DNA from: Psammoneis japonica
Taxonomy: Eukaryota
Length of the DNA stretch: 64,000 bases
NCBI GenBank assembly: GCA_008632985.1
Contig: QPGO01000122.1
Span: 1-64,000 of the forward strand
Direction: 5' to 3'
Part shown: piece by piece, positions 1 through 64,000 of the stretch
How positions within the stretch are numbered: position 1 is the stretch's first letter
How the letters are laid out: each line of letters begins with the position of its first letter
Made by a program: the position numbers and the translations under genes
The notes under the pieces: model-generated
What the model saw: only the letters and a program-made list of their open reading frames with translations
Database searches by the model: none
Told to the model about the DNA's origin: nothing

Positions 1-3000
1 GTGTTCCTGACATTTGTTGCACACAGCTGTCAGTTCGGCCTCCACTTTGCATCTCTGAGAAGATTGTCTGGTTTCTACATCATGGCCGTGGATGTGCTTG
101 TTGTGCTCTTCCCCCACAATTCCCGCCATTGTTGCCAGACAAACGTTCCCATCTGTGCTGTCCAGTTTGGTGGTTGTTTGTTCTCCTCCTGGCACTGACA
201 AAGGATCCCAGAATCTTGCAGTTGTCCAGATTGATTGACATTTTCCACAGAGAGGAATGCCTTCTGCCAAACACTTGTCCCCACCCCACATTGGATTGAG
301 CTTGCCACAGAACTCTGCATCTGCAATCAATGTCTTCAAGATGCGCCATCTTGCTGTTAAACCATGCTTCGATGGACTGCAACAAGAAATCCCGAAGGGT
401 TGGCATGTTGTTGATTTGGTCACAATGCCTCCTTGGACCTTGTAGAAACTTTCTGTGCCATGGTTTGTCATGCGGACAGTGGAGCATGTGGTCCCCATCT
501 TCCATGGGATGCTCACAATGAAGACACTGGTGAGGTCTTGCTGAATTGCAATGGCGGATGATCTCATTGGTGAGGAGAAGATTGTGAACCGGCTTGACTG
601 TTCCAACGTGTTGCTTGGAATGATGTTTTATGAGGAAGGCATGAGCATCCCAATCCATCAGCTCCGTCACCTCTGGACTCCACTGATTGCATTCAACAAT
701 GCACTGCAGCAGCTGTGGGGTGGTGGCCGCATGTCTGACATGACGTTCACAACCTGTGGTCAACGTGCCATCTGGAAGACTCAAACATGAGTGACAGTTT
801 GGAAAGGGCAGCACCATTGTGGCATCCCAAGGGTGCTGGCCTTGGCATGCCCCTGCCAATCGATCCGCTCGGACGTTTGCTCTAGCATTGAGGGGCAGGG
901 CATGAATTGGAGCGTGCCAATCTTGATGGCCCTTCACTCATTTGACTGGCAGTGGCTGTGTGAAAGAGCCAGTTACAAATGTCCTCTCCATCTCAAGCCA
1001 AGTGTGCAGTGTCTCATCAATGACATCCCAGTCAGGAGACATGCTGTTGGCTCCAGGATGTCTGACATGAAAATCTCTTGTTTCATCCAATTGTTCCTCT
1101 GAGGTTGGAGCTGGAAGGATTGTGGTGAGTTGATCAAGACAAGACACCAAAGCTTTGTTGTCACAGTGTGATTCCATCTCTGGAAGCTGTTCCACTCTGC
1201 AATGTTCCATGAACCAGAAAATGAATTGAAGGAGGGACAAAATGCCACAAGCCTCTGCCCGGCATGACGACGGTCTTCTGCCAAAGACTGGTCCTGCACA
1301 ATCCACCAGTGGTGCACCGTCCAGGGTGATTGTCCACCCAAAGGCAGCTCCATCTTTGATGGATCCATCACTGCCAGCTGTTAACTTTGACGACACAAAA
1401 CATTGGATTGGCATTTGCGGTGGTGAGTGAAAGTCCAGTTGGTCAAACAACTTCTCTTTCCACTGGCCCAGCAAGTGCAGTTTGTCTTGGAACATGTCTG
1501 GGATCCTGGAGCTCAGGAAGTCTGATGATGAAGTGTGGGGCAGAGCAAATGCCCATCAACCATCTTCTGTTGTTGACAGTTCTGCCGGAAAAGACTCTTC
1601 AGACGGGGCCAGAACTGTCTCCAACTCTGTGACAGAGTTGGTCCTCATGCCATTCACTTGAAAAATTTGACATCCGTTGGTTGATCTAACACACAGTTGC
1701 TCTTCAGAAGGAGAGAAGTGTGCTGAGGCTTGCATGCACATCTGAGATGGAGGCACTGACCAATTGCCAAGAGGTTCCTTGAGAGTGTGTGATGCCGAAC
1801 GACACAGAGAGGCACAGAACTTGCGCCACGTGGTCCAGGCTCTTGTTCCTGGTTTTTGCTGTTCAACGTTGTTCAAGGAGCTGGAGTTGCTCTGAAGCAA
1901 CGGGTCTCCTGCTGTTTTCGTAGCCTCCAATGTCAAGCCATCTGCAAGAGCAATGTCAGACACTGACAACACCTGAACATGCAGTTGACAGCAATTCATC
2001 CATCTGACTTCTCTGTGAGAGAAGAGTTGGGACTGGAGCACAATGTCCATGATGCACTGATTGTCATCACGTTGAAGGGAAAAATGCCGGAATGAGTCAA
2101 ATGTGCTTTTCCTTGAATTCTGTGTGGAGAAAAACATGAACGGAGGCAAACCAACAAGATTCCACATGCGGGAGTTCTGCATCTGCATCCCACAGAAAGC
2201 TTTCTCCGGTTTCTGAGTTCAGTTGGATCCATGACACTGCAATGTGCAGCAGTTTGTGCGGTTGATCCTCTCCCAGATTTAATTTGGTGACTCCTCTGGA
2301 ATGCTTCAGCGACATTTGCAGTTGAGCAACGCCTTGCTCTGCATCCAATGATCGAAAACCTCTGCCTCCCAGGGCTTGGGGACCGCACAAGATGAATCTT
2401 TTTGCACTTTGATTGCACCCACATTTGGCAAAAACAACTCGCATGGCTTTCTGTTGAACTGCAAGCAACTCTTTGGGAAGGAAGGTTGAGTTTGGAAAAA
2501 TGCATGTCATCGAAGAAAGGCAGCAAGCGTGGTGGCATCTCCATGTTTCAATGTGATTGAAGTGACAGGATCTAAGGAAGAGGGCCGCAGCATCACTCTT
2601 GTGTTGGAGTTTCTTTAATTGGGTCTTCTGGGAACCGATTGGAGCCATGCAGTGTCCAAGAGTTTTGTGCAGTGTGTTGTGGCACATGTGCTTGCATGTC
2701 ACCAGTGTGAATGACGGTTGGATGTTTTGAAGCATGCTCCTGTTGCTTTGGCATCAAAAATGTTGAACAAATGGCTGCAAAGGGTGTTCCAGTGCCACGG
2801 AAAATTGCCGCTGCCTTGACCGGTGCCGCAGAGGGGGGAATCATCCGTGTGGGAATGACTCCGCTGGGCCAATCCCAGCAAGGTGTGCAGCCAGTGTCTG
2901 GCATGATGCAAGGCATCTATTTTAACTTTGACCACGTGTGAACCCACTCCGTCACTCCGGGAACAAAGTCCAATGATTGCAGGGACATTCTTCTCAAAGC

Positions 3001-6000
3001 ATGAGGTGAAATCATCGTCGCTTGTCAAGCAGTGTCATCTTTCTGGAAGCTCGGGACATTTCTGGCATCAGGTTTTCAAGAAACACAGGAGTCTGGGCAG
3101 AGAGGAAAGAGTGGCAGCCATAAATTCCTGGGTCACACATCCGGTGGTGCTCCATGTGTTGTGCCAGTTCTCGCCACTTTGCGCTCGTGATGATTTGAAA
3201 ATCTGCTTTGCAGATGTGAGTCACGCGCAGGCGGTGCATTTTGTTGTTGCCTGGCTCTTTGAATGTCATCACATTGATGATGTTTTTCCAGCGGTCATGT
3301 GAATGTCCCCATTTCAATGTGCAGTTAATGAGATGCAGTTGAATCATGAGTGACGTTTGCTGAACCTGGTCAAGGAGTGATCTCTTCGGGGTCGGATTGC
3401 CTTGAGTGTCTTGAGCTTTAGAGTGTGAATGAGGTGCGCACAATGCCTTCCAACATCCAAGATGTGATCCTGATTTCAGCAAGGTGGACGTTGCTTCTGA
3501 CCACGTTTTCAATTTAGACAGCAATGCGGTGGATGAGAGACAATTGTTCACCGTTGGAGGTGTGTGATGACGAAGATGCTGGACAAGTGACAAGGTCGCA
3601 TGGTTCAACTGACTGGTGTCACATTCTCCATCCAAAACAAGTTCTGCCACAATGGTGTCACCTTTGCACCCCAGGTCCACTGACAAGGGCGGGACAGTCA
3701 GCGGTGCACCTTTGGCCTGGCCAAAATGACGTTGATTCCTGGACTGAAGTGCTGCTTCGACGTCGTCCGGAGCTTCCACTGTCATCCAATGCTTGCAAGT
3801 CTTTGGGTTGTCATGAGGATTCACTGGCACTTGAACAGTCTTAACACTGGAGTCCTCCTTGGCCTTGCATGCGTTAATCTTTCTAAAGACTCTCTTGGTC
3901 TCTTCTGCACATCGCACATTGCAAAGAATTTTGGCCTGAGCTTTTGACGCTTTGGCACCTTCTAGCTCCAGTTCCGCAATTTTTGTTTCTCATTCAGAAT
4001 CACGGTGTTTCTGGCTCTCTCTGGCGATCTGTCGGCACTCGGATCTAGCACAGCGCAAAGCAGCAGAACATTCTTGGATTGTGGGAAGGAGAAAGGAAGA
4101 AGAGATTTTACATTTCTCTTGAAGAACCAAAGGCACCACATCCTTGCGATTGCGGAACATTGACATCATTCGGGACAATGCAAAACTTGTTTCCAAAGAT
4201 CGGCGAGTTTGATGGACCATTCTGGCTCTTTGTAATGTTTGCATTGCTTGGCTGCTGCCAGGGAGAATTGGGTCATGTCACGGTTGAGTTGCTCAGCAAG
4301 GCTGTGGTCAGGAGTGTCAGATTGAAACAAGGCTGTTGCATGATCCAGAATGTTTCTACTGGTGGTCAAGGGATCCATTGCTTCAAGACACGTGGTGACA
4401 TGTTTAGGAGACAATGCTTGGAGATCACTGAACTTTGGTCTTGGTGAATCAACTGACGGACTGCCGAACAGGGCAACTGTGTCAAAATCCACGAAATGGG
4501 CATGGTGATCCAAAGACATGCAACAGCTGAATGGTTCACATCCACAGTGCCGCACCGCTGCTAAAGCACCGGGGGTCACTGGCACACAATCCAAACATCT
4601 GGAGCCTTGCACACAGGCAGAAAAATCAAGGTCTTCATGCTTGTGATGCATGGCGTCCGACATGTTGAATTGTTGGGCCACAGATGTGAGAGTGTCGGAA
4701 TCGTCACGGAAGTCTGTGTTAAAATTGCCTGCCAGAATCACTTCCCGATTTGGCTCATCTCAAAAGTGTCAAGAATGCGTGTCAGATCGGTGCAGAATGC
4801 TCGCCGGGGATCTGGATTTGCTTGGCCTTGTTGATGGAGAAGCGCCACTTGTTGAGCACATGCAGTTGTTTTGCCTGCAATGGACAACGAGTTAGAGCAC
4901 ACTCTGCAACACAAAACAAACATGACCTGTTGGCCGTGCTTTCCATCAAAGATCTGCATGGACCAGCAACCCAATGGATCTTTGCATTGTGCTCGACACC
5001 TCTAGGGACAGAGAGTTGCAAGATGTGACAGCGGTGCCACCTGGTTCACAAGGAGTGGAGAAGGGAGTCTTTGATGACAAACAGGTGATTCTGCCATGAC
5101 ACAAGCCTCTTGTTGCCGCTGCCGTGCAGCTGTGCCAAACTTGGAGTTGTGCAGTGTCTGAACATGTCTCAGAGATGCCTGTGACATCAGCTTGAATTTC
5201 TGTGGCCACTTGTGCACAATCATTGATGTTGCCACCACGGTGATCAAATGAACAGCCATTGGTGTTGAACGCACACAATCTTGTGTGTCCAGACAATTTG
5301 GGGAGCAGTGGATCACCAACAGGGTCATTCGAAGACAATCTGGTGCAGTCAATGGCAGTGGAGGGAGGGGCGTGACTTCTTCCTGACAACAACTGGGTCC
5401 ACTGCTGTGCAGTGGGATTAACTGCAGACGAAGGGCATCACCCCTCATTTGGAGGCCGTGCTTCCTTGAAGGAAGGCTTTTGAAGACTTGCGTCTGCATC
5501 ATGCAGTGGAGGCAGGTGAGACAACTGGGCCTGCCTCAAAGAAAATCTGAGTCATCCATGTCTGTCACAGTTGCATCCCTGGGAGGATGATGAGAGGAGG
5601 GGGCTGCAGGGACCAACGCAGCTTGCTTCTTGCGCTGAGGAGAAACTGGTGTGTTTGGAACCACAGATGCAAACGTCTCTTGAATCGTCATTTGCAGCTG
5701 GGCTGTGAGAGTGGTTTGTAATTGTGTGGCCACTGCTTGCTGTGACTGGGTGGACAGCGCCGCAATTGATTCTTGGTGCTTCCGTTCTAGGGCTGCAAAA
5801 TGTTTTTCTTGTTCTTGTTGGTTTTGACAAACAAGCCGTTGTAATTTGGCGATTTGCACAGACTGGTTCATCACATCCGACATGGGGATGGCACCAGGGA
5901 TGACTGCTCCAGGCTCATTCTGCAACACCTGGGAATGCGTGGGAAAACCTGCATTCACTCCGACACTTTTTGGGACTGGAGGACCTTTGGATTCTGTTGA

Positions 6001-7200
6001 TTGAGGAGGAGCGATGGAAGCTGCTGGAGAAATGTCTGAAATGTCTAGAGACGCCCAACTCTGAATGCTTGTGGAAGAGATGGATTGAACCCTGTCTGAC
6101 ATGTCATCACCAATGCCAGGGATCATGGGTTTGGGTTGGGCATCTGGGATGCCTGCCTCTGCTGCAATGGCTTCAAACCACTCTGGAAGATGTTCTGCAA
6201 TGCAGTGCTTGGCTTGATGGAACAAATCCTTGTCCACAAGAATGTCGCACCTCTGGACAATGGATGGTTTCTTCAATGGGACCACATCCAGGACTCCTGG
6301 CACCTCTTTAATTGCACCTGTCAGGCAAAAAGTGGGCTTCAATGTGATGCAATGCCGGTGTGATGTGGGTCTTGGCACTCATTTTATGTTGTTTGTGGGC
6401 TGCTTTGTCAAAAGCTTCTGGTTGCAAATGACGCCAGCGGGACAAGACCAACGCAAGAGGATGTTCTTTCAACACCTCCAATGAGGCATGAATCACATCT
6501 TTTGCTTGATCATGGGGAGTTTCGATGGCATGGAAATTAGTCCGAAGAGATTGATCTGCCAGTGATGAAGCCGACTGAACTGCCAACCTGACAGGCAATT
6601 TTAAGCAGCTGCGTTGAGGGAGAAGGACCATTGACAATTTTTGAGCCACATCTTTGGGGCAATGCTTTGGGAGTGGGTCAACAAGTGGAGCCACTTGTGC
6701 CAAATCAACGATGGTCTCGTCCCAGTGGTGGTGGTGCACGCAGATGCCATTGTCTTTCAATGCTTTGTTGATGAAAGGGACATTCCTGACACAGGCAATT
6801 GACAAGGATGTGCGGATTCTGTGTGCAATGACAAACATTGGAGAACAACGGCGTGATCCACCCATGCAGTGCACGACGAAATGTTGAGAATGAGTGAGAC
6901 CGGAAGTCAACTTGACAATGTTGATTTTGGGTGTTTTAAGACCACGGTTCAACACAATTGTCATCTGATTCATCAACGGATCTTGTGAGGCTTTCTGTTG
7001 GAGAGCATTGAAGATTGTGGCATGACCCATGGCTGACACCGTGGATGTGTTGTCGTCCGATGAGGTCAATTCAAAACAGATGGCAATCTCTTTGAGCATG
7101 GTGCTTTTGGGTTTTCCGGATCCAGTTCTGGTGGGAGTGGGTGGAGCATCATCAACATCAGGTGGTGGATCTGGCTGAGGGGTCACCGGCATGGCTGGCC
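1..7200 (-). mobile_element. Decayed non-LTR retrotransposon (APE-RT-RNase H, Ambal/L1-like diatom LINE), running off the window's left edge
   Basis: Minus-strand frameshifted fragments occur in canonical order. ORF1 is 5536-7192. The APE endonuclease (4166-5392) shows LCAFNTNG, TGISET, ILAGNFN, GSRCLDC and SLDH. The RT region (1996-3917) shows WKNIINVMTFKEPGNNKMHRLRV and GTGQGSGNFP. RNase H (938-1495) shows GSDGS, SSCRAEACG and HCDNKAL. A C-terminal CLHC...DHMLHC zinc finger lies at ~460-530. Confidence 0.88.
5536..7192 (-). pseudogene. LINE ORF1 (gag-like) remnant, frameshifted near 6310-6380
   Basis: Two abutting ORFs (6308-7192, 5536-6378) with a coiled-coil segment lie directly upstream of the APE domain. 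Confidence 0.65.
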
Positions 7201-8283
7201 TGTGGCGGCAGAGGATTTGTCATGGTGACAAGTTTTCGGCACAAATTTTGTGCAGAATTCCAAGCAGAAAACCATCAACAGGAACTTACGCAGAAAAGTG
7301 CAATCTTTGTGCACAGAGGACAGATGTGCACACAAAAGCTTGGGAACTTGGGTCAGAGGGGTGTTGGTTGAAAGGCAAAAAGAGCAGCCCTCAAAAGGGT
7401 GTGACCAATTCACAACCCTCAACGGGGTGCATGTGCCAATGGGCTCCATTTCTGAATGATTGTGGGTGGAGTGCAGCAGGGTCTTGATTTAGTTTTGCGG
7501 CACCACAGGCCAGTTTGTTCTGTTCCTTGAGGTCTGCAATGCACCATGCATGCAACCGCAATTGATTGATGAAGTGAGGCATGCAACAGCACACAATTGA
7601 CACACAACAGAAGCTCGATTGACATGACTGAAGCACACATCACTGTGTGTCCGTGTGCGCAAGATGTTGCACAAGTGAGGTGAAAAAAGGGAACATGTTG
7701 ATCAAAAAGCTGACTGTGTGTTGACAAGACTTTCATGCAAAAAATGCAAAGGAGCCTGACATGTTTCAAAACAATGCTGTTCTGTGACATGGAAAGTTTT
7801 CACAGCAAAAAGTGCGCCAGATGATCACAGGACATCAGAGGCAGCAACACAGTGGTTTCCACTTTCCTTTGTAAAATTTTGAGTGTGCACTGTTGAAATT
7901 GTCAACAAGCAGAACTTAAAAAATGCCAGCAAAAGTGCTTGACAAAATGAAACTGTTTTTTGCATTTCATCTGATGTCTCATTAACTTTTCTTGCACAAG
8001 CTTCAATCAAATGCATGTGATGTTTAATTGAATTAGGACCAAAATCTATTTTTTGTTGTGCATGGTTTGGTTTCCTTTTGATCGTACACAATCAATTTGA
8101 ACTTGGTTTTAACTTTGTCCTCCTCACTCACGTGTGTGTGTCTTTGCACGTGTGCAGTCTGCAGCACTTCACGCACGCACGTGACCCACCTTCATTTTTC
8201 TTCACTTTTGCACAGCCCGTTGGTCTACGGCGTTTTCAGCACATGTTTTGCATGCGCAATTTTCTGCACATTTCACAATAGTG

Positions 8284-11200
8284 CACCCTCACCCCAAAGT
8301 TTGAAAAACGAGAGCGCGTGCTGTTATGATTCACGTGGATCTCATTGATTGACTGGATTCGTCTCTCAGAAATTTGGAGTAGATTTCTACGTAATCAGCA
8401 CAACACGTCACCAAGTTGAAGTTCATTTTGTTGGCGGGAAAACAAAAAGCATGAGAATTATCACGCACCCGGTCGCTCAACGATGATGCTCACCATTTTC
8501 CCAAAACCCATGACTTTTCATGTTACGGCATAGAGCGACCTTCTATAAACATCAGTGAAGCCCCCTCTACCCCGTGACACAAAAAACCACAATGAGCGAC
8601 GTCAGAAATTCATTCGTTGCCAAGCACGTGCAACTCGTCTTCGGGGACAAGCGTCTTCATAACTGTTGGATGCCGGTGGACCTCTGGGTGGAACATTGCA
8701 ATGCTAAATTTGGTTTTTCCAATGAGGATCTCCGTGCAATGGGCAGAGAGACAAAGAAGATGTGCAAAAACCAAGCTGGAGTGTCAAACGTGACAACAAC
8801 AAACGACATTGTCGGCGATGGCGTGAGTCTGCACAAGACAGAATGCAGTTGTCAGATTAATGGCAAACGAGGAAACCACACATTCTTTCTTGTCACTGCT
8901 GGGGTTCCTGGCCAATTTCTTCATCCTCCAACAACTGGGAATGACAGTGTTGAAGCTTGGCTGCAAAGTGGGGCAGCCCGGAAGCAAACTGGGAGAGACT
9001 CAGTGCGACGAGCAGAAATGCTCACAGAGCATTCGGAGACAGATCCCGACATCCAGAACATGGAGAAGGCATGGCAAGCAAAGAAAAAGCAACGCATTTC
9101 AAGTGAAAATGAAAATGACAACATGTCCATTGAAGATTTGGAGTCCGCCAGGCAAGACAATCTACCACGACTCGACCATTGGGATTCTACCCGAGCCCGT
9201 CGCATCTTTGCTCCGCCCTCTGTTTACCCATCTGATGTCAATGTAAAGGCGGCTGTACAAGACAGAATCAACATTCTATCAGCTGTTGTCAACCATGCCC
9301 AAGGATGCAAATCTGTGTTGCCTGATCAGGATGACAACAATGTGACTGCCGACTGTGAGAAGGTTGCCATGAGGCATCGTGCGCTGCACATCAAGGTGGC
9401 GCTTCAGACGGCGCTTGACAATCTCAAAGGCGAAGGAAATGAGATTGAAGGCAACATGAGTTGGGGTGAGTGTTGTCAACATGCTGTCACCAGACTGAAA
9501 GAAGATGGCATCACGGCTGTGTCCAACTGGCAGACGGTTCAGCGGTGGCATCGTCGTTTGGCCGACGCCGGTGATTGCTTTCCTCAAAGCCACAACCGAG
9601 GCAAACAACAGCTTCCATCCTTCTTCAGCGAGAATCCTGAGGTTAAGAATGCTTTCACTCGACATGCAATCAAAAACTTGAAGGAACTGTTGGTCGAATT
9701 GATGCACGAGCACCTCCACCAAAAAATCATGCCGGCTCTCATGCTGGGTGCAAAGAAAGACGTCGTGGTGGTGGATGACGAAGACTTTGAACAAGCTGTG
9801 GATTCTGTGGGTGAGTCTCCCGCGCTTGGTGCAGAAGAGGAAGCTGCTGAGGAAGAAACCAAGAGTTTGTTTCTTAAACAGCACAAACTCCGTTCACTTT
9901 CTATTTCTGCAACAGCACGCTGGATGCGTCTCCTGGGATTTAGATGCACAAACAGAATGAAAGGATTTCATGTCGATGGTCACGAGAAGCCCGCCACAAA
10001 GTCGCATCGCAAGAAGTTTACAAAGGAGCATCTTGAGTTGGAGAAGAGGTGCCACCGGTGGATTCAATTGCCCTTGGACGAGGCGACCGAGCTCATGAAC
10101 CAATCATTGGTTCCGCGTCGGGGTGAAAGCTCTGTGTTCACTCGTGATGGCAATGTGTTTGTTGAGTTTCAAGTGGACGACTACAGTGGTTTCCATGATG
10201 TGATTGTGCAATCGGACGACTTGAATGCAAGGCAGCATGGCGGCCATCTGAGTTTCCACTTTCCCACTGGTGAAAAGCCCATCATCATGTGGGGACAAGA
10301 TGAGGCCATCTACAAACAGTTCCTGTTGACTGAGAAGGCGTGGGTGGGACCCAATGGCGAGACGGCTCTTGTCCCGAAAGATGAAGGTCCAGGTGTCATG
10401 CTGTCTCTGTTCACATCTCGCGAGTTTGGTTTGTTGCGTGAGCTTGACAAGGAGCTGCTCAAGCAAGTCAATGAAAAGAGAAGTGGAACCAAGTGCAGTG
10501 ATGAGGAAGCAGCAAAGGAAGCCAGGAAATCAAGCAACAAGAAGGACTTGGAGAAGAGCCCGTTCCTGGTGAAATTCGAGCACGGCTCCAACGATGAAGG
10601 CTGTTGGAACCACAATCACATGGTGACACAGTTGGAAGACTGTGTTGATGTGTTGGATGAAATGTGTCCAGAATTTGAGCACGTGTTTTTCTTTGATCAC
10701 TCGGCAGGCCATGCGAAGCAGAGGGAGGACGGCTTGTCGGTTGACAAGATGAACCTGGGCTGGGGCGGGAAATGCAAAATGAGAGCAAGCAGGCTCACAG
10801 ACAAATGCATTGGACAGCATGACAATGCTCACAGATTGCAAAGTGGCAAGACACAAGCAATGGCATTCCAGGAGGAAGACAAAGGGCCTTGCCTCATGGC
10901 TCCGGAAGAACGACAGCGACGAAAGCACGACATTGTGACGAGCGAAATCAAGACCGTTGACAAGCTCAGAGAAGAGCCAGAAAATGATCTGAAGCAAAAT
11001 GATGCAAGCCACACGGTTCTCAAGGGTACAACCAAAAAGGATTTGCAAGATGATTGCGAAAAAGCCGGCATTCCTACAAAGAAGACCATTCCGAAGACAG
11101 CACCTGGTTGGACAGGCAAGCCCAAAGGATTGCTGCAAGTCTTGATTGAACGTGGTTTGATTGATGCAAGCCTAAAATGTGGAAAGGGAGGGACAAACAA

Positions 11201-12005
11201 TGAGCATGGGAGCTGCAAGGAAAATGCTGAGCCCGCAGAACTGCTTGCCTCCTGCAAAGATTTGCGAATGAAACAACGCAACTTCAGCATCATGCGAAGC
11301 TGCTGGGGGTCCGAGCAATCTTGACTCCAAAATGCCATGCCGAATTGGCGGGAGAAGGCACAGAACATCTCTGGGCATGCTCCAATGGTCAGTGTCGAAA
11401 CCTCAACCTGTCACAGAAACGAGGGAAAGACAATTTCAAAAAATCAGTTGATTGTTGCTTGTCGGAGGAGGCGTTGACCTTGAACGCATTCGCAAGTTTG
11501 CCAAACGCGCAAGACAGTGCATTCAAGCTTGCCATGTTGACAATGGATGCGTGGAGGACACAGAGAGGGTCCACGAATTTGGACCTGATGCGCTTGACAA
11601 GATGATCAAGACGTTCAAGACACACTGATGTGCTCTTGATTTCGAGTTCAAGTTCGTTCACTGCATTGCGGAGAACGAGGTTGCAGCTGCAATCTTGGAG
11701 TGAATTTCGGAGCAAATTTTCAAAATCGCGCAGCCACAGCACAATTTGTACGGGGACATTTTTGTGACGTCAACATGACAATCACCATCATCATCAGAGA
11801 GCATGTTTCATTTTATGCCAGCTTGCGTACATTTCTGCACCAAGGAGTGTCACGACAAATCCAGCAATGCGTGTGGTCGCAAATCTGCAAATCGACAACC
11901 GGCCATGGCGGTGAAAGACTTTGCCCCATTGGCCGAGGACAGCAGCTCAACGTGTGGTGACACCTGCCATCCTTCTGGTTGGTCAAGATGGGGTTTTATT
12001 GGGTG
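8284..12005 (+). mobile_element. IS630-Tc1-mariner-related DNA transposon (large DDE transposase); ends tentative
   Basis: Contains the transposase below. Weak terminal IR tg|CACCC...ACCCCA..TTGA (8284) versus TCAA..TGGGGT..GGGTG|ca (12005). The flanks are compatible with a mutated TA TSD. Confidence 0.55.
8592..11700 (+). pseudogene. DDE transposase, mostly open (916-aa ORF) with a frameshift near 11270-11320
   Basis: Motifs VDGHEK, GQDEAIY, PKDEGPGVMLS, EGCW, FFFDHSAGH, PKGLLQVLIERG, then TPKCHAEL..EGTEHLW in the next frame. These match the DGHE/DES/FDNS/PKFHCELNPIE type of ITm transposase. Confidence 0.85.
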
Positions 12006-12251
12006 CAGCTTGAATTTTGTGATCGCGAGTGTGCTGTCACGAATCTACTGCGTCCAGAATGCTGAGCTGCTGGCGTGTTGTTGTGTGTTGTGTGCACGCA
12101 CGTCACAAACTTGCTTTTCTGCAGCATTGTTGTAATCGCGCATGTCAGAATTTTGCATCCAGAATCATCACAAGTTACCATGACCCCACTCCCAGCGCAT
12201 GCCATGCAGTGGTTCGCCGCGTGAAATCACGGATGCGCGCGACTGTTGCCC

Positions 12252-12836
12252 CGAACCATCACGTGGTTCGCTGCACGCCAAAAACGACCCGACACACAAT
12301 GGCCAAAAAGGTAGAAGGTAAAGAGACATCTACAACAACTTTGCATCAGTCGACACAGCAAAGTCTATTTGACAACATGTGTGCTTTATTTTAGTGGTTT
12401 ACTACGTTCTTAAAAGTCTCCGTACCACTGCCGTCTTGTTCATCGTCGAACCACATTTTTCTGGTGAATTTTGGCATTTGACCCGCTGGTGCAAATTACA
12501 CGTAGATTTCTACGCACGTCCTCCCGAACCACATCATGGTTCGACAAATCTACGGGGTTCTTGGTGCTTGTCTACGCAGCGAACCATTGAGTGGTTCGAC
12601 AATGTCTTCTGGTGCTGTTCTACGGTGGTTTCTACGGGGTGATAAAATCACCGCCAACGACCATGACGGTGATTTGACGGCGACCGTGCTTCATACACGA
12701 GTGGTTGCTGACAACACAATGCATTGGCAACGATGGCTTTTTGACTCTGTCAAAAGGTCACACATGTGCAGGTGCTGATTTGTCGTGTCAGTCGCGAGTT
12801 TCACGTTGCGCAAGTTGCGAACCACTGAGTGGTTCG
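12252..12836. repeat. Cluster of four spaced palindromes CGAACCA-N5-TGGTTCG
   Basis: Copies at 12252-12270, 12525-12543, 12580-12598 and 12818-12836, plus half-sites near 12209 and 12447. Confidence 0.9.
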
Positions 12837-12869
12837 ACATTTTGCCCGAGTGGGGATAAATTGCACTGT

Positions 12870-13960
12870 CCAAACAAGGCATGTACAAAAAGAGGTTCGT
12901 TGGTTTTTGATGCATTTGCTAAAAACACACCCGTCTTTTCGAATTTCTGTGTCCAGACCCAGAAAGACTGCAGGCGGTGCTTGTTCCTGCAGCTCTCAGA
13001 ATCACACATGTGAAAAGTTCTTTACCATGTGTGACACTCTTCAAAAAAGGCATGCACAAAAAGAGCTTCATTTGTTTTTGATGTGTTCACTTACGTTGCA
13101 TCCATCTTCTCTGATTTCTACATCCAGATCCAGAAAGACTGCAGAGGTGGAGAGTGGGGAGGCAACCCATTGGAGGTTGCCTGAGTTGTTGGGCTCATTT
13201 TTAAAAGGCTTCCCAAGTCTCTCCGCTGTTTGTGGTCAAGAGCAGCAGGGGGGGTTGACTGCAACAACCGCAGCAGCTGCCAACTCCATGTCGATGGGTC
13301 AGGAACCGGCAGCAGAAGCTCCCAAATTGGCGGCGGCGGCGGATGCACCTGTGAGTCTACACTGAGGTTTCAATTGGTTGCTGTTGTTGTCCCATGCACT
13401 CTCACAAAGCACTTTACATTTCTTTGCACTGAACAAGGTGGATCAGAGCAATGTTGCTTCACATGGTCCTGAATCGGCTTCGCGGGGTCAGGAACCGGCG
13501 GCAGAAGCAACCGAATCGGCCACGGCAGATGCACCAGTGAGTCTGTGTTGCGGTTTCAATTGGTTGCTGTTGTTGTCCTGTACACTCTCACAAAGTGTTT
13601 TGCACTTCTTTGCAATGAATGAGGTGGATCAGAGCAGTGTTGCTTCACCTGGTCCGGAGTCAGCGGCGCTGGATGCACAGGCAAGTCCACACATTGACGT
13701 CTCCATTGGTTGTGGTTGGTTCATCTTTGTTGCACTCTCACAATGTTTTCTACACCGTTCGACAATGAACAAGGTGGCTGCTGGTGCTGGCAGTGGCTCT
13801 TCAAGAAAGAGAACTGCAGCAGCTGCTACAAACTCGCCTGCTCCAGAATTGGCGGCGCCGGATGCACCGGTGGGTCTATGTTGCTGTTCCTGTTGGTGGT
13901 GTCAGTTCATCCACATTGTGCTCTCACAACGCATTCTGCACTTTTTTGGCAAATGACAAG
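12870..13960 (+). repeat. Degenerate ~175-190 bp direct repeats, including repeated exon-like (Ala/Glu/Pro) plus GT..AG intron-like modules
   Basis: 12870-12973 resembles 13045-13144. The unit GGGTCAGGAACCGGC...GATGCACC|GTGAGTCT...CACTCTCACAA...AAG|GTGG recurs at ~13296 and ~13486, with more diverged copies at ~13670 and ~13860. Confidence 0.75.
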
Positions 13961-15439
13961 GTGGCTGCAAGCAGTGGCACTTAAAAGAAAGTGAGCTGCA
14001 ACTGCTGCAGACTCCAGGGTGTTGTTGTCTCCATCAGCGTCATTCAATTTAAATGCAAACAACAAAATAGAATGTTCATGGCACAATGCAAATGATTTTA
14101 ATTTACAGGTTTTGCAGGGATAGAGGGCGGGCACTCTCACAGGGAAAACGTGTCCCTGTTTCATGGTGAAACATTTTTTCTCACAGGGAGGGGGGGTCTG
14201 ATCCCACAGCACAAAAATGTCAATCTATCACAGTTGACATGTCATTGCCAGCTGCACAACTAATGAGGTTTGAAACCATAAAAAAATTGTCTGTGAAAGG
14301 AATGAAAATCACAATGAAAAGATGTGTGATGATCACTGCATTGCGTGCTCTGATGGAGAACGCACAGAGTGGCAAGCATGAGTGAAGAAGTTTTGAAGAT
14401 GTGGCCTCTGCAATTGCAGCTGGGTCACAAGGGGAACTCAAGGAGTTTTGGAACGGTGGTGCACTCACCTGGGCCAACTGACATGACCACTTCCCCATGC
14501 CCAGCTCTGCTTCGTACGTTGACTCGTTTGCAGTTTTGGAGTGTTGTTGCGGCTTTTATGATGCCAACGGTGACCGACATTAAAAGCAGAAGCTCTCACG
14601 TCTCCAACAATGTGTCTGCCAAGTCACCTGACTGTGCAGTTGGAGAGAACGAGAAATGGTGTTGTTCTCACTTTTGCCGTGCTTCACCATGTAAAAATCA
14701 ACCCAGCACAATGATCCACGCCATTTTCGCGGCGAAATTGAGCCACATTTTCAAGTGCTGCATGATGAAGTCTACCTTTTTGTCACCCTTCCTGCTCTGT
14801 GTAAATTCCCTGTCATCCCTTGAGCAATGCCAGCAGTCCAACTCTCGCCCATCATTGTCATCAAGGTCCAACTCGGCAAATCGACAGGTCACATTTCTGG
14901 CAAACGGCTCTTAGAACAACAGAGAAATTGAACCTGTGCAGTTTGTTGGCCCAAGAGTGCACGCGGCAAAACAGGGCTTGGTGGGATCCTTGGCCGTCAC
15001 CTCAACCGCCATGGTCCATTTGGGCAACGAGATTGGTTTTTCTAAAAATGTGGCACCTGCGTGATTTCCATGGCGTCCCCACCCACACCGGCAACAGCAG
15101 TTTCCATCCGCAAGCAAGTGAGCGCGCACCAACGCGCAGATGTTCTTGTCTCATTTTGTGCTGCACGAGGTGCGCATGCGACAATCGCAAGTTCAACATG
15201 GGACTCGAACAAACGCGGTTGACAGTTGAGATGCAGTCCTGCAGCTGGCAGGATGGATGAGACCTCGGAGGTTGGCAGCAACATGAATGGCAACAGAGGC
15301 AAACAGACGCTTTGTTCAAAGTCGTTGTCCAGAAAATTACAACGAATGTCGTTGCTTCTGTTTGAATTGATTTTGTGATGAGCTGTTTGTTTCGAAGAGA
15401 AAATCTGAGTCTGGGTTGCAGTCGTGAGATGCGACCAGA

Positions 15440-16200
15440 ATGACGTTGAGTCGTGACTCTCCCTCTCAACCGAGAGAGCTTGCCAGCCCATGAGAGCCTT
15501 TCCAGCCGTGCAGAACGCATCGGTCCACAGTCCCTTCGTGAACTGATCGGCCAGTTGCTCTAGAGTGCTGACAGGTTGGATGTCGATCTCCAATTGTTCG
15601 ACTTCATTCCTAAACCAGTGGTGCGGGACACCAATCCTGCATCTGTGCGGCACGTGGGACCTTGTCAATTAGACCAGGTTGAGTGAGTGGAAATCGACCC
15701 TCGGAGAGCTTTTCGATCTTGACACCAAGAAAGTTGCCGACTTCTCCTTCGTCTCTACACCTTTCAGCGTGTGCAGGATTTCTTGAGGGACCAACCACAA
15801 GTCTTGATGCAAGACCAAACGCAAGGGCATCCAAGAGTTTTCCTGACAATGTTGTTGGTGTGGATGACTTCCGCAACATGTGGAATTCGACGCAACTTTG
15901 GCTTGTGGCAAAGGAAGGGAAGAGTGAGAAATTGCGGAAAGGGAGTCCATTTCATTGTCTCCAAAAACTGCTTTTTGGATGCACGCATTGCAGTTGTGCT
16001 TTTGAGCTTGGGACCAAACAACTGCATTCCAAAACCATTGGCAAAACATTCCATGTCATCAAAATCAACCTCATCAGGAAATTGGAAGGAAGGATTGGGG
16101 TCGACCTCATTGTGGGACGGGGTAAAGTTGTTGACCGCCATGGCAAGAGGTCAGTTGTGATTCACGTAGAACACACGTGGATCATGACAGCACATGCTCA
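15440..16200 (-). mobile_element. Internally deleted Ty1/copia fragment (RT and RNase H 3' end, PPT)
   Basis: EGEVGNFLGVKIEKLSEGRFPLTQPGLIDK (RT) and HHWFRNEV...STLEQLADQFTKGL (RNase H end). A purine tract GAGAGGGAGAG follows on the minus strand (15457-15467). Confidence 0.85.
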
Positions 16201-16689
16201 GGTCAAATGCAGTTTGGGGAGAGGATGCACTGTTGTGAAATGTGCAGATGATTGCTCATGTAGAATGAGTGCCAAAAGCCGGGCAGAGAGCCATGCACTG
16301 AAATTCTGGGAGGTGCTGGAAAAACAAGGCAGGAAATTTGCATGGGGGTGACTTGGGTGCAGAGGATGTGCCAGACACTACGGCGGGGCATGTGCAAGGT
16401 GGAGCTGTTGAAAACAACAATCAAAGGCAATGTTTCAAAACAAATGTGACATTGTTGTCAAATTGCAATGTGCGAAACTCAAGCAAAGAACAAATTCAAA
16501 TGAATTGTCAAAAATGAATGACAACAAAACGGCAACAAATGTCCACATAAAACGCATCTGTTAAAGGCAGTGTGTCAATTGCTTTTACATGCAAAAATTC
16601 TAAACAAAAGATTGACATGCATGACATTGATTGGCACAAATTACACAAAGAAAATTGAACACCACCATGTTGCAGCCTCTGATGGACCA

Positions 16690-19330
16690 AATGTTCTCAC
16701 AGGTTGTGTCAATCTGTGGCAAGATGGGAGGTGGTGTCTTTGCCAGTCGAAGAGAGCAAGGCATGTTCCATCCTCAGAAAAGGAAGCAGTGGGACCACCC
16801 AATGCTGTCACGTCAATCATGCATGACGTGGGTGTCCCACAAACCCTTGTGTCAGACAACATGCCAGAAATGGCAGAGAAAAAGATTTGCAAAGAATGCT
16901 GGATGCATCAGGAGGTGTCCGCCAAAGCATTGATTCATGAGTTGAAGAAATGGGTCCATGTGACTCTGCGCTGGAACAACATTTGTGGACCTGCTGTGCC
17001 CAATGGGTGTGTGCCACCCAGCTCTTAACAGCCTCCAATGTGTCAGAGATGGGAGAATGTGTGTTGGAGGAGATCTTTGGTTCTGCAACTGATGTCTTGT
17101 CTCCCTCCCTCTTTGATTGGTGTCAACCTGTGTGCCACTGCATGCTTGTGGCACAGTTTCCACAACAAGAAAAGAAGTGCATCAGTTGCTGGCTCAGAGT
17201 CACCAACAACTACACCAACAATGTGGCACCCATCATTTTGCCAGAATCTGGCAGGCCATCATCCGGAAGGAGCTGCAGGCCATGCCAGAGGATGACCTTA
17301 AAACCCCAGCTGCATCAAGGTGAACCTGGCATTGGTCAACCAGGCTTTGTTTAAACAACTGGGTGACCTGGATGAGGACTCGCAGAAGCTGAGTTCCATG
17401 ACACCCCTGATGACTTGATTGATGGTGATTAGAACAATGCTGCAGACCCCCCATGGATTTAGACTCAACTCACCCAGAAGCCAACAAGCATGCCCCGGAG
17501 GGGTTGGACAAATGCCATGCTCTGCCAAAGTTGTGCTGCCACAAGGAGGTGAGTTGACCCATGCCAGGGTCATTGCCCACAAGCATCATGGCAATGGTGT
17601 TCCCACAGGTGCAAGAAATTAATGACAACTCAGTCTTAGATTCAAGGATTTGTGATGTTGAATTTCCCAACAGGTCCATGGCCAACGCAATTGTGGAGAA
17701 CCTCTTTGCACAGATTGATTTGGAAGGCAACTTGCATCAGATGACAAAGGAGACAGTTGATCACTCAAGCAATGCTCGTGCCATTGAAGGCTGATGACGG
17801 GCTTGTGACAACCAAGTCTGGATGATGTGTGCCTGGGATGATGACCGCAGGGTGGGACCCAGTCCACAGGTCAAGTGGAAGGATGGGATGATGTCCTGGT
17901 GGGTTCCCCTTAAGGATTTGAAGGAATCTGACCCAGTGGAGGTTGCTGAGCATGCTGCAGCAAACAAAGCAGCCAGCAAACCAGCTTTTAATTGGTGGGT
18001 CCAAGACATCTTGCATTGCAGGACCAGGATTTTGAAGAAGGTCAAGTCACATTGCTGGAAATGTGTGAACAAGTTTGGAATTGAGCTGCCCAAATCTGTC
18101 AAGGAAGCCTCAGAGATGGACAACAAAACAGAGACTGACTTTTGGTTCAAAGCAATCAAGAAGGAACTGCAACATCATGCCTGCATTTGAGTTCCAAGAT
18201 GACAAAGTTGAGCTGGTTGGGTGAAAACACATTGATTGTTGTGTGATCTTTGACATCAAGAGCACTCTCCAATGCAAAGCAAGATTTGAGGCTTGGTGCA
18301 TCAGACTGATCCACCAAAAGAGTCAACCTGTTCTGGTGTGGTGTCATGCAACAGTGTTGGCATGCCTTTCACTGTTGCAGCTCTGAATGACCTGAAGGTC
18401 TTGAGCGCAGATGTTCAGAATGCCTGTCTGGATGCCCGTGCCAAGGAGAAGTGCTGTGCTGCTGCCACATTGGAGTTTGGCAAGCACAATGTTGGAAGGC
18501 AAGTTGTTGCAGTCCATGCCTTGTATGGTCTTAAATTGTCAAGTGCACGATTTGGGGAGCACATGGCAACAACTTTGCATGATGCTGTTTTTGAATCATG
18601 CAAAGCAGATCCAGATGTCTGGATGTGACCTGCAGTTGAGCTGGATGGCTTCACGCACTGGGAACATGTGCTTGCATGCATGGACAATTTGTCATGCATC
18701 TCACATGACCCCAAGAAATTCATGGATTGCATGAGCTCTGGGCACATGTGGAAGGACGGAAGTGTCTGCAAACTGGAAGAGCACCAGGGAGCACAAATTA
18801 GAAAACATCAGCTGTCTGAGGAGGATGGCAAGACACACTGGGCTGTGTCTTCTGACTTGCATGTCAAGAGGGCATTGGCAGACATTGGACCAGAGCTTGG
18901 GAAGACTGACAGGCATCTTTTGACAAAGGTGTTGACACCCTTGAGCTTGGGATGCAGACCTGAACTGGACAGTTCACCAGAGTTGAGTGCCAAAATGGCT
19001 GGCTGCTGCCAAGGTCCCATTGGGGTGCTTGGGTGGCTGGGCAGCAGAGCTGGGATAGATTGACATCTTTGTTGCCATCTCTCTTGTGCCATCCCACCTT
19101 GCAGCACCAAGAGCAGGACACCAGGATGAGGTGCTCCATGTTTTTGCATGCTTGAAGGCTCACTCAAGGTCTGCACCAGTGTTTGATGGCACTGAAACAA
19201 TCTTCAATGAGAGCCAGTTTGCTGAGTGTAACTGGGTGGAATTTCATCCCGGCGCAGCTGAGCCAATGCCACGGAACATGCCAGAGATGTGTGAGAACAG
19301 TGTGGCCATTGAGCAGGATAAAAAAGGCAA
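16690..19330 (+). mobile_element. Heavily decayed Ty1/copia (CoDi-like) pol: integrase, linker, RT
   Basis: TLVSDN (integrase), VKWKDG..WVPLKDLKESDPVEVAEH...PAFNWWV, CSGVVSCNSV..AALNDLKVLSADVQNACL, ALYGLK, CKADPDVW and EHVLACMDNL (YVDD equivalent). Confidence 0.9.
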
Positions 19331-19399
19331 ACATTGGTCAAGGCCATGGCCAATGTCCTGCAATGCTGCAAACAAGGAACCAGCAGAGGTGCCATGAGT

Positions 19400-22300
19400 G
19401 GTCACCCACCAGAGCACCTGTCCAGGCTTGCCAAGAGGAGCCATTGCTCCAACTGTGCTTTGTTCCAGCCTTGCAAGAGGTCACAGATTGTTGTGAGAGA
19501 AACTGCAAAAAATGACTTGCGCAAACGCTTGCCTCATGCACACACCTGATCCCATTGGCTCCTGCAGTCTCAGTGTTGGTGGATTGACAATGGGAGGAGG
19601 AGAAGCTTGACTGGTTCTCTTGGTGCCAAAAAAAAACTCCACAAACACTTGGCCACACTCAGGTGTGGCCTCTCCCTCTGCCCCAGTGGTGTCTGTGCTG
19701 TGGGAACCCTGCAAGTGGCATCTCCTCCTGCAAACAGTCTCAGCATCTTTCAACTTTTTCCCAAGGGTGTCTGCAGTGATGGGAGTGAAATGACTGAGAG
19801 GCCCATGATGACTCTCCTGTCAAACAGGCCCCATCCACTGGGTCACAAAGAAACTTGATGTGCTTTCCATGGACAAGGCTGTCATTGAACTCCTTTTGCT
19901 TGGTGGCCTTCAAAATGAAAAGGAGAGCTGCTTCTCTTTTGTTGTTGTCCAGGAAGGTGCCAAGAGTTGGGCAAGACACCTGGGTGCTGGCTCTCCTGGC
20001 ACGCCTGCCAGCTTGAAGCAGCAGATCATCATCAGCAGAGGTGGAATCTGAGGATGACGACTCTTCTGGCATGTGTGCACATGGCGAACAAGAGCATCTT
20101 GGGAGTGAGGAGAACACATTGTTGCTGCTGGAGAATGCATCAAAGAGATCCACAACATTTCCAGCAGTTGGCTCTCCAGCCCATTCAGACTCTGGCTGTT
20201 GGGTTCAGCAGGTCTTTGACAAAGCCTTGAGCCCTGGTGGCAGATGAAGCCCTTGGCTCTGGATGCACACCTTCAGCATGGACATGCTCAGCAACATCAT
20301 CCACACTGCCAAAGTGTTCATCTGGGAGGGTGCATGCCATTTCAAGAGACCTTTGTGCAGGCATCCCCCTGTCTCAATTCTTGGCAACAATGTCATCAGA
20401 CAACAGGCTGGAACAAAATGACATTCACACAATGCACGGCACAGAAAAGCACGCACCTTTTTCTCACTCTGTCCCAACCAGTGGATGCAAAACAGGCTGG
20501 TGCAGGCATGCATGTGGATGACCGTTGGAGTCAAATCTGGCTGATTTGTGTCTGATTTCCATCCAATTTGAGTTTCTGGGACACAACCCTGTGTCCCAAA
20601 AAATGCGTTCATCTGTGCACTCGTAAGAAAATGCAACCCAGCAACCACCCTTTATGCTGAGATTTGCAATTGACACTGGCATCTCCACCACCCACAAAAA
20701 CATGCTGCACCATGGTGTGACAACTTTGGAGGCCTGCCACTCTGCAATTGTGACAATTTGAAAAGTGACACCATGCAGCCTTGTCAATCCCCACACGTGT
20801 TGTCTGGCTACATTTCATCCATTCAACATGAGTGGCCATGCAAGGAAAAAATGTCTCTCTTCTTCATCATTGCAATCATTGGCCAACCCCAAGTGTCCTT
20901 GGCATGATGTGTCTGCTGTGATGGAACCAGAGGGTTTGGAGTGCTCCAAGTGCAATGTGAGTGCCAAAGATGCCAGGAACACATTTCTTTGCAATTGGTT
21001 GTTTGAGAAAACACAGGATTTGTGTTGAATGCCATGCGGGAGTGTGCAGCAGTCTAGAAGAAAACACAACAAACTGACATGCCCAAAGTGCAGCACCCTT
21101 TGTGCCAAGCATCAGACAGAGCCATTCACTCAAGTGCACTCCACAAGATGGAAAAGTGCAAATGCAAAGAAAGATTTCTGTCCATGAAATGTCCCAACCC
21201 ACAGAGAAGAAGGGCTTCATTTGACACTTTGAAACTGCAGCACTCAAGCATCAAACCAGTTTGGTTGGCATTTCAGCTGGGTCTGCAAACTGTTGTCATT
21301 TCAAAAGACAATCCTTCTGAAATGGGAGACAGCAATCAAAAGGGTTTTTTCAAGCTGGTGAAACCACCACAGGCTCAGACATTCAAGATTCAAGAGCCTG
21401 TGGTGAAAGGTCTTCATTCAATTGTGGTCTGCCATGACTCAAACAAGACTTGGTGATGCTGCCTGATGGTGCATCCCACCAGCTGAGTGCTTGCAGATCT
21501 TGCAAAATCAGACAGCAGCTTTTTGTGTGACTCCATGTTCTGTCTCTCTTGTGGGGAAAGTGGAAAGGAAGTGGAGGAAAAAAAAGGGCAAAACATTGGA
21601 CAGCGGCCAATGGCGCCATTTGTTCAAAAAGGTTTTTGTTGCCACTGACATTGTGAGGAGTGTGCGATGCTTGAATGGCAGCAACGGCATTGTGCAGTCA
21701 CCAATTGGCCCACACTTGACTGCTCAAGTTGCACCTGACAATCTCTCTTCTCTCTGCTTTTTGGATTTGGTCTTGTGACAATGAAGCACACTGAAAGGCA
21801 GAGGAACCAGAAATTTGCTGATCAAAAGATTTTTGAAGGGTTTGACTTCTCCAAAACACCAAAGTGCAACTGCCTGTGTGACCAGCAGCAAGACAACTGT
21901 GGGCACAAAGTTGTGGAGGAAAGAAAAAACAAGGTCGGCCATGTCCAAACTGCTCAAAAAGTGATGCTTCTGCATGGCCAAGAAGAAGCAACTGCAGACG
22001 GACTGTGCTGCAACCAAAAGAATCGAGACTGAGAGGCTCTTGGCCAGGAGCCTGACCATGATTTTGAATCCGAACAACAACTTGAGCATTTTGATCATTG
22101 TGAAGCTGTGAAAGGCACCAATCAATTGGACAAGGAGCATCTGGGGGCCATCAAGTTGGTCATTGTTTGTGATTAAAAAAATGTGGCCGACTGCACAGGA
22201 TGCAAGGACAACGCTGCAGATGATGGGGTTTGAGTGGACAGTTGTGCCACACTGGAATGAAATGATGTGATGGGCAATTGTGAAGTGCTTCTCAAACTGT

Positions 22301-22750
22301 CATCAGATTCAACATGGCAAAACATCATCTGCCGTTGCCAAAAAAGATCTGTTGTCAGCAAAACAGATCCCAGCTCTTGGTGTGCAAAGAGCAGCATGAA
22401 GGCAATGCCCAACAATGCCATGGCAAGCATGCAGGCACCACTTGCTGATCTGCCAGCTGGCATTTCCAGAGAAGATCAGTGTGATTGGACAACATTCATG
22501 TGCTGCGTTCCTGGGCAAAGTTGGGTTTCTTCTCATTGCTTGTCATCCTGTCATTTTACAATGTGTTGACCCACATGTGTTTTTTGCTTTTTGAAACTTC
22601 TGCTCACGCTGCACCAACCACCCAACAGCTTTTCCTGCAAGGTGTGGCCAGTTGTGCAGTCACATTGAACCCAACCGTTTGTGGCCAGCTGGTGCTGCCC
22701 CGGCTGACTCATGTGAACATTGGGCTTGCCACAAGCAAAAAAAAAAGATG
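19400..22750. mobile_element. Unclassified, strongly decayed TE-derived sequence (possible gag-like remnant at 19740-20160 minus)
   Basis: Almost devoid of TpA and CpG, like the neighbouring TEs. No intact domain is recognisable. Confidence 0.4.
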
Positions 22751-23271
22751 TTTGGCAAAAAAAGGGTGAGATGTCCTCCTGAAGAGCGAAGCTTGAGCTG
22801 ACTCTTTATGATTGTCTCCTGTCACAGTGCACAATGCAGGAAAATTGTGCTGCAGAAGGCGCAAAATTGTTGCAATGATTTGAAAAGATGGCACTGGCCT
22901 CATCTCCACCACAGCTTGCCAAAGCGGAACACAAGGTTGGGAGCACAGCACGGCGTGACTTTGGCATCTTGAAGAGACGTGGTCCGCCAAGAAAGAGTGG
23001 AGTTGTGCTGGGAGGTCTGGTGTGAAGGCCGCCACGTGAATTCCAGTGGAGCAGTGGGAGCATTGTGTGAAGCATCGTGCTTGTACCGGTGTGTGTTTCC
23101 GGGTTTCAGTGTCCTCCGAAGCAATTTTTTGACGTGTTGTGTTGAACACTGCAAGCATCCATCCGGTGCACAGACATGCTGCTGCCTGCTGCATCACGTT
23201 CTCGTTAACTCTTTCGCATATCTTTGCATACACAGAACACACAAGTCCTACAACTCGTTCATCGCCACAAT

Positions 23272-24771
23272 ATGCCAGATAAGTACAGTGATTTGTTTCC
23301 GACAGTTGCAAAAGATGAAGATTCATTAGACGCCGACGTGATTATTTGTGGCGCTGGGATTGCCGGTGCAGCGATTGCCCATACTTGTGCTGCAATGGAT
23401 CCACAATGTCGAGTCGTGGTGCTGGAACAGTACAATTACGAGAACAGCATGGAGAAAGATTCTCAAGGCGCAGACACCCTACCACAATTTAAAATCAATC
23501 ACGGTTCTTCTCGGGGTGGTCCGCGGCGGATTGGCTTGATTGGCGGCGACGACAAGCGTATCAAAAAGGCTTGGAAAGCATGGCAAGACATGAATGCAGA
23601 GTCGCCCAACAAGGATTTAATGGATGTGGCCGGAGAAGTCTATGTTTTTGCGCTATTTCCTTTTGGTTGGATGTTTGTGCTGGTCTTTGCTGCGTATTTT
23701 CTGCATAAGCGTTACATTGCGGGCAAGGACCTGCCCAAGGGATTGCAATTCTTGTGGACGGGGCATGCGGTTGAGAAGAAACTGGGACACAAGCAAGGAT
23801 TCCAACCGGGCTGTTGGAACGGATGCGCAGGAATTTATTATGAGGAGAGTGCCGCTCTCCATACAGATAAGATTCTGAGGTACTTGCTTACTGAATCCGC
23901 GGATCAAAAGAACTTCCAAGTACGGTATCGATCCAAAGTGACCAAGATTGAGCAAGCAGGAAATGACGAGTTGCAAATCTCAGTGCTGCAAGACGGTACA
24001 AAAGAGTTGTTGCTGCGTTGTCGACATTTGGTGCTGGCCAGTGGTGGATGGACGGCAGAGCTGCTAAAGCAATGTTTACAAGACAGTCAGCGAAACAGCC
24101 CAGAATCCAGCGATTATTTTGATCCGGACCAGATACAAACCAAGATTGAGTGCTTTACTTGCCCTGTATATGAGTTGAGAGCGCCAAGGAACAAAGATGA
24201 AGAGCCACCATTGTCTTTGGCCTCAGCGTGCCCCCTTTTCTCCTGCGTGAGTAAGAAACTTTACGGATTTCCCATCAATTACGAGGCTCATGCCAAAAAC
24301 GGTGAGAACCTTCAACTATTTATTCGCCCCTTTTTCAAGGCATCTGATAGCCAAGATCCCACCGACCAATCTACATGTGACGAACAACGAAAGCTTGTAA
24401 AAGACTTTGTCAGCGATTGCCTTGCGGTGGACCCAAACAATATTTCGTGCCCATGCTATTACACTTGTCGCTATCCCAAGCTCTCCCTTGACAAGGGCAA
24501 GACGTTTCGACCCGTCTTTGATTTTGTGCCGCACAGTAACCAACGAATCATCGTTCACGCTGGATTGGATGGGTATTCTTTCAAGTTCGGAAGCGTCTAC
24601 GGCATGGAGTTTATGGAATTGCTCGAGACGGGGACTCCGCCAAAAAATTGTCACTGGCCCAAGCCGAAGGACGGGAAGAAACAAAGCATCTTTGTGCGCC
24701 TCTTTGTCTATCTCGCGAGGAAGGAAGAAGCCAATGATACCAAGGCACCTGCAGATAAGAAGGACGAATGA
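23272..24771 (+). CDS. FAD-dependent oxidoreductase (sarcosine/pipecolate oxidase-like, DAO family)
   Basis: Intact single-exon ORF with a Rossmann motif DVIICGAGIAG...VVVLEQ, GSSRG, LVLASGGW and a C-terminal GYSFKFGSVYG. Tyr and TpA content are normal. Confidence 0.85.
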   Translation: MPDKYSDLFPTVAKDEDSLDADVIICGAGIAGAAIAHTCAAMDPQCRVVVLEQYNYENSMEKDSQGADTLPQFKINHGSSRGGPRRIGLIGGDDKRIKKAWKAWQDMNAESPNKDLMDVAGEVYVFALFPFGWMFVLVFAAYFLHKRYIAGKDLPKGLQFLWTGHAVEKKLGHKQGFQPGCWNGCAGIYYEESAALHTDKILRYLLTESADQKNFQVRYRSKVTKIEQAGNDELQISVLQDGTKELLLRCRHLVLASGGWTAELLKQCLQDSQRNSPESSDYFDPDQIQTKIECFTCPVYELRAPRNKDEEPPLSLASACPLFSCVSKKLYGFPINYEAHAKNGENLQLFIRPFFKASDSQDPTDQSTCDEQRKLVKDFVSDCLAVDPNNISCPCYYTCRYPKLSLDKGKTFRPVFDFVPHSNQRIIVHAGLDGYSFKFGSVYGMEFMELLETGTPPKNCHWPKPKDGKKQSIFVRLFVYLARKEEANDTKAPADKKDE

Positions 24772-25815
24772 CAATGCCAGCATCCAGAGTGGCAACAATG
24801 GCAGGTCATACTCTGCTGGCACTGTCGTCGTTTTAGTTTGCTGGGGCCATTCTGTGAGTCATCCCCGGCGATTTACATTGAATAGGTCAAGCTGAGATTC
24901 GTCGACTGACTGCCCGTGTCGGGACCTCCGTCTTGGCATGCTACTGCAATCGTCATGCCTGGGTTATGAACGGCTTTTTGTTGCTGTGGTCACATGCGGC
25001 TGCTGTTGGAAATGCACTTGGTTGCTTGTTCCTCTGTGTCTTACACAATGTTGATTCCGCGGGTTGGCCAACAGGTCTCCCAGGACATCCTTTGTGATGG
25101 ATTGGAGTGTTCGCGGAATGAGATCCACAGATGCAGCCCTTTCATGATGCTTCGCAATCGTCCATGGGCAAATCCGACAGCAAACCAAAGTGTGATTTTC
25201 GATTATAGAATATTTCTTGTCACCTGTTGATTTCCATTTTTGCTACAGTTTAGAAGACTAATCGATGAGCGCGCCTCGTGTTAGACTCTTATGACAACGT
25301 TGCCGGACGGAGCGAGGAGGCTTTGAGAATCTTTGGATTTTGGAATTTGTCATTTCAGTGTTTGGTTTTTGGATTTTGTCAACACTATTTTTTCATTTTT
25401 CAAAGAAAATATTACTTTTTTGATTATCTTTCGACATTTTCAGCCGTCATTTTGTCGCCCTCATAATCATGTGGCGGGGCGCACCGCGAGCTTCCAAGCC
25501 AATCGACATTCGACATGGGGGGGGTGACGAGATTTTTTTTGGAGGTCAGTACAAATTCTACAAGGATTCTACGTAGAAGCCTCCATCACGACAGCCCGTG
25601 TAATGACTGTTTCGACTAAAAAACAAGGGTGCAATTAACACGATAATAGCGGCGTTGACTGTGATGGACAATGGCGACTACTTTCATTTTTCTGTGGATC
25701 GAGCTAGCACAACACTTGCTAATTTAGATGCACCCAATTCAATGGAACAGACACAGGCACCAATGGCGATTTCAAACTGTTTTCCGAGTGCAAAAATCCC
25801 CGAGACAACCAAGCG

Positions 25816-27785
25816 TCATTGAAACTTGTCAAACACAAAATTGACTCGAAATGAGCATGCTTCCCAGACATCACAGACCAATTCAACATCCCAGAGCTGT
25901 TCGCTGCACCCTTTTTTGACGAACCAAGAAGTCTTGCATCGATTGACGGCTCGCTCATTGCCTGATCGCATGACAGCAACGCAGCCAGAACGAAAGACTT
26001 TTTCTCCCCCAAATTTCTCATCAGCCAAGTCTGGTTGGCAACACAGCTGTCCATGCTTCTGCGTCTCCAGATGCTGGTGACATCTTTTGTCAAATGTGTT
26101 GAGAAATGGTTTGTCTGAGGAGCTGTCATGCTCAGCAAATTGCTTTTGGGACTCGAGTGTTTTTGCATCATCTTCGATCTGTCGATCTTCATCACTGTGG
26201 CCCGTTGCCAAGGGCAAGCCATGTGTCCAGCAGCAAAGCTGAGTGGTGATGCCAGCTTTGCCACAGCACATGTTGTGGCATTTGTTGTACAATGCATGGT
26301 TCAAATCACCCGAGCTTGGATCAGGGAAAGGAATGTTCGATGTGTCGTGCATTGCGACACGATGCCCATTCTTTGCATCAAAGTGACGGCTCCATTTTTC
26401 ATCTCTAAACTTGGCATCTTCTGTGTAAGAGGCGATGCGTTCCAGGTCTAGGTGGGACCTCGTGCTGCTGAACTGTGACATCGACAGTTTTTTGAATCAC
26501 GTAGCATGTCGCGCACGCAGATTTCTACGTGATTTTTTCGACATTTTGTGTCATTTTACGGTGCACTCATTGAGCGATCCGTCCAACAACTTTTGACATT
26601 TTTTGTTACAGCGCGATTCTACAATGTCTTAAGAATTGTGCAGGGCAGGCGCATTTGCAAAAACGTCGAGTTGCAAGAGGCACAATTGCACCACAAACTT
26701 GGCCGTTTATTTGATGTTGAAGATGAACATGTCCATTGATTAAATTCTCGCACTGCGGAGCTCGCACGTAGAATTCTACAGGCCCAATGTCACACAGAGT
26801 CCCACCTGGGACTGGAACCCGTCAGGCACACATTGGCCATCTCTCACGACAATCCAATTCCTTCCGGAGTCTGCACTTGATTGCTTTCTTGAGAACCCCA
26901 AATGAACAATCATGCACTTTCGTGTGGTCCTGCGTTTGCCCCTTGCTGCGACCCCATGCAAAGTCATGACACACAACAAGCTCTTCCAGCCATGTCAATT
27001 TGGTTGCTGTCTTTGCCGTGTCATCTAAACTCCCACCACAAACCACCACTGAACAGCGCAACAGCTGCTTCAGATCATTGAAACCCGTGAGATGTTTGAC
27101 CTCCTCCGGTGTAAGATCTCCAAGGGCAGTGCATGTCTTCCGCCACACTGAGCAGTCTTCATTGCCCTTGCCAGAAATCCGCGTGACATTTGGATCAACA
27201 TTTTTTTCATCACGCACCAGACCGTCTCGTGCAATGGCAACTTGGGTTGACGGGGAAAGGTTGGCTTCCTCTTTGCTGACTTTCATGGCATGGCGCAGCA
27301 ACTCACGTTCAATCCCATTGCCATTTGATGACGTTGATGGAGGATCACAGAATCTTTTCTTTGTGACAAACTGGAGCATCAAATGACTTGATGGGAACAT
27401 GCGCCGATTTGCCATCAACTTTGACTGTGACAGAAACCCCAGACACCTGTTCCATTTCATGATTGGTGCAAATCCGAAGTTCCTTGTCGATGCAAAAGTG
27501 ACCAAAACCAAGGCGATCCGTCCACTCTCGATGCTCGAAGCATTTGATTCGATGCATTTTAAGCCTTTTTATCGAGGCATTGTCAGGCAAGTCCGGTGGA
27601 AAGTTTGGAACTCGTGTCAACTTTGCCTCCAGGTTGCTGACACCACAAATGCAACAGCAAAATGATGGTTTTCGTTTTTTCATTGTGGGAGCTTCACACA
27701 ATCCAGACAAATTTGCACTTGAGGCATTTTCCGAGGGAGATGATTCTGCCCATCCCCGCCTTGTTGTTCTTTGTTGTAACAACAT
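25816..27785 (-). pseudogene. THAP-like + HTH + DDE_Tnp_4 (HARBI1/ISL2EU-type) transposase, interrupted by a 390-bp insertion
   Basis: CCICG...RVP...W...LRICTNH (THAP-like), VKHLTGF..LTWLEE (HTH), HDTSNI..PS..LY..CCGK..TGHSD, FDKRC and RSGNERAVNRCK. Removing the insert restores RWPMCA-SYTEDAKFRD. Confidence 0.85.
26434..26823. mobile_element. 390-bp MITE with ~26-bp imperfect TIRs and 4-bp AGGC TSD, nested in the transposase
   Basis: aggc|GATGCGTTCCAGGTCTAGGTGGGAC ... GTCCCACCTGGGACTGGAACCCGTC|aggc. Confidence 0.88.
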
Positions 27786-28058
27786 CTTGAGCTTGTTTGC
27801 AGCCTCTGCTCAGCGTTGGTGGTGCCTCGAACAGTCATCAGCTCCTTGCTCCATGAGACGCTCTCTGCCCCGAAACGATCGGAGCTGGAAGCCAATTGGT
27901 TCATCCTTTGGGCAACCACACAATTTCTTCAACTCATGATCTTTGCCAAAAAGGAACGACATTCTGTCATCCACCACTCCGACTGCCGAGCACTCTTCCA
28001 CCATCGCCGCACCTCTTGGGACATCAGGCATTGTTGAGCTGCCTTCACCCTTTGAATT

Positions 28059-30500
28059 CTAGTTTTCGTTCTTGATCGTCATCTCAGCTTTTGCTCCTGG
28101 ACGGCAGTGCTTGGCTTTGTCATGCAGTGGACCAAGATCACGTGGGTTTGGCTCTCCGGGAGACATTTTCGCTCGGCCCGTCGTTTCGGCACAATCCTCG
28201 AGCAGTTCCAACATTGTCACTTTAGCATCCATTGCTTGAGGGTGCTGTCCAGTTGCTTTGATCAAAAACATGATGTCATCTCGCAATTGCTTTTGACGGG
28301 TTGCATCTCCGAGACTCTCAATGCCCTCTCTCCGAACGCGATGACGAATGTCAACCAACACCTGCCCGGCCACACCACGAAACAAACACTGGCTCAACTC
28401 CACCGGCTCAGTCATGGAATGTGTGCAAATGATTCTTTCTTTGCCAAGATTTGAAGGACTGCGGTTTTGGCAACCAGCTTTGCAGCTGCACCCTGCAGCA
28501 AGAAACTCGGCAGCCGAGATGGCCGAGCTGGCTGCGCATTGTGCCGACTTCATCAACGCAAGAATTTTGTGATCAATGAGAACGCAGACCTTGCCATTGT
28601 GCTTCGCAAGAGTCAATTTTGCATCTAGGATGTCAGGTGTGCCAGCGTCCAAAGCGTGTCGCAGAGCACGTTTACAAAGGCGCTCTCCTGTGTGCTCTCG
28701 AGCATTCTCACAGCCATGTCGATGACATTGGATGGCAACACATGCCGACAAGTTAGCTTTTCGCCTTTCTTTCTTCCTTCTAGCTGAGTCAACGAAGCCA
28801 ACAGGTGGACAAATTCTGTTGCCACCTCCATCGGTGTGTCCTTGTCAACAACAAGTCCCTCCATCTCATGCACACGGACTGCTTTGATTCGCTCGAAGTG
28901 AGGTTGCGACGGATGTAACGAGGACGTCAGAAGAATGGGAAACTTCACCTTTTTGATGTCGTCGTCCAAGAAATCAAACTCGCCAGCTTCAGCTTTCTCA
29001 AAGAGATCAAGCACTTGAACATGGGTTGCACTCACAGGGACAACTTGGCCCTTGTCTGCAAGGAAAGCTTGCATCTCGGCTTCATCTTTGCCTTCAGTCA
29101 TCCCTGACATGGCCCCACGAATGCACTCTAAACACAACAGTCGAGTTCCATCTAGACACAGGTCCACTTCTTTCACATGACAGAATCGACACACAGATGC
29201 CTCGCAACCTTGACATTTGAGCACTCCTTCTGCTGCAAGGAATGGGTGAGGGATGCCAGTGCATCCTTTGCATGTGGAAATTGCCGGCCCATCAATGACT
29301 TTCGCACTCGAGCCAGCAAATGCTTCCAGGTGCTTTTCCAACACAACGGGCTCGTCATGAATGCACCCACCATTCGTTTTCTCACAGAGCAGCGAATTGG
29401 CCAGACAAATGACTGCATCTTTTTCTTTTACAGTTGCACCATTCATGCCGCCAACGTCCTTTGCCATTGCCTGATGCAGTGCCACACCAGACAGCAACGA
29501 GTGCTTTTCCATCAAATCGGCAGCTGCTTTGGGCCCAGCACCCGCAACTCCTCCTGGACACTCATCGAAACCTAAAACCATGGCCATCAAACAACGAGTC
29601 ATCGGGTCGCTTGCTCCATTGAATGTAGGACAGTCTGGCACGCGGCCACCTTTTGCATCATCGAAGGGCGAGTGACCAAGCTTTGGAAGTAGAATGGCCT
29701 CGATCAAGTCGGTGGTTGCCTTTCGGCCGGTGTAGATTTTGCAGTGTCAGGCTGGCTCCTTGTTCATTGTGAGCTTCAAGTCCTCAAGCATGACATCAGA
29801 CCCTCCATTGCAACCATTGGGACCGACGTGTGCCATAAAGTCTGAGTCACCTGACACAACAAAGTCAACATCTCCGTCAACAGCTCTCTTGGCCAGGCAC
29901 GGATCTGCTTGTGCAGGAGCAACCTCCATGGTGATTTCGCCTTTGTCACCCAATTCAAAAGCATGAACAAACTCCTCCAATTTTTTAGAGAAATCAGCCG
30001 GCAACTGTTTCCACTTCAATGAGTTCTCCCGACTGCGTGTTTTTTCTGGACGTCATCAATCTTTGTCATGTGTTCGCTTGAAACATCTTGGTCGTTCAAC
30101 AGCAACTGCAGATGTGCCCTGGAGGTGACAAGCTGAATTTCTGTCTTTTCACGATCCGCCCAGCGACAGCATGAGGCACGTTTTGAAGGGTGCCGTTCTG
30201 TTGGATGGTCAGCAACAATGATGATGGTGTCTGCCAGGGCATCAGAGAATGCCTTGGCGACTTGTGCAACTGCGCCATCTGGAGCAAATGAAGACCGATC
30301 ATGGACGTGTTTACATCCAATGAGGTTGGCGTCAATGCCTCCCTTCAGTTGGCGTTTTGGACGTCGAGACGATTGTGCTGCGATGTGTTCAAGAGCCGCA
30401 ACAGCAACATCAAAAGCAACTGCCACTGTCTGCCACGACATCTTGACCTGGCTGGAGACTCCCATGGCAACCTCACTGTCTTGATCAGCTGCAATGGGAT
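28059..30500 (-). pseudogene. XPG/FEN1/EXO1-family (PIN + H3TH) nuclease fused to Zn-finger and SWIM domains, frameshifted
   Basis: GIDAN, VADHP..RHPSKRA (XPG-N); APAQADPCLA..DGDVDFVVSGDSDF (XPG-I); VLGFDECPGGVAGAGPKAA (H3TH); CQGC..VCRFC..CLEC; GCSCKAG...ICTH (SWIM). Confidence 0.8.
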
Positions 30501-31061
30501 GAGAACAGTGTGCTTGCAAAGGTGCAAGAAGAGCGCAGTTGTCGCATGGTGTCGAGAAGGGCGTCGTTGCGTCCCTTGCGGCATCGTGGTGGGTGGTGGC
30601 GAAATGATGCGGCTGCAAGAGTTGTTTTTCAAACAACACGGCCTGCCGCGTGGAAGCTTCTACGAGAAATTTGTGTGGAATTGCACTGACCTCCAGAAAA
30701 AGAAATCGTCACACCTCCCACAGCCCCACCATGCTCGCTCCATCAAGGATGGATCGTCTGGATGAGGTGTTTTTTCAGTTGGCTCGTGATTTTGCAATTT
30801 CCCCGTGCTTCGCCCGTGTCATTTTGCCATGCCTCTGAGCACCCCCAAACACATGTGACTGTGTCCAGCCTCCATCAGGGCTGTTGGATCTACATGTGAA
30901 CTGCACATTTCAACCTTCAAACGCCAATTGTCGGATTCGGCGCAGTTGCCACATGCGACAAACCGCTGTTTTTCGCCAAAATCGCACTGCTCATGGGAGA
31001 TGAGCCACAACTTTCCAGGAAAAGCCGACATTTGGCGTTTGACTGGCTGTGGACACATCCA

Positions 31062-31475
31062 CCGTGCACTTGAGCATTTGTGATGAGTTGAAATTTTGTA
31101 CGCACAGTTGCCCCACATGCGACACATCGATGGAAAGCTGAGAGTCTGCTCATTCCGTGGGGGGGGGGGAATGGGGGGGTGAGCTCTGGCAGTTTTTTTT
31201 GGAAGATGAGGCATGAGTTTTGGGTGTGATCATTGAAGTTTGTGCAATTGTTAAAATGATCAATGTTGTGCCTCATTTCTTTGATTGGCGAGCAACCGAA
31301 ATTGTGGAACACTTTTGACATGCCAAACACGACCTGATTTGGAGCCGTTGGTGTTTCAATGCATTCCACAGACATGTGGGCGTGCATTAAAATAGGTCTG
31401 GGGGTCAAAAACTCCAAATCGCGACCCCCAAGTGTTCCACAGTTTCAAAGTCATCGAAAACATCCAAAAACACGG
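31062..31475. mobile_element. ~414-bp pogo/Tc1-type MITE, copy A (TA-depleted)
   Basis: ca|CCGTG...CACGG|tg termini; homologous over its full length to 47190-47605. Confidence 0.85.
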
Positions 31476-32085
31476 TGCAGTCGTCAAGCCAAAGATCGCG
31501 CATGGTCACGACCATCGCCAACACATTCCATGATGTCTTTCGAAGGGACAAAGTTCGACCTGTCGCTGAAAATATTTTGTTGGCGAGCGCGCGCATCCAG
31601 CACGAGAAATCCGGGTTTTTTTTCCAAAAAAATGCGAGCTCGCGCGCAAACAAACCTCATCTCGACGATCCATCCTTGCCCAAGGGGGACCGCCGACCTG
31701 TTTTTTCCGCGTTTGTCCTAAAATTGGCAATGTGTTTGAATGCGTTTGTTTACAATCATCAATTTTAAATACAAGAATTGTTCGATCGCCCACGAAAACG
31801 AGAACATCAGGCACCGCGATCAAAGCACGACGATGACGGCAATTGCGCCATCTCTCAAAATTGGCCCAGTGGCACGAGGGACGAAAGCATGCAAATCAAT
31901 CTGCGCCACATGACGACAACAAAACCAGTGAGTGTCCCTCGTGACACTTTGCAACTCACCGCTCGTCGCGAACATCATCATTGTCGCTCGTGCTTTTGTC
32001 GTGTTATTTTCTGTCGCGACCCGTCAAAAACACGTAAAACCCCGGAAAAGACGTGCGAAAAAAATAAGCCGACGGCCCGCCTTAA

Positions 32086-32887
32086 GACCCTGTCCAAACT
32101 GGATCATACGTATGATCATACCTGACGTCATAGAGCCTAAAATTAGCCTCTTCGAAAAAATTAGTGGTTATTTATTAGCCCTATGCATGACGCAATTTTA
32201 GGCCATACGATTTTTCCAGAGGAACAGTGTTCTCGCGATAAGTGGACTCTAGCTAGAGTAGACTAACTGGAAATGTCACATGTACCCCCACATCATACCC
32301 CTGGGGTCGACACACGAAACGACCCAGAAATGGCTTTTTTGATGCAACCACAGCGCTTATGGCTGTACCCTATCCACAAGAAACCTATAATATGATCATA
32401 TGCGAGAGCTTGCTGTGTTTGGGGCGCTCTACGTGCCGTTCTTGGCTTGTCACGACGCACAGTAATTTTGCTGAACCTTCTCTCAATCAATTCTCGGCAG
32501 AAACTCATACAATGAAGTTGCTTATATATAAGTCATACATAAGTTTGATTTTATGATCGATTTGTCTCCTTTACATGGCTTATTGTAGCCTTATGGTTGC
32601 GTTCTCGTCGTCATGGTGGCGTCGTTCTCGTCGTGTGGTTTTATTCTGTTTCAATCTAACCTCATCGATGTAGTTAGTTTAATGCCCTTGTTAAATGATC
32701 AACCTTCGTCAGTCATAAAATATATAAATCAGTATGTTAAGATATTCGTGTATTAATAAAACTGGGGTATGCATAAAAGTATGATTGAGTTTGGAAAAAG
32801 CACTCGTGGGTATGACTCTGCTACGTCAGCAAAAAGGCTTCGTGACGTCAGGTATGATCATAGGTATGATCCAGTTTGGACAAGGTC
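32086..32887. mobile_element. PIF/Harbinger (Tourist-like) MITE, 45-bp TIR, TAA TSD
   Basis: taa|GACCCTGTCCAAACTGGATCATACGTATGATCATACCTGACGTCA ... TGACGTCAGGTATGATCATAGGTATGATCCAGTTTGGACAAGGTC|taa, with 2 mismatches. Confidence 0.9.
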
Positions 32888-32979
32888 TAATACGAATACA
32901 ATCGACAACAATCGTACCGTGCGGCAGCAAAGTTCGTGTTCGCTCCAAAAGCAACGAGTCAAAGCATAAGTGAGACACA

Positions 32980-33642
32980 ATGATTCAAGAGAGTAATGCT
33001 CAGGTCTTACTGGGAAACGACGCCGACCTTGGGAGCTTGAGAGATGACATTCAGAGGAACGCTTCGCTATCGCTACCAAAAGAGGAGGAAGTGTTGTACC
33101 AGACCCAGGGCAAGATCCAGCGAGAAGGAGAGGATGACAGACAGAAACATGATGGAACCGTGCTTGTGACAAGTAAACGACTGTTGTTTGTAGCGTCTCA
33201 AGACAAAGCTCGGGATGTTGCGATAGACGCTGAGTGTATTCATCTGCATGCCATGTCGAGTGAACCTCTTTTATCCGTGTATGTTCAAATTACGGAACCG
33301 GGTCCAGGTGATGATTTCATAGAGCTCAGTATAATACCAGACAACGCGGAGAATAAATGTCAAGGTGTGTTTGATGCATTGTCAAGACTTGTGGCCATGC
33401 ATCCAATCACGGACAGTGATAATGATGACGATGGCGACAACAACATGATGTTTATGGCTCCACCGATGACAACAGCTGCAGAGAACGGGCTTCCTACTCC
33501 AGATGAGAGACAAGCCATGTTGGATCGGCTAGACAATTTGCTAGTGGTACCGCCAGAATATGAAGTTGACGATGGACAGTTTGATGACGCGGAAGAAAAC
33601 GTCGCTGACGAAGATGAAGATGACGACGACCCGTTGCTGTAG
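32980..33642 (+). CDS. Voldacs-domain protein (pICln/methylosome subunit-like)
   Basis: GTVLVTSKRLLF...IDAECIHLHAMS...VYVQI...VFDALSRLVAMHP followed by acidic tails, typical of pICln. Confidence 0.75.
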   Translation: MIQESNAQVLLGNDADLGSLRDDIQRNASLSLPKEEEVLYQTQGKIQREGEDDRQKHDGTVLVTSKRLLFVASQDKARDVAIDAECIHLHAMSSEPLLSVYVQITEPGPGDDFIELSIIPDNAENKCQGVFDALSRLVAMHPITDSDNDDDGDNNMMFMAPPMTTAAENGLPTPDERQAMLDRLDNLLVVPPEYEVDDGQFDDAEENVADEDEDDDDPLL

Positions 33643-33690
33643 GACTTTAATACTACTCGTGTAAGTGTTCTGAGATATGTGCGAACAAGT

Positions 33691-36600
33691 TCATTGCAAT
33701 GAAGGCCGAATTCGTCGCCCGTCTGAAATGCTTTGCAAGTCAAAGCCTTCTTTGGCAAGCGTCTGGATCATCACACTCTCCACATGGCGAGCTTCTGTCT
33801 TGCCTCCGGAAACAGCCATGGCAATGGCATGGGCGTTCTTCCACGCACCACCCTTTGACCGATGTTGTTTGAGACGATTTCGTAATGAATCCGTTTCCCC
33901 TACGTAATATCGAGCACCGCCGTCCATCAACAGCAAAACGTACAGGCAAGACTGACCCTCCAACGAAGCCGGCGGTGTCCAACCTGGTTTTATAACGTGA
34001 GCCTTCTCCTCGACAACACCTTCTGCGATTCGAATCACTTTTGAAAATCGTTCCATTTCACCATTGAGCGCTCTTGCGCCTACGCCATTCTTTCTTACCA
34101 TTGGTGTTCGCGCGACTCTGAGGCTGTCGTCCATTATGTCTGGCGCGTCGGAGTCGTCACTACCAAGATTATCCATTTGAGAAGCAAAGTCTTTCGCACG
34201 ATCTAGAATCTCGTTGGGAAGCCCAAATCGCTTTGCAGTCACTAGTGACATGCTGTCCGTGCAGATGCCATCTTCCAACCGATAGGTCCACACATAGTCT
34301 CCATTCTCATCATTTTGCTCGTGAATAGCCATTCGTTTATTGAAAATGCGATCCTGCGTTCCCAGCAGCGGAAGACCAAAGACATCATGCAAATGAGTGG
34401 CAAATATTCCACTCATTCCCTTGTTCGCCATGGCTTCCAATACTGCACCGGCTATGGACGTCCCATCCTTTGGGGAAGTGCCCCGCCCAAGCTCGTCGAC
34501 AAAGACTAGAGATTTCGAACCACAAGACCGAAATAGAGCAGCAATGTCTTCCATTTCGGCTCCAAAGGCGCTCTTTTGTTCTGTAGGGACATCGGCAGAA
34601 GCTCCGCGCACAAATATGCTATCAAACCGTGCCACGGTCGAGCCGGGTCCCACTGGCGCACACAGACCGCAATTCGTCAACAAGGCTGCGGCTGCCGTAG
34701 CTCTCATCAAGGTACTCTTGCCACTCATGTTAGGAGCTGTCAACAAAAACAAACCTTTGAACTCAAAAGAGTTCTTGACAGCTTGCGAACGATCCATCCA
34801 GTACGGCCATAAATCATTGAAGTGACCAACCGCGCTGTTTTCGTTGTCGCCTTCTACCGATCTTTCGTAGTTCTCGGCCATGTTCCATCCCAAATTGTTT
34901 GCTTTGGCTGCGTGGTGGGAGGCGGTAGAAAGAATAAGGTTGGTGTGCGCTGCTTGGACCACAGAAGGCAAATGACCCGACTCGCAAAGCGTCTGACTAA
35001 GCTCGGTCAACACCAAAGTAACCTGCTTACAGGCATCATCACAGGCTGACACATAATCAGACAACGCATCCTGAACTCGTTTGGTCGTGTAGCGATTCCG
35101 CAAAAGTTTGCCGTTTCGATCTCTTGGATGAATGTATGCCGACTCCCCGTCGTTATCGGAATGAGCTGCCCACGACGGCGTTTCTCGAAGTGCAAACAAG
35201 TTGTTAAAGACATCTTGTACAATTGGATTCTTGATTTCTGTCATCCGTTGTTTAACATGCTTTTTGAGTTGTATAGTATCCTTGACATTCGCTGCGGTGG
35301 CTTTGTCTAATCCCCAAAAGTCAATCGCCACAGCCTGTGCCAGCTTCAATGCCGATTCTTTAACCTTGTCGTAGGCGCCTTGAGCTGCTTCTACCCTGAC
35401 CCGACCTCTCCAGGTGGCTTCGTTCCGCTCAAAATAGGCCGGCGGGATCAGTTGATCAAACTCGGAAATTTTATCATGCATGCCATCATCTTCATACTGA
35501 ACAAACGACATGGATCCAGCATGGTGCAAGGGACTTACAACATTTTCAATAATGGCCGTTGCTTCTTGACAACGTCTCTTGACGGATTCAGCATCCGCCT
35601 TGAGCCCGCTTTCATACTCTAAAAGCACCATTAGTGGGTCTACCAGTGTCTCTATTCCCTGGGATTGATCAAATAGCGCTGCATCCAAAACTTCCATTGT
35701 TGAATCCATGGCGCCAAGGAGTTCTCCATACACGTTCGCACTTGCCTGTCCTGCACGAAGGAGAGCCAGTATTTTTCCTACAGGAGGGACAGACAGAGGC
35801 GGCAACGCAGCTCCTTGATCTTTAAGATAGACCACAAGAGAGGACATGGCATCCGCGACTTTTGGAGGTGGTGGAGACAAGAGCCATCGACGGAGAAATC
35901 GACGGGTTGCCGCGGGTGCCGACGACTCGGGAACTAGCGACGACACCAGCGAAGGAATGGTCGTATCGGACATGAGACCCAGCTGAGTCGCAGTCTCAAC
36001 GTGAAGAGGATGGGTGTGAGTTTGCCCACTGCTTTCGTCGTCATTGCTAGATGAAGCGCAGGATACTAATGTGAAATCATCAACAGTCACAAGTTGTCCA
36101 GCAGTGCCATCAACGTCATCCTGCTGTTCGGTCAACTTTATCAAGGCAGATACAATAGTGTTTTGCGCGCATTCCAAGTTTGTAACTCCTGGTGCCAGGC
36201 CCTGCATGACCGTAGGAGGTAATATCTTGGTTCTAACCTTTGATCCGGGCCCATCGCTTGCCGAATCAAACCGCGACGGTATAAATGGCAAGGCAAGACC
36301 TGAAGTAAAGGCGGCATCTGCGTATTCACTGGGAGATGGAACGTAAATCAAAGGGTCTGCTGGTGGATATGCGGCAAGCCGACAGGCGACGGCCTCTGCT
36401 GTCAATCGTTCTGATACTCGTACCGATCGCTCCTCCATCGACACTTCTACAATAGTGTATCCACTTGCAGCTGAAATGACTCCAACATGTGGTCGCGACG
36501 CGGGAGCCGTGACAAGAGTATCGGCATTTCCCAATAGCACCAAGTCATAGAGATATGTTGGCGAGGCTGAGGAAACAATTTGTGCCAGCATTCTGTTTTT

Positions 36601-37833
36601 GAGACGCGCCTTGGCGCCTCCCGTCGCCCCGGAACCAGCGGAAGAGTCGGTATCGGCGGCTTCTTCATAGACAGCAACGCGAAAGCCTTGATTCGTCAGG
36701 CAGTCCAACGTGGCCTGAATATTACGAATCGGGCAGCCAGCTCTTGCCTTGCCAGCCATGGCATTCAGACCACAATGCTCCACAAGCATAATGGCATCAA
36801 GTCCAAAGCTCTCGTAAAATTCACCAACACGCATCAAAATCACGCAATCCGAGTATCGTTGTTTTTGTTCTCTCACATAATGTAGCAATGATCCCTTTTT
36901 TCCTGCTGCAGTTGATGAAAGGGGCTCAGCAATTGCCTTACCCCGCAGGGGATCATGTGGTACAGCTAGTGAATCGTATCCCATTGGACAAGTTCTGGAG
37001 TTCAATTGAGCAACCAAGGTTCGAGCAGACGGCTTTGTCACGCATCGTAGAGGCTCTCTCCAGTAGTCATCGATGAGGCATTTATCACCAAATAAACTGT
37101 CCACCATGTTATCATAGGGGGTTGCCGCTTCCCTTGTTCGTGGCGATATGTCAAGCAATGGTGCGTCTTCTTCTTGAACAATATCATCCGAGTCCGGTAT
37201 TGTTGAAAAGGCTGCAACAGCTTGTCGTTGTTGTGGAGACGACAACATTTTCCCCATTATAGTAGTTTCAGGGTTGCTTCCAACTGGCTGCAGCCGACGA
37301 AGCTGAGATGACACTTCTCGATGCTGCAAGACCAACTTTGCAAGAGCTTGTTGCTCGGCATGCTCGACATCAAGCGCAGCCTTGAGTAATACGCTTCGAC
37401 TTGTGCTCTGAATAGTACCAAAGATTGCTTGAGAGACTTGCTTTGGACTGTTGACATTGATGGGCTGGCCACGATTCACTGTCGTGATTTCTCGTTCAAT
37501 CTGAAGTAGCCTCTCTTGCAATTGCTCAGCGTCATTATCAGAAGATTCTGCAGAGAGTTTTGCAGAAGAAAACCTGTGGCTGTTATTGCGACCTCCGGGG
37601 GAAAATAAGGAGTGCCTCTTGTGAATAGCACACTGTCTCGCTGGTGGATAGAAAGGATACGCAAAAGCTCCAATGTGACGACGACCGCGGTATGCTTTAC
37701 TCGACGTCAAACACCGGTGCATAATATCTCTTCGAGCGTAAACAAAAAGGTTCGACTTTTCTGAAACGTCAAAGCACCACAAGAACCAAAGATAAAAGAT
37801 AACCCTATGGATAATCATAGAGTGGAAAGGCAT
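33691..37833 (-). CDS. MSH1: Plant-type organellar MutS homolog 1 (MutS + C-terminal GIY-YIG endonuclease)
   Basis: RVGEFYESFGLDAIMLVEHCGLN..KARAGCP (domain I FxE), TAPNMSGKST (Walker A), DVPTEQKSAF, VFVDELGRGTS, FATHLH and C-terminal LYVL..YYVGETD..RLKQH. N-terminal targeting-like extension. Confidence 0.93.
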   Translation of the reverse strand: MPFHSMIIHRVIFYLWFLWCFDVSEKSNLFVYARRDIMHRCLTSSKAYRGRRHIGAFAYPFYPPARQCAIHKRHSLFSPGGRNNSHRFSSAKLSAESSDNDAEQLQERLLQIEREITTVNRGQPINVNSPKQVSQAIFGTIQSTSRSVLLKAALDVEHAEQQALAKLVLQHREVSSQLRRLQPVGSNPETTIMGKMLSSPQQRQAVAAFSTIPDSDDIVQEEDAPLLDISPRTREAATPYDNMVDSLFGDKCLIDDYWREPLRCVTKPSARTLVAQLNSRTCPMGYDSLAVPHDPLRGKAIAEPLSSTAAGKKGSLLHYVREQKQRYSDCVILMRVGEFYESFGLDAIMLVEHCGLNAMAGKARAGCPIRNIQATLDCLTNQGFRVAVYEEAADTDSSAGSGATGGAKARLKNRMLAQIVSSASPTYLYDLVLLGNADTLVTAPASRPHVGVISAASGYTIVEVSMEERSVRVSERLTAEAVACRLAAYPPADPLIYVPSPSEYADAAFTSGLALPFIPSRFDSASDGPGSKVRTKILPPTVMQGLAPGVTNLECAQNTIVSALIKLTEQQDDVDGTAGQLVTVDDFTLVSCASSSNDDESSGQTHTHPLHVETATQLGLMSDTTIPSLVSSLVPESSAPAATRRFLRRWLLSPPPPKVADAMSSLVVYLKDQGAALPPLSVPPVGKILALLRAGQASANVYGELLGAMDSTMEVLDAALFDQSQGIETLVDPLMVLLEYESGLKADAESVKRRCQEATAIIENVVSPLHHAGSMSFVQYEDDGMHDKISEFDQLIPPAYFERNEATWRGRVRVEAAQGAYDKVKESALKLAQAVAIDFWGLDKATAANVKDTIQLKKHVKQRMTEIKNPIVQDVFNNLFALRETPSWAAHSDNDGESAYIHPRDRNGKLLRNRYTTKRVQDALSDYVSACDDACKQVTLVLTELSQTLCESGHLPSVVQAAHTNLILSTASHHAAKANNLGWNMAENYERSVEGDNENSAVGHFNDLWPYWMDRSQAVKNSFEFKGLFLLTAPNMSGKSTLMRATAAAALLTNCGLCAPVGPGSTVARFDSIFVRGASADVPTEQKSAFGAEMEDIAALFRSCGSKSLVFVDELGRGTSPKDGTSIAGAVLEAMANKGMSGIFATHLHDVFGLPLLGTQDRIFNKRMAIHEQNDENGDYVWTYRLEDGICTDSMSLVTAKRFGLPNEILDRAKDFASQMDNLGSDDSDAPDIMDDSLRVARTPMVRKNGVGARALNGEMERFSKVIRIAEGVVEEKAHVIKPGWTPPASLEGQSCLYVLLLMDGGARYYVGETDSLRNRLKQHRSKGGAWKNAHAIAMAVSGGKTEARHVESVMIQTLAKEGFDLQSISDGRRIRPSLQ

Positions 37834-38317
37834 ACAGACTGACTCTCTTGCTCTACCGTAGCACTACGCTATTATATTGTCTCAAAGATTTGCCGTCTCC
37901 TTGCTTACTTCTCGTCGTCATTTTGCAGGCTAATTTTGAAGAGATTGCAAGATGTGTTTGCCGGATTTCGCAAAAAATGAGCGACAGCCAGACGGAGAAA
38001 GATCGTAGTCGCGCTCGCGCGCTGGCGGGTGCGCGCTCGCTCGGAGCTTCCTCAGTTCGCACTCTTCGTACCCAAGTTTAGATGGAGACGAACCGTGCGA
38101 AGCAAGACCCCTCATCTGGCTAGACCATCGTCATGTGCCTCTCCCAGAGGAGGGTGCCTCTGGGCCAAGATGACCGGTTTCTGTGACCGGTCAAACTTGT
38201 CGGCATCCTGTTTCCCCTCACTTTTCCATCTTTGTTGAGACAGGAACCCTGATCAACGTGACTGGACCACACCAAAGCATTGGAAAAGCTGTTTTTTGCT
38301 CCCTCTCTTGCTCGAAC

Positions 38318-40796
38318 ATGTCTGACTTCTTCGCCTCCGGCGTCGACAACGAGGCCTTCGTCAACATTGCCCGCACTCTCGAGTCGGATGTCATCTCTCT
38401 GTTCTCGTCGCGTTCTCCTCCGTCGCCCGCTGCTCGGGCCCCACCCTCTGGGGTGGGTCATCAGGGGGGTGCTGAGGGCTTGAACCCCTCCCTTGGGGGG
38501 TTGAACCTTGGAATGACCGACACTGGGCACTCGACATTGAGCTCGCGGAGTTGGGGGAGGTCAACACCCCCAACCCGGATTCGGCTTTTGATGCCCTGCC
38601 ATCGAGAGCCGATGGAGCACAGGCCCACGCACCTCGCGTGGACTTTTTTGCTCCGGGAGATGAGGGAGCAACTCGAGGGGCGTTTACGTCGAAGGAGGAA
38701 GGTGCGTCTCCTTCGTCTGATGCTCCTCGTTTTCGTGTCATCTGGATGGAGGGCACCGATGCCACCCGCTGCCTTGGTGTGATTGGGGGTGGTGCAACAT
38801 TTTGTTTCAAGAAAGCCTCGGAGTGCAAAGTGAAACACAAGGGATCCAAGAAACAAGTCCCTCTGAACGGCATGGTGTTGATCCTTAAGACGCCGGACAC
38901 GGCTTTCTGCCAACCCACTCTTGACGGCTCGTTTGTCTCTGCTGATGTGTTGGTCAAGTGGGAGTCAGCGTCGGACACCTTGGCGGGGTGGCGTCAGAAG
39001 TTCCCAGCTCTGGGAAACAGCGAGTCGCGCTTCCCAATGGAGGACCAGTTTGGCGAGTCTCTGAAGCAGCACAAGGAGGCTGCGGCCTGCAAAACCCCAG
39101 CTAAAACCAAGGATCCTGGGAGCGATTTGTTTCCAGGGGCACAGTTTGGGCAGTTCTTGCCTTGCCAATGGGCGATCACCACCACCCCATCCCAATTCCT
39201 TGCAGCAAACAAGAGTCCTGCAGCCCTGGCTCATGTGGTGCAGTCGGTCGAGCGAAACTTGTCAGAGACAGGACACGTCCTGGTCGACTTGGGGAACAAA
39301 GCCTGCTCTCGGTTCAAAGACTCGGACTTGGCACTTGATGTGCTGAGTCGGAAGTTGGAACAGCTCAATGCCACTCTTGGCACCCCTCCGGCGGAGCTCG
39401 ACCAGCGAGTGGAAGCTCCGACCATCTGGGGGACGCTCGCCAACCTGTCGACACTCAGTCCTGGAGTGCATCAACCTCGGGATTTTTCTGCTGAGTTGGC
39501 CCGATTGGAAAGCAGCGCTCGGGCCGGGTCCAACAGATTGGCGTCAAGTGTCACTGCAGCTCTGCAGAGGGTGCAGGCCCAGCTCTCTGGCCTTGCTCCT
39601 AAACGTGACCTGGACTCTCTGAGGGCGGGGACCCTGAGAGTCTGCAACCAACCAGTGGCGAAAGTACAGAGGTTGGAGAACGCCGCTGCGTTGGGTGGAG
39701 GAGTTGCCAGTTTGGGCAGTGGGGCGAGCGGAGCAGGTGTCGCGCCTCTTGGGACACTCGATCGTCAAATCCGAGACCTCAGCCAAGCTGTCAATGAGCT
39801 GAAGTCAAAATCGGAATCGTCAGCCATCAAATTCTCAGGTGCAGGCGTTTCTTCATTCGCAGAATGCGAAGCCTGGATGGTCCAGCATTTTTCCTCCAGA
39901 GCGTGTGGGTGTCTCACGGACGCTAACTTGTTGTTGGACCGAATTGTGGGCACCGAGCCGGCCGCGCTGCATCACTTCCTTGCTGGATTGTCCAAACGGA
40001 TGGACTTGAAGATCAGTGTGGAAGAGGATGCACGGACACTCGCCTGTTTCCAATGCAGCATGCCGAGGATTCTCGACTCGGGGTCAGCGAAAGGAGCTCA
40101 GTCACCTGGGCTGCACCCCTCATTCCTAGACAAGGTGTCGACCCACGACCATTGGACGACGGGATCCACTGGTGCAAAACACTTTGTCATGGAAAAGATC
40201 GTTACGATCGAACGCAATGCCTTAAATGACATTTCCCAGAGGGTCCCGAGCGGTTCCTTTGAGAGCCAGGTTGTTCGAGACGCTCTGTCTAAGTCCATGG
40301 CGTTCGCATGGGCCCTGACACAGTTCGCGGATGAGACTTGCGAAAATCTTGTGCAGTTGAGCAAGTTTTCTCAGAAACAGGCTTGGTCTTTAACGTCAAA
40401 ACTGGCACACCGCATCTTCAATGACCTCAACCAGGTTCGGTCGGGGGTTTTCACTTCGATCACAGGGACTGATCCCGATGCGGTGTGCAGTCAAATTCTT
40501 TGGGCGGTGTTCCGGTCCCAGGACGCAATGGCCGAACACACGGCACACAACTTCAAGGACCACCCCTCGATGGCGTCTGAGCATGTCAAGTTCCTCGCGA
40601 CCAATTCGGGATTTGAAGTGGTGACAGCTTTGCAGGCCACGGTTGTGACCCTCACTTGACAAGGCCAAGAATGCGGGCACGGAAGCGAAGTCAGCGCAGG
40701 CGCGAGCCGATGCGGCACACCAAGAGGTGAACAAGTTAAAAACGGAGCTGAAAGAGGTGAACCGTCGTCTGAAGGCTCTAGAGACAAAGAAATGAA
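38318..40796 (+). pseudogene. Ngaro gag-like ORF1 (frameshifts near 38550 and 40655)
   Basis: 702-aa open stretch with CLGVIG..FC...C..KH N-terminal motif, coiled coils and FKDHPSMASEHVKFL. It contains no Tyr. Confidence 0.75.
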
Positions 40797-40801
40797 GCCA
40801 G

Positions 40802-43800
40802 GTGGGGGGCGGACCACAGGTGAATGAAAATGTGGGGCACGTTGTTCGCGGTCGCAAATTCTTTGCCTTTCGCGGGACATGCTTGGTCATCTGTGGCGGT
40901 CCCCCCATTTGGCTCTTGGCCCTCCGCTGTTCTGAATGGCCTCGAGTTGTCCTTTGCTTGATTGATTCCGACCCGTCTCCCTTGGAGTTGGTTCTCATTG
41001 CCCTTTTTGAGTCGCAAGAGGGAGCTTCCCTTCAGCGCATCCCGTTCTCCGGGGTGTCTCATGCATTGGAGAACTCTGATTTGGCACTGGTTTCGGGGCC
41101 TCCAGGTGTTTTGGAGAGAGTTTCTCGTGTGGGGTGCACGTGCCCGATGCACATGGTCCCGGTTGGGGGGGTGTCGAGATGGGCTTTGAAGGGGCTCCAG
41201 CATCTCCCTCATTCGGCCATTTCTCATTCGGGGGTGGGAGGCGTGACTTCCTTCCGCACAACGTTCTTCTGCATCGGTGGCGCGTTGCCAGAACTTGATC
41301 ACGGGCTGCGGCGGACCATTGGTCACATCATTGATTGCAAATGCGAGGGGCAGGTTAGCCCCCAGGAGTCTGGGGAAAGGGTGTGCCGTGAGTGCGATTT
41401 GTCACACCCACACCATTTGGGGCGGAAGGTTCTTTGCCAGTCCCACCGGTCACCCACGGGGTGGATGGTCCGCACTCTCACTGGAGATGAACTCCTCGCC
41501 GGGTGGGATTTTCCCATTGGGTTTCGGACTCAAGCTGTTCAGGACCAGTTGGGGGGTGAATGCCTCACACAGCTGGTTCCATTGAATCTCCTCTCTACAG
41601 TGACGGACGGTTTTATTTTACAAGGCTCCAGCCCCCGGTTGCCGCCGGAGGTCCAGCCATCCCCGGCTGCACGGTCTCCTGAGCTTCCGGCATCCGGTCC
41701 TCGGGTTACATGGCTGCCGCGACTAGGTCGGTGCTTGTCGCACGACTGGATCGACTTGTCTCTGATTGCCGCCAAGGCTGCAAAAGGGGATTTGGTCGCC
41801 CCCCCTTGTCGCCTCTGGGACAAGCGCATCACTCTCTTGTTTCCCATGTTCGAACTGGTGCTCCCGGCCCTGCGCGGGTTGGCCCACCGGTGGTGGCGGC
41901 GACGCTTGACTCGGTCGCCATTGGGTTTCCTGCATCGGCGTTGTGGCCCAGGATGGATGATCCATCTTGCACAACTTCGTCGACGGCTTGGGGACTCTGT
42001 TGCAAGTCTTCAGGGGGGTTTGTGCTGGGACCCACCACTCCCCTCCCTTTTGTTGGACGCCAACTTGGGAGCAGAGGTCTTGATTCAAGCTCTGGGGAGT
42101 TCATGGTGGAGTTGGGACCGGGGGTCCTCGCTTTTCTTCTGGCGCTGGCCCTCTCCTGAGCAGCGGGATGGGGCCCGTGACGGCATTCCGATCTTTGTCC
42201 AGACCACCCTCCCTTGGAATCGGCGGCGGCAACGCATCCGCGGCACGTCCAATGAGATCCAGCGGATGGCGGCAAAACTTCAGAAGGTCCGGGATCATGG
42301 TTGCATTGAGGCGGGGCCAGTGTCCAGCCTCACCGACTGTTTTTGGGTCCCGAAGGCGGTGTCTCTGCTCCCGAGGAGCGATGGAAGAATGGAAGAGGTC
42401 GTGGAAGATGTTCGCATGGTCTACAATGGGACCTCGTCTAAACGACGCTCTGTGGGCCCCTTCATTTTTCCTCCCGACTGCATCCTCAGTCCTCAGCTGC
42501 ATGACTCCAACCACCTTCTCTGTTGACTTGGACTTGGGTGACATGTTTCTCAACTTCTTCATGGACCCCCGCACTCGGCCTTGCGCCGGGATCGACCTGA
42601 CCCCGCTTCGCGACCACTTGCCGAAACCTTTGGCGGGTCAGGCTCCTGTGGGGCTGGAGAGGTGGAACCGCCCATTCATGGGTGTGAAACCCAGTCCTCA
42701 CCTGGCCGTGCGCGCTTGTCATTGGGCTGATGAGGTGGCCCGGGGGGACCCGGGATGGCCGGGTAACCCGATGGGCTTTGACAAGATCCCATTCAATCTG
42801 CCGGGCGATCCCGATTACGATGTGAAGAAGCCGCTGGTGATCAAGTGGAACTCTTGTCAAGAGGTCATCGCAGGCGATGTCAAGACTTTCGTCGAGGGGC
42901 ATGGGATCAAGCGAAGAAGAGGCTTGGCAAGTGGGCCATCAAATGGCTTCGAGACTCCAGTGTCTTGGTCTCCAAAACGCGGCCCGGAAAGTGCGGCCAC
43001 CATCCCAGCACGAAACTGGGGCCTGGGCCGGAGCGATCTTTCGGGCGACAGAAGGAGACGTTGCCCAATCCCTGTCTCAAGCGAAGTGGGACAAGAGCAA
43101 GACAATGATTGCGGACCTGTTGAGCTTCTACGACGGATTGCCTGCCTCCTCCCTCCCACTGTTCAATTTTAAGGATTTGGAAAGGAAACGAGGATGCCCA
43201 GTGCACGCGGCCATGACCCACCCTTTTGTCACTCCGTTCCTTAAAGGAGTTCACTTGACCTTGGATGGGTGGTGCCCTAACCGCAAGCCCGATGGATGGG
43301 CCATGTCAAACAAGGAATGTGCAGTGTGGATTCAGCACGAAGCGGACAAGCTTGGCATGGAACCGCACGAGGTTAGGGAGGCCCTCCAGGACGCGAGGCA
43401 CCCCGAGTCCGTTCGCGCGGTGCCGCGTCTCTTGTCGGATTTGAAAGCTCTACGGCGGATCTTGGAACCTGAGAAACCAACCACCAGGGTAATCAGGTCC
43501 TCTAAGGTCATGGTGGTTTTGCATGGGTTTGCCGACACATCTGGAAAGGGACTTGGATCCTCAGTGGAAATGAAGGACAGCGCGACAGTGTTCAGGATTG
43601 GTGCATGGGGCAATGATGACCAGTCAAACTCGTCAAACTGGAAGGAACTAACCAACACAGTGGACTCCATCCAGGAACTGGCCGAGGCTGGGGAACTCGA
43701 CCGTGCTGTGTTGCATTTCTTCACGGACAATTCTGTTTCGGAAATCGCCGTCTACAAGGGAACCTCTTCCAACCCTAAACTCCTGGAACAAGCAGCACGG

Positions 43801-44600
43801 CTCAGAGTCCTGGAGGCCAAGCATGGATTTACATTCCACTTGATTCATGTTTCGGGGAGTCGCATGATGGCCCAGGGCATGGACGGAGTTTCTCGAGGGG
43901 TCCTCTCGGAAGGCGTTATGAATGGAGCCAAAATGCTCTCGTTTGTCCCTCTGCACCTGCCGGCAACTGAGCGAGCACCACCACTCCTGGGGTGGATTCA
44001 GTCTTGGGCCGGATCTCCCACAGCCGATCTACTCTCCCTGCTTGATTGGCATCAGAAGGGGCATGACACATCTGGGTGGCGTCACCCACCCCACGAAGCC
44101 GTTGAAATGCCAACCTTTCGCTCTGGCACCTGGGTCTGGGCTCCGCCCCCGGCTGCAGCAAGGAATGCACTTGAAGAACTGTGGATTGCTCGACTCAAGC
44201 GACAGACTTCTTTCCACATCTTCATGTGTCCCCGCCTGATGACTCCTGAGTGGCAAAAACAACTGCACAAGGCAGCCGACTTGGTGTTTTGAGTTCCGGC
44301 TGGGGCCGGGCCTTTCTGGCCCGAGGAGATGTTCGAACCTTTGCTCGTGGGCCTTGTTTTTCCGTTCATCTTACACAGTCCATGGCAACTCCGAGGCACC
44401 CCAAAAATGCACTCAATGGACCGGGTGCTGCGGAGAGTGTGGGAGGATGCTGAAGTGGATGAGAGGCATCTTCTGCACAAATTTTGTTCACAGTGTCGGG
44501 GGCTGGCCCGCGTGCCAAAAAGCGTGGTGTCCCGGGTGCCATGCTTCAAGCAAAAACGTGACATTCCACCTGGGGGGGATCCTCCAGCCCGACCAATGAA
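40802..44600 (+). pseudogene. Ngaro RT/RNase H ORF, frameshifted
   Basis: FWVPKA...DVRMVYNGT, LNDALWAPSFFLPT, DLDLGDMFLNF, FMGVKPSP, GAWAG, HGFADTSGKG, SSNWKEL, FTDN, HVSGSRMMAQGMDGVSRG and WAPPPAAA. Confidence 0.9.
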
Positions 44601-45948
44601 ACGATGGCGAGGAGCTTCCCGGTGAGGATGCCACTCGGATCGAGGACAACACCTGGTTCCGGAAACCACAGGACAAGGACAAGTTCACACGCGCGCGAAC
44701 CGGGGACCATTTGATGGTGGCTTTTGAGTGCAGAACGGGTGCATCTTCCACAAGCTGCACTGGAGAGACCCCTTCCCCACCTCACCACGTGACGAGGTGG
44801 CTTTGGCTTGTGTCAGGCGGGTGAACCTGGATGCCTTCTGGAGTGGAGAGACCTCCACGGCAGAGAACAATGTGTCCAAAGTCGCCCGGAGTTCAGCTCT
44901 CTCAGAGCGTTTGGGGCTCCAAGGACCTTGCTTGGAGCCAGGACCTCTTCTGTCTTTTGATCATTGTGGACATGAGGTTGCGATGCAGATGGTCTTGGCT
45001 TCGATGTCCCCGGGTCGCCACTCTGACTTGTGCGCTCAATTCGACACTGTTGGGAAGCTGCGGACTGCGCACTTGAACCAGGTGAGGTCTTCGGCTTCTG
45101 CAAACAGGCGAGCCTTGGCTCTTGCGGACCTCGAGGGCAAACAACATCTCCGCATTTGCGAGGACCCGTGCGCTTCCCTCTGGTTCCAAAGGTTTGTGAC
45201 AGGTTGCAAAAGATGCATGGGTCAAGATTGGAGACCAGACAGGGCCATCTCGGCGCAGATCATGCAACACCTTTTGCCCAGGATTGAAGAAAAGTTCAAC
45301 CGGGCCACCGCAGCTGGGGATCGCCTCAGGTGCTTGACTGGTGGCCTGTGCTTCGCGGCTAGTTTCATGTTGTCCCTCCGAGGACCCGAAGGCTTGCTCA
45401 TGGATTTGGGTGCCATGCAAGAACACCTGCCTCTCCATCAATCCCACGTGGTGATCCCGCTTCTCGGTCAGGTCAAGGGAGAACACGGGGAGCGCCAACA
45501 CCTGCTTCCGAGTGTAAATGTCACGGGATCAGGTGTTCGCCTCCGGCAGTGGATCCAGGCAGTTGTGACCTTACAAGCATCAAGAGGACGCACTCGAGGA
45601 CCAGCCATGTCGGACGATGGTGGAAAGGTCTTGTCCACTCATGACCCAAATGTGCTTCTTTACCTCGCCCTGTCAGAGCTTTTTGATGACCACCCGCCCC
45701 TCTTTGGGGCAGACATCACCTCCCATTCGGACATTGAGGACAAGTGCGATGTGAGCAGGTCTTTCCGTCGCGGGTCGGATTCAAGAGCCATCGCTCAAAA
45801 TGTGTCGGAGGACGATGTTGATGTGGTGAATCGGTGGAAAAAGAAGGATCGAGCTGGAGGGACCAGGCCGTCTCACAAGATGAGGCAACACTGCGCGGAC
45901 ATCTCTCTCCTCCTCCCTTGCTTCTTAAGACACACTCAGGAAATGTGA
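44600..45948 (+). pseudogene. Tyrosine recombinase of the Ngaro element; presumed catalytic Tyr reads as Cys
   Basis: SLRGPEG (R), LLGQVKGE (K), SRSFRRGS (xxxR), VNRW and MRQHC (expected MRQHY). Confidence 0.88.
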
Positions 45949-47189
45949 GCCAGCTCGGGCACGCCCTCAGGGTGCATTTGGCACGAGCTGTTCTCTGCGG
46001 GTGGCCACTGCCTGGGAGTTCTCATCGGGGGGGGGGGGGGGGGATTTGTGCTCACCTTTGCCGACAAGACCGCGGGAGTCTATCGCCAAAGTCTAGATCG
46101 GTTTCTTTCGGTTTCACATCCTCGACGACGCCCAACTGCGAAGGCAAAGAAATGGCGTCTGGCGTTCTCTTTGATTCCAAGTTCGAGAATCCCTTGGTTC
46201 GGGGTGTCGACATCGCGCAATGCTGAAGGTGCCCCCCACTGGGTTCGTTCGGAAGCGCCCGGAGCATGGTCCGATGAACCAATCCTTGAGCCCTCGAGTT
46301 TTGCTCGAGACCCTGCGGAGGGTGTGGGTTTGCCCAACCCCCCCAGTGCAGAGTAGAGTGTTGCCGAAAACTCTGCTCTATGAGACTTCCAAGTGCTCTA
46401 ATGCCGAGCCACTTCTCAGTGGTTCTTGGCAAGGCAGTCCTTGGCCTGGCCCCAGATGAGATCGGCACCGCACACTGTCAAATCCTCTTCGTGCCCAAGT
46501 TCAGATGGAGACGAACTGTGCAAAGCAAGACCCCTCATCTGGCCAGACCATCGTCACATGCCTCTCCCAGAGGAGGGCACCTCTGGGCCAAGATGACCGG
46601 TTTCTGTGACCGGTCAAACTTGTCGGCATCCCATTTCCCCTCACTTTTCCATCTTTGTTGAGACAGGAACCCTGGTCAACGTGACTGGACCATGCCAAAG
46701 CATTGGAAAAGCCCTTTTTTGCTGCCCACCCACCACTCCCTGGATTTGTGCTCACCTTTGCCGACAAGACCACGGGAGTCTGTCGCCAAAGTCTAGATCG
46801 GTTTCTTTCGGTTTTACATCCTCGACGACGCCCAACTGCGAAGGCAAAGAAATGGCGTCTGGCGTTCTCTTCGATTCCGAGTTCGAGAATCCCTCAGTTC
46901 GGGGTGCCGACATCGCGCAATGCCGAAGGTGCCCCCCACTGGGTTCGTGCGGAAGCGCCCGGAGTGTGGCCCGATGAACCAATCCTCGAGCCTTCGAGTT
47001 TCACTCGAGACCCTGTGGAGGGCATGGGTTTGCCCCCAACCCCCCCAGTGCGGAGTAGAGTGTTGCCGAAAACTCACTCTATGAGACTTCCAAGCACTCT
47101 AATGCCGAGTTGCTTCTCAGTGGTTCTTGGCAAGGCAGTCCTTGGCCCAGTCCTAGATGAGATCGGCATCGCACACTGTCGAATCCGCA

Positions 47190-47605
47190 CCGTGCACTTG
47201 AGCATTTATGATGAGTTGAAATTTTGTACGCACAGTTACCCCACATGCGACACATCGATGGAAAGCTGAGAGTCTGCTCATTCCGTGGGGGGGGGAATGG
47301 GGGGGCACCGGTAAGCTCTGGCGGTTTTTTCGGAAGATGAGGTATGAGTTTTGGGTGTGATCATTGAAATATATATAATTATTAAAATAATTAATGTTGT
47401 GCCTCATTTCTTTGATTGGCGAGCAACCGAAATTGTGGAACACTTTTGACATGCTAAACACGACCTGATTTGGACCGTTGGTATTTTAATGCATTCTACA
47501 GACATGTGGGCGTGCATTAAAATAGGTCTGGGGGTCAAAAACTCCAAATCGCGACCCCCAAGTGTTCCACAGTTTCAAAGTCATCGAAAATATCCAAAAA
47601 CACGG
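47190..47605. mobile_element. pogo/Tc1-type MITE, copy B (TA partly retained)
   Basis: ca|CCGTG...CACGG|ta; homologous to 31062-31475. Confidence 0.85.
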
Positions 47606-47733
47606 TACGACGTCAGGCCATTTACGACTGAAAGCTGAAAGCGCCGACGTGTCAACAGCGGCGTCTCCACATCTCACATCGCATCAAGTTGCTGTTGTCG
47701 GATGAAAGAGACAGAGGAGAACAAGAGTTGAAA

Positions 47734-50024
47734 ATGAAGACGTGGGAGGGAATCGAAGATATAAGTCCAAAGCCGAGCTGTGTATGGTGAGTGACGTTTC
47801 GTAAATCGTATAGATGAACTTCGGTGTTTACACATCCTGAACGCGCGGTATCTTTGAATCTTGTTTCTTTCAACAGGCTAACTCGTCCAAGTGTCGATGA
47901 CTTGTGGACACCATTGCGTAAATCGGATTGTAGAGCATTGAACGAAAGCCCCGGAACTGGTCCAGTTTACATTGATGGTGGTCGGCAAACTGCGGTTCGA
48001 GCCGAAGGCATTATTCGCCACAATTTCCACAATGATGTTCCCACGACTCAACTCTCTTCGGCAACATGGTTTGTCAGAGAAGAAAATACTCAAAAGAAAC
48101 CAAAGTACATACTGCATCCCATGTCGAGACTAGACTGTGACCTTGTGGTAGGTCGCTGCAGAACTTGTATACTCTGTCCCTTTGACAGCCGCTTTCTTTT
48201 TTTCTTACTCCGGATTGTTTTTCTTTCGGCGCAGGAGGATTTGTATCAACGAGCTGTTGCAGCCACATCCTCTTTGGGTAGTGGCATTGACGACGTTTTA
48301 CAAGAAAAGTATGTCTTACAGGACGACGCTGAATACCACGTTATGGTTGTCAAGGTTGGCAATACACTCAGCATGAAGAAAAAGTACACCAAAGGTTGGT
48401 TTGGTACATCCTTCGACTTGCAGCGCGGGTGGGGTGAGTACACGGTAGAGGGAGAAGAAGAAGAGCTACTATTGGGTCCAGTCGATCAGGTTATTTTTGT
48501 TGTTCACGGTATTGGAGAAGCTATGTGGTCACGAGATGTAAAAAGCAAGAGCGTTGTTGGCGAAGTTAACAAAGCACGCATAGCAATGCAAAAGATGCAG
48601 GTGGAAGAGCACAAGAAGCGGGTGGAAAACGCGAGAAAGGCTGGGTACGTGTACGCCTGTAAGCTTGTGTTTTGGATTCTTTTATTATCTGCCACATTAT
48701 TCTCAAATCTTCGTTTATTATATTTTAAAGCGAATCGGATCCTCCGCCGCCGAGAAGAATCGAGTTGCTACCTATCGAATGGTACGATCGAATTCATTCT
48801 TCATCGAACGCTCTCATGACGAGTCTAAAGGCCACCACCATTCAGTCGATTCCCGCTTTAAGAGCTATTGCGAATGATGTCATTTTTGATGTGCTCATGT
48901 ACATGACACCGACGTTTTGTCATTCTGTGTTGGAATGCGTCACGGAACAAATTTCCAACTTGTACCAGACATTCAGTCAGGTCCACCCAGAATGGAACGG
49001 GAAGTGTTCTATAGCGGGGCATTCTCTGGGTTCGGTAATTGTTTGGGATCTCTTGTGTATACTCCGAGATGACGAGCGAAAGAGAAAAGGGGAAGGAAAG
49101 ATGACTCATAGCGGGGAACGGCTACCAGAGGTTAACCTTGCCAATTGTGATGTTGCCATTGAAGAGGAAGGGACGCCAGTCTCTCCACACGGTTATCAGG
49201 CCTATGCTACCACAGATGAGCACGCCAATACCGCCGCGAATGGAACCTGGGGACCAACTCTGCCTAAGCCCTTGGAAAAGCGGCTTCCTTTCGTACCAGA
49301 TTTCACCTTGTTTCTAGGCTCACCCATTGGATTATTTCTCACGCTACGGGGCGCTCACGCTGTCTTTGATGAAATGACAACGTTGGCCGACAAGAGCAAG
49401 GCTGATGATAATGACGATGATAGCCGTTACAACAACTCCGTTGTTTCGCCTTTCACATTGCCATCTGGCACCGTGCTAAACATATTTCACCCGAGCGACC
49501 CAGTGGCATACAGAATCGAACCACTTCTTTTACCGCGAGATACGAAAAATATTCGCGTTCCGCCTCCCAAATACTTGGTTCCAGAAGGGCAAGATGTTCG
49601 TTTTCATGTAAAGGCTCGCGAGCTAACGAGGGCCTTTGCCGAGAAAACAAACTATACTTGGTCTTCCCTTGTGACTCAGGTTGCAGAACAGGCTGCGGCC
49701 TTGTCGTCAGAGCTCACTCAGGACCCGTCTGATCTTAAAGGCCAGTCCAAAGATACTTTCCGTCCAACGATCTTCCCGCTGGGAGGGAAAAGCCAACGCG
49801 TTGACTACCAACTACAGCCAGGAGTAGTTGAGAGCGAGTACATTTCGGCTGTCATGGCTCATTCGAGCTACTTTGTCAATGCAGACGTCTTGGACTTTAT
49901 TCTGAATCTTGTGGAAGAAAAGAACGAAATCGAGACATTAGAAGTAGCATCCGTTAATGCGCAAGCGCATTCTGACGACAAACAGCCGCCTTTGTCGCCA
50001 ACGCCGCTGCCGTCGGTACTTTAG
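47734..50024 (+). CDS. DDHD-domain phospholipase A1 (SEC23IP/DDHD2-like), 3 probable introns
   Basis: VIFVVHGIG, LPIEW, GHSLGS lipase motif, FLGSPIG, NIFHPSDPVAYRIEPL, RVDYQL and AHSSYF. GT..AG introns at ~47788-47876, ~48148-48234 and ~48645-48730. Confidence 0.9.
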
Positions 50025-50307
50025 CACTGCGTCGCAATAGCTGGTCGTTTTAAAAACCAGTTTTTCAACCCATAAAGGTAGTCTCCGCATTAATCACCCA
50101 GCATTTCAATAGTATGTCGGGCATCTACTAGCATTGGCAGTTTGGGGGCAAGGATACGCAGCTGCTTACATAGAGGACAACAATGCTGATGCAAGCCATC
50201 ATACCTTTTCTCTCAGGCTTAACCACTTGTAGAACCCGTTGCTACATTGCTTTTGTTCGCTTTCAGATTCCTACATGCAAGCAAGCACTTCCTAGCTGTG
50301 TCAAACT

Positions 50308-51730
50308 TTAAAAGGTAGACCACAATACCACGTTGGCTCCGTCAAATGGAAGCTTGGCTGCTTGGATACTTGGGTGCTTCGCCATGAGATATTGTAGCAA
50401 ATCATTATATGTACTAACCGTTTCGCTGGAGTTGATCTTTTTCCGGTGCGGGAACAATCTACCAAAGACGCAGCACAGCACGGCTGCAAAAGGGATACGA
50501 CGCCGTACAACAACGTCAACCACCGCGTCTGTAGCTTCGTCGGGGTGGAGAGCGACAATAGCGCTACATCTGCTAATTAACGAGTCAGATGTTTCACCAT
50601 AGTAAGCAACATCGCCTTGATCTAGTTGACGAAAAGCTGTATCAACTCCGTCAGGTATGTCCCCAAACCACCCCCGAAGTGTCGAATACGGTAGACTGCA
50701 CTGAAACAGTTGTCGGAATCGGAGGTATCTGGAACAGGAGATGCATTATTTCGTTTGAGGGCTTTACTCCAAATCTTTCGGTCCCGCTTTGGAAGCTGAA
50801 TAAGATGGGAAATGATCAGGCGGGGAGAAACAGAGGCATCGCAAGAAATGCATGTTGCGTGCCGCGAGACACGGGTTAAAAGAGTCAACAATGCGTGTTT
50901 TTGGTACCTGCACAACATAAACTCACCTTACCCACAGACATCAACAACTGTCGATTGAACCCCTGCCATTCCCATTGCCATGGAGACGTGTCCTGATCCA
51001 CCAGCTGCATCAATCACCCCAGAACCCGAGTTCACGAAACGAATAGCTTGATTGCGCAAGTCTGCATTGTCAACAAGATCCGTTCCTTCCCATGCCGGAA
51101 TGCAATGTAGATTCAACCCAGCACTATCTCTTGTCATATTACGCTGGGTATTACGTAGTTTTTCCATTATGATGTGAATCAAAAAGTTTGTACCCCGTAT
51201 TCGTTTGCTGAAGCCTCCACCATGTCGTGGTGACGAGACTGAATCCTTCGCACGTTCTTTTGTTTATTTCTTGCTTTGAGATTGGATTCCATTTTCAGCT
51301 GGCACATTGTTTGATGTAAGATCATTTAATTCTTTCTGCTTTGGGTTTTTATTTGTCGCACTGGGTCATGTCCCAACATCTCGCATCGATAACTCGCATT
51401 TTCTCCTTTGTTTCTGAAATAGTATTTTTAACTTCAGGACATATCGGTCTTGCTTCCATTCAGTCATGTGCCCTTCACCGAGACTTGTTCACTCGCCGTC
51501 CTTTATATCAAACAAAACGCCCAGCTTTAAGAGACGCCTGCACCACGAGCGGAGTGGTTTGTGTTGTTCATCCGCTTCGTGACTCCTCTCGGCTTTTTCA
51601 GATTCTTCTGATGCCAAGTGAAGAATTGCATAATGTGCTCGTATTGACTGGCTAAACAATACACCGCGAACAGAACAAGCTGTCTCTGCGTTTGGCGAGT
51701 GCGGCGATAGATGAGGCCATGGCCGAGAAG
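50308..51730 (-). pseudogene. Methyltransferase-like hypothetical protein, apparently frameshifted (pseudogene or unresolved introns)
   Basis: GVIDAAGGSGHVSMA..STVVD, LPKRDRKIW and IVALHPDEATDAVVD..IPFAAVLCCVF occur in different frames. Confidence 0.55.
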
Positions 51731-51742
51731 TGTCGCGCCCAA

Positions 51743-53491
51743 CCCTTCAACCACCAGGGGAGCAAATTTCCACGGTGGAGATTTGCTCTATTTAACGATT
51801 TGTGACGTGTCATGCACCTTTATAATAATATAATGAACATAGTATTAAAATGTCATATCGCGTAGAATCTACGTAAAGTACGCCACGTGCATTTACTTAT
51901 TGGGAGCAAATCTCCACCGGTGGAGATTTGCTCCAAGGGTGTGGCATTATTGCTCTATTTGCGATAGTAATTCATGATAACCTTCATTGTTGAAGGTTGA
52001 GATTCAGTTCCTCTCTATTCATAGATGAAGCTTGCAAAAAACCCGGTGTTAAAAGTCGACATTGAACTTTCTAAATTACAAAAAGGGTTCCCCCAGATTT
52101 TCGGCGAAATGGACTATGGAGATTTGAAAAAATGGTCGCACTCGGCCTGTCCTTCCTTGCGTTCACAAAACTTGTGTAGGATTCTACGTACGTAATATTA
52201 CGTGGGGCAATACTGAAATGGCAGTTGCACCAATCCGGCCTCATTCAAATTTGCGTGAGGCCAACGCAAACGGCACTTTCACGATGATGCGGCGGCGGCG
52301 TCTTCAGTACGTTCCCGTAGCCATACCACAGTATATGCTTCTAGATGTGACAATGTGTTGGAAAGTTTGAAAGAGATCTGTCTCATTGGTGGCGTCTCTG
52401 ACGGTGTTGTTTTCAACATGAATTTGTGGACTGGACTGTGCATTGTGGCAGGGCTGAATGTGGCAGCACTGGCGGCGGCAGGAGCCTTTTACTGCTTTTG
52501 CACTGGGGGTGACTGGAGCCTGTGTGCTGCTGTCCTTTTTATCTGGTGGCGGTTGGCACCCCTGCACGATGCTGGTGCTGGTGGTGGTTGGAGCTTTTTT
52601 GCTGCCAGCCAGTGGTTGCAGTGGGAGCCTGCACATCGCTGCCACTGTGGCACTGGTGGCGGTGGGATCCTGTGTGCCACTGGCACTGGAGGCGGTTGGA
52701 GCCTTTTGCTGCTAGAACTGGCGGCAGCAGCAGCCTGTGTGCTGCTGCTGCAGCACTGGTGGCACCAGCATTCGAGGCGGTTGGATTCTTTTTATCTGGT
52801 GTTGATGGTGCCCCTGTGTGCTGCTGGCAGTGGTGGTGATTGGAGGTGTTTTGCTGCTGGCAGTGGTGGCAGTGGGAGCCTGTGTGCTGCTGGCAGTGGT
52901 GGCAGTGGGAGCCTGTGTACAACTGCTGCCACAGCAGTGGTGACGGTGGGCGCCTGCGTGCTGGCGGCACTGGAGGCGGTTGGAGCCTTTTGCTGCGGGT
53001 GCTGGTGGCAGTGGGAGCCTGTGTGCTGCTGGCACTGGCAGTGGTTGGAGCCCATGTAACACACCAACCATCGGCGGCGGGATCTTGAGATGACCGGTGA
53101 CGACTCGTGGAGAGATTGCTTGGGGGTTTCAATGCAATCACATGTTTAAAAACCAGTGCTTTAGATTGTCAACGTAGCTCTCAATGATGATGATCTCTTG
53201 TCTCTACATTCTTTTGATGATGTGGTGCAACAGTGTCTTCTTTTTAGCATCGCGGCCGATGATTCACCACACTAGCTACTTGCACCACGTCTGATTTTCA
53301 TCTCAGATGCATGGCGACAGACGGACAGTGCGACCAATTTTTCCGAATCTCCATGGTCCATGCGCGTTCCAAAACAAAATCGCGCGAATGAAACATTGTC
53401 CACATCTGAAATTACTTCATTTGCCACATTTGTGACATGAGGGAGCAAATCTCCACCCGTGGAGATTTGCTCAAGTCCGGTGGTTGAAGGG
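51743..53491. mobile_element. Non-autonomous piggyBac-like element: CCCT..AGGG ends, CCAA 4-bp TSD, subterminal 30-bp palindromes
   Basis: ccaa|CCCTTCAACCACC...GAGCAAATTTCCACGGTGGAGATTTGCTC and GAGCAAATCTCCACCCGTGGAGATTTGCTC...GGTGGTTGAAGGG|ccaa. A perfect palindrome lies at 51904-51933. Confidence 0.8.
52440..53055. repeat. Degenerate ~33-bp minisatellite (GCTGGCAGTGGTGGCAGTGGGAGCCTGTGTGCT)
   Basis: Many imperfect head-to-tail units inside the piggyBac-like element. Confidence 0.85.
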
Positions 53492-53499
53492 CCAAGGTG

Positions 53500-54460
53500 T
53501 CCATGGGGTTGGTGGTTGTTGTGGTGGGGAAACAGGTGGTGGAGGAGGGCGTGCGTAGCGCGCTGGGAGAGGGAGAGAAAAAGGGTTGGCCGCGGGTGCA
53601 GACAGATGGTCGTGAGGAGGAGTTGGTGATGGTGGGATGGTGGAGGAGGAAAGCTTGACATGCAGAGAGATGGTTGGAGAGAGCAAAGCCAAAATTGAGA
53701 CTGAGGATTTGGGAAGCCCAGAGCAGGGGTGTTGCTGCATGACAGGAGGAGCCGAAGTGATCGGGTGAAAGTTGTTTCCAGGCCGCGTTGGATTGGGCAA
53801 GGAGGTTGGAAGGAGCCAAAAGGGAGTTGGTGCAGGCAGAAAAGGATGCTTGCAAGTTGGATGAAGAGGATGGGCTGGACCAGGGCGGTTTGGGAGGGAG
53901 GGGCGGGACGGAGGAAGAGGCAGTGGTGGAAGCGCCAAAGAAAAAGACATGGAAGTGATGTCCAATGCCTCCAAGGTGGTCGAAGGTAAAAGGGAGGAGG
54001 AAGAGGCCTGCTTGGTTGATGGCGTCAATGATGTCAGAGCCATGAGCAGAGGATGTAGAACGGCCGAGGAGCTTGTCCCGAGTGCTGCTGAGGTGAGCCT
54101 TGTTGAGCGGGTTTTCAGGGACAGGCAAACCAGGTGCAGGAGGCGGGGGAGCGGGCAGTGCGGTGACATCAATTGCTGGGAATTGGTGGGTGGATGGGGC
54201 GTTTGGTGGTGTGGAGCCGGGAGCAAGTTGGATGCCGATGTCGGCGGGGCGTTTTGGAGGGTGGTTGGGTGGGAGTCCGGCAGGGTTGAGGTGGACTTGT
54301 TGGCGAGACCGGCAGAGACTGCACATGGGGCCAAGGGTTTCGATGACAGTGTAGATGGTGTCACGGATGTGGTTGGACAGAGGGCCTTTGTGCATTTTGG
54401 AGCAGGCAAAGGCGTGATCGCCGTGCGGGTCGGGGCGGGTGTGGCCGCACCCGCTTGTTG
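53500..54460 (-). mobile_element. 3' fragment of an RLE-type (CRE/R2-like) non-LTR retrotransposon
   Basis: CG..DPHGDHAFAC...SNHIRD...RPADI...AIDVT...LLPFTFDHLGGIG (zinc knuckle plus PD-(D/E)xK-type endonuclease). Confidence 0.78.
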
Positions 54461-56314
54461 CGCGTAAATCACGCTCACTGCACTGCGCGCTTTGCTGCCG
54501 CACCTGCCTGCCTGCTTGCCTGCCTTCTTGCTCATCCCGGCCATCTGTCCGCACTGCCGGCTCCGCCTTTTTTCCGCGGCCGCCCCTGCAGCTCGTCGCG
54601 TGATGACTCACTCAACCACCATCCGTTTCTGTTTGTCACACCAACACAAACTCTTTCACAAAGTGTCACTTGCTGGGTGAACAACAGTGTGCAAGAACTC
54701 GTTGCTTTGTCCAAGGAGGAGTGCTGTCCACAGGTGAAAAAAAAAACACACAAGCAGAGGAAGCTGGGCGACACAAACAAAACAGGGATGATGTGAGCAG
54801 CAAGGTTCGCCCACCGCGGTGGTTTTGAGTCAAATCACATTCAGCAAGATGACCAGATCACTTGCAGAAATTGATCAGCTGCTCTCAAAATGACCAGCAA
54901 GATTTGCCAAACAGCACCCCCCCACCCACCCCCCGGCTCGCGCCTCCTCCACTTCAGCTTGGCTCTGCGTGCATTCTAGCCACACAACTGTGCTTGGGGA
55001 CAGATTCAGAAAAAACAACATTTGATCTTTTGTGCCATCAACAGCATGTCACAGATGCCAGATCAAATGCCAATGATGGCACAGCAGCAATGACCTGAGT
55101 TGGCAATGTTGCATTGACTCCACACCCATCACTCTGCCCATCTGCCCGCTGCATGCTTGATCCCCTGCCTTGGTGCCACTGCCAACACTGAGCATGCATG
55201 ATGCACTTCAATGACAATCAAAAGGATGCACTCCAGGAGCCAAGCCCCCCAGCTGGTGCCTGCTCAATGGAGCAGTTCATTGACAGTTTGACTGCAGTGC
55301 CCTGCACAGCAGGCATCTCATTCTCACAATGCCCTCTTGTGCATGTTGGCAGCACCTTTTCATGAGAACAAGACTGCAGTGTGAAGCACTCAAAGCAACT
55401 TGTGCCAGAGAGGCCAGCTCCATTGTGTTGGCTGGCTCAGCTTGTGTGCTGCAGGCTGCAGGCACTGTGGCCCAATGATTGGCCAGTTTGACAACTGACA
55501 GAAGTTCTGCTGCTCAACTGTTTGTTCCGTCATCTCTGGCAACTGCCCATGTTGGAACTTCAATCAGTTGATGACTTCATCAAGCACACAAAGTTTTTGT
55601 CCAACATTGCCAACCTGCTCATTTTTTCCATTCAAGCCCTTGAGCCTGCTGCAACATGATGAGTGTGCTCATTTTCTTCTTCTTCTCTGCCAAATGTCCA
55701 TTTTCCATCCATGCCATTTGCAAATCATGAGCTGCTTGCCTTGCTGAGTGCACCTCCTTCTCTTTGGGGGGCTCGCTTGTCCTCAGCACAACATCATGAG
55801 TGGGGCCACTGGGTTGGCTGACTTCCAACATGAAAGTCAGCCTTGGCACACATCTGCTGCCTTTCAATGCTGGGACTCTCTTGGCTCAAGATGTGGCTGC
55901 ACATCGTTGCACACTTGTCTTTGCCAGTGGGGGCAAGTTTCAGAAAATGTTTTCTGTGTGCCAGAGCACGGCAAAAACAGGTTGCGAGATGGCGAGTGTG
56001 CTGCAGTGTTCAAAAGAAGTTGAGAAGGCACAACAGCAGGCAACAGAGAGCATCAAAATAGCTCACCCAAGTAACAATTCATTTCCGCTGCATGTGCTCT
56101 TCCAGCGGATCGGTCCCACAAAGCAACCAAATCAGAAGCATGGAGATTCCACATTCCTCTTCGCAAGCACGTTGGCCCCTTGCGACCGCACCGACCCAGC
56201 CACAGACCTCCCAAGCCGGGAGTGGCACCGACGACCACATGCTGAATGCGACCTACCAGCCACCATGGACCTTTGACTTGTCACACTCAGACTTGTGCCT
56301 TTGTAGTAGCGACC

Positions 56315-57232
56315 ATGAAACTGATTTGTTTGTGCTGGATGTGGATAGGTTGGATCGCTGGATCTCTGAGCGTAGCCACGTGTTTTTCTGCACCCGGTTC
56401 AAATAATAATGAATCCAGCGGTGCCTCCAAGGAGAATTCGCTCTTTGACAGATTTCGTTCAGTTTGTCCTGCCGATGAAAGATGCATCAGAGCCTTTGAT
56501 AAATCCCTTGTGAGCGACGACACTGACAATAAAGACAGCGATGATGTATGGGTGGCTGTCTATCGGTCTAGCAACAACAAACCCTCGGTGATCATCAAGG
56601 ATGAGTTTCTAAATGCAATGAGGATTGCCACCGAAACCGTATCACCCGGCAGTCAAGTCATGACTGGAACCGACGGCAGTACTGATTTGATTGAAAAAAA
56701 TAAATATTCCTACGAAGAAACGCCAGTTGCGGTAGCAAGGTTGCGTCCTTCACCTGATTTCGAAGGAGCGTGGCTTATGGATTCCATGCGATGTTTGCTC
56801 AAAAAAGAAAATACCGACGAAGAATGCGATGGTGGATCAGAACACACCGAAGCCTTGGGAGTGGGTATAGATTCTTTGTTATTGCATCATCTCAGTACGC
56901 AAACTGGGTTTGAAGGAGCGATAAGAACGAAAGCTACCTTAGTGTCGGGAAATCTGCTAGAGGAGCGAGGGTTCTCACCAGTAGACTTTCTTTCGAAAGA
57001 CATGGCATCACACGTTTCATCCGTTGACGCCTGCATCGAGGGATACTCGAAAAGACTTGTAATGCAAGGGGCCAGGAATCCTGGTACGCGTGATCGTGCA
57101 CTACAAATCATAAGCTTGCTTGGAAGGCTTGATCCCGAGGAACAGCAGAAGCTAAGGGACCAGCAGACCGGCCAGGACGACAAGAAAGATGACGACTACG
57201 ATCCCTGGGCAAACGTCAAGAAATACATATAA
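56315..57232 (+). CDS. Hypothetical protein with signal peptide, possibly plastid-targeted
   Basis: Intact ORF with normal composition. Hydrophobic N-terminus followed by ATC|FSAP, an ASAFAP-like cleavage motif. Confidence 0.75.
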   Translation: MKLICLCWMWIGWIAGSLSVATCFSAPGSNNNESSGASKENSLFDRFRSVCPADERCIRAFDKSLVSDDTDNKDSDDVWVAVYRSSNNKPSVIIKDEFLNAMRIATETVSPGSQVMTGTDGSTDLIEKNKYSYEETPVAVARLRPSPDFEGAWLMDSMRCLLKKENTDEECDGGSEHTEALGVGIDSLLLHHLSTQTGFEGAIRTKATLVSGNLLEERGFSPVDFLSKDMASHVSSVDACIEGYSKRLVMQGARNPGTRDRALQIISLLGRLDPEEQQKLRDQQTGQDDKKDDDYDPWANVKKYI

Positions 57233-57350
57233 CCTTTGAAAGCTCTATGACTGGCGATCAACCACCAGTCTACGCTGCCAATCGCATTCCGCTTGGCTTC
57301 CTGATTGCCAAGAAGGATTTAAATTGAACATAATAATTCAAACAGATCAG

Positions 57351-58496
57351 CTATTTCTCTTGCAACCAGTTTCGCCATTTTGCTTGGCTCTTTTCTTCCC
57401 GTTGACTCTTGTACCATTCGATGTGCTCAATTCCGGACATCTCAATTCCATCTATTATAGTTTGCAGCGGCAGTATGGAGAACGGCTCTTCGAGCTGCAC
57501 AGCCAGTTCTTCAACACCAAAGAAGAAAAAGGCAATCAGCACAGAAGCTGGTATCATTGCCACATGATACCATGATGATTCAAACTTTGGATAGAGTGCA
57601 AGCGGCAGTAGCAGCAAGAATAGCGCCAAGAAGCGAGCCGTGTGACGAGTGTACAAGAGTGGTACCGGTGATGAGAAGATTCTCTCACAGGATCCACAAG
57701 CGTTACACAGTTCAATCGTTCCCTTTTCTACCTCTAATCTTCGCAAATACTCAAGAGGCAACTCTTCAATCGCACTTGAGAGTTCGTATTGTGCCCGTGT
57801 TGGCTTGTGACGTGCATCAAGCATTTCTTGTGCAAGTTCTGGTGGGAGTCGCTCCCTCAAGTCTTTTTCAAAGTCCTCGGCGTCGTCAATTCCATACAAG
57901 TGACGCTGAAGGGATCTTGGGACTAACCATACGGCTACCGCAAGTCGTTCCATGACATCATCGTCTATGCGATTCTCATTGCTCCAAGAGAACGTCATTC
58001 TCAATATGCTACGGCAATTGTTGACGATACTTCCCCACGCCTTGCGTCCATCCAACCATCGACTGTAACTCGAGTTGGTTCGGAACACCAACAAAAGTGC
58101 TAGTGCAGAACTAGATAAGGTGAATGGATCGATTGGCAGGCACAAAATAGGCAATTCCTGTTGTTCTTGTTGAGCATATGCATTCCACAGCACAACCACA
58201 ACTGAAACTACTGCGACGCTAATCACTTCTTTCGCCAGCTGACGCGCAACGCCCGATCCGAAAATAGTTTTCAAGTTTCGAAGAAAGCGATCCGAGGACC
58301 GGTGCCGCAGCCAATCTTTTTCTGTGTAATACGTTCTGCGAAATTTTCGACTGACTTCTGAATAAGACTTTTCGTAAGGCGTCGTGGCATGAGTCCTTGT
58401 CAATCTCGGAGAAACTTTTTTGCAAGGAGGAAGCGTCCAAGATTGACCGGAATAAGCCGTTGTGATGAAGACTAAAGTCAACAATTTCCAAATCAT
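57351..58496 (-). CDS. Bestrophin/UPF0187 (VCCN-like) anion channel, probably thylakoid-targeted
   Basis: LLLVFRTNSSYSRWLDGRKAWG, CERIFSSPVPLLYTRHTARFL and GVEELAVQLEEPFSILP. Signal peptide with GQS|W bipartite-like motif. Confidence 0.92.
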   Translation of the reverse strand: MIWKLLTLVFITTAYSGQSWTLPPCKKVSPRLTRTHATTPYEKSYSEVSRKFRRTYYTEKDWLRHRSSDRFLRNLKTIFGSGVARQLAKEVISVAVVSVVVVLWNAYAQQEQQELPILCLPIDPFTLSSSALALLLVFRTNSSYSRWLDGRKAWGSIVNNCRSILRMTFSWSNENRIDDDVMERLAVAVWLVPRSLQRHLYGIDDAEDFEKDLRERLPPELAQEMLDARHKPTRAQYELSSAIEELPLEYLRRLEVEKGTIELCNACGSCERIFSSPVPLLYTRHTARFLALFLLLLPLALYPKFESSWYHVAMIPASVLIAFFFFGVEELAVQLEEPFSILPLQTIIDGIEMSGIEHIEWYKSQREEKSQAKWRNWLQEK

Positions 58497-58692
58497 TCTT
58501 ATCCCAGCTTCTTATCTTGTTGAAATGAGATGTATGATGCCGCCCCCCTTGAATGCGAAGGCAGCAGGTTGGAAGTTGAAAAATGAGGAGTTCTTCCTTC
58601 GGATCTGGTCGGTGTATAAACCCTTTCAGTTTTCAGAAAAAGGCCAAACCACAGCATGCCGTACATAAGATACGTAGAATTCTACGTCAACA

Positions 58693-59458
58693 CTTTACCG
58701 TGTTGTAAATCAAAATCACGTGGTGAAAGCACGGTGAAAAGTTTGAGGGGTGGAGAACGTCCACATGAGCAATGCAAGCGGTTTAACGTTATACAACTGT
58801 TGCTCGACACATGTAAATGTTATGTAACTCGAAACTTTCGCTAGTAGAGATGTTAAATCGAAAATTTTGGACAATCCTTGTTTCACCACGGTAAAGTACG
58901 GTGAATCGCTCGCCAAATTGCCGCGCAAATCGCTACTACAAATTGCAAAACAATTGCGCGATACACGTGCCCGAAGGTCGAATATCGTTGCCCGAAGCAA
59001 CATTCTTCCTTCGCGCAGATGTCCATTCTACATAGCACATGGTATTGAAAATCTCATTGTAGTCGCATGAGTCGTTGAAGTAATTTCATCAATGACCTCT
59101 GTGGTACTGTGCTACGTGATCTACACAAATCGGACATTCTCGAATGCTGGTATATTTTCTACGGTCTCTACGTGCGCGAAGCTCGAATTTCGTGCCCGAA
59201 GCAACAATCACCCTTCGGGCACGTGTATCGCGCAATTGTTCAGCAATTCGTAGTAGCAATTAACTAGAGATACTTTATGAGGCTCTAAATGACTAATAAA
59301 GTAGATTCCTTCGGTAGAAGATCATTGCGTATTGTCAAGTATGTCTATTCAATCAATTTGTATAGTCAAGATACGTCCCGGTGTTAAACAGGGCAGATAA
59401 TAGATTGTCTCTTTCCTTCGTGCTTTCGCCGTGGTTTCCATTTTTTAACACGGTGAAG
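58693..59458. mobile_element. Nested MITE cluster: outer CTTTACCGTG/CACGGT(A/G)AAG ends and an inner element with 46-bp IR (58932-58977 / 59212-59257)
   Basis: ca|CTTTACCGTGTT pairs with CACGGTAAAG|ta (58896) and AACACGGTGAAG|ta (59458). GCTACTACAAATTGCAAAACAATTGCGCGATACACGTGCCCGAAGG pairs with its reverse complement with 3 mismatches. Confidence 0.78.
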
Positions 59459-59691
59459 TACGTACGTAATTTTGTACCAAGCGCTACAGCATGCTGTGGT
59501 TTTGCTGACTGAAAGGGTTTATGTGCGGCCGGCGTGCGTGGTCGCGGATCTTGTCGGATCTTCGTGAGTCGCGAGGTCTGAGGTCCAGATAAAAACCATC
59601 AGAGGTCGCCCTGGCACACGGGCTTGGGAAAGTCTGATTCTTCAGTGCAGACACGCAAGGCTCCATGCCTCATCTTGGAGATAAATTTGTG

Positions 59692-60249
59692 CTCAGCACA
59701 TTTAAAAATCAGCACTTCAAAAGAAAACATCAGCACCTTTTTTTTAAATTTCCAGCACTGTGAAAACTTTTTGCATGCCGACAAATTCTGAGGCACCGCC
59801 TCTGCTCAGCACCCAACATGACAACACCACAACAATGGCACGGGTGCCGTTCGTTGAACACAGTGGGGGTGATCCAGTGTTGAAATTGCTTTGTGAGATT
59901 GTCACACATGTTGTTTGTGACAAACTTGCGAAGAGACTTGGGCGCTGGAGCACCTCCATTGGTTCAATGGGGAGTGGCGTTTGTGTGCCGTTGTCATGGT
60001 GTCATTTGCACAGTGAGCACAAATGCTCGTGGCTGTTTTTTCCACAAATGATTCATTGTTCAGCAAAGACATGGCCCATTCCAGTTGCTTTCTGCAGCAC
60101 ACATGTGAAAAACAAGGGCATTCAAAGGTGCTCGGTTTTTAAAAAAGGCGCTGGTTTTTTGCATCGTTTTTAAAAGGTGTTGAAAATGAATGAAGGTGCT
60201 GACTTTTTGGGCTCTTTACAAAAGGTGCCTGATTTTTAAAGGTGCTGAG
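59692..60249. mobile_element. Stowaway/Tc1-type MITE with CTCAGCAC TIRs
   Basis: tg|CTCAGCACATTTAAAAATCAG ... CTGATTTTTAAAGGTGCTGAG|ca, with repeated CAGCAC/GTGCTG subterminal motifs. Confidence 0.75.
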
Positions 60250-60369
60250 CACAGCATTGTGTCTTGGAGAGGTGTCTGGCACAGACACACTTGGCACGTT
60301 CCAAATGCCCTTGACCAGGTTGTGCCGACTCCCCCCGTTTGTTTCTCCTGTCATGTCCCAAGCTTGCTT

Positions 60370-62150
60370 TTCTCAGCAAGACATTCTCAGAAATGATGTT
60401 CACCATGTGAGTGTCAGCAGATCCATTGGCAAAGTCTGCATCATGCAACCTGGAATCCAAGGTTGGACTGGAGTTCCCAGCACTGATTGGCGCTCCATCT
60501 GAATTGCACTCTTTCCTGCTTGTCACTTTTGCATGAGTGAGCTTTCCACCATGTGGCACAGCACAAACTCCGTGGTGATGCACTCATCCATTGCCTCTGG
60601 CATGTGCTTGTTGGCTTTGAGATGGAAAGAATCACTCTCAAATGGCTCAAGATCTTTGCCCCTGTCATCATCACCAAACAATGTCACCTGGCAGTTCCGG
60701 AAAATCTGCAGTGACTTTTGCCTTGTCAGCTGTCAGTCTCCACAGAGAAGCTCAGCATGCAAAGATGCAAAGGAGAAGATCATCAATTGCACACAGAAGA
60801 AGCACAAACAAAGTGCCCATTTGGCAAGATCCTTGGAAGACATAAAATGCAAGGATTTCAGCTCCAAGAAACCTGGCCTGGGTGCACCGAAGACAGCAAT
60901 GTCAACTGAGCCAATGAAGTCAGATTGTCAGAGCGCCAACTGAATGAGATGCAGAGGGAAGAAAAAGAGCTGGAATGTCAGTGCAAGGCTGAGCCAAATG
61001 AGACTGCAATGACAAAGTGAGGAAGTTCAAAGAGAACAAGACCACCACTTTCACCACTGTCCTGGACAACTGCTGTGCCAAGCCAACAAAGCAAACAGTG
61101 CAGGGTGACCCCAGTCACACAAGCACTGGCAATGATCCAATCAAGTTGCCAAAGCTGATTCAGTCCCCTGCATTTGACTCAATGAGAGGTTGTCCACATC
61201 CACCCCATGCACTTGCCAAGTCTCTGAAGAACATGCTGGAAGTGAAACAGCAAAAGAGAGGAAGTCACTGAACAATCACCTGCCAAGATTCAAGAGTTGG
61301 TGAGATGCCACAAGCAACGGTCTGGGAGACAGAGCGCCAGATGAATTTGTTGAGAACACTGACAATCACAAGGACAGCATTGCGCTGGTCCAGAGTGCAC
61401 TTAAAAAGGCAGCATTTGAAACATGTGCTGCACACCTGTCTGTTGAGAACAGCAATGATTGCTGCCACAAGAGCTCAAAGAAGATCTTGGCAAGAGACCA
61501 TGGCCTGGGCAAGGGCGCGCATTCAAAAATCCCAGATGAGGCAACAGACATGCCACCAAATCATCCGGAAAACAACAGCCCTTGTGAACAACACAGCAAG
61601 TGTTCAAACAACAAGAACAGGAGTGACAAAAGGAAAAATGAGAGGCCCAGCAGTTGGAAGGACCAGAGTCATGCCCCAACAGGCAACCAAGATGATGCCA
61701 CAAAGTGCCGTTGTTGTGGCAAGCAAAGCCACAATGTCCCACATTGCAGACACAAAAGTGAGATTCCAGCCTGCACAACAGCTGGTTCAGGAGTGCTGGA
61801 GAGAAGACATGTTTGGTGCCAGGGGACAGAGTCACAAACACAGACAAGAGACGAGAAGACTTCTTCTCATCAGCAGCAGACAGCGACAATGTGAGTGCTG
61901 ACACTGCCAGATCATGCAGTCAACTCACTCCAGCCGCAGCATGAACAAACTTGCATGGCGCAGGTTGCAGCTGGAAAAAGAAAGGCAAAAGACAAGCCTG
62001 GGCCAAGCAAAGTGAGCAAAATGTGCCACAGTCACTGAGAATTGGTGAGAAACTGCAGAAAAGCATTGATGCAGCAATCAACAGGATTTCTGCTCTCTGG
62101 CAGAGAGAACTGTGACAAGCAAACAAAAGCGACAGTGGTGGCCGTCGCCA
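60370..62150. mobile_element. Decayed copia pieces: pol linker fragment (minus, ~60370-60600) and gag with Zn knuckle (plus, ~60600-61900)
   Basis: PHGGKLTHAKV...PTLDSRLHDADF is homologous to 17530-17700. NDPIKL and CRCCGKQSHNVPHC (CCHC-like) occur on the plus strand. Confidence 0.7.
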
Positions 62151-63365
62151 CAACGGTTGGAGTTCTGTTCAGTTTCTCGTAATGGGAAGCCACAGTGATG
62201 AGGGCGGGGCGGGGGACGACGGAGAACACAACATGGATACATCCCACCCTGAGCAAGAGGGTTCTCGTGTCAGTTGCTTCGGGTGTGTAGTGCTTGGTTG
62301 ATTGCATGAAATGGTTCGAATTGTCTGTGCAGACCGACACAGCGCTTGCACGCTCGTAATATAGATATTAGGATTTTAGAGTTATATTTCAGTCTCTTTG
62401 GGATTTTCCATTTCCAGGTTATTTCATATATGGGCATTAGGATAATTAATGTTCACCAAATGCGAAAAATCTATCTTATGTGACGTAGACAACATATGAG
62501 CACGCCCAACTCCTTTTTCAGGATTTACCCCTCGGCGTAATTCACACGGCCAAATGTTTGCGTAGAAGCCCTTGCTCAGGGGTGGATATATCCATCGGAG
62601 AACATAACACACATCATTTCGGTGAGTGCATGGCAGGCGCGCATTGTGACGTTTTACTTCTAGTTATGTAGCCTGTGCACTTAAAAAAATAACTGCCGCG
62701 GTTCCCGACTCCCGCGGCATTGTTCGTTCCCGCATGATTCTATGGTACAGTACAACCCTACGGCGATCTTTTCGTAGGACGGATATACTGCTAAAATAAT
62801 GTGCGACCAGGATTCCCTACAGAGATGCTAGTATGTTTGTACGTAGGATCTTTCCGCGATCGTTGGTCATGCCTGATGGGTTTGATGCGCAGGCTCCTTC
62901 AACAGAGACAACACGAGACACGAGCAGAATACTGTAGTCTATTTTTTTGTTGTTGCACACAACGAAACGCTTTCGACTTGTGTCTCATAAATCAACAACT
63001 CAACATATTCTCTACAAGAGAGACAAGAAAAAACAAAGCGATTGTAAAGTAACGGTGAGGTGGTTGTAGCTTATGATCAGCCAATGGTTTTGTTTGATGT
63101 GAATGTGTTCTTTCGTTCTTGCATATGACGAATTCGTTGTCACTGAGAACGCAATGCTGCCAGGCTCATTACGACTACATAAGAGGCCTTGCGTACTTTT
63201 CTACTTTCTATTCGTCGTCTGTTATTTTGTATGCACTGTATCTGTGGCGCAGCTATTGTTTACATCGTTCCAAAACGAACCACAAACTGTTTTCTGTACA
63301 TTTCTCTCTGACACTTTGTAATTCTCATATTATCGGCAGAATACTCATTATACTCGACAGAGACC

Positions 63366-64000
63366 ATGGCCGACGAAGAAGAACTTGCCAAGCTTGGGGA
63401 GGGTGGGCATAGCGTAAGTTCGCTACGAGCTCCATTCGCTGATGCTCCTGACGATGATGCAGTTGCCGAGATGGAAGAGGGCGGAGACAGTTTTGGACCG
63501 CTACGAGCTCCCACCACGAACAGGCCCGGAGGGCTCCGAAGCGGCCCAAGCTTTGATTCGCTCCGTGCTCGTAGTAGTCCACAAGCATCCGGCAAGGCTT
63601 ATTCCACTCTTATTCGCGAATGGGGTGAAAACCAACAGCAGAGCCAGGGGCTCAACCAGAAACCGGGCCAAGCAGATGATGGCCTTCCCGTCTTGGGAGC
63701 ACCGTATCGAGTTGGCACGGCTGGAGTCGGAAAAAAGAAGATTTCCTTTGGAGGCACCAAAACCTCTCTTATTGCTGTTCCCGAAGACAAGCAGGTGCAG
63801 ACACCTCTACCGAGGCAGAGCCGTTTTAGCAAGATTAAGCCTACGGCCAGTACCATTCAGGGCAAGAGGACGGTTCGACTGAGTGTCTTACCGGTTTCGG
63901 GTCCAGGGTCGGTCCGGGACTTGCGTGGCAGCACGCTTCCCGGAGGGACTGTCCAGGGAGGTGCAGACAAGACTCTTAGCTTTGCACCCAAGCGGCTCTT
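63366..64000 (+). CDS. 5' part of a hypothetical host gene (runs off the window)
   Basis: ACCATGG start with an open frame MADEEELAKLGEGG... to the window end; normal TpA and CpG content. Confidence 0.7.
   Translation, partial: MADEEELAKLGEGGHSVSSLRAPFADAPDDDAVAEMEEGGDSFGPLRAPTTNRPGGLRSGPSFDSLRARSSPQASGKAYSTLIREWGENQQQSQGLNQKPGQADDGLPVLGAPYRVGTAGVGKKKISFGGTKTSLIAVPEDKQVQTPLPRQSRFSKIKPTASTIQGKRTVRLSVLPVSGPGSVRDLRGSTLPGGTVQGGADKTLSFAPKRL

Follow-up and report, generated by a model that had tools for sequence, protein, structure and literature searches.

What has removed nearly every TpA dinucleotide from long, sharply bounded stretches of a Psammoneis japonica contig and spared the neighbouring genes? 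The question is raised by positions 1 to 64,000 of contig QPGO01000122.1 (GenBank assembly GCA_008632985.1), the whole stretch that we analysed and call the window; its host genes are diatom-like, a placement that comes from homologues of at most 57% identity. An earlier note, made from the letters of this DNA, had proposed a repeat-targeted mutation of TpA to TpG or CpA across all transposon classes. In our view, it is very probable that a locally targeted hypermutation, working at the DNA level, has turned TpA into TpG or CpA (A>G on one or the other strand) in the mobile-element DNA of this diatom-like stramenopile, that it acts after integration and ends at the element ends, and that it is the same kind of process as that in Bigelowiella natans.

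In the window as a whole, the observed/expected ratio (o/e) is 0.285 for TA, 1.44 for TG, and 1.46 for CA. Segmentation in 400-bp windows yields six TA-poor blocks, with TA o/e of 0.05-0.13, and six TA-normal blocks, with values of 0.45-0.76; TA-poor DNA, probably of mobile-element origin, makes up about two-thirds of the window. Pooled, the six TA-poor blocks (42,206 bp) hold 268 TA against 2552 expected (o/e 0.11), and 200 mononucleotide shuffles of them averaged 2551 (sd 38), which puts the observed count at z = -60. The near-absence of TpA described in the earlier note is thus confirmed, as is its estimate for the first 7 kb, about 40 TA (41 counted, 450 expected from composition). In the six TA-normal blocks, which hold the host genes (20.5 kb pooled), 865 TA stand against 1409 expected (o/e 0.61). 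Host ORFs have an o/e of 0.56, in agreement with the claim that TA is normal in host genes, and the unique DNA outside ORFs in these blocks (9080 bp) one of 0.68, so that unique non-coding DNA is not equally TA-poor. The effect on coding capacity is seen in ten ORFs of the TA-poor blocks, where 10 of 4679 residues are Tyr (0.21%), against 105 of 3838 (2.74%) in the host ORFs.

AA, AT, and TT are not depleted in the TA-poor blocks (o/e 1.23, 0.89, and 1.23; AA in the TA-normal blocks, 1.13), and CG is depleted as well (0.54). In five of the six blocks, the sum of missing TA and missing CG nearly equals the excess of TG plus CA (715/642, 742/677, 262/239, 187/151, and 190/169), and no other dinucleotide shows a comparable shift in those blocks; the GC-rich DIRS-like element is off balance against the host baseline, with 373 missing and 49 in excess.

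Features of the window (TA, CG, TG, and CA values are o/e ratios unless given as counts)
Feature	Position	Strand	Remarks
TA-poor block 1	200..12100		TA 0.11, CG 0.51, TG 1.63, CA 1.65; missing TA 395 + CG 320 vs excess TG+CA 642
921-aa ORF P0001	8559..11321	+	in block 1; nearest Atlas clusters carry DDE_3
TA-poor block 2	12800..23000		TA 0.10, CG 0.30
TA-poor block 3	25900..31900		TA 0.12, CG 0.77
Repeat R, hypermutated copy	31060..31491	+	4 TA left
DIRS-order (Ngaro-like) retroelement	38062..47195	+	57% GC, TA 0.13; ends are the edges of TA-poor block 4 (38100-47000)
Terminal repeat A1	38062..38303	+	93% identity to A2
Putative RT-RNase H polyprotein remnant	40841..44553	+	tblastn, collinear with a 1273-aa homologue over three frames
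Tyrosine recombinase remnant	44728..45945	+	open frame; 351 relatives, ~50% identity
Repeat B1	46042..46494	+	91% identity to B2
Repeat A2	46485..46726	+	zero TA left
Repeat B2	46742..47195	+	91% identity to B1
Repeat R, unmutated copy	47188..47620	+	21 TA; follows the DIRS-like element directly, in TA-normal DNA
TA-poor block 5	53300..56100		TA 0.06; zero TA in 55001-56000
TA-poor block 6	59700..62100		TA 0.05, CG 0.26

A transposon is firmly identified in one of the six TA-poor blocks (38062-47195), there are leads for two, and the Pfam search of ORFs gave no credible family in the other three. The identified element has split direct repeats in the order A1 ... B1-A2-B2, the layout of DIRS-order (Ngaro-like) elements, and TA density flips within less than 200 bp at 38062-38121 and at about 47056-47207, that is, at its two ends. 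Its polyprotein remnant, with two frameshifts near 42438 and 42896, has many homologues (1065 HMMER matches); residues 500-1273 of the homologue fall nearest to Atlas clusters of RVT_1, RT_RNaseH, and Dam (0.95), while Pfam was silent for all 12 long polyprotein homologues and the polyprotein profile found no match in the PDB. The recombinase sequence profile also found no match in the PDB. A structural model of an intact recombinase homologue (pLDDT 76.6) matched Cre, XerH, Tn1549 Int, and lambda Int in Foldseek (best match: E 2.8e-5, prob 1.00, TM 0.49/0.61), and by this modelled fold the element carries a tyrosine recombinase in place of a DDE integrase.

In block 1, where a Pfam profile search gave no match, P0001 scored 0.93 to DDE_3 clusters in an Atlas feature search (188 shared features), a lead by which it is probably the DDE_3-type transposase of a DNA transposon; its Tyr content is 0.4%, a search for sequence relatives found none, and its predicted fold is unusable (pLDDT 37). 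Block 2 contains a putative copia-type RT remnant (18290-18625, + strand) with a single weak RVT_2 match (E 0.0024), the one exception among 291 TA-poor-block ORFs of at least 70 aa, since at E <= 0.01 the other 290 match no Pfam family credibly; seven further weak matches in these ORFs are all to unrelated families. Short inverted-repeat islands pair 7833-7879 with 16638-16684 and 8234-8298 with 16213-16277, and the arms align only in these islands. The claim that all transposon classes are affected is verified for one class (Ngaro, of the DIRS order); the copia element is reduced to the weak RVT_2 match and the DDE transposon to the Atlas lead, and the LINE and ITm elements named in the earlier note received no support from any search.

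The direction of change is TA to TG or CA, on both strands; for four of the blocks, the evidence for it is the mass balance. Elsewhere, three comparisons can be made. First, at 19 conserved Tyr columns in the two proteins of the DIRS-like element, we found Cys at seven (TGC/TGT), His at eight (CAC/CAT), Tyr at two, Phe at one, and Asp at one (in the polyprotein, with nine columns, three Cys, three His, two Tyr, and one Phe). In other words, 15 of 19 columns, in the one element with usable homologues, bear out the reading of conserved Tyr codons as Cys or His. Tyr is retained at two of 19 columns, against 470 of 578 for the other conserved columns (Fisher p = 1.3e-10), and the recombinase has lost all ten, including the two near-invariant C-terminal tyrosines of its family (45892 TGC, 45931 CAC). 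The intact homologues carry Tyr, not Cys or His, at these columns, with median Tyr contents of 2.3% and 2.9%. Second, 16 of 22 substitutions between the two copies of repeat R have TA in the copy at 47188-47620 and TG (nine) or CA (seven) in the copy at 31060-31491. Third, among 40 listed of 640 variants in contigs built from public run X1, nine have TA where the window has TG or CA and none the reverse; between the window and the X1 contig over 28001-30772, two of 10 differences are TA against TG or CA.

The terminal repeats of the DIRS-like element tell when the changes arose. A1 and A2 differ by four TG<->CA doubles, three TA<->TG/CA, two CG<->TG/CA, and four other differences; for B1 and B2, the numbers are seven, three, eight, and eight. 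Together, the two pairs show 11 TG<->CA doubles, where 0.28 are expected from CpG decay, six TA singles, and four shared TA, and 28 of the 50 differing bases belong to TA-derived sites, 10 to CpG, and 12 to neither. Because the element's own repeats have diverged at TA-derived sites, the change took place at the DNA level and after insertion. We estimate that the repeats began with about 32 TA sites, that a fraction of 0.78 was mutated in each copy, and that background divergence is 0.0088, which puts the per-site rate at TA at ~173 times background. With the repeat R pair, the Tyr columns, and the sharp edges, these repeats uphold the earlier note's central claim of a mutational loss of TA, on both strands, in DNA already in place.

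The loss depends on the neighbouring bases. Motif density in TA-poor relative to TA-normal blocks is lowest in ATAC/GTAT (0.007) and ATAT (0.008) and rises to 0.55 for TTAA: R-T-A-Y is almost erased, TTAA is half kept, and TTAA, CTAA, and CTAG are largely spared. The TA surviving in the repeats stand in GTAC, TTAA, ATAG, CTAG, CTAA, GTAG, CTAT, TTAG, and TTAC; a test of strand choice by motif gave 19 of 30 (p = 0.2). CpG decay is a second, separate process: it accounts for 23 of the 40 listed variants (of 640) and for the 10 CG<->TG/CA sites at which copies of the terminal repeats differ, and it runs at 13.8 times background, ~12 times slower than TA loss. In windows of the TA-poor blocks, TA o/e is uniformly low (0.02-0.28) where CpG o/e spans 0.07-1.05.

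Which base is attacked? Provided that the process is real, an enzyme that deaminates adenine in T-A is our leading though tentative suggestion, one that we consider quite possible without calling it probable. The same process could also run on another chemistry: a TET/JBP-type activity might oxidise or otherwise alter the T of TpA (5hmU to 5fU), which then pairs wrongly with G, or a modified base might be excised and the gap filled with errors. A T>C change at TpA on one strand looks the same as A>G at TpA on the other, so these data are silent on which base is attacked. Other protists have modified thymines that favour TpA, namely 5hmU (dinoflagellates) and base J (kinetoplastids). Pol eta acting at WA, a version of this route put forward in the earlier note, predicts a loss of AA, yet AA is slightly higher in the TA-poor than in the TA-normal blocks, and its proposed link to methylated DNA is weak, given TA loss regardless of CpG o/e. 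The authors of the Bigelowiella study favour an ADAT2-like deaminase, as a proposal (bioRxiv 10.64898/2026.01.13.699255). We regard the thymine route as an unlikely alternative to the adenine deaminase.

The A>G signature with T (U) at position -1, in a best-characterised block that is a retroelement, would also suit A-to-I editing of retroelement transcripts by an ADAR-like enzyme with a 5' U preference, fixed by reverse transcription. To our knowledge, ADARs are confined to animals. Repeats copied from one template at insertion differ by the above doubles and singles, which means that the hits postdate integration; edits of sense RNA give one outcome, whereas TG and CA occur together within each copy (4265 and 3988 overall in the TA-poor blocks); and non-coding repeats and the probable DDE transposon ORF are hit too. 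RNA editing is therefore very improbable, and at 38062-47195 it is contradicted outright.

Equally improbable is the idea that no mutation took place and that modified T or A at the TpA steps of silenced DNA was misread as C or G. The blockwise R-T-A-Y specificity would suit a DNA-modifying enzyme, and the only DNA run containing the window is from one sample. The TA-poor sequence is not an assembler artefact, because an independently built X1 contig over 28001-30772 reproduces it at 2762 of 2772 bases; X1 contigs over the TA-normal blocks show no difference from the window. The refuting case of reads that do not support the substitutions, set out in the earlier note, is thus not borne out, although X1 may be the assembly's own sample, so that the support may not be independent of the platform. 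Against misreading, the reading frames look like those of decayed copies, in which Tyr>Cys/His changes are accompanied by two frameshifts and by ordinary substitutions; copies of a family differ site by site (TG, CA, TA) in high-depth contigs; misreading both strands of one site would give a gain of CG, which is in fact depleted; and in Bigelowiella natans this change is inherited as a mutation (10.64898/2026.01.13.699255).

Lastly, arrival of the blocks from a foreign or viral TA-avoiding source, or selection against TA (UA-cleaving RNases, TATA-like sites, restriction), has in its favour that viruses and phages are known to avoid dinucleotides by selection and that the GC-rich element has a composition of its own, and is hardly credible when the repeat R paralogue outside the blocks keeps its TA sites, the element's repeats have come to differ at TA sites since it inserted, Tyr is normal in homologues elsewhere, and near-invariant residues, including the recombinase C-terminal tyrosines, are replaced, changes that are inactivating and not selected.

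DNA-level hypermutation after integration being the preferred reading, what directs it? The notion that repeats are targeted does not agree well with two observations. The unmutated member of repeat R, beside the mutated element, has a summed contig depth of ~600, against ~61 for unique DNA; conversely, 28001-30668 in block 3 is TA-poor at single-copy depth in run X1 (at >=90% identity), and a repeat of very high copy number forms the right end of the same block (30.7-32.0 kb). Both fit a simple repeat-induced rule poorly, although age and past copy number could still matter. Chromatin state or small RNA, rather than sequence repetition itself, may guide the process.

Several known systems invite comparison. 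RIP in Neurospora and other fungi is also a DNA-level, dinucleotide-specific transition hypermutation that leaves mobile elements riddled with missense changes and neighbouring genes spared. Its polarity is opposite, as it makes TpA from CpA (C>T) whereas the process here removes TpA, and it is triggered by duplication, whereas here an unmutated member of a high-copy repeat adjoins a mutated element. The RIP enzymes are cytosine methyltransferase-like. CpG decay by 5mC deamination yields TG and CA in the same blocks but cannot remove TA and is uneven between blocks, whereas TA is uniformly low. The ADAR and APOBEC enzymes of animals share deaminase-based hypermutation of mobile elements and, for ADAR, the 5' U/T preference, but they edit RNA or single-stranded cDNA ahead of integration, leaving marks on one strand, and APOBEC gives C>T; here, the changes are post-integration and on both strands.

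The earlier note knew of no description of such a system, and a literature search for such hypermutation in diatoms found no report. One exists for another alga: Mettrop et al. (bioRxiv 10.64898/2026.01.13.699255) used a mutation-accumulation experiment to measure hypermutation specific to TpA in giant-virus and virophage DNA integrated in Bigelowiella natans, and proposed an ADAT2-like deaminase as the enzyme. The common points are changes almost only of A>G or T>C at TpA, to TpG or CpA; local action at orders of magnitude over background (here, six sharp-edged blocks and the rate given above); TA-depleted, CA+TG-enriched stretches, with DDE and RT domains enriched in the Bigelowiella clusters; an interpretation as defence against invading DNA; and an enzyme that is a candidate in either organism. 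There are also differences: the host is rhizarian there and diatom-like here; new mutations were measured there, in some of the lines, whereas we read a footprint from the sequence, with the two TA differences from the X1 contig as the one hint of ongoing change; the targets there are NCLDV DNA, moderately depleted (Rho TpA 0.45), and virophage DNA without depletion, whereas here the TA-poor DNA, a transposon where it is firmly identified, is depleted far more strongly; and the preprint's main text gives neither the extended R-T-A-Y context nor a terminal-repeat proof of post-insertion timing, both of which are given here. The signature is real and adds a second, distant lineage for this process.

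The sequence of events would be as follows. An element integrates, and its TpA would then be turned into TpG or CpA in place, with a preference for R-T-A-Y and at ~170 times background per TA site, halting at the element ends. Its coding capacity would be lost through Tyr changed to Cys or His and Ile to Met, Thr, or Val, and a slower CpG decay, presumably 5mC deamination, would be superimposed separately. Such a process may serve as genome defence.

Transposon annotation in such genomes can be expected to fail systematically: here, Pfam is near-blind, Tyr is missing, and the loss of TAA and TAG produces long spurious ORFs. Dating of insertions by divergence would be badly inflated. A natural T-A-specific A>G editor of DNA would be of interest for base editing, and comparing genomes with and without the footprint is a realistic route to the enzyme. 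The one report of the process that the literature search found is a 2026 preprint on one alga with moderate footprints (10.64898/2026.01.13.699255); the signature is found here, far stronger, in a distant and ecologically dominant lineage, as what may be a second, independent mutational genome defence besides RIP, opposite in polarity and apparently with another targeting rule. I speculate, somewhat short of believing it, that diatoms and chlorarachniophytes share an old dedicated defence pathway, possibly common to the stramenopile-alveolate-rhizarian group, in which chromatin or small RNA, and not duplication, guides a T-A base editor (acting best on R-T-A-Y) to mobile and viral DNA once this has integrated, and the editor erases its coding soon after insertion. 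If true, this pathway would mirror fungal RIP in function and would employ a new type of natural dsDNA adenine deaminase or thymine modifier.

The TpA deficit of the window is patchy rather than diffuse. Over the 64 kb (49.8% GC), the observed/expected ratios (o/e) are 0.285 for TpA, 1.44 for TpG, and 1.46 for CpA, and sliding 400-bp windows separate six TA-poor blocks (TA o/e 0.05-0.13) from six TA-normal, or host, blocks (0.45-0.76). The pooled TA-poor blocks (42,206 bp) contain 268 TA against 2552 predicted from their base composition, and 200 shuffles gave 2551 ± 38 (z = -60), which confirms what the earlier note had seen by eye; for the first 7 kb, where it had tallied about 40 TA by hand, the recount gave 41. 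The pooled normal blocks hold 865 TA against 1409 expected (0.61), and TA density flips within 200 bp at every block edge. Because the 9080 bp outside ORFs in the normal blocks have a TA o/e of 0.68 (0.56 in ORFs), host non-coding DNA is not equally poor, and TA is indeed normal outside the poor blocks, as had been claimed for host genes. Relative to the host blocks, the missing TA+CG returns as TG+CA in five of the six poor blocks (missing/excess: 715/642, 742/677, 262/239, 187/151, and 190/169), and no other dinucleotide shifts comparably. For the GC-rich DIRS-like element of block 4 the two sums disagree when host blocks serve as baseline (373/49), probably owing to a differing native composition. 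Amid TA-poor DNA lies an island of 500 bp in which both TA (o/e 0.49) and CpG (1.17) are normal; it could be a host fragment between two insertions. TAA+TAG occur at 4.0 per kb in the TA-poor blocks and at 17.9 per kb in the host blocks; TGA is therefore nearly the sole stop codon in the former, and long spurious ORFs arise on both strands, which would mislead gene callers.

Positions of the blocks, elements, and repeats discussed in the text
Feature	Coordinates	Strand	Remarks
TA-poor block 1	200-12100		
P0001	8559-11321	+	921-aa ORF, block 1
Island	12200-12700		
TA-poor block 2	12800-23000		
Tandem array	13296-13655		186 bp x 1.9, block 2; copies differ by TG/CA/TA swaps
RVT_2 match	18290-18625		copia-type
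TA-poor block 3	25900-31900		
High-copy repeat	30669-32002		right end of block 3
433-bp repeat, inside copy	31060-31491		in TA-poor block
MutS-type ORF	33694-37863	-	1390 aa; MutS domain I, MutS domain V, C-terminal GIY-YIG nuclease
TA-poor block 4	38100-47000		
DIRS-like element	38062-47195		
Repeat A1	38062-38303		direct repeat
Polyprotein ORF	40796-42523		
Polyprotein region	40841-44553		three frames
Last ORF	44728-45945		recombinase
Repeat B1	46042-46494		direct repeat
Repeat A2	46485-46726		direct repeat
Repeat B2	46742-47195		direct repeat
433-bp repeat, outside copy	47188-47620		in normal DNA
Intron	47785-47876		upstream of DDHD ORF
Tandem array	52813-53038		33 bp x 6.6, edge of block 5
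TA-poor block 5	53300-56100		
TA-poor block 6	59700-62100		

The Ngaro call of the earlier note is upheld for block 4, where four lines of evidence, from sequence comparison and a predicted fold, firmly point to a DIRS-order, Ngaro-like retroelement. Its direct repeats stand in the order A1...B1-A2-B2, a split arrangement characteristic of Ngaro elements. The polyprotein region aligns collinearly with a 1273-aa homologue over three frames and therefore carries two frameshifts, and the C-terminal 774 residues of this homologue have RVT_1, RT_RNaseH, and Dam-like domain clusters as their nearest neighbors (score 0.95) in Atlas, a protein-cluster feature search used for leads. The polyprotein ORF has 1065 HMMER relatives; none of 12 long intact ones checked for Pfam domains had any, and thus part of the Pfam blindness reflects poor family coverage, not decay. 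For the last ORF, 351 relatives share about 50% identity with it; those with a species name belong to the diatom Fragilaria crotonensis, and a Pfam domain is absent from all 120 that were listed. The predicted fold of an intact recombinase homologue (pLDDT 76.6) resembles the Cre, XerH, Tn1549, and lambda integrases (Foldseek E 2.8e-5, probability 1.00). Against PDB sequences, the polyprotein-family profile found nothing and the recombinase-family profile a single chance-level match; the fold search alone succeeded. The relatives P0122-P0271 and P0283-P0402 make up a large family of DIRS-like elements, from diatoms and metagenomes, without Pfam coverage.

Three independent polarizations agree in pointing to change from TA to TG or CA. 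First, there are 9 polyprotein and 10 recombinase alignment columns in which at least 60% of the homologues carry tyrosine; in the window these 19 columns read Cys (TGC/TGT) in 7, His (CAC/CAT) in 8, Tyr in 2, Phe in 1, and Asp in 1, whereas 470 of the 578 other conserved columns (308/367 and 162/211) are kept (Fisher p = 1.3e-10). The conversion of conserved tyrosines to Cys or His, proposed in the earlier note, is thus shown for the DIRS-like element (15 of 19 columns), and the homologues are of ordinary tyrosine content (medians 2.3% and 2.9%) rather than sharing the Cys/His residues. The two near-invariant C-terminal tyrosines of the recombinase family are Cys and His in the window, and conserved Ile is also badly retained (0/4 and 2/6). 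Second, a 433-bp repeat has one copy in a poor block and one in normal DNA; 16 of the 22 substitutions between them are TA outside and TG (9) or CA (7) inside, and TA numbers 21 in the outside copy and 4 in the inside copy. Third, among the 40 listed of 640 variants in contigs of the public sequencing run X1, 9 show TA at sites that read TG/CA in the window, the reverse case being absent; the rest are 23 CG<->TG/CA and 8 of other kinds. A few homologues of the DIRS-like proteins are nearly free of tyrosine (for example, 0 Tyr in 506 aa), a hint that the same process may act in other sampled organisms.

The terminal repeats bear on timing and rate. Because A1/A2 and B1/B2 were presumably identical at insertion, their differences report in-place events. 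Over 684 aligned bases we counted 11 sites with TG in one copy and CA in the other (doubles), 6 with TA versus TG/CA, 10 with CG versus TG/CA, and 12 other differences, together with 4 TA common to both copies. With a per-copy fraction of 0.11, as observed, CpG decay would give about 0.3 doubles; the 11 doubles therefore go back to ancestral TA sites that were struck independently in each copy, on either strand, which upholds the DNA-level process suggested in the earlier note. About 32 ancestral TA sites are implied, with 78% mutated per copy against a background divergence of 0.88%, and the rate ratio to background is about 170 for TA and 14 for CpG.

TA survival depends strongly on the neighboring bases. 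Expressed as density in poor relative to host blocks, which presupposes an originally host-like tetranucleotide usage in the elements, it is 0.007 for ATAC/GTAT, 0.008 for ATAT, 0.07 for ATAA/TTAT, 0.08 for ATAG/CTAT, 0.09 for GTAC, 0.16 for CTAC/GTAG, 0.27 for GTAA/TTAC, 0.38 for CTAG, 0.40 for CTAA/TTAG, and 0.55 for TTAA. An additive one-neighbor model, calculated by hand and fitted on the four palindromic contexts, places five of the six others within about 20%; for ATAC/GTAT it predicts 3.6 against 4.96. Symmetric counts of this kind do not tell whether the edited A favors a pyrimidine on its 3' side or a purine two bases 5'. Of 46 polarized events, 30 are informative for strand choice, and 19 of these lean toward the 3' pyrimidine (p = 0.2). 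Most TA survivors in the terminal repeats sit in disfavored contexts.

It is very probable that a real, targeted, post-integration DNA process is at work. If so, adenine deamination at T-A would be the leading chemistry, a tentative choice put first because the outcome is A>G only, with T at -1 and a lean toward a 3' pyrimidine; the tRNA deaminase context is U33-A34, which the T at -1 matches. Attack on thymine, by oxidation to a form that pairs with G, or repair-coupled misincorporation is ranked second and seems rather unlikely. The error-prone Pol eta synthesis put forward in the earlier note is disfavored, as AA is undepleted in the poor blocks. A misread base modification, instead of mutation, is unlikely: misreading at doubly modified sites would create CG, which is depleted in the poor blocks, and the copies also hold frameshifts and ordinary substitutions. 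An X1 contig over 28001-30772 differs from the window at 10 positions (7 CpG sites, 2 TA sites, and 1 other), and seven contigs over host blocks show no differences; contigs built independently thus yield the TA-poor sequence again. The earlier note had looked to reads from another platform, and this agreement is one of assembly rather than of a separate sequencing chemistry, as X1 may be the source sample. For the DIRS-like element, ADAR-like RNA editing before integration and APOBEC-like editing of one cDNA strand are ruled out by the independent in-place hits on either strand, and the similar numbers of TG and CA over all poor blocks (4265 and 3988) also argue against both. GC-biased gene conversion is rejected because AT, AA, and TT are undepleted. 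The idea that the host blocks gained TA in a RIP-like manner is rejected as well, since the genes they carry are conserved and of ordinary Tyr content.

Across the poor blocks, 39 windows of 1 kb span CpG o/e values from 0.07 to 1.05 (against TG/CA, r = -0.84), and TA o/e in them is uniformly low at 0.02-0.28 (against CpG, r = 0.49, only moderate). The TA process therefore outpaces methylation-driven decay and is not coupled to it. CpG o/e is 0.07-0.28 in 17001-23000, 55001-56000, and 60001-62000, and 0.6-1.05 in other TA-poor parts, presumably through a separate, far more uneven decay following cytosine methylation of some elements only. Mobile-element DNA is hit, firmly so in block 4, but repetition alone fails to explain the targeting. 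Summed contig depth is about 600 over the unmutated outside copy of the 433-bp repeat, where unique DNA has about 61, which puts its family at roughly ten copies or more; the TA-poor stretch at 28.0-30.7 kb, by contrast, is single-copy by depth (≥90% identity). Age, chromatin context, or small-RNA guidance may play a part in the targeting. The high-copy repeat of block 3 reaches summed depths of 1750-2818 (unique DNA, about 61), and its other copies retain TA at five sites within 31715-31760.

The remaining TA-poor DNA is harder to name. Pfam searches over its ORFs (72 long ones, and 291 of at least 70 aa, that is, 149 + 142) gave one relevant match, weak, to RVT_2 (E 0.0024), and the 20 longest ORFs gave nothing at E ≤ 5. 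Seven other weak matches are to unrelated families, including holin, DUF5569, an apicomplexan microprotein, DUF3083, XPG_I, and DUF7190, and were taken as chance. P0001, the long ORF of block 1, exceeds chance length because even DNA nearly without stops retains one stop codon. In Atlas it falls closest to DDE_3 transposase clusters (0.93); a word-indexed sequence search found no relatives, phmmer against the PDB gave chance-level matches only, and a single-sequence fold (pLDDT 37) was too low for use. The flanking inverted repeats align in two islands only (67% overall), and long terminal inverted repeats are kept as tentative. P0001 probably belongs to a DNA transposon. Block-1 ORFs had no matches in the PDB, and the LINE and ITm calls of the earlier note find support neither there nor in Pfam. 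Its extension to all transposon classes is accordingly too strong, being firm for the DIRS/Ngaro-like element, with weak copia and DDE leads.

Pfam recognizes host genes in the normal blocks: an FAD oxidoreductase, an ICln-like protein, the MutS-type ORF, a DDHD protein, and a bestrophin. The MutS-type ORF, with an additional weak N-terminal DNA_pol_A-like match, has the domain layout of plant-type MSH1, an organelle genome-stability factor; in this diatom-like host the gene apparently lacks introns. Among named sequences, diatom ones come nearest to the bestrophin (≤57% identity), and relatives of the DIRS-like element are from Fragilaria and Cylindrotheca. Over 28001-48000, contigs of a second public run, X2, lie on host-gene blocks only; X2 behaves like a transcriptome, and its gap over the TA-poor parts is not taken as a sign of silence. 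X2 contigs skip 90 bp with GT..AG ends, the intron upstream of the DDHD ORF.

Our literature search found TpA-only hypermutation described in Bigelowiella natans alone, with no diatom or other organism. According to the main text of a bioRxiv preprint (10.64898/2026.01.13.699255), the mutation rate of an integrated giant virus and a virophage in mutation-accumulation lines is about 6e-7 per site and generation, >1000 times the baseline, with changes almost only A>G/T>C and all on TpA; in the genome, 124 clusters are TA-depleted, with an excess of DDE and RT domains, and a hypothetical ADAT2-like deaminase is proposed. That main text mentions neither diatoms nor flanking-base preferences. The core inference of the earlier note, targeted DNA-level mutation, is supported, but its novelty was overstated. 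The process is alike, but the host of the window is, by its sequence affinities, distinct from B. natans and phylogenetically distant, and the depletion is far more extreme. To a process described in one preprint, the window adds a second case, in a far-removed lineage and of much greater severity; its interest is high, since the enzyme and the targeting rule can now be compared across lineages.

Follow-up and report, generated by a model that had tools for sequence, protein, structure and literature searches.

The TA dinucleotides that survive in the transposon-derived DNA of the 64,000-nucleotide stretch analyzed here (the window) are strongly biased in their neighboring bases, and the mutability of a TA varies with the bases at ±1 and ±2. 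TAs in the context RTAY were mutated fastest, to the point that ATAT and ATAC are almost extinct, and those in YTAR slowest, with TTAA persisting at about half its level in genes; a T at position −2 or an A at +2 protects further, and T-Y-T-A-R-A is the most resistant form. We take the surviving TAs to record the neighbor-base preference of a mutator that acts on transposon-derived DNA, but not on the adjacent genes, and turns TpA into TpG or CpA (A:T to G:C), a reading to which we assign a probability of roughly 0.7. The preliminary description of this DNA had called for a comparison of neighboring bases between transposable elements and genes; that comparison finds the survivors to be a nonrandom sample of contexts, with a bias that extends past the dinucleotide itself.

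In the transposon-derived blocks, about nine-tenths of the TA steps have become TG or CA. The observed/expected ratio (O/E) in mutated DNA is 0.09 for TA and 1.57 for TG and CA, against 0.63 and 1.18, respectively, in genes. TA is the only loss, and AA, CA, and GA are not depleted (O/E in mutated DNA and in genes, respectively: 1.23 and 1.15 for AA, 0.98 and 0.93 for AG). The TA-depleted segments correspond to repeat DNA, including the LINE and copia sequences (table 1), whereas genes with Pfam domains keep a TA O/E of 0.5–0.74; across 13000–23000 the ratio is 0.03–0.16 in 2-kb windows from 14001 onward and 0.28 in 12001–14000, which overlaps the start of the block. CpG decay accompanies the loss of TA as a separate signal. 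Combined, the TA-depleted blocks span 40.5 kb and hold 228 surviving TAs, which we compared with 826 TAs in neighboring genes; beyond the control listed in table 1, the control stretches were 23250–25750, 47000–52500, 56500–59500, and 62250–64000.

Table 1. Elements, TA-depleted blocks, repeat pairs, and control DNA in the window.
Feature	Position	Strand	Remarks
Dead non-LTR retrotransposon (LINE-like)	1–7200	−	41 TA vs. 460 expected from base composition; CpG depleted too
3526-bp element in high-copy repeat	8342–11867	+	Contigs join 8341 to 11868
TA-depleted block	13000–23000		64 TA; contains copia-type pol remnant
Copia-type pol remnant	16759–19343	+	Weak RVT_2 match; 48 full-length copia relatives align
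TA-depleted block	26750–31750		32 TA (YTAR 14, mixed 16, RTAY 2); includes mutated repeat copy 31060–31491
Unmutated gene DNA, control	32000–38000		TA O/E 0.5–0.74, CpG ~1; 1390-codon MutS-like frame
GC-rich (57%) TA-depleted element	38250–46750		48 TA (YTAR 24, mixed 23, RTAY 1)
242-bp direct repeats bounding the 38250–46750 element	38062–38303 and 46485–46726		93% identity
Two 453-bp direct copies	46042–46494 and 46742–47195		91% identity; both partly mutated; used for ancestral TA inference
Unmutated repeat copy, direct ancestral reference	47188–47620		21 TA; mutated partner 31060–31491
TA-depleted block	53250–56250		11 TA, RTAY 0
TA-depleted block	59750–62000		6 TA, RTAY 0
Short copia-like match	60353–60660	−	Within block 59750–62000

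The name LINE, given to the first element in the preliminary description, is borne out by its relatives: the ORF at 3015–3989 has 1460 of them, the full-length ones carry Exo_endo_phos together with weaker RVT_1 and zf-RVT matches, and 35 long relatives align at 114–5371 on the minus strand. A word-seeded search with the LINE piece 2100–2753 returned no homologue, and a PDB sequence search with two LINE pieces returned no match. The element at 8342–11867 contains an open frame of 921 codons (8559–11321), a putative "transposase" for which neither Pfam nor a PDB profile search gave a match and only four homologues (30–38% identical) were found; the surrounding block 8750–12000 holds 21 TAs. The Pfam scan took in ORFs of 100 codons or more from the mutated blocks (134 in four stretches and eight in the LINE) and, across the whole window, 22 frames of at least 250 codons; frames of the mutated blocks gave weak matches only (RVT_2 at 0.0024, Exo_endo_phos at 0.082). 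No match was obtained in a metagenome scan with a 33-base degenerate pattern derived from the high-copy repeat.

Within the LINE, the residual TAs are distributed as the preliminary description had reported (about 40 in all, roughly 16 in TCTA or TAGA and nearly all others in TTA or TAA), and this observation is confirmed: 16 of the 41 lie in TCTA/TAGA, 24 others in TTA/TAA, and the sole exception is CGTAGC at 1921. GTAC, ATAT, GTAT, and ATAC, which had been described as missing, each have a count of zero in 1–7200. By class, the survivors comprise 28 YTAR, 13 mixed, and 0 RTAY sites, as against 10.9, 20.4, and 9.7 expected from the flanks of all local YR steps (chi-square p = 2.7e-9) and 6.2, 22.5, and 12.4 expected from the TA contexts of unmutated genes (p = 4e-21). 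Twelve of the 13 CTA sites are TCTA, yet T precedes CT in 173 of 456 cases in the same DNA. This effect of the ±2 bases is one-sided in the LINE (TCTA at 12 of 13 sites, TAGA at 5 of 13), and hence the earlier statement that TCTA is spared on either strand is true of the whole window but not of the LINE. A T at −3 is also frequent among the LINE survivors (51% vs. 27%).

The loss of RTAY holds over all TA-depleted blocks, where this class accounts for 10 of 228 survivors compared with 249 of 826 gene TAs, and YTAR for 106 of 228 compared with 124 of 826. The nine TA-holding blocks contain 0, 0, 4, 2, 1, 2, 1, 0, and 0 RTAY sites. The context bias is significant against genes (chi-square p = 5e-29) and against the YR-step flanks of the same DNA (p = 6e-16), both of these baselines being proxies for the ancestral TA contexts of the elements. 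Survival relative to genes is highest for TTAA (0.48), CTAA (0.35), CTAG (0.34), GTAA (0.23), and CTAC (0.14) and lowest for GTAC (0.065), ATAG (0.058), ATAA (0.053), ATAT (0.008), and ATAC (0.004), and it decreases with the +1 base in the order A > G > C > T. The sparing first described is a matter of degree: YTAR was mutated too (relative survival of about 0.3–0.5). A four-parameter flank model is preferred over a flat rate (LRT 194), and the ±1 bases alone imply a spread of about 8–9 fold between TTAA and ATAT; under equilibrium with back-mutation, rather than a one-off wave, the same data imply a spread of about 50 fold, and the size of the preference is therefore model-dependent. As a measure of the products in each context, the excess of NTGN and NCAN in mutated over gene DNA was tried and set aside: the sums fail to balance because the original composition of the elements differs from that of genes.

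The bias reaches beyond the immediately adjacent bases. In a log-linear model with gene TAs as the baseline, the ±1 flank terms give an LRT of 214 (3 df) and the ±2 terms add 104; with the YR-step flanks of mutated DNA as the baseline, the corresponding values are 112 and 132, in agreement with the footprint wider than a dinucleotide that had been proposed at the outset. The +2 base is A in 53.5% of survivors against 28% in genes, and this is so regardless of the +1 base (TAGA 82 of 129, TACA 62 of 101, TAAA 100 of 195). All five independent blocks show more T at −2 among survivors (46–69%) than around their own TG/CA sites (21–27%), and four of the five show an excess of A at +2. TCTA and TAGA are not special: a T at −2 or an A at +2 is protective with any base at ±1, so TCTA is one instance of a wider rule.

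The same substitutions have rewritten the coding sequence of the elements. Among 73 conserved Tyr positions in three elements, 33 are now Cys and 26 His (59 together), and two are still Tyr. In the LINE, the 26 conserved positions read 15 Cys, 6 His, 2 Phe, 1 Trp, 1 Tyr, and 1 Asp; in the 921-codon frame, the 19 columns with Tyr in two or more of three homologues read 10 His, 4 Cys, 3 Phe, 1 Ser, and 1 Val, with no Tyr; and in the copia remnant, the 28 conserved positions read 14 Cys, 10 His, 2 Pro, 1 Phe, and 1 Tyr. All six Tyr codons left in the tabulated transposon frames follow a pyrimidine, compared with 50 of 98 in host genes (p = 0.03). The three Tyr residues previously placed in TTTAC, ACTAC, and TCTAC were found at residues 223, 542, and 585 of the frame 8559–11321; residue 4, ahead of the first Met, is also encoded by a Tyr codon, the fourth.

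Whether the mutator acts on one strand at a time can be approached through asymmetries within single elements. Among the LINE survivors, T at −2 alone occurs 21 times and A at +2 alone six times (p = 0.006), and in block 8750–12000, 11 survivors have Y at −1 without R at +1 and one has R at +1 without Y at −1 (p = 0.006). The fates of Tyr codons differ between the LINE, whose sense strand is minus (Cys 15 to His 6), and the 8342–11867 element, whose sense strand is plus (Cys 4 to His 10; Fisher p = 0.018), such that both point to minus-strand adenines having been mutated more; in the copia remnant (Cys 14 to His 10), the tendency is as predicted but weak. An additive (per-strand) flank model describes the data as well as a multiplicative (duplex) one (log-likelihood difference 1.9), 13 asymmetric-context sites are for and 8 against a 3′-flank model (binomial p = 0.38), and the odds ratio for Tyr to Cys versus His by the −1 base, stratified by element, is 2.2 (p = 0.31). 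A table of His and Cys codons showed no strand effect (p = 0.36), and counts of TGY versus RCA, as a proxy for strand bias, did not correlate with survivor asymmetry across 11 blocks. We place no weight on an apparent tendency of G at −1 to favor His (7 Cys to 15 His, chi-square p = 0.036), which is reversed in the LINE (5:1). Overall, three elements hint that the mutator may act on one strand at a time, with recognition of the bases on the 3′ side of the target A.

The survivors might also reflect protection rather than enzyme preference, if TTYTARAA formed a rigid A-tract-like structure or were bound by protein such that access was hindered. The preference for T at −2 and A at +2, in the LINE also for T at −3, and the commonest surviving hexamers (TGTAAA, TCTACA, CTTAAA, CATAAA, and TCTAAA) fit such a picture. 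However, the effect has weakened away by +3 or +4 in the pooled data, the bias recurs in unrelated elements without common sequence, and it is one-sided within single elements, an asymmetry not expected of a symmetric structural effect; we consider protection unlikely. A different possibility concerns the base that is attacked. Because TA to CA on one strand is TA to TG on its complement, the sequence by itself does not separate chemistry on adenine from chemistry on thymine, and modified thymines are able to mispair with G. Oxidation or modification of the thymine of TpA (e.g., to 5-hydroxymethyl- or 5-formyl-uracil by a TET/JBP-type enzyme), with pairing to G and a resulting T-to-C change, would require the pattern to read [not T]-R-T-A on the modified strand, a preference for which we know of no precedent. 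There is also no positive sign of a thymine-modifying enzyme here, and in the only published case the agent proposed is an adenine deaminase resembling ADAT2 (Mettrop et al., bioRxiv 10.64898/2026.01.13.699255), which together make a thymine-directed process distinctly unlikely.

Three repeat pairs in which ancestry can be read provide a direct view of survival at 63 copy-sites; the tandem repeats of the window are too few for an internal consensus. Survival per copy at ancestral TAs is 9 of 19 for YTAR, 7 of 22 for mixed contexts, and 2 of 22 for RTAY (Fisher p = 0.012). Had the survivors simply followed the ancestral proportions, the claim of the preliminary description would have failed; on this small scale they do not follow them. 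In the mutated copy 31060–31491, 17 of the 21 TAs of its partner 47188–47620 are changed (10 to TG, 6 to CA, and 1 to TT), and the remaining four TAs are all TA in the unmutated partner as well; these survivors are therefore old and not new. This bears on the proposal that a context-blind mutator erased every TA and that those present today arose later, when CA or TG in particular contexts underwent ordinary C-to-T or G-to-A changes. The great abundance of TG and CA in the blocks would supply ample raw material for such changes, and contigs of the sequencing run point to some recent TA/TG variation: 3465 contigs placed on 1–20000 at 80% likeness yielded 2686 differences, and among the 40 of these that were listed, about half are CpG-type, nine are TA-type (a number too small to analyze by context), and three have TG in the window and TA in the contigs, a change that may have gone either way. 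However, the flanks of TG and CA are near uniform in each block, so uniform back-mutation predicts about one-quarter RTAY, compared with 0 of 41 observed for the LINE and 10 of 228 for all blocks; the LINE and the copia element each retain one conserved Tyr; and even an equilibrium of forward and back mutation needs a context-dependent forward rate to produce the bias. We therefore regard a context-blind origin of the survivors as very unlikely.

The two 242-bp direct repeats differ from one another at TA versus TG/CA sites and at TG versus CA sites, and such independent changes, with the differences between repeat copies at TA versus TG/CA, place the mutations after insertion. These comparisons largely refute inherited composition, or ADAR-like editing of transcripts fixed by reverse transcription, as the source of the pattern, an extremely improbable reading to which the rewriting of conserved Tyr to Cys and His, the equal effect on the nonretro element 8342–11867 and on noncoding repeat DNA, and the 3′ G preference of ADARs, opposite to the pattern here, are further objections, set against the 5′ U/T preference of ADARs and their activity on dA in RNA:DNA hybrids (PMC5389660) and the retroelement nature of two of the elements.

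If the survivors do record the preference of a mutator, the agent would be an enzyme that contacts roughly a hexamer, and most likely an adenine deaminase acting on DNA, converting dA to dI, which is read as G. Such an enzyme would require T 5′ of the target A and favor pyrimidines 3′ of it, in a TadA/ADAT-like manner, and would probably act strand by strand while reading the bases 3′ of the target. A more specific version, a repeat-directed DNA adenine deaminase that works on a single strand at a time and recognizes about four bases (relative to the target A, T at −1, a pyrimidine at +1, and a non-A at +2), with T-Y-T-A-R-A as its blind spot, is a tentative proposal that we hold at less than even odds.

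To date, the only description of a mutator that erases TpA from foreign DNA is a 2026 preprint on a chlorarachniophyte (bioRxiv 10.64898/2026.01.13.699255), and a search of the literature on diatom transposable elements and TpA found no report of such TA loss. The present data add a fingerprint, with R-T-A-Y vulnerable and T-Y-T-A-R-A resistant, that amounts to about an order of magnitude in rate at ±1 with a further effect at ±2 and that can be compared with candidate deaminases in vitro and with the existing collection of de novo mutations from Bigelowiella. It could be used to recognize the process in other genomes, to date the exposure of elements, and to mask regions in annotation, the last being needed because the stop codons TAA and TAG vanish and long false reading frames result. 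If the reading is true and the same flanks are found in Bigelowiella, one ancient enzyme family would lie behind a "reverse-RIP" defense in distant algal lineages. The fingerprint would then also single out the gene of a natural, context-specific A-to-G editor of DNA; a deaminase of this kind, acting on adenine in DNA, would be of interest to base editing.

The closest known system is that of Bigelowiella natans, in which integrated DNA of giant viruses and virophages undergoes TpA hypermutation. Changes there are almost exclusively A-to-G/T-to-C and all fall at TpA, giving TpG or CpA; TpA-poor clusters rich in CpA and TpG occur genome-wide, changes are confined to foreign or transposon-like DNA, and an ADAT2-like adenine deaminase is proposed (Mettrop et al., bioRxiv 10.64898/2026.01.13.699255). 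The main text of that preprint, in which the words "context," "flanking," "trinucleotide," and "tetranucleotide" do not appear, gives no neighbor preference beyond TpA, a matter on which its figure and supplementary tables may bear. The window likewise shows TpA to TpG/CpA changes confined to repeat and transposon DNA with host genes spared, but it belongs to a diatom-like genome, its erosion is deeper (TA O/E 0.03–0.15, compared with 0.45 in their viral region), and it also displays CpG decay. RIP (repeat-induced point mutation), in Neurospora and other ascomycetes, directs transition hypermutation at a dinucleotide in repeats, killing transposons and sparing single-copy genes; it converts CpA to TpA and enriches TA. 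The direction in the window is the opposite, with TA lost and CA/TG gained.

The preliminary description had suggested comparison with the contexts of Pol eta and of TadA-derived adenine base editors. A-to-G is a typical outcome of Pol eta, and TA holds a WA hotspot on both strands. WA is the hotspot of Pol eta in somatic hypermutation (PMC7884765), and because AA, also a WA site, is not depleted in the mutated DNA, Pol eta does not fit. ADARs resemble the pattern in that T/U is the best 5′ neighbor and the product reads as A-to-G. This animal family prefers a 3′ G, whereas G at +1 of the target is protective here and the 3′ order is T > C > G > A. ADARs can deaminate dA in RNA:DNA hybrids and did not react on an all-DNA duplex (PMC5389660). 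For the TadA lineage the agreement is partial. The window shares with TadA and ADAT2–ADAT3 a target A that follows T/U. A 3′ pyrimidine is accepted or preferred by these enzymes and may be favored in the window too, provided that the +1 base acts on the strand of the mutated A. The tRNA loop target of the lineage is UACG, and it is known for C at +1, whereas the window favors T over C at this position and strongly disfavors A at +2. The engineered editor ABE8e A48E edits A in "YAC" (PMC13109818, a review). The substrate of a TadA/ADAT-like enzyme in the window would be chromosomal repeat DNA and not a tRNA loop.

The TA dinucleotides that survive in the TA-depleted, transposon-derived DNA of the window are biased in sequence context; the bias is general and extends two bases out from the dinucleotide, the second flanking base mattering as much as the first. 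All counts derive from the 64 kb of the window and from protein relatives in public collections. Two kinds of DNA form a mosaic across it: genes with Pfam domains (a MutS-like frame, DDHD, bestrophin and an FAD oxidoreductase; TA observed/expected 0.5–0.74, CpG near 1) and 40.5 kb of TA-depleted DNA in seven main blocks and one 500-bp stretch, in which TA observed/expected falls to 0.03–0.28 (2-kb windows), CpG is reduced and TG and CA reach approximately 1.6–1.9. Judged by its homologies, the window is eukaryotic and alga-like: the nearest clusters to the bestrophin gene come from diatoms and green algae, and some of the copia relatives bear the name of a diatom. The uninterrupted MutS-like frame (1390 codons, domains I and V, normal TA and CpG) has a weak C-terminal GIY-YIG match (E=3.7e-4), a layout that we take to resemble plant organellar MSH1. 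The features discussed are collected in the table.

Features of the window and residues now found where unmutated relatives have tyrosine
Feature	Positions	Strand	Conserved-Tyr sites	Residues now	Remarks
LINE	1-7200	minus	26	C15 H6 F2 W1 Y1 D1	
Insertion, 3526 bp	8342-11867	plus			other copies of the high-copy repeat around it lack this insertion; contigs run from 8341 directly to 11868
921-codon open frame	8559-11321	plus	19	H10 C4 F3 S1 V1	hypermutated yet still open; '916-aa transposase' of the preliminary description
676-bp segment	12180-12856				no counterpart in other repeat copies (contig joints)
copia pol remnant	16759-19343		28	C14 H10 P2 F1 Y1	
TA-depleted 500-bp stretch	25751-26250				
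Mutated repeat copy	31060-31491				partner 47188-47620
Inverted-repeat pair	32085-32888				~50-bp repeats, 800 bp apart
MutS-like frame	33694-37863	minus			
GC-rich (57%) element	38062-46726				flanked by 242-bp direct repeats (38062, 46485)
453-bp repeat pair	46042-47195				
Unmutated repeat copy	47188-47620				partner 31060-31491
Tandem array	52813-53038				degenerate 33-bp unit, 6.6 copies
Inverted-repeat pair	58928-59261				~50-bp repeats, 334 bp apart

The preliminary description had reported, for positions 1-7200, that TCTA/TAGA and TTA/TAA were spared and RTAY erased (R, purine; Y, pyrimidine), and recounting agrees: 41 TAs remain vs 460 predicted by base composition, of which 16 lie in TCTA/TAGA, 24 others in TTA/TAA and 1 elsewhere, and GTAC, ATAT, GTAT and ATAC do not occur there. 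By flanks these are 28 YTAR, 13 mixed and 0 RTAY, vs 10.9, 20.4 and 9.7 predicted from the flanks of the element's own pyrimidine-purine steps (p=2.7e-9) and 6.2, 22.5 and 12.4 from the TA contexts of neighbouring genes (p=4e-21). The LINE label is likewise supported, as relatives with Exo_endo_phos, RVT_1 and zf-RVT align there; one frame retrieves 1460 relatives, the full-length ones (1.9–2.1 thousand residues) carrying an Exo_endo_phos endonuclease with weaker RVT_1 and zf-RVT matches, and 35 of these align over 114-5371 on the minus strand; the element is a dead non-LTR retrotransposon.

Across all mutated blocks 228 TAs survive, and RTAY accounts for 10 of them vs 249 of 826 gene TAs (at most 4 in any block), YTAR for 106 of 228 vs 124 of 826. 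Survival relative to genes ranges from 0.48 for TTAA through 0.35 (CTAA), 0.34 (CTAG), 0.23 (GTAA) and 0.14 (CTAC) to 0.065 (GTAC), 0.058 (ATAG), 0.053 (ATAA), 0.008 (ATAT) and 0.004 (ATAC). When each flanking base is given its own rate parameter and the fit is made block by block, the model outperforms a flat rate with a likelihood ratio of 194 (3 degrees of freedom) and returns +1 rates of 1 for A, 2.5 for G, 4.8 for C and 8.5 for T.

A preference wider than the dinucleotide, as the preliminary description suspected, is borne out: terms for ±2 improve the log-linear fit on top of those for ±1, by 104 with genes as baseline and by 132 with the pyrimidine-purine step flanks of the mutated DNA as baseline (3 degrees of freedom each). 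A stands at +2 in 53.5% of survivors vs 28% in genes, with TAGA making up 82 of 129 TAG, TACA 62 of 101 TAC and TAAA 100 of 195 TAA; all five independent blocks show enrichment of T at -2, four of the five are also enriched for A at +2, and the effect has faded by +3 or +4. Since the ±2 enrichment accompanies any ±1 base, the sparing of TCTA/TAGA, although observed, is not special but one instance of a wider T-N-T-A/T-A-N-A rule, of which T-Y-T-A-R-A is the most resistant form.

Survivors could in principle be new TAs rather than old ones, and three repeat pairs within the window allow ancestral TAs to be read directly. The unmutated copy at 47188-47620 has 21 TAs, 17 of which are changed in its partner (10 to TG, 6 to CA, 1 to TT), and all four TAs left in the partner are also TA in the unmutated copy. 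The 453-bp pair and the 242-bp direct repeats differ at TA vs TG/CA sites and also at TG vs CA sites, the latter being ancestral TAs that changed independently in each copy. Pooled per copy, survival at known ancestral TAs is 9/19 for YTAR, 7/22 for mixed and 2/22 for RTAY (Fisher p=0.012), a conservative count because same-product losses in both copies are invisible. TG and CA sites have almost uniform flanks, and context-blind back-mutation therefore predicts approximately one quarter RTAY among surviving TAs, which is not seen. If forward and back-mutation were at equilibrium, the bias would still reflect the forward rate; the TTAA-to-ATAT spread, otherwise 8–9 fold, would then be approximately 50-fold.

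Tyrosine codons are all TAY, and their near-total loss fits the context rule. Pooled over the three elements in the table, Cys or His occupies 59 of 73 conserved-Tyr sites and Tyr persists at 2. The tyrosines remaining in the 921-codon frame sit in the contexts quoted in the preliminary description (TTTAC, ACTAC and TCTAC), and a pyrimidine precedes 6 of 6 Tyr codons left in tabulated transposon frames vs 50 of 98 in host genes (p=0.03).

Several comparisons bear on whether the mutator acts on one strand at a time. Additive per-strand rates and multiplied flanks fit equally well; with the base 3′ of the hit adenine as decider, asymmetric sites of known outcome run 13 for and 8 against (not significant); the stratified odds ratio at tyrosine sites is 2.2 (p=0.31); and a cruder strand proxy gives no signal across 11 blocks. 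Survivors are asymmetric in the LINE, where 21 have T at -2 without A at +2 and 6 the reverse (p=0.006), and in block 8750-12000, where a pyrimidine at -1 without a purine at +1 occurs 11 times and the reverse once (p=0.006). Cys:His outcomes are 15:6 in the LINE (sense on the minus strand) and 4:10 in the 8342-11867 element (sense on the plus strand; difference p=0.018), so that minus-strand adenines are hit more in both; the copia element (14:10) agrees in sign only. Together, the survivor asymmetry and the tyrosine outcomes favour strand-wise action with 3′ reading, which we consider somewhat the more probable mode, and the unlike ratios point to an element-specific strand bias. The same physical strand, minus, is favoured in both neighbouring elements at 1–12 kb.

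Among the other elements, the 921-codon frame matches nothing in Pfam or the PDB; a search of 5.8 billion proteins gives only 4 homologues, and the frame may represent a family of mobile-element proteins not described before. Long frames in mutated DNA can be spurious because TAA and TAG are erased; the GC-rich element has stop-free frames of 727, 576, 483 and 406 codons, none matching a Pfam family. The 676-bp segment, which retains many CpG and TA and has five copies of TCTACG within 12511-12633, appears to be a small insertion of younger age that the mutation has largely passed over so far. Both inverted-repeat pairs lie in unmutated DNA and may be small MITE-like elements untouched by the mutator; the tandem array has GC-rich surroundings with strong GC skew. 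Among the best-supported 40 of 2686 differences between positions 1-20000 and the contigs of run X1, 19 are CpG vs TpG/CpA and 9 are TA vs TG/CA or TG vs CA, and CpG decay seems to have been no less active recently than the TA process.

The nearest published case is Bigelowiella natans, in whose integrated viral DNA hypermutation from A to G and T to C is confined to TpA and for which an ADAT2-like deaminase has been proposed (Mettrop et al., bioRxiv 10.64898/2026.01.13.699255); the main text of that preprint does not mention neighbouring bases. TadA-derived editors can prefer 'YAC', according to a review (PMC13109818). T at -1 fits the TadA lineage, and the pyrimidine favoured at +1 may do so too; however, T is better than C at +1 and A is avoided at +2 in the window, neither of which is known there. 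ADARs prefer a 3′ G, the reverse of the window pattern, and mismatch also in timing, as the window changes arose after insertion. They are reported to like a 5′ T, and dA in RNA:DNA hybrids can be a substrate (PMC5389660). Polymerase eta hotspots are WA (PMC7884765) and include AA, which is untouched in the mutated DNA, and RIP runs in the opposite direction to the TA loss. No account of the process in diatoms came up in our literature searches; the window contributes the ±2 rule, the test at sites of known ancestry, the three-element tyrosine census and the strand-asymmetry argument.

Follow-up and report, generated by a model that had tools for sequence, protein, structure and literature searches.

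Two copies of a short repeat from the diatom Psammoneis japonica, copies A and B, differ mainly at TpA dinucleotides that are present in copy B and are replaced by TpG or CpA in copy A. Both copies are located in a 64 kb stretch of DNA, and the term window refers here to the full 64,000 nt. The differences probably reflect a process that changes TpA to TpG or CpA and is confined to gene-less, partly repetitive blocks of the P. japonica nuclear genome; copy A was hit by it and copy B was spared. At 5'-TA-3', the process would change A:T pairs to G:C on one strand or the other, giving TpG or CpA. It would be limited to sharply bordered blocks that are gene-less and, at least in part, repetitive, within which it would be nearly saturated. 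Copy A is within such a block and would have been hit there; copy B is in gene-bearing DNA just beyond the next block and would have stayed untouched. The spectrum of changes, the TpA context, the random use of strands and the confinement to blocks are directly visible in the sequences. Comparisons of related sequences show the direction of change at 7 of 16 sites, in neighboring duplicates and at the Tyr codons of an element termed E1.

Differences between copies A and B

Copy A is 416 bp (positions 31062–31477, forward strand), with bounds set by contigs that join position 31061 straight to 31478. Copy B is 418 bp (positions 47190–47607, forward strand) and is the first sequence beyond a depleted block that ends at 47189. 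Alignments of positions 31060–31491 with 47188–47620 by MAFFT and blastn show 92.5% identity. There are 25 substituted columns. Five of these are within a length-variable poly-G tract (31168–31172) and were left out of the count, as the alignment there is arbitrary, which leaves 20 scored substitutions. Sixteen have TA in B and either TG (9) or CA (7) in A; the original prediction was about 16, and the three sequence examples quoted with it are present letter for letter. Two other sites have CpG in B and CA or TG in A (31191 and 31200). A third difference of this kind is in the flank (CA at 31478–79, CG at 47608–09), and the original count of about three CpG decays included flanks. The remaining two substitutions, G/A at 31238 and T/A at 31240, agree with the predicted number of other changes, and the latter also takes one TA away from A.

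Copy B has 21 TA and copy A has four. Thus 17 of the 21 TpA of B are gone in A, nine as TG, seven as CA and one as TT, and outside TpA and CpG there is a single substitution, a transition. The 17 changes, out of 20, are within TA positions, which make up 42 of the 418 positions of B, or about 10% (binomial p = 9e-15). The TG-or-CA loss of TA is also asymmetric between A and B (16:0, sign test p = 3e-5), and chance is ruled out. As originally proposed, TG and CA outcomes are interleaved along A and both strands have been hit; the order is random, with 9 runs compared with 8.9 expected. Given that 17 of 21 TpA were lost compared with only two CpG decays and one other transition, the rate of TpA loss is roughly 100 to 1000 times background.

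The sequences to the left (30960–31061) and right (31478–31580) of copy A are parts of one multi-copy host repeat, which received the element. The flank is covered by up to 50 contigs at one site in run X1, and paralogs of the host repeat have CA where the window has TG, and vice versa. Five contigs have an empty site, with 31061 joined to 31478, which shows a clean 416 bp insertion. The element was originally described as a MITE and as a DNA element with no RNA intermediate. MITEs are characterized by a target-site duplication and by inverted repeats at their ends, usually at least about 10 nt long. No target-site duplication is present at the empty sites of the paralogous host repeats, and the flanking CA occurs once per side. 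Terminal inverted repeats of at least about 10 nt were not found in the element; there is a 5 nt match inside its bounds, which extends to 7 nt only when two flank bases are included. As MITE status is not borne out, the absence of an RNA intermediate is an assumption, and a search of Rfam gave no match to the element. What can be said of the family is that it is short (416–418 bp), non-coding and multi-copy: besides A and B there is a third locus, and additional contigs have variants of the element.

TpA-depleted blocks in the window

The depleted DNA of the window amounts to 41.3 kb and has 234 TA, compared with about 2468 expected (5.6 TA/kb). The normal DNA, 19.6 kb, has 843 TA compared with about 1364 expected, and genic DNA has 43 TA/kb. 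Rho TpA is 0.2 or less in 37 of 64 one-kb bins, and three stretches of more than 1 kb are without any TA. The GC content is 0.51 in depleted bins and 0.48 in normal bins. These values are nearly equal, and there is thus no general AT-to-GC drive. Copy A has a rho TpA of 0.14 and its flanks have 0.05 and 0.18, whereas copy B has 0.63, as in the genic DNA found here (0.48–0.77).

The depleted blocks within positions 1–23084 are at 1–7870, 8706–12300 and 12695–23084 (rho 0.08–0.11), with TA-richer islands between them (7871–8705 and 12301–12694). There is no TA at 19319–20624 or at 21055–22174. Copy A is in the block at 26778–32004, which has 33 TA compared with 326 expected (rho 0.10). This block and the one that contains elements E1 and E2 (38122–47189, 54 TA compared with 415 expected, rho 0.13, 57% GC) are separated by TpA-normal, gene-bearing DNA at 32005–38121, where there is a Voldacs-domain ORF (32974–33642) and an ORF with MutS plus GIY-YIG (33691–37863, minus strand). 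TpA-normal, gene-bearing DNA starts again with copy B (47190–52540, 246 TA compared with 383 expected, rho 0.64) and includes a DDHD-domain ORF (48729–50024). Further blocks are found at 53300–56058 (7 TA compared with 147 expected, and zero between 54977 and 56059) and at 59746–62179 (6 TA compared with 159 expected). The borders of depletion are sharp and match element ends at 47189/47190 and at about 38062–38121. None of the 56 ORFs scanned in depleted blocks matches Pfam, and in normal DNA several scanned ORFs have Pfam matches, namely to MutS, DAO, DDHD, bestrophin and Voldacs. Among the TpA that survive, ATAT and ATAC/GTAT are nearly absent, and TTAA, CTAA and CTAG are relatively spared.

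Direction of change

TA appears to be the ancestral state, which copy A has lost on both strands, with TG or CA as the result. This direction is well supported by four independent lines of evidence: the location of A compared with B with respect to the blocks, the outgroup contigs, TG-versus-CA alternates, and the Tyr codons of E1. The A/B pair had been expected to give the mutation spectrum directly, but the outgroup evidence is needed as well.

The outgroup sample consists of read-derived contigs, of which 296 from run X1 were aligned to a 621 nt stretch around copy A. Per-site states are those of the variant rows listed, and 84 further rows are outside the listing. Among the rows listed, the letter of B is found at 7 of the 16 TA sites in the third copy and in other contigs of the family, e.g., in four contigs at 31181, in one at 31258, in three each at 31324, 31357 and 31367, and in four of four at 31353. 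Most contigs also have B's state at both CpG sites. The third locus is represented by one contig of run X2, which has the letters shared by A and B at 31293, 31303, 31319, 31333, 31334 and 31347. This contig has B's state at 31324, 31353, 31357, 31367 and 31477 and at the 31344 indel, and across the 3' 200 nt of the element it agrees with B wherever A and B differ, among the rows listed. Since it shares the lineage letters of A and B and yet has B's state, the 3' changes appear to be private to A. In addition, B has a perfect 12 nt palindrome, and the mismatches that interrupt it in A are precisely those at 31353 and 31357.

The original prediction that TA is ancestral is thus upheld by other copies at seven of the 16 sites only, the other nine being without polarity. 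A family state of TG or CA, which had been named as evidence to the contrary, is seen at none of the sites that have a listed row. Positions 31080, 31110, 31250, 31461 and perhaps 31212 have no variant among the rows listed; most other copies may share the TG or CA of A at these positions, and ordinary C-to-T change may have created some of the TA in B. There are inverted repeats of 8–10 nt in A (31206–13 with 31269–76 and 31227–34 with 31255–62) that would favor A's state at 31212, 31258 and 31261, and chance alone would give about 1.6 perfect 8-mer inverted repeats in DNA of this length. The family also has sub-lineages, with variants at 31399, 31418, 31419 and 31428 that are common to 8–10 contigs.

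Element E1 (38062–46484, forward strand) has four long ORFs on the same strand with 0–0.4% Tyr. Its first 242 bp (b1) and last approximately 450 bp (a1) recur in E2 (46485–47189, forward strand), an internally deleted copy of E1 that consists of b2 (46485–46726) and a2 (46742–47189). E2 follows E1 in head-to-tail orientation, and copy B comes immediately after it. ORF1 of E1 (38476–40659, forward strand) has 727 codons and zero Tyr. It is a member of a large unannotated protein family with 701 relatives, and the median Tyr content of 61 homologs is 1.8%. At the eight columns of this family with at least 30% Tyr, E1 ORF1 has Cys in three, His in three, Phe in one and Ser in one; six of the eight are therefore TGY or CAY codons (TGC, TGT, TGC, CAC, CAC and CAT). 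In contrast, Trp remains at 7 of the 8 columns where it is conserved, and Cys at all 5 of its conserved columns. The family comparison supports the view that Tyr codons of E1 became Cys or His codons and not the reverse. A depleted homolog from another source (P0121) has 0.3% Tyr.

Neighboring duplicates display TG in one copy and CA in the other at the same dinucleotide. There are 15 such alternates, seven in a1/a2, four in b1/b2 and four in a 13-kb tandem, and others are present among host-repeat paralogs in contigs (30992/30993 and 31001/31002). The 15 alternates cannot be accounted for by C-to-T mutation alone. Methyl-CpG decay was ruled out as their cause by calculated expectation: based on the counts of conserved and singly decayed CpG, it predicts only about 0.3 (a1/a2), 0.07 (b1/b2) and 0.5 (13-kb tandem) alternates. 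Methyl-CpG decay does resemble the present pattern in that it also feeds CpA and TpG, and some depleted blocks are CpG-poor (rho 0.26–0.44). However, only 2–3 of the A/B differences are of this type, and CpG is largely kept in the blocks with A and E1/E2 (rho 0.72–0.76).

Alternative explanations and related systems

The pattern is similar to RIP in fungi in that there are transitions only, along the CpA/TpG–TpA axis and on both strands, with sharp borders on repeated or foreign DNA and a presumed role in genome defense. To our knowledge, fungal RIP was until 2026 the only known genome-wide hypermutation defense of DNA repeats. RIP requires RID and a sexual phase (premeiotic stage), and the usual thresholds are 0.89 for TpA/ApT and 1.03 for (CpA+TpG)/(ApC+GpT). 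A change of in-frame TA to TG or CA cannot make a stop codon, with the exception of TAA to TGA. An RIP-like explanation of the A/B pair would have an ancestor with CA or TG, and the TA of B would have arisen where C became T in CpA of either strand. Besides the common axis, it is favored by the CpA context of 16 of the 19 transitions where A holds C (43% expected, p = 3e-4), by the four or five of 16 sites that have no variant among the rows listed, and by the presence in diatoms of DNMT4 enzymes, which are described as related to fungal RID and of unknown function (PMC9998398). However, RIP changes CpA to TpA, which enriches TpA, lowers GC and makes stop codons, whereas here TpA is destroyed, GC is the same or somewhat raised, and ORFs are open, with TAA and TAG removed. 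TpA/ApT is 0.04–0.35 in A, its flanks, E1, a1, a2 and b1 and 0.0 in b2, and the other index is 1.14–1.74 in these same sequences, values that do not indicate RIP. Premature stops of the RIP type were not found in the depleted blocks, which keep unusually long open frames. The seven polarized sites point the opposite way, as do the changes of Tyr to Cys or His, and the TG-versus-CA alternates are impossible by C-to-T change alone. Classical RIP is rejected on these grounds and has very little probability.

A different timing of the same change, where A was altered in its source copy or during transposition and then inserted, is unlikely. It is in agreement with the sub-lineages of the family, with the coincidence of depletion borders and element ends, and with the untouched state of B beside a depleted element. 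This last observation also counts against the process we propose, in that B is a member of a multi-copy family and is unmutated. On the other hand, the 3' changes of A are private to A when compared with the third-locus contig (among the rows listed), the TpA level of A is that of its host repeat, and the process in Bigelowiella natans is described as working on DNA that is already integrated. Long-read sequencing is known to make systematic errors at modified motifs, and modified TpA might have been misread as TG or CA by a base-caller; neither for the assembly nor for runs X1–X3 is a platform on record. Such an artifact is highly improbable, as run X1 contains 85% of the sampled 31-mers of positions 28000–37900, a stretch that is 40% depleted, and the alternates of the host-repeat paralogs are present in the run's own contigs. 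The Tyr to Cys or His changes in an open ORF, together with homolog P0121 from another source, also fit real mutation. The least probable explanation is that no special process is involved and that neutral divergence with transition bias, GC-biased gene conversion or selection against TA is responsible. TpA is mildly under-represented in most genomes, including the genic DNA here, but the loss of 17 of 21 TpA beside one substitution outside TpA and CpG, the sharp borders and the small difference in GC are not expected from it. The ratio of transitions to transversions among all family contigs is only 81:39, compared with 22:3, 33:3 and 15:2 in three young pairs.

The process that changes TpA to TpG or CpA has a close parallel in B. 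natans, where a preprint reports the same TpA signature, demonstrated experimentally (Mettrop et al., bioRxiv 10.64898/2026.01.13.699255). Of the 231 mutations found in two integrated viral regions of B. natans mutation-accumulation lines, 230 are A>G or T>C, and all of these are at TpA. A process of the B. natans type would be expected to arise de novo and intermittently in such lines at about 1000 times the background rate, to hit foreign (viral or transposon) and silent DNA, and to go with an ADAT2-like deaminase candidate in the genome. The preprint cites work on ADAT2 acting on DNA in amphioxus and trypanosomes. Common to both systems are A>G or T>C changes at TpA, giving TpG or CpA by strand, and regional confinement; the B. 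natans process also affects sequences with reverse-transcriptase and DDE-endonuclease domains, which we count as a likeness. However, B. natans is a rhizarian and P. japonica a stramenopile, on different branches of the supergroup. The depletion here is far deeper and nearly saturated, with rho 0.04–0.13 over approximately 65% of the window compared with 0.45 in the B. natans NCLDV region. What is hit here is multi-copy repeat DNA and an element that lacks annotation, rather than recognized giant-virus or virophage insertions. The evidence here is a sequence footprint, and in B. natans it includes mutation-accumulation lines. An extended context is seen around surviving TpA here, whereas none is described in the accessible text for B. 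natans. Adenosine deaminases of the ADAR/ADAT type, known for hyper-editing of repeat RNA, have a similar A-to-G outcome and prefer U/T 5' of the edited A, but their substrate is RNA, or there is limited evidence that it can be DNA. If the RNA of a retro-element were edited, one strand only of the copy would be marked, whereas here TG and CA are interleaved (9:7) and duplicates diverge in place.

We infer an enzyme-driven defense against repeats or foreign DNA. The most likely step, by analogy with the proposal for B. natans, would be deamination of the adenine of TpA to hypoxanthine, and the guide would be the state of the chromatin or its silencing, and not simply copy number. "Reverse RIP" of this type has been reported once so far, in the unrelated alga B. 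natans, and no report of TpA-erasing hypermutation in diatoms was found in the literature. A broader proposal, which we offer tentatively, is that diatoms have a block-targeted "reverse RIP" that erases TpA from silenced repeats and foreign DNA on both strands, most likely by a DNA adenine deaminase that prefers 5' purine or 3' pyrimidine flanks. It would be the same system as in chlorarachniophytes, and hence old in the SAR clade or transferred. It would cripple proteins by changing all Tyr to Cys or His while leaving frames open, and much of the base composition of repeat DNA in diatoms, and many of its "ORFs" without Pfam matches, would be explained by it.

This signature in a diatom, much deeper and over about two-thirds of a 64-kb window, would if true represent a widespread and major force in ecologically dominant algae. 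The long frames without Tyr and stops in depleted blocks would be mutational relics and not genes. Decay of repeat families would be predictable, such that pairs like A/B or E1/E2 could be used to date and measure the process, and the A/B pair with a family census would make rate, context, strand use and targeting directly measurable. Base-editing research would also have an interest in a natural enzyme with editing activity on the A of TpA in double-stranded DNA. The likeness to B. natans extends to the long-term footprint, a low rho TpA together with a high rho CpA+TpG in clustered 1-kb intervals. Across the window the two values are inversely correlated (r = -0.72), and 27 of the 64 intervals pass both cut-offs of the B. 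natans preprint, including those at 1–8, 16–23 and 29–31 kb.

Differences between two copies of a short mobile element

Copies A (31062–31477) and B (47190–47607) belong to one short element and measure 416 and 418 bp. Alignment of 31060–31491 with 47188–47620 gives 92.5% identity and 25 substituted columns, five of which lie within a poly-G tract of varying length. In 16 of the remaining 20 columns copy B has TA where copy A has TG (9) or CA (7), and in two more a CpG in B is CA or TG in A. The last two are a G/A difference at 31238 and a T/A difference at 31240, the latter likewise a TA loss in A. The difference counts and sequence examples of the original prediction are thus accurate, and its claim that both strands are affected also stands: the TG and CA outcomes follow one another in random order (9 runs, 8.9 expected).

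The TA count is 21 in copy B and 4 in copy A. TA positions represent 10% of the sites yet hold 17 of the 20 substitutions (p = 9e-15), and the asymmetry of TA versus TG/CA is 16:0 (p = 3e-5). The ~340 sites that belong to neither TpA nor CpG hold a single substitution between the copies, whereas A has lost 17 of the 21 TpA. This puts the per-site rate at TpA at roughly 100 to 1000 times the background, an order of magnitude that is broad since it derives from a background count of one. The flanking bases gave no signal as to which base of TA changed in copy A (4 of 7 informative sites fit, by hand).

The limits of the element were determined with read-derived contigs from public runs that contain the copy A locus (X1 and X2), placed on 30960–31580; X1 covers 85% of the sampled words of 28000–37900. 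The flanks of copy A are themselves a multi-copy repeat, with 296 X1 contigs on this segment and as many as 50 at a single flank position. In five contigs the left flank runs straight into 31476–31478. These are empty sites, and copy A is thus a clean 416-bp insertion at 31062–31477. The empty-site contigs show no target-site duplication, and inverted similarity of the termini extends over 5 nt (7 nt if two flank bases are included). In being mobile, short and present in many copies, the element agrees with the MITE label given to it earlier, but it lacks two defining features of such elements, a target-site duplication and terminal inverted repeats of about 10 nt or more. It has no match to any Rfam family, and exact-pattern scans of metagenome_contigs with its conserved pieces found none.

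The insertion sites of the two copies are alike (31050–31061 and 31478–31491 versus 47178–47189 and 47608–47620), of the form …ATCC(G)CA, element, C(A/G)..CGTCA(A/G)GCCA; there is no flank homology past 14 nt on the right side. Element E1, upstream of copy B, likewise begins after …TTCGCA. The likeness of the A and B sites may point to a preferred target or to a small number of flank bases carried over. Long poly-G runs are found at 31158–31177 and 47286–47305 within the element and at 46028–46043, at the start of a1 (a segment that E1 shares with its neighbor E2), and their length differs between copies. A 54-nt inverted repeat pair, 91% complementary and 696 nt apart, is present at 32085–32888, where the DNA is normal and rich in TA; as a candidate for a true TIR element it is preferable to A or B.

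Direction of change

That TA is ancestral and was lost to TG or CA is supported by four independent lines of evidence. Other contigs carry the letter of copy B at 31181 (4 contigs), 31258 (1), 31324 (3), 31353 (4 of 4), 31357 (3) and 31367 (3), and at both CpG sites the state of B is that of the majority. An X2 contig from a third locus has six letters that mark the A/B lineage and agrees with B at 31324, 31353, 31357, 31367 and 31477, as well as at the 31344 indel, so these changes are specific to A. Contigs were counted rather than depths, because summed depths are not copy numbers. The contig evidence comprises 40 of 124 variant rows and 15 of 318 contig pieces, from a set in which a filter drops records. 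Because of this filter, no conclusion is drawn from the absence among the contigs placed of A's G at 31353 and of the C common to both copies at 31293 and 31334, nor from 31247–31269, which is covered by one divergent contig only.

Copy B contains a perfect 12-nt palindrome that is disrupted in A at 31353 and 31357, and it alone among the inverted repeats within the element exceeds chance. The TAATTATT/AATAATTA repeat of copy B favors TA at 31245, 31250, 31258 and 31261, and the TGATCATT/AATGATCA repeat of copy A favors TG/CA at 31258 and 31261. These 8-nt inverted repeats are mutually contradictory and were dropped as an internal outgroup.

Young duplicated segments contain TG-versus-CA alternates, sites at which TG in one copy faces CA in its partner. 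There are seven between a1 and a2 and four between b1 and b2, the two segment pairs common to E1 and E2, and four in a tandem duplication at 13.3 kb. CpG decay predicts ~0.3, 0.07 and 0.5, respectively, from the counts of conserved and singly decayed CpG. C-to-T change alone gives no alternates; a change of TA to TG/CA is required. Such alternates are also found among read-derived contigs of paralogues of the repeat that hosts copy A.

Further evidence comes from tyrosine in E1 (38062–46484), an element of 8.4 kb with 57% GC compared with ~48% elsewhere. E2 (46485–47189) is an internally deleted copy of E1, placed head-to-tail after it, and copy B follows directly. E1 has four long same-strand ORFs of 727, 576, 483 and 406 codons with no Pfam match. 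On the identity of E1, Pfam revealed nothing useful for the 60 ORFs and 12 homologues scanned, the ESM Atlas gave no usable match, and a search of IMG/VR gave one match, of 44 residues. ORF1 (38476–40659) belongs to a large unannotated family, with 701 relatives at E <= 0.001 and 60 at E <= 1e-30. Tyr has a median of 1.8% among the 150 relatives listed and is not found in E1 ORF1. An alignment with 61 relatives has eight columns in which Tyr reaches at least 30%, and the E1 codons there are TGC, TGT, TGC (Cys), CAC, CAC, CAT (His), TTT and AGC. The chance of six of eight such columns being Cys or His is estimated at ~3e-7 (4.7% Cys plus His). Of the residues conserved in the family, E1 retains Trp at 7 of 8 columns and Cys at all five. 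The sole relative of ORF1 from a word-based search, P0121 (a JGI 'hypothetical protein'), has 0.3% Tyr, compared with the family median of 1.8%, and Cys or His in three of the eight conserved Tyr columns; the process may also be active in the genome that P0121 comes from.

The direction is thus established in large part. Seven of the 16 sites are polarised as originally claimed, by contigs and the palindrome, and the duplicates and Tyr columns agree; nine sites are not polarised. At 31080, 31110, 31250, 31461 and perhaps 31212, no variant row is present among the 40 of 124 listed, which suggests that A's letter is common to most copies. A few TA of copy B may thus be its own C-to-T changes; alternatively, the source of most copies may already have lost these TA. 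Mutation of copy A in its source rather than in place is less likely, since the third-locus contig points to changes confined to A.

TpA-depleted blocks and their open frames

The window is bimodal for TpA. Seven depleted blocks (1–7870, 8706–12300, 12695–23084, 26778–32004, 38122–47189, 53300–56058 and 59746–62179), 41.3 kb in total, contain 234 TA where ~2468 are expected (observed/expected ratio, rho, 0.04–0.13), and there are three TA-free stretches of 1305, 1119 and 1082 bp. Five gene-bearing stretches totaling 19.6 kb have 843 TA compared with ~1364 expected (rho 0.48–0.77). GC content is nearly equal (0.51 depleted, 0.48 normal), CpA plus TpG is inversely correlated with TpA (r = -0.72), and block borders are sharp to ~100 bp. 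Copy A lies inside a block and has a rho TpA of 0.14, with flanks of 0.05 and 0.18. Copy B is the first sequence past the next block, and its rho of 0.63 is at the genic level.

An exploratory context test compared 233 TA left in depleted blocks with 836 in normal DNA. Among the survivors ATAT and ATAC/GTAT are almost missing (ratios 0.06 and 0.05), and TTAA, CTAA/TTAG and CTAG are in excess (2.7–3.6). Five of six mixed contexts are near the geometric mean of the two palindromic ratios, the exception being ATAC/GTAT (0.05 observed, 0.18 predicted). This broadly fits an independent contribution of the two strands and a process that favors TA preceded by a purine or followed by a pyrimidine.

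A change of TA to TG/CA creates no in-frame stop and erases TAA and TAG, so the depleted blocks are rich in long frames. These have 0–0.4% Tyr, and none of the 56 scanned has a Pfam match. Frames in normal DNA with Pfam matches are MutS, DAO, DDHD, bestrophin and Voldacs.

CpG is also strongly depleted at 17001–23000, 55001–56000 and 60001–62000 (rho 0.07–0.28, 1-kb bins) and is kept in other TpA-depleted blocks (0.6–0.85), which may reflect two separate decay processes or differing age or methylation. Plus-strand TG:CA counts are unequal at 1–7870 (927:745), 52001–53000 (139:62) and 61001–62000 (87:140), which hints at a strand bias of the process or of the ancestral sequence. A TG-rich array of imperfect 33–71-nt tandem repeats is at a depleted-block edge (52460–53060). 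Islands of intermediate or normal TpA density within depleted DNA (7871–8705, 12301–12694 and 26288–26777) may be younger insertions, unmutated like copy B.

Proposed mechanism, known systems and a MutS gene

The observation is confirmed and the main reading, TA to TG/CA, is supported: the spectrum, its TpA context, the symmetry between strands and the regional confinement are shown, and so, for the most part, is the direction. As the most likely mechanism we infer an enzyme that would deaminate adenine in 5'-TA-3' of DNA on either strand; the hypoxanthine product would pair with C, and A>G would become fixed. The target would be the chromatin of silenced repeats or foreign DNA. Mispairing of G with a modified thymine at TpA, or biased T:G repair, is less likely. 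Classical RIP is rejected: it makes TpA and cannot yield TpA-depleted blocks. A RIP-like origin of the TA in copy B is very unlikely. ADAR-type RNA editing of a retro-copy is rejected because both strands are affected and adjacent duplicates diverge. Diatom DNMT4 enzymes are related to fungal RID and described as without known function (PMC9998398); they are no explanation for an A-to-G process.

The literature search found no diatom report of TpA to TG/CA hypermutation, and the sole paper found with such a signature is the preprint of Mettrop et al. (bioRxiv 10.64898/2026.01.13.699255). It describes mutation-accumulation lines of Bigelowiella natans in which two integrated viral regions mutate ~1000 times faster than the rest of the genome. 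There, A>G or T>C accounts for 230 of 231 viral-region changes, each of them at TpA, and an ADAT2-like adenosine deaminase is proposed. Both cut-offs of the preprint select 27 of the 64 window bins, and TpA depletion here is far deeper than the 0.45 of its NCLDV region. The window adds a diatom case, extreme in degree, to a type of system with one earlier description, from 2026. Copy B is intact though it belongs to a multi-copy family and adjoins a depleted element. This speaks against copy number as the sole trigger, unless copy B is very young.

An intron-less ORF of 1390 codons on the minus strand (33691–37863) lies between copies A and B, presumably by coincidence. Its product is a MutS protein in which domains I and V are combined with a GIY-YIG nuclease domain at the C terminus and a weak DNA_pol_A match at the N terminus, the plant-type MSH1 architecture. 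The window is nuclear DNA of a eukaryote, and the MutS relatives place it in a diatom, probably a pennate one; this assignment comes from MutS, as the DAO-like ORF matched no named relative. The named relatives of MutS are from diatoms (Mayamaea, Amphora, Seminavis, Cylindrotheca, Nitzschia and Thalassiosira) at 44–50% identity, with one non-diatom exception, a EukProt scaffold labelled Alexandrium; other relatives reach 56%.

Follow-up and report, generated by a model that had tools for sequence, protein, structure and literature searches.

RIP of ascomycetes is a transition-only, dinucleotide-centred hypermutation of repeats and transposons with sharp limits, which kills the element and, by C:G>T:A changes, makes TpA. 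APOBEC3/ADAR editing of retroelement intermediates is a deaminase-type, dinucleotide-biased and inactivating process limited to the element, acting on one strand and in one direction. A process that erases TA has so far been reported in one unrelated alga only, the chlorarachniophyte Bigelowiella natans, where the measurements of a 2026 preprint on mutation-accumulation lines (Mettrop et al., bioRxiv 10.64898/2026.01.13.699255) show TpA>TpG/CpA hypermutation, its target being integrated giant-virus and virophage DNA, with de novo changes in some lines only and ~1000-fold above background. A retrotransposon in a 64-kb window (the whole stretch of DNA analysed) from the diatom Psammoneis japonica shows the same A:T>G:C change at TpA, giving TpG or CpA by strand, the same restriction to foreign DNA, and the same lasting TpA depletion with CpA+TpG excess. 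The two cases differ in host (here a stramenopile) and in target (a retrotransposon, not viral DNA), and whereas in Bigelowiella the rate was measured, here there is a historical footprint alone, with CpG decay superimposed. TpA survival at our locus varies with the flanking bases, while the preprint's main text yielded no context analysis. With RIP the locus shares transition hypermutation at one dinucleotide, sharp limits and a dead element; the difference is that A:T>G:C here erases TpA, and that, of a duplicated 433-base stretch, one copy was left intact.

The window holds one copy, now dead, of a Ngaro-type retrotransposon (order DIRS, tyrosine recombinase) that exists in multiple copies. 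Ngaro elements are described (PMC4157794) as having split direct repeats, A1...B1-A2-B2, with the internal pair downstream of the recombinase gene, and repeat alignment gives this very order, A1-interior-B1-A2-B2, all parts lying on the plus strand. A1 (38062..38303) is identical to A2 (46485..46726) at 225/242 columns (93%), and B1 (46042..46484; aligned over 46042-46494) to B2 (46742..47185; aligned over 46742-47195) at 416/455 columns (~453 bases, 91%); B1 adjoins A2 at 46484/46485, and the internal repeats start 96 bases 3' of the end of the recombinase ORF. The interior consists of ORF1, gag-like by position (38476..40659; 727 codons open, no Pfam family, no Tyr), a pol region interrupted by two frameshifts, near 42437 and 42895, and an open tyrosine-recombinase ORF (44734..45945 within ORF 44728-45948; 351 relatives). 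The pol pieces are 41021..42436 (N-terminal part up to the RT, frame 1 of 3, found by tblastn with full-length relatives), 42438..42896 (RT core up to the YVDD position, second frame, by tblastn) and 42895..44553 (RT thumb, RNase H and C-terminal part; 3679 relatives). The Ngaro split repeats named in a first-pass annotation are thus real, and they surround gag-like, putative RT/RNase H and tyrosine-recombinase ORFs. The window copy would have this coding content in common with Ngaro retrotransposons, and no methyltransferase was detected in it by Pfam; it departs from them in being dead, with two frameshifts and rewritten tyrosines, and in belonging to a family nearly all of which is invisible to Pfam (RVT_1 below cutoff, no integrase match).

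Identification of the domains draws on relatives, motifs and structure. Pfam gave nothing at E<=0.001 on the element ORFs and noise only at E<=5, noise only on 30 recombinase relatives, and no RVT_1 in the window ORFs; a PDB sequence profile search with the recombinase family returned one chance-level match (E 0.22). Modelled with AlphaFold (pLDDT 70.7), an intact relative has as best PDB matches XerH, Cre, integrase and XerD chains (E 4e-4 and upward), with 8 matches at E<=0.001 and TM 0.34-0.54, so that the family of ORF 44728-45948 is predicted to fold as a tyrosine recombinase. The Tyr of its C-terminal QHY is Cys (codon TGC) in the window copy. For pol, RVT_1 falls below the cutoff in 4/8 full-length relatives (best E 2.4e-4, 21.3 bits vs 29.6) and the profile had 0 matches among PDB sequences; YVDD and the DAS...TDNS of RNase H were recognised by eye in the family consensus, and the nearest Atlas clusters are RVT_1/RT_RNaseH (score 0.93). 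Ngaro is told apart from DIRS/PAT by the absence of a methyltransferase domain. Neither the 8 relatives nor the window ORFs have a Dam or other methyltransferase Pfam match at E<=0.1; ~220 residues after the RNase H carry no domain assignment, and PF05869 Dam is present in 12-19% of members of some Atlas neighbour clusters. No metagenome contig matched the A repeat in an exact-pattern scan, and among shorter proteins considered as same-family fragments none exceeded 61% identity.

The depletion of TA is sharply bounded: observed/expected (o/e) values are 0.60 in the left flank, 0.22 in A1 (3 TpA left), 0.12 in the interior (43 TpA remaining vs 350 expected), 0.24 in B1 (5 TpA), 0 in A2 (no TpA), 0.29 in B2 (6 TpA) and 0.62 in the right flank. 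In the genes at 32-38 and 48-52 kb the TA o/e is 0.50-0.74, and metagenome relatives keep their TA (0.50-0.71 at 36 loci of at least 7 kb); neighbouring host DNA is spared and repeat DNA hit, as in the Bigelowiella-type process. A ~31-kb block (1-31491) is likewise TA-depleted, and its edge carries a second copy (31060..31491; 4 TpA, o/e 0.13) of the 433 bases that form the unmutated right flank of the element (47188..47620; 21 TpA, o/e 0.62). Sixteen of the 22 substitutions between these copies are TA in the unmutated one vs TG (9) or CA (7) in that of the depleted block, and the reverse occurs 0 times.

This duplicated flank is one of three independent lines that support TA>TG/CA, and not the reverse, as the direction of change, the others being conserved tyrosines and other contigs. 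Tyr is conserved in the family at 16 columns, 8 of the recombinase (compared with 60 relatives) and 8 of pol (compared with 30). The window keeps Tyr at 2 of them and has Phe at 1 and Cys or His at the other 13 (7 TGY, 6 CAY), the recombinase having lost all 8 of its own to Cys/His, whereas other conserved columns are kept at 383/460; overall, Tyr makes up 5 of the 2311 residues of the element ORFs, vs 2.6-2.9% in relatives. Comparison with 604 other contigs of run X1—which may be the window's own assembly sample, its contigs not being independent copies—gave 2047 variant rows, and the 40 best-supported of these include 5 sites with TA in the other contigs and CA or TG here, position 46544 in A2 among them. 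Runs X2 and X3 contributed no contigs to this comparison, which is not to be read as absence. Positions 43170 and 45661, with TA in the window and CA in 4-5 other contigs, run against this direction. The loss of TA that the first-pass annotation had put forward is borne out, and the direction tests yield A:T>G:C at TpA on either strand, the polarised TA losses being 17 to TG and 17 to CA.

The equal numbers bear on whether the element was dead on arrival, its TpA having been edited in an APOBEC3-like manner prior to integration, on an RNA, cDNA or circular intermediate of retrotransposition, with only CpG and background changes added later. TA depletion beginning and ending exactly at the element ends speaks for such editing, and the locus does show deaminase-type, dinucleotide-biased inactivation within element limits. 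The first-pass annotation had taken the difference between A1 and A2 to mean that the changes were post-integration and neither RNA editing nor RT error, an argument that is not watertight because a full-length intermediate, judging from the split-repeat layout as described (PMC4157794, PMC7192593), would contain the two A and the two B copies, each open to different editing. What does stand in its favour is the strand pattern: editing of one RNA or cDNA strand produces one direction, and is thus a poor fit to 17 TA>TG vs 17 TA>CA. Moreover, the flank copy at 31060-31491 lost 16/20 TpA with no similarity to the Ngaro-type element in the sequence upstream, the ~31-kb block is depleted as well, and the Bigelowiella process was, by the preprint's account (10.64898/2026.01.13.699255), observed on integrated DNA. 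Pre-integration editing appears unlikely on this evidence, although it is the best placed of the alternatives.

The repeats offer a finer view of the process. Over 681 securely homologous aligned columns of A1/A2 and B1/B2 there are 47 transitions, 2 transversions and 3 gap columns, grouping into 38 differences: 6 TA-vs-TG/CA sites (TA only in A1 at 3, A2 at 0, B1 at 1, B2 at 2), 11 doublets with TG in one copy and CA in the other, 10 CG-vs-TG/CA sites and a remainder of 11 outside these classes (9 transitions, 2 transversions); TA is common to both copies at 4 sites and CG at 34. The first-pass annotation had quoted six string pairs, GTACCC/GTGCCC, TTTAG/TTCAG, GGCTAGAC/GGCCAGAC, GTCTATCG/GTCTGTCG, TTTCACAT/TTTTACAT and CCCAGATG/CCTAGATG, all of which are present, and had treated the differences as TA-related, which fails for about a third of them (the 10 CpG sites and 11 others). 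Its emphasis, though, has to be inverted. When the 47 transitions and 2 transversions were placed randomly on copy 1 in 5000 simulations, the single TA sites that it had offered as the signal proved to be at chance level (6 observed vs 7.2 expected; at least 6 in 3774/5000), as were the CG-vs-TG/CA sites (10 vs 11.0), whereas the TG/CA pairs that it had put aside as ambiguous were 11 against 0.45 expected, with a simulation maximum of 4 and 0/5000 reaching 11. What departs from chance in the repeat divergence is the excess of transitions (47:2) together with the doublets. At 8/11 doublets the TG belongs to the upstream copy, which is not significant by a binomial estimate, and no contrast between outer and inner repeats emerges.

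Doublets could also stem from ordinary CpG decay of methylated transposon DNA, with the same hot CpG hit in both copies and the TA sites being random transitions. When context-specific TA retention is estimated from depleted DNA elsewhere in the window, a count model yields 3.2 shared TA sites, 8.4 single ones and 9.2 doublets (observed: 4, 6 and 11) and reaches a total log-likelihood of -11.3, vs -24.4 (13 units worse) with doublets from CG at a uniform rate, a comparison that favours TA partly by construction because the CG model had no rate heterogeneity. With 34 CpG shared and only 10 single losses, a uniform CpG rate predicts 0.3 doublets; a uniform-rate TA model also fits poorly (10.9 singles predicted vs 6 observed). 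Derivation from TA implies ~30 ancestral TpA (o/e ~0.8) and 44 CpG (0.86), both of which fall within what 23 relatives show 3' of their recombinase gene (TA 0.57-0.94, CG 0.64-1.17), while CpG decay implies ~0.3 for TA and ~1.2 for CG, outside or at the edge of those ranges. On the other side stand the chance level of the single TA sites, the 24 CpG losses in the window copy among the best 40 of the 2047 differences from other contigs, and one interior doublet, 44223-44224 (CA in the window, TG in 3 other contigs), at a Phe|Val codon boundary with Val in 18/30 relatives, which a CG ancestor fits better. A flank-context test whose tetranucleotide priors came from normal DNA of the window leans slightly the same way (likelihood ratio 0.1-0.2, not favouring TA) and is uninformative. 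CpG decay accounts neither for a TA o/e of 0.12 across the element nor for the Tyr>Cys/His replacements, and as the main source of the pattern it is improbable, more so than pre-integration editing. The origin of the repeat doublets from TA rests on the count model, 0/11 being polarised against other copies, and provided that they derive from TA, 28/49 substituted columns in the repeats are TA-related. As a component, decay of the 5-methylcytosine type is probable, with CG>TG/CA losses private to the window copy (the same 24 of the best 40, and the 10 repeat sites), and it would be the slower, minor one, at ~12% of CpG vs ~75% of TpA lost per repeat copy.

A third possibility, that the A1/A2 and B1/B2 differences were inherited from a master copy, would require that split repeats are not evened out in each cycle, and their replication model is indeed experimentally unsettled (PMC7192593). 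One paper states that split repeats are identical at insertion (PMC4157794), and in 5 metagenome relatives they are 96.3-100% alike over 241-1531 bases, in contigs that assemblers may have evened. At all 5 checkable sites (3 CpG losses in B1 and, in A2, 1 TpA loss and 1 A>G at GAT) the other copies side with the partner repeat at 83-99% of depth and one repeat alone deviates; at 46544, for instance, T is found in A1 and in 254/295 depth units of other contigs, and C in A2. Inheritance is therefore very improbable. Independent change of each copy, as originally claimed, holds wherever it can be checked, a scope of 5/38 differences, and the polarisation against other family copies proposed for it matched the partner repeat at those 5, with only one of them a TpA loss. 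The opposite scenario, in which RIP-like C>T changes at CpA/TpG created TA in one copy of each pair, has a negligible chance and RIP itself is ruled out, for although pairwise TA-vs-CA/TG differences by themselves give no direction, TA is depleted (o/e 0.12-0.29) rather than enriched, conserved Tyr codons are destroyed rather than created, and the flank pair runs 16:0 toward TA loss in the depleted block.

The best reading of the locus, given its observed spectrum, direction, both-strand symmetry, abrupt borders and 5 changes private to a single repeat copy, is probably that both strands of a dead Ngaro-type element underwent TpA-directed A:T>G:C hypermutation, accompanied by slower CpG decay. 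The two A and two B copies would have been altered independently, once separate DNA, by three processes: a fast one turning TpA into TpG or CpA on either strand, halting at the element borders and removing about three quarters of some 30 TpA per A+B unit; a slower CpG>TpG/CpA decay as in methylated transposon DNA, costing ~12% of CpG per copy; and background change of ~1% per copy. A doublet would arise where the same TpA was lost on opposite strands in the two copies, and the copies would have picked strands independently, a pattern that speaks against one long single-strand event. The TpA process, which by a rough estimate from the repeats runs ~100-fold per site over the element's background, presumably acts on the integrated double-stranded copy and is presumably enzymatic, adenine deamination at TpA being the simplest candidate chemistry, by analogy with that proposed for Bigelowiella. 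No support emerged for the mutated A being the one with the better 3' neighbour (17 losses judged by hand: 5 fit, 4 do not, the rest are ties).

If this reading holds, a second, distant algal lineage has A:T>G:C TpA hypermutation against mobile DNA, directed at a retrotransposon and not at viral DNA. We lend about equal belief and doubt to a broader proposal, in which diatoms would possess a chromatin- or repeat-targeted both-strand mutator that converts TpA to TpG/CpA in new retroelements near saturation (about three quarters of TpA and nearly all ATA/TAT, ~100x background) and stops at insertion borders, a mirror image of RIP and, because a rhizarian alga bears this signature too, possibly a genome defence of the SAR supergroup that spread or repeatedly evolved. 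On the narrower reading, the split repeats of one insertion would serve as an internal clock, recording per copy ~75% TpA, ~12% CpG and ~1% background change, and insertion dates drawn from repeat divergence would be far off if TpA and CpG sites were kept in. The rewriting of tyrosines would also be why transposon ORFs of the P. japonica genome escape Pfam, and the erasure of TAA and TAG why all three frames look open.

The dead Ngaro-type copy (38062-47187) is ordered A1, interior, B1, A2, B2, and the repeat finder and pairwise alignments that gave this order found A1 (38062-38303) and A2 (46485-46726) identical at 225 of 242 columns, and B1 (46042-46494) and B2 (46742-47195) at 416 of 455. 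A2 directly abuts B1, with no gap (junction ...AAATC/CTCTTCG...). Coding is confined to the + strand of the interior and comprises ORF1 (38476-40659, 727 codons), a pol in three frames separated by two frameshifts (41021-42436, 42438-42896 and 42895-44553), and an open last ORF, the recombinase (44728-45948, 406 codons). GCAC is found at both junctions (38059-38062 and 47187-47190) when the ends are shifted one base inward, and bases 1-15 of the right flank (47186-47200) resemble bases 1-15 of A, with a CGTGC core in common; this likeness may mark a recombinase crossover or target core. In a related metagenome locus, L070, a 1568-base B+A unit lies both before and after the coding part (1-2396 and 10325-12025) at 99.9-100% identity, which looks like either head-to-tail tandem elements or a circle-wrapped assembly.

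Pfam gave zero matches in any ORF of the interior and no domain on any of the 351 relatives of the last ORF, which share up to 53% identity and include proteins of Fragilaria crotonensis as well as numerous metagenome sequences. When an intact relative was modelled with AlphaFold (30 sequences as input, mean pLDDT 70.7), its top matches were exclusively tyrosine recombinases (XerH, Cre, integrases, XerD and lambda Int), eight of the structure matches having E≤0.001, with TM 0.34-0.54. The pol piece has 3679 relatives, with full-length members of about 1200-1350 residues and a consensus carrying ...YVDD..., ...GDASG.GFGS... and ...FTDNS.... RVT_1 was reached only below its Pfam cutoff, in four of eight pol relatives, and a PDB sequence-profile search gave no match. 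In the ESM Atlas, RVT_1/RT_RNaseH clusters are the closest that carry a name, and in some of them 12-19% of members have a Dam domain. Pfam detected no methyltransferase.

The element is sharply depleted in TpA: TA observed/expected (o/e) is 0.60 in the left flank, 0.22 in A1, 0.12 in the interior (43 versus 350 expected), 0.24 in B1, 0 in A2, 0.29 in B2 and 0.62 in the right flank. Across the window, genes (0.50-0.74) are interspersed with TA-poor blocks (0.03-0.28), the depleted blocks being 1-22000, 26001-31491, 38062-47187, 53001-56000 and 60001-62000. The family is not inherently TA-poor, since 36 metagenome loci of at least 7 kb encoding relatives have TA o/e of 0.50-0.71. The element's + strand has 144 TGA against 21 TAA and 13 TAG (211, 118 and 97, respectively, in 11.4 kb of normal flank), and this erasure of TAA and TAG accounts for the numerous long open frames found in either orientation. 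TpA survival varies with the neighbouring bases: the 41.6 kb of depleted DNA in the window retains no ATAT, one ATAC and one GTAT, its most numerous surviving contexts are TTAA (51), CTAC (40) and TTAC (33), and the best survivors relative to gene DNA are TTAG, TTAA and TTAC. The TpA surviving in the A and B repeats are mostly in refractory contexts. CpG is also nearly absent from 16001-22000 and 60001-62000 (CG o/e 0.08-0.20, TA o/e 0.03-0.14), while the Ngaro copy still has a CG o/e of 0.72, and TpA loss therefore seems to precede CpG loss.

Over 681 securely homologous columns, the two repeat pairs differ by 47 transitions and 2 transversions, with a further 3 gap columns. TA is present in both copies at 4 sites and faces TG or CA at 6; CG is present in both at 34 and faces TG or CA at 10; TG in one copy faces CA in the other at 11 sites (doublets), and 11 further columns carry other substitutions. 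When 47 transitions and 2 transversions were likewise placed randomly on copy 1 (5000 rounds), single losses of TA (6 observed, 7.2 expected) and of CG (10 observed, 11.0 expected) were at chance level. The strings quoted in the first-pass annotation are all correct, but its six TA examples thus have no statistical weight alone. Doublets, which it had left open, are far beyond chance (11 observed versus 0.45 expected, simulated maximum 4) and demonstrate that a single dinucleotide, either TA or CG, was hypermutable in both copies.

By indirect arguments, most of the doublets very probably derive from TA. A uniform CpG rate (34 shared sites, 10 single losses) predicts 0.3 doublets. A TA model with about 30 ancestral TpA and per-context retention estimated on the rest of the window's depleted DNA, repeats excluded, predicts 3.2 shared sites, 8.4 single losses and 9.2 visible doublets, where the alignment has 4, 6 and 11. 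Summed log-likelihood comes to -11.3 if the doublets arose from TA and -24.4 if they arose from CG, the CG model having been given no rate heterogeneity. Among 23 relatives, the 700 bases that follow the recombinase gene have a TA o/e of 0.57-0.94 and a CG o/e of 0.64-1.17; a TA origin implies ancestral values of about 0.8 and 0.86, inside these ranges, and a CG origin about 0.3 and 1.2, outside or at their edge. On the side of CG, a flank-context likelihood test of the doublets left a TA origin unsupported (ratio 0.1-0.2), and an interior doublet at 44223-44224 is better explained by a CG ancestor. As a rough estimate from the repeats, each copy would have lost about 73-80% of its TpA and about 12% of its CpG, with about 1% of other sites changed.

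The direction of change can be read from conserved proteins, other copies and a duplicated flank. All eight recombinase columns that are Tyr in at least 70% of 60 relatives are now Cys (TGC, three) or His (CAY, five); by the same criterion in 30 relatives, the eight pol Tyr columns are now Cys or His (five), Tyr (two) or Phe (one), and 383 of 460 conserved non-Tyr columns are retained. Tyr accounts for 5 of 2311 residues in the ORFs of the element and 0 of 727 in ORF1, against 2.6-2.9% in relatives. One public sequencing run contains the element (0.72 of sampled words), and 604 of its contigs were placed at 80% likeness (154 at 99% or more, 107 at 95-99%, 150 at 90-95% and 193 below 90%), which shows that the family is multi-copy. 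Among the best-supported 40 of 2047 variant rows, 24 have CG in other contigs versus TG or CA in the window, 5 have TA versus CA or TG, and 11 fall outside both classes, including two with TA in the window versus CA elsewhere. Five of these 40 coincide with repeat differences: CpG lost in B1 alone at 46224, 46287 and 46350, TpA lost in A2 alone at 46544 (254 of 295 depth units of other contigs read T), and G for A in A2 alone at 46675 (4317/4345). At all five the partner repeat matches the other copies, and the change is therefore private and derived. Finally, the 433 bases to the right of the element (47188-47620) are duplicated with 92.5% identity at 31060-31491, on the margin of a TA-depleted block. 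At 16 of 22 substitutions the right-hand copy has TA and the other has TG (9) or CA (7), with none in the reverse direction and 4 TA common to both; 21 TpA are left beside the element versus 4 at the block edge. The duplicate begins exactly at the 3' end of the element, and the copy at the block edge ends together with the depleted block, at 31491. Just before 31060, some 25 bases are weakly similar to the end of B2 (...ATCC), and a different recombinase element may thus have inserted into this target as well.

Polarised TpA losses divide into 17 TG and 17 CA, indicating that both strands were mutated, which is at odds with editing confined to a single strand of RNA or cDNA. At 11 or more sites opposite strands were hit in the two copies of a repeat, which excludes one long single-strand event across the whole element. 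The claim that differences between A1 and A2 place the mutations after integration is weaker than stated, because the split-repeat intermediate, as we read the layout in PMC4157794 and PMC7192593, itself carries both copies. Editing before integration, which this would accommodate, is nonetheless improbable. A chromosomal process is better argued from strand symmetry, the mutated flank copy, which has no similarity to the element upstream of the flank, the contiguous TA-depleted block of about 31 kb in the window, and Bigelowiella natans, where, according to a preprint, integrated DNA was mutated in culture (10.64898/2026.01.13.699255).

A full-text literature search returned no account of this TpA-loss signature for diatoms. 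The same preprint describes it on integrated viral DNA of B. natans, for which ADAT2-like adenine deaminases have been proposed as candidates, and no neighbour-base context analysis was found in its main text (10.64898/2026.01.13.699255). What the present element contributes is near-saturation doublets, three rates compared within one insertion and a sharp border on both sides.

Beside the element lies a MutS/GIY-YIG gene (33691-37863, - strand). Its 1390-codon ORF is free of interruptions and encodes MutS domains I and V, with a GIY-YIG match at the C-terminus and a weak DNA_pol_A match at the N-terminus. Its relatives reach 62% identity, the source names seen being all diatoms bar one row labelled Alexandrium, and relatives sharing its domain set are widespread in diatoms. 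An FAD-dependent oxidoreductase ORF (23209-24768; DAO, E 1.5e-14) within the large TA-poor block has an intermediate TA o/e of 0.25-0.42 and may be a gene, or a copy of one, that was drawn into the hypermutated domain. Diverged tandem-like repeats (52460-53060), 65-78% identical between units, lie in GC-rich DNA that shows strong GC skew.
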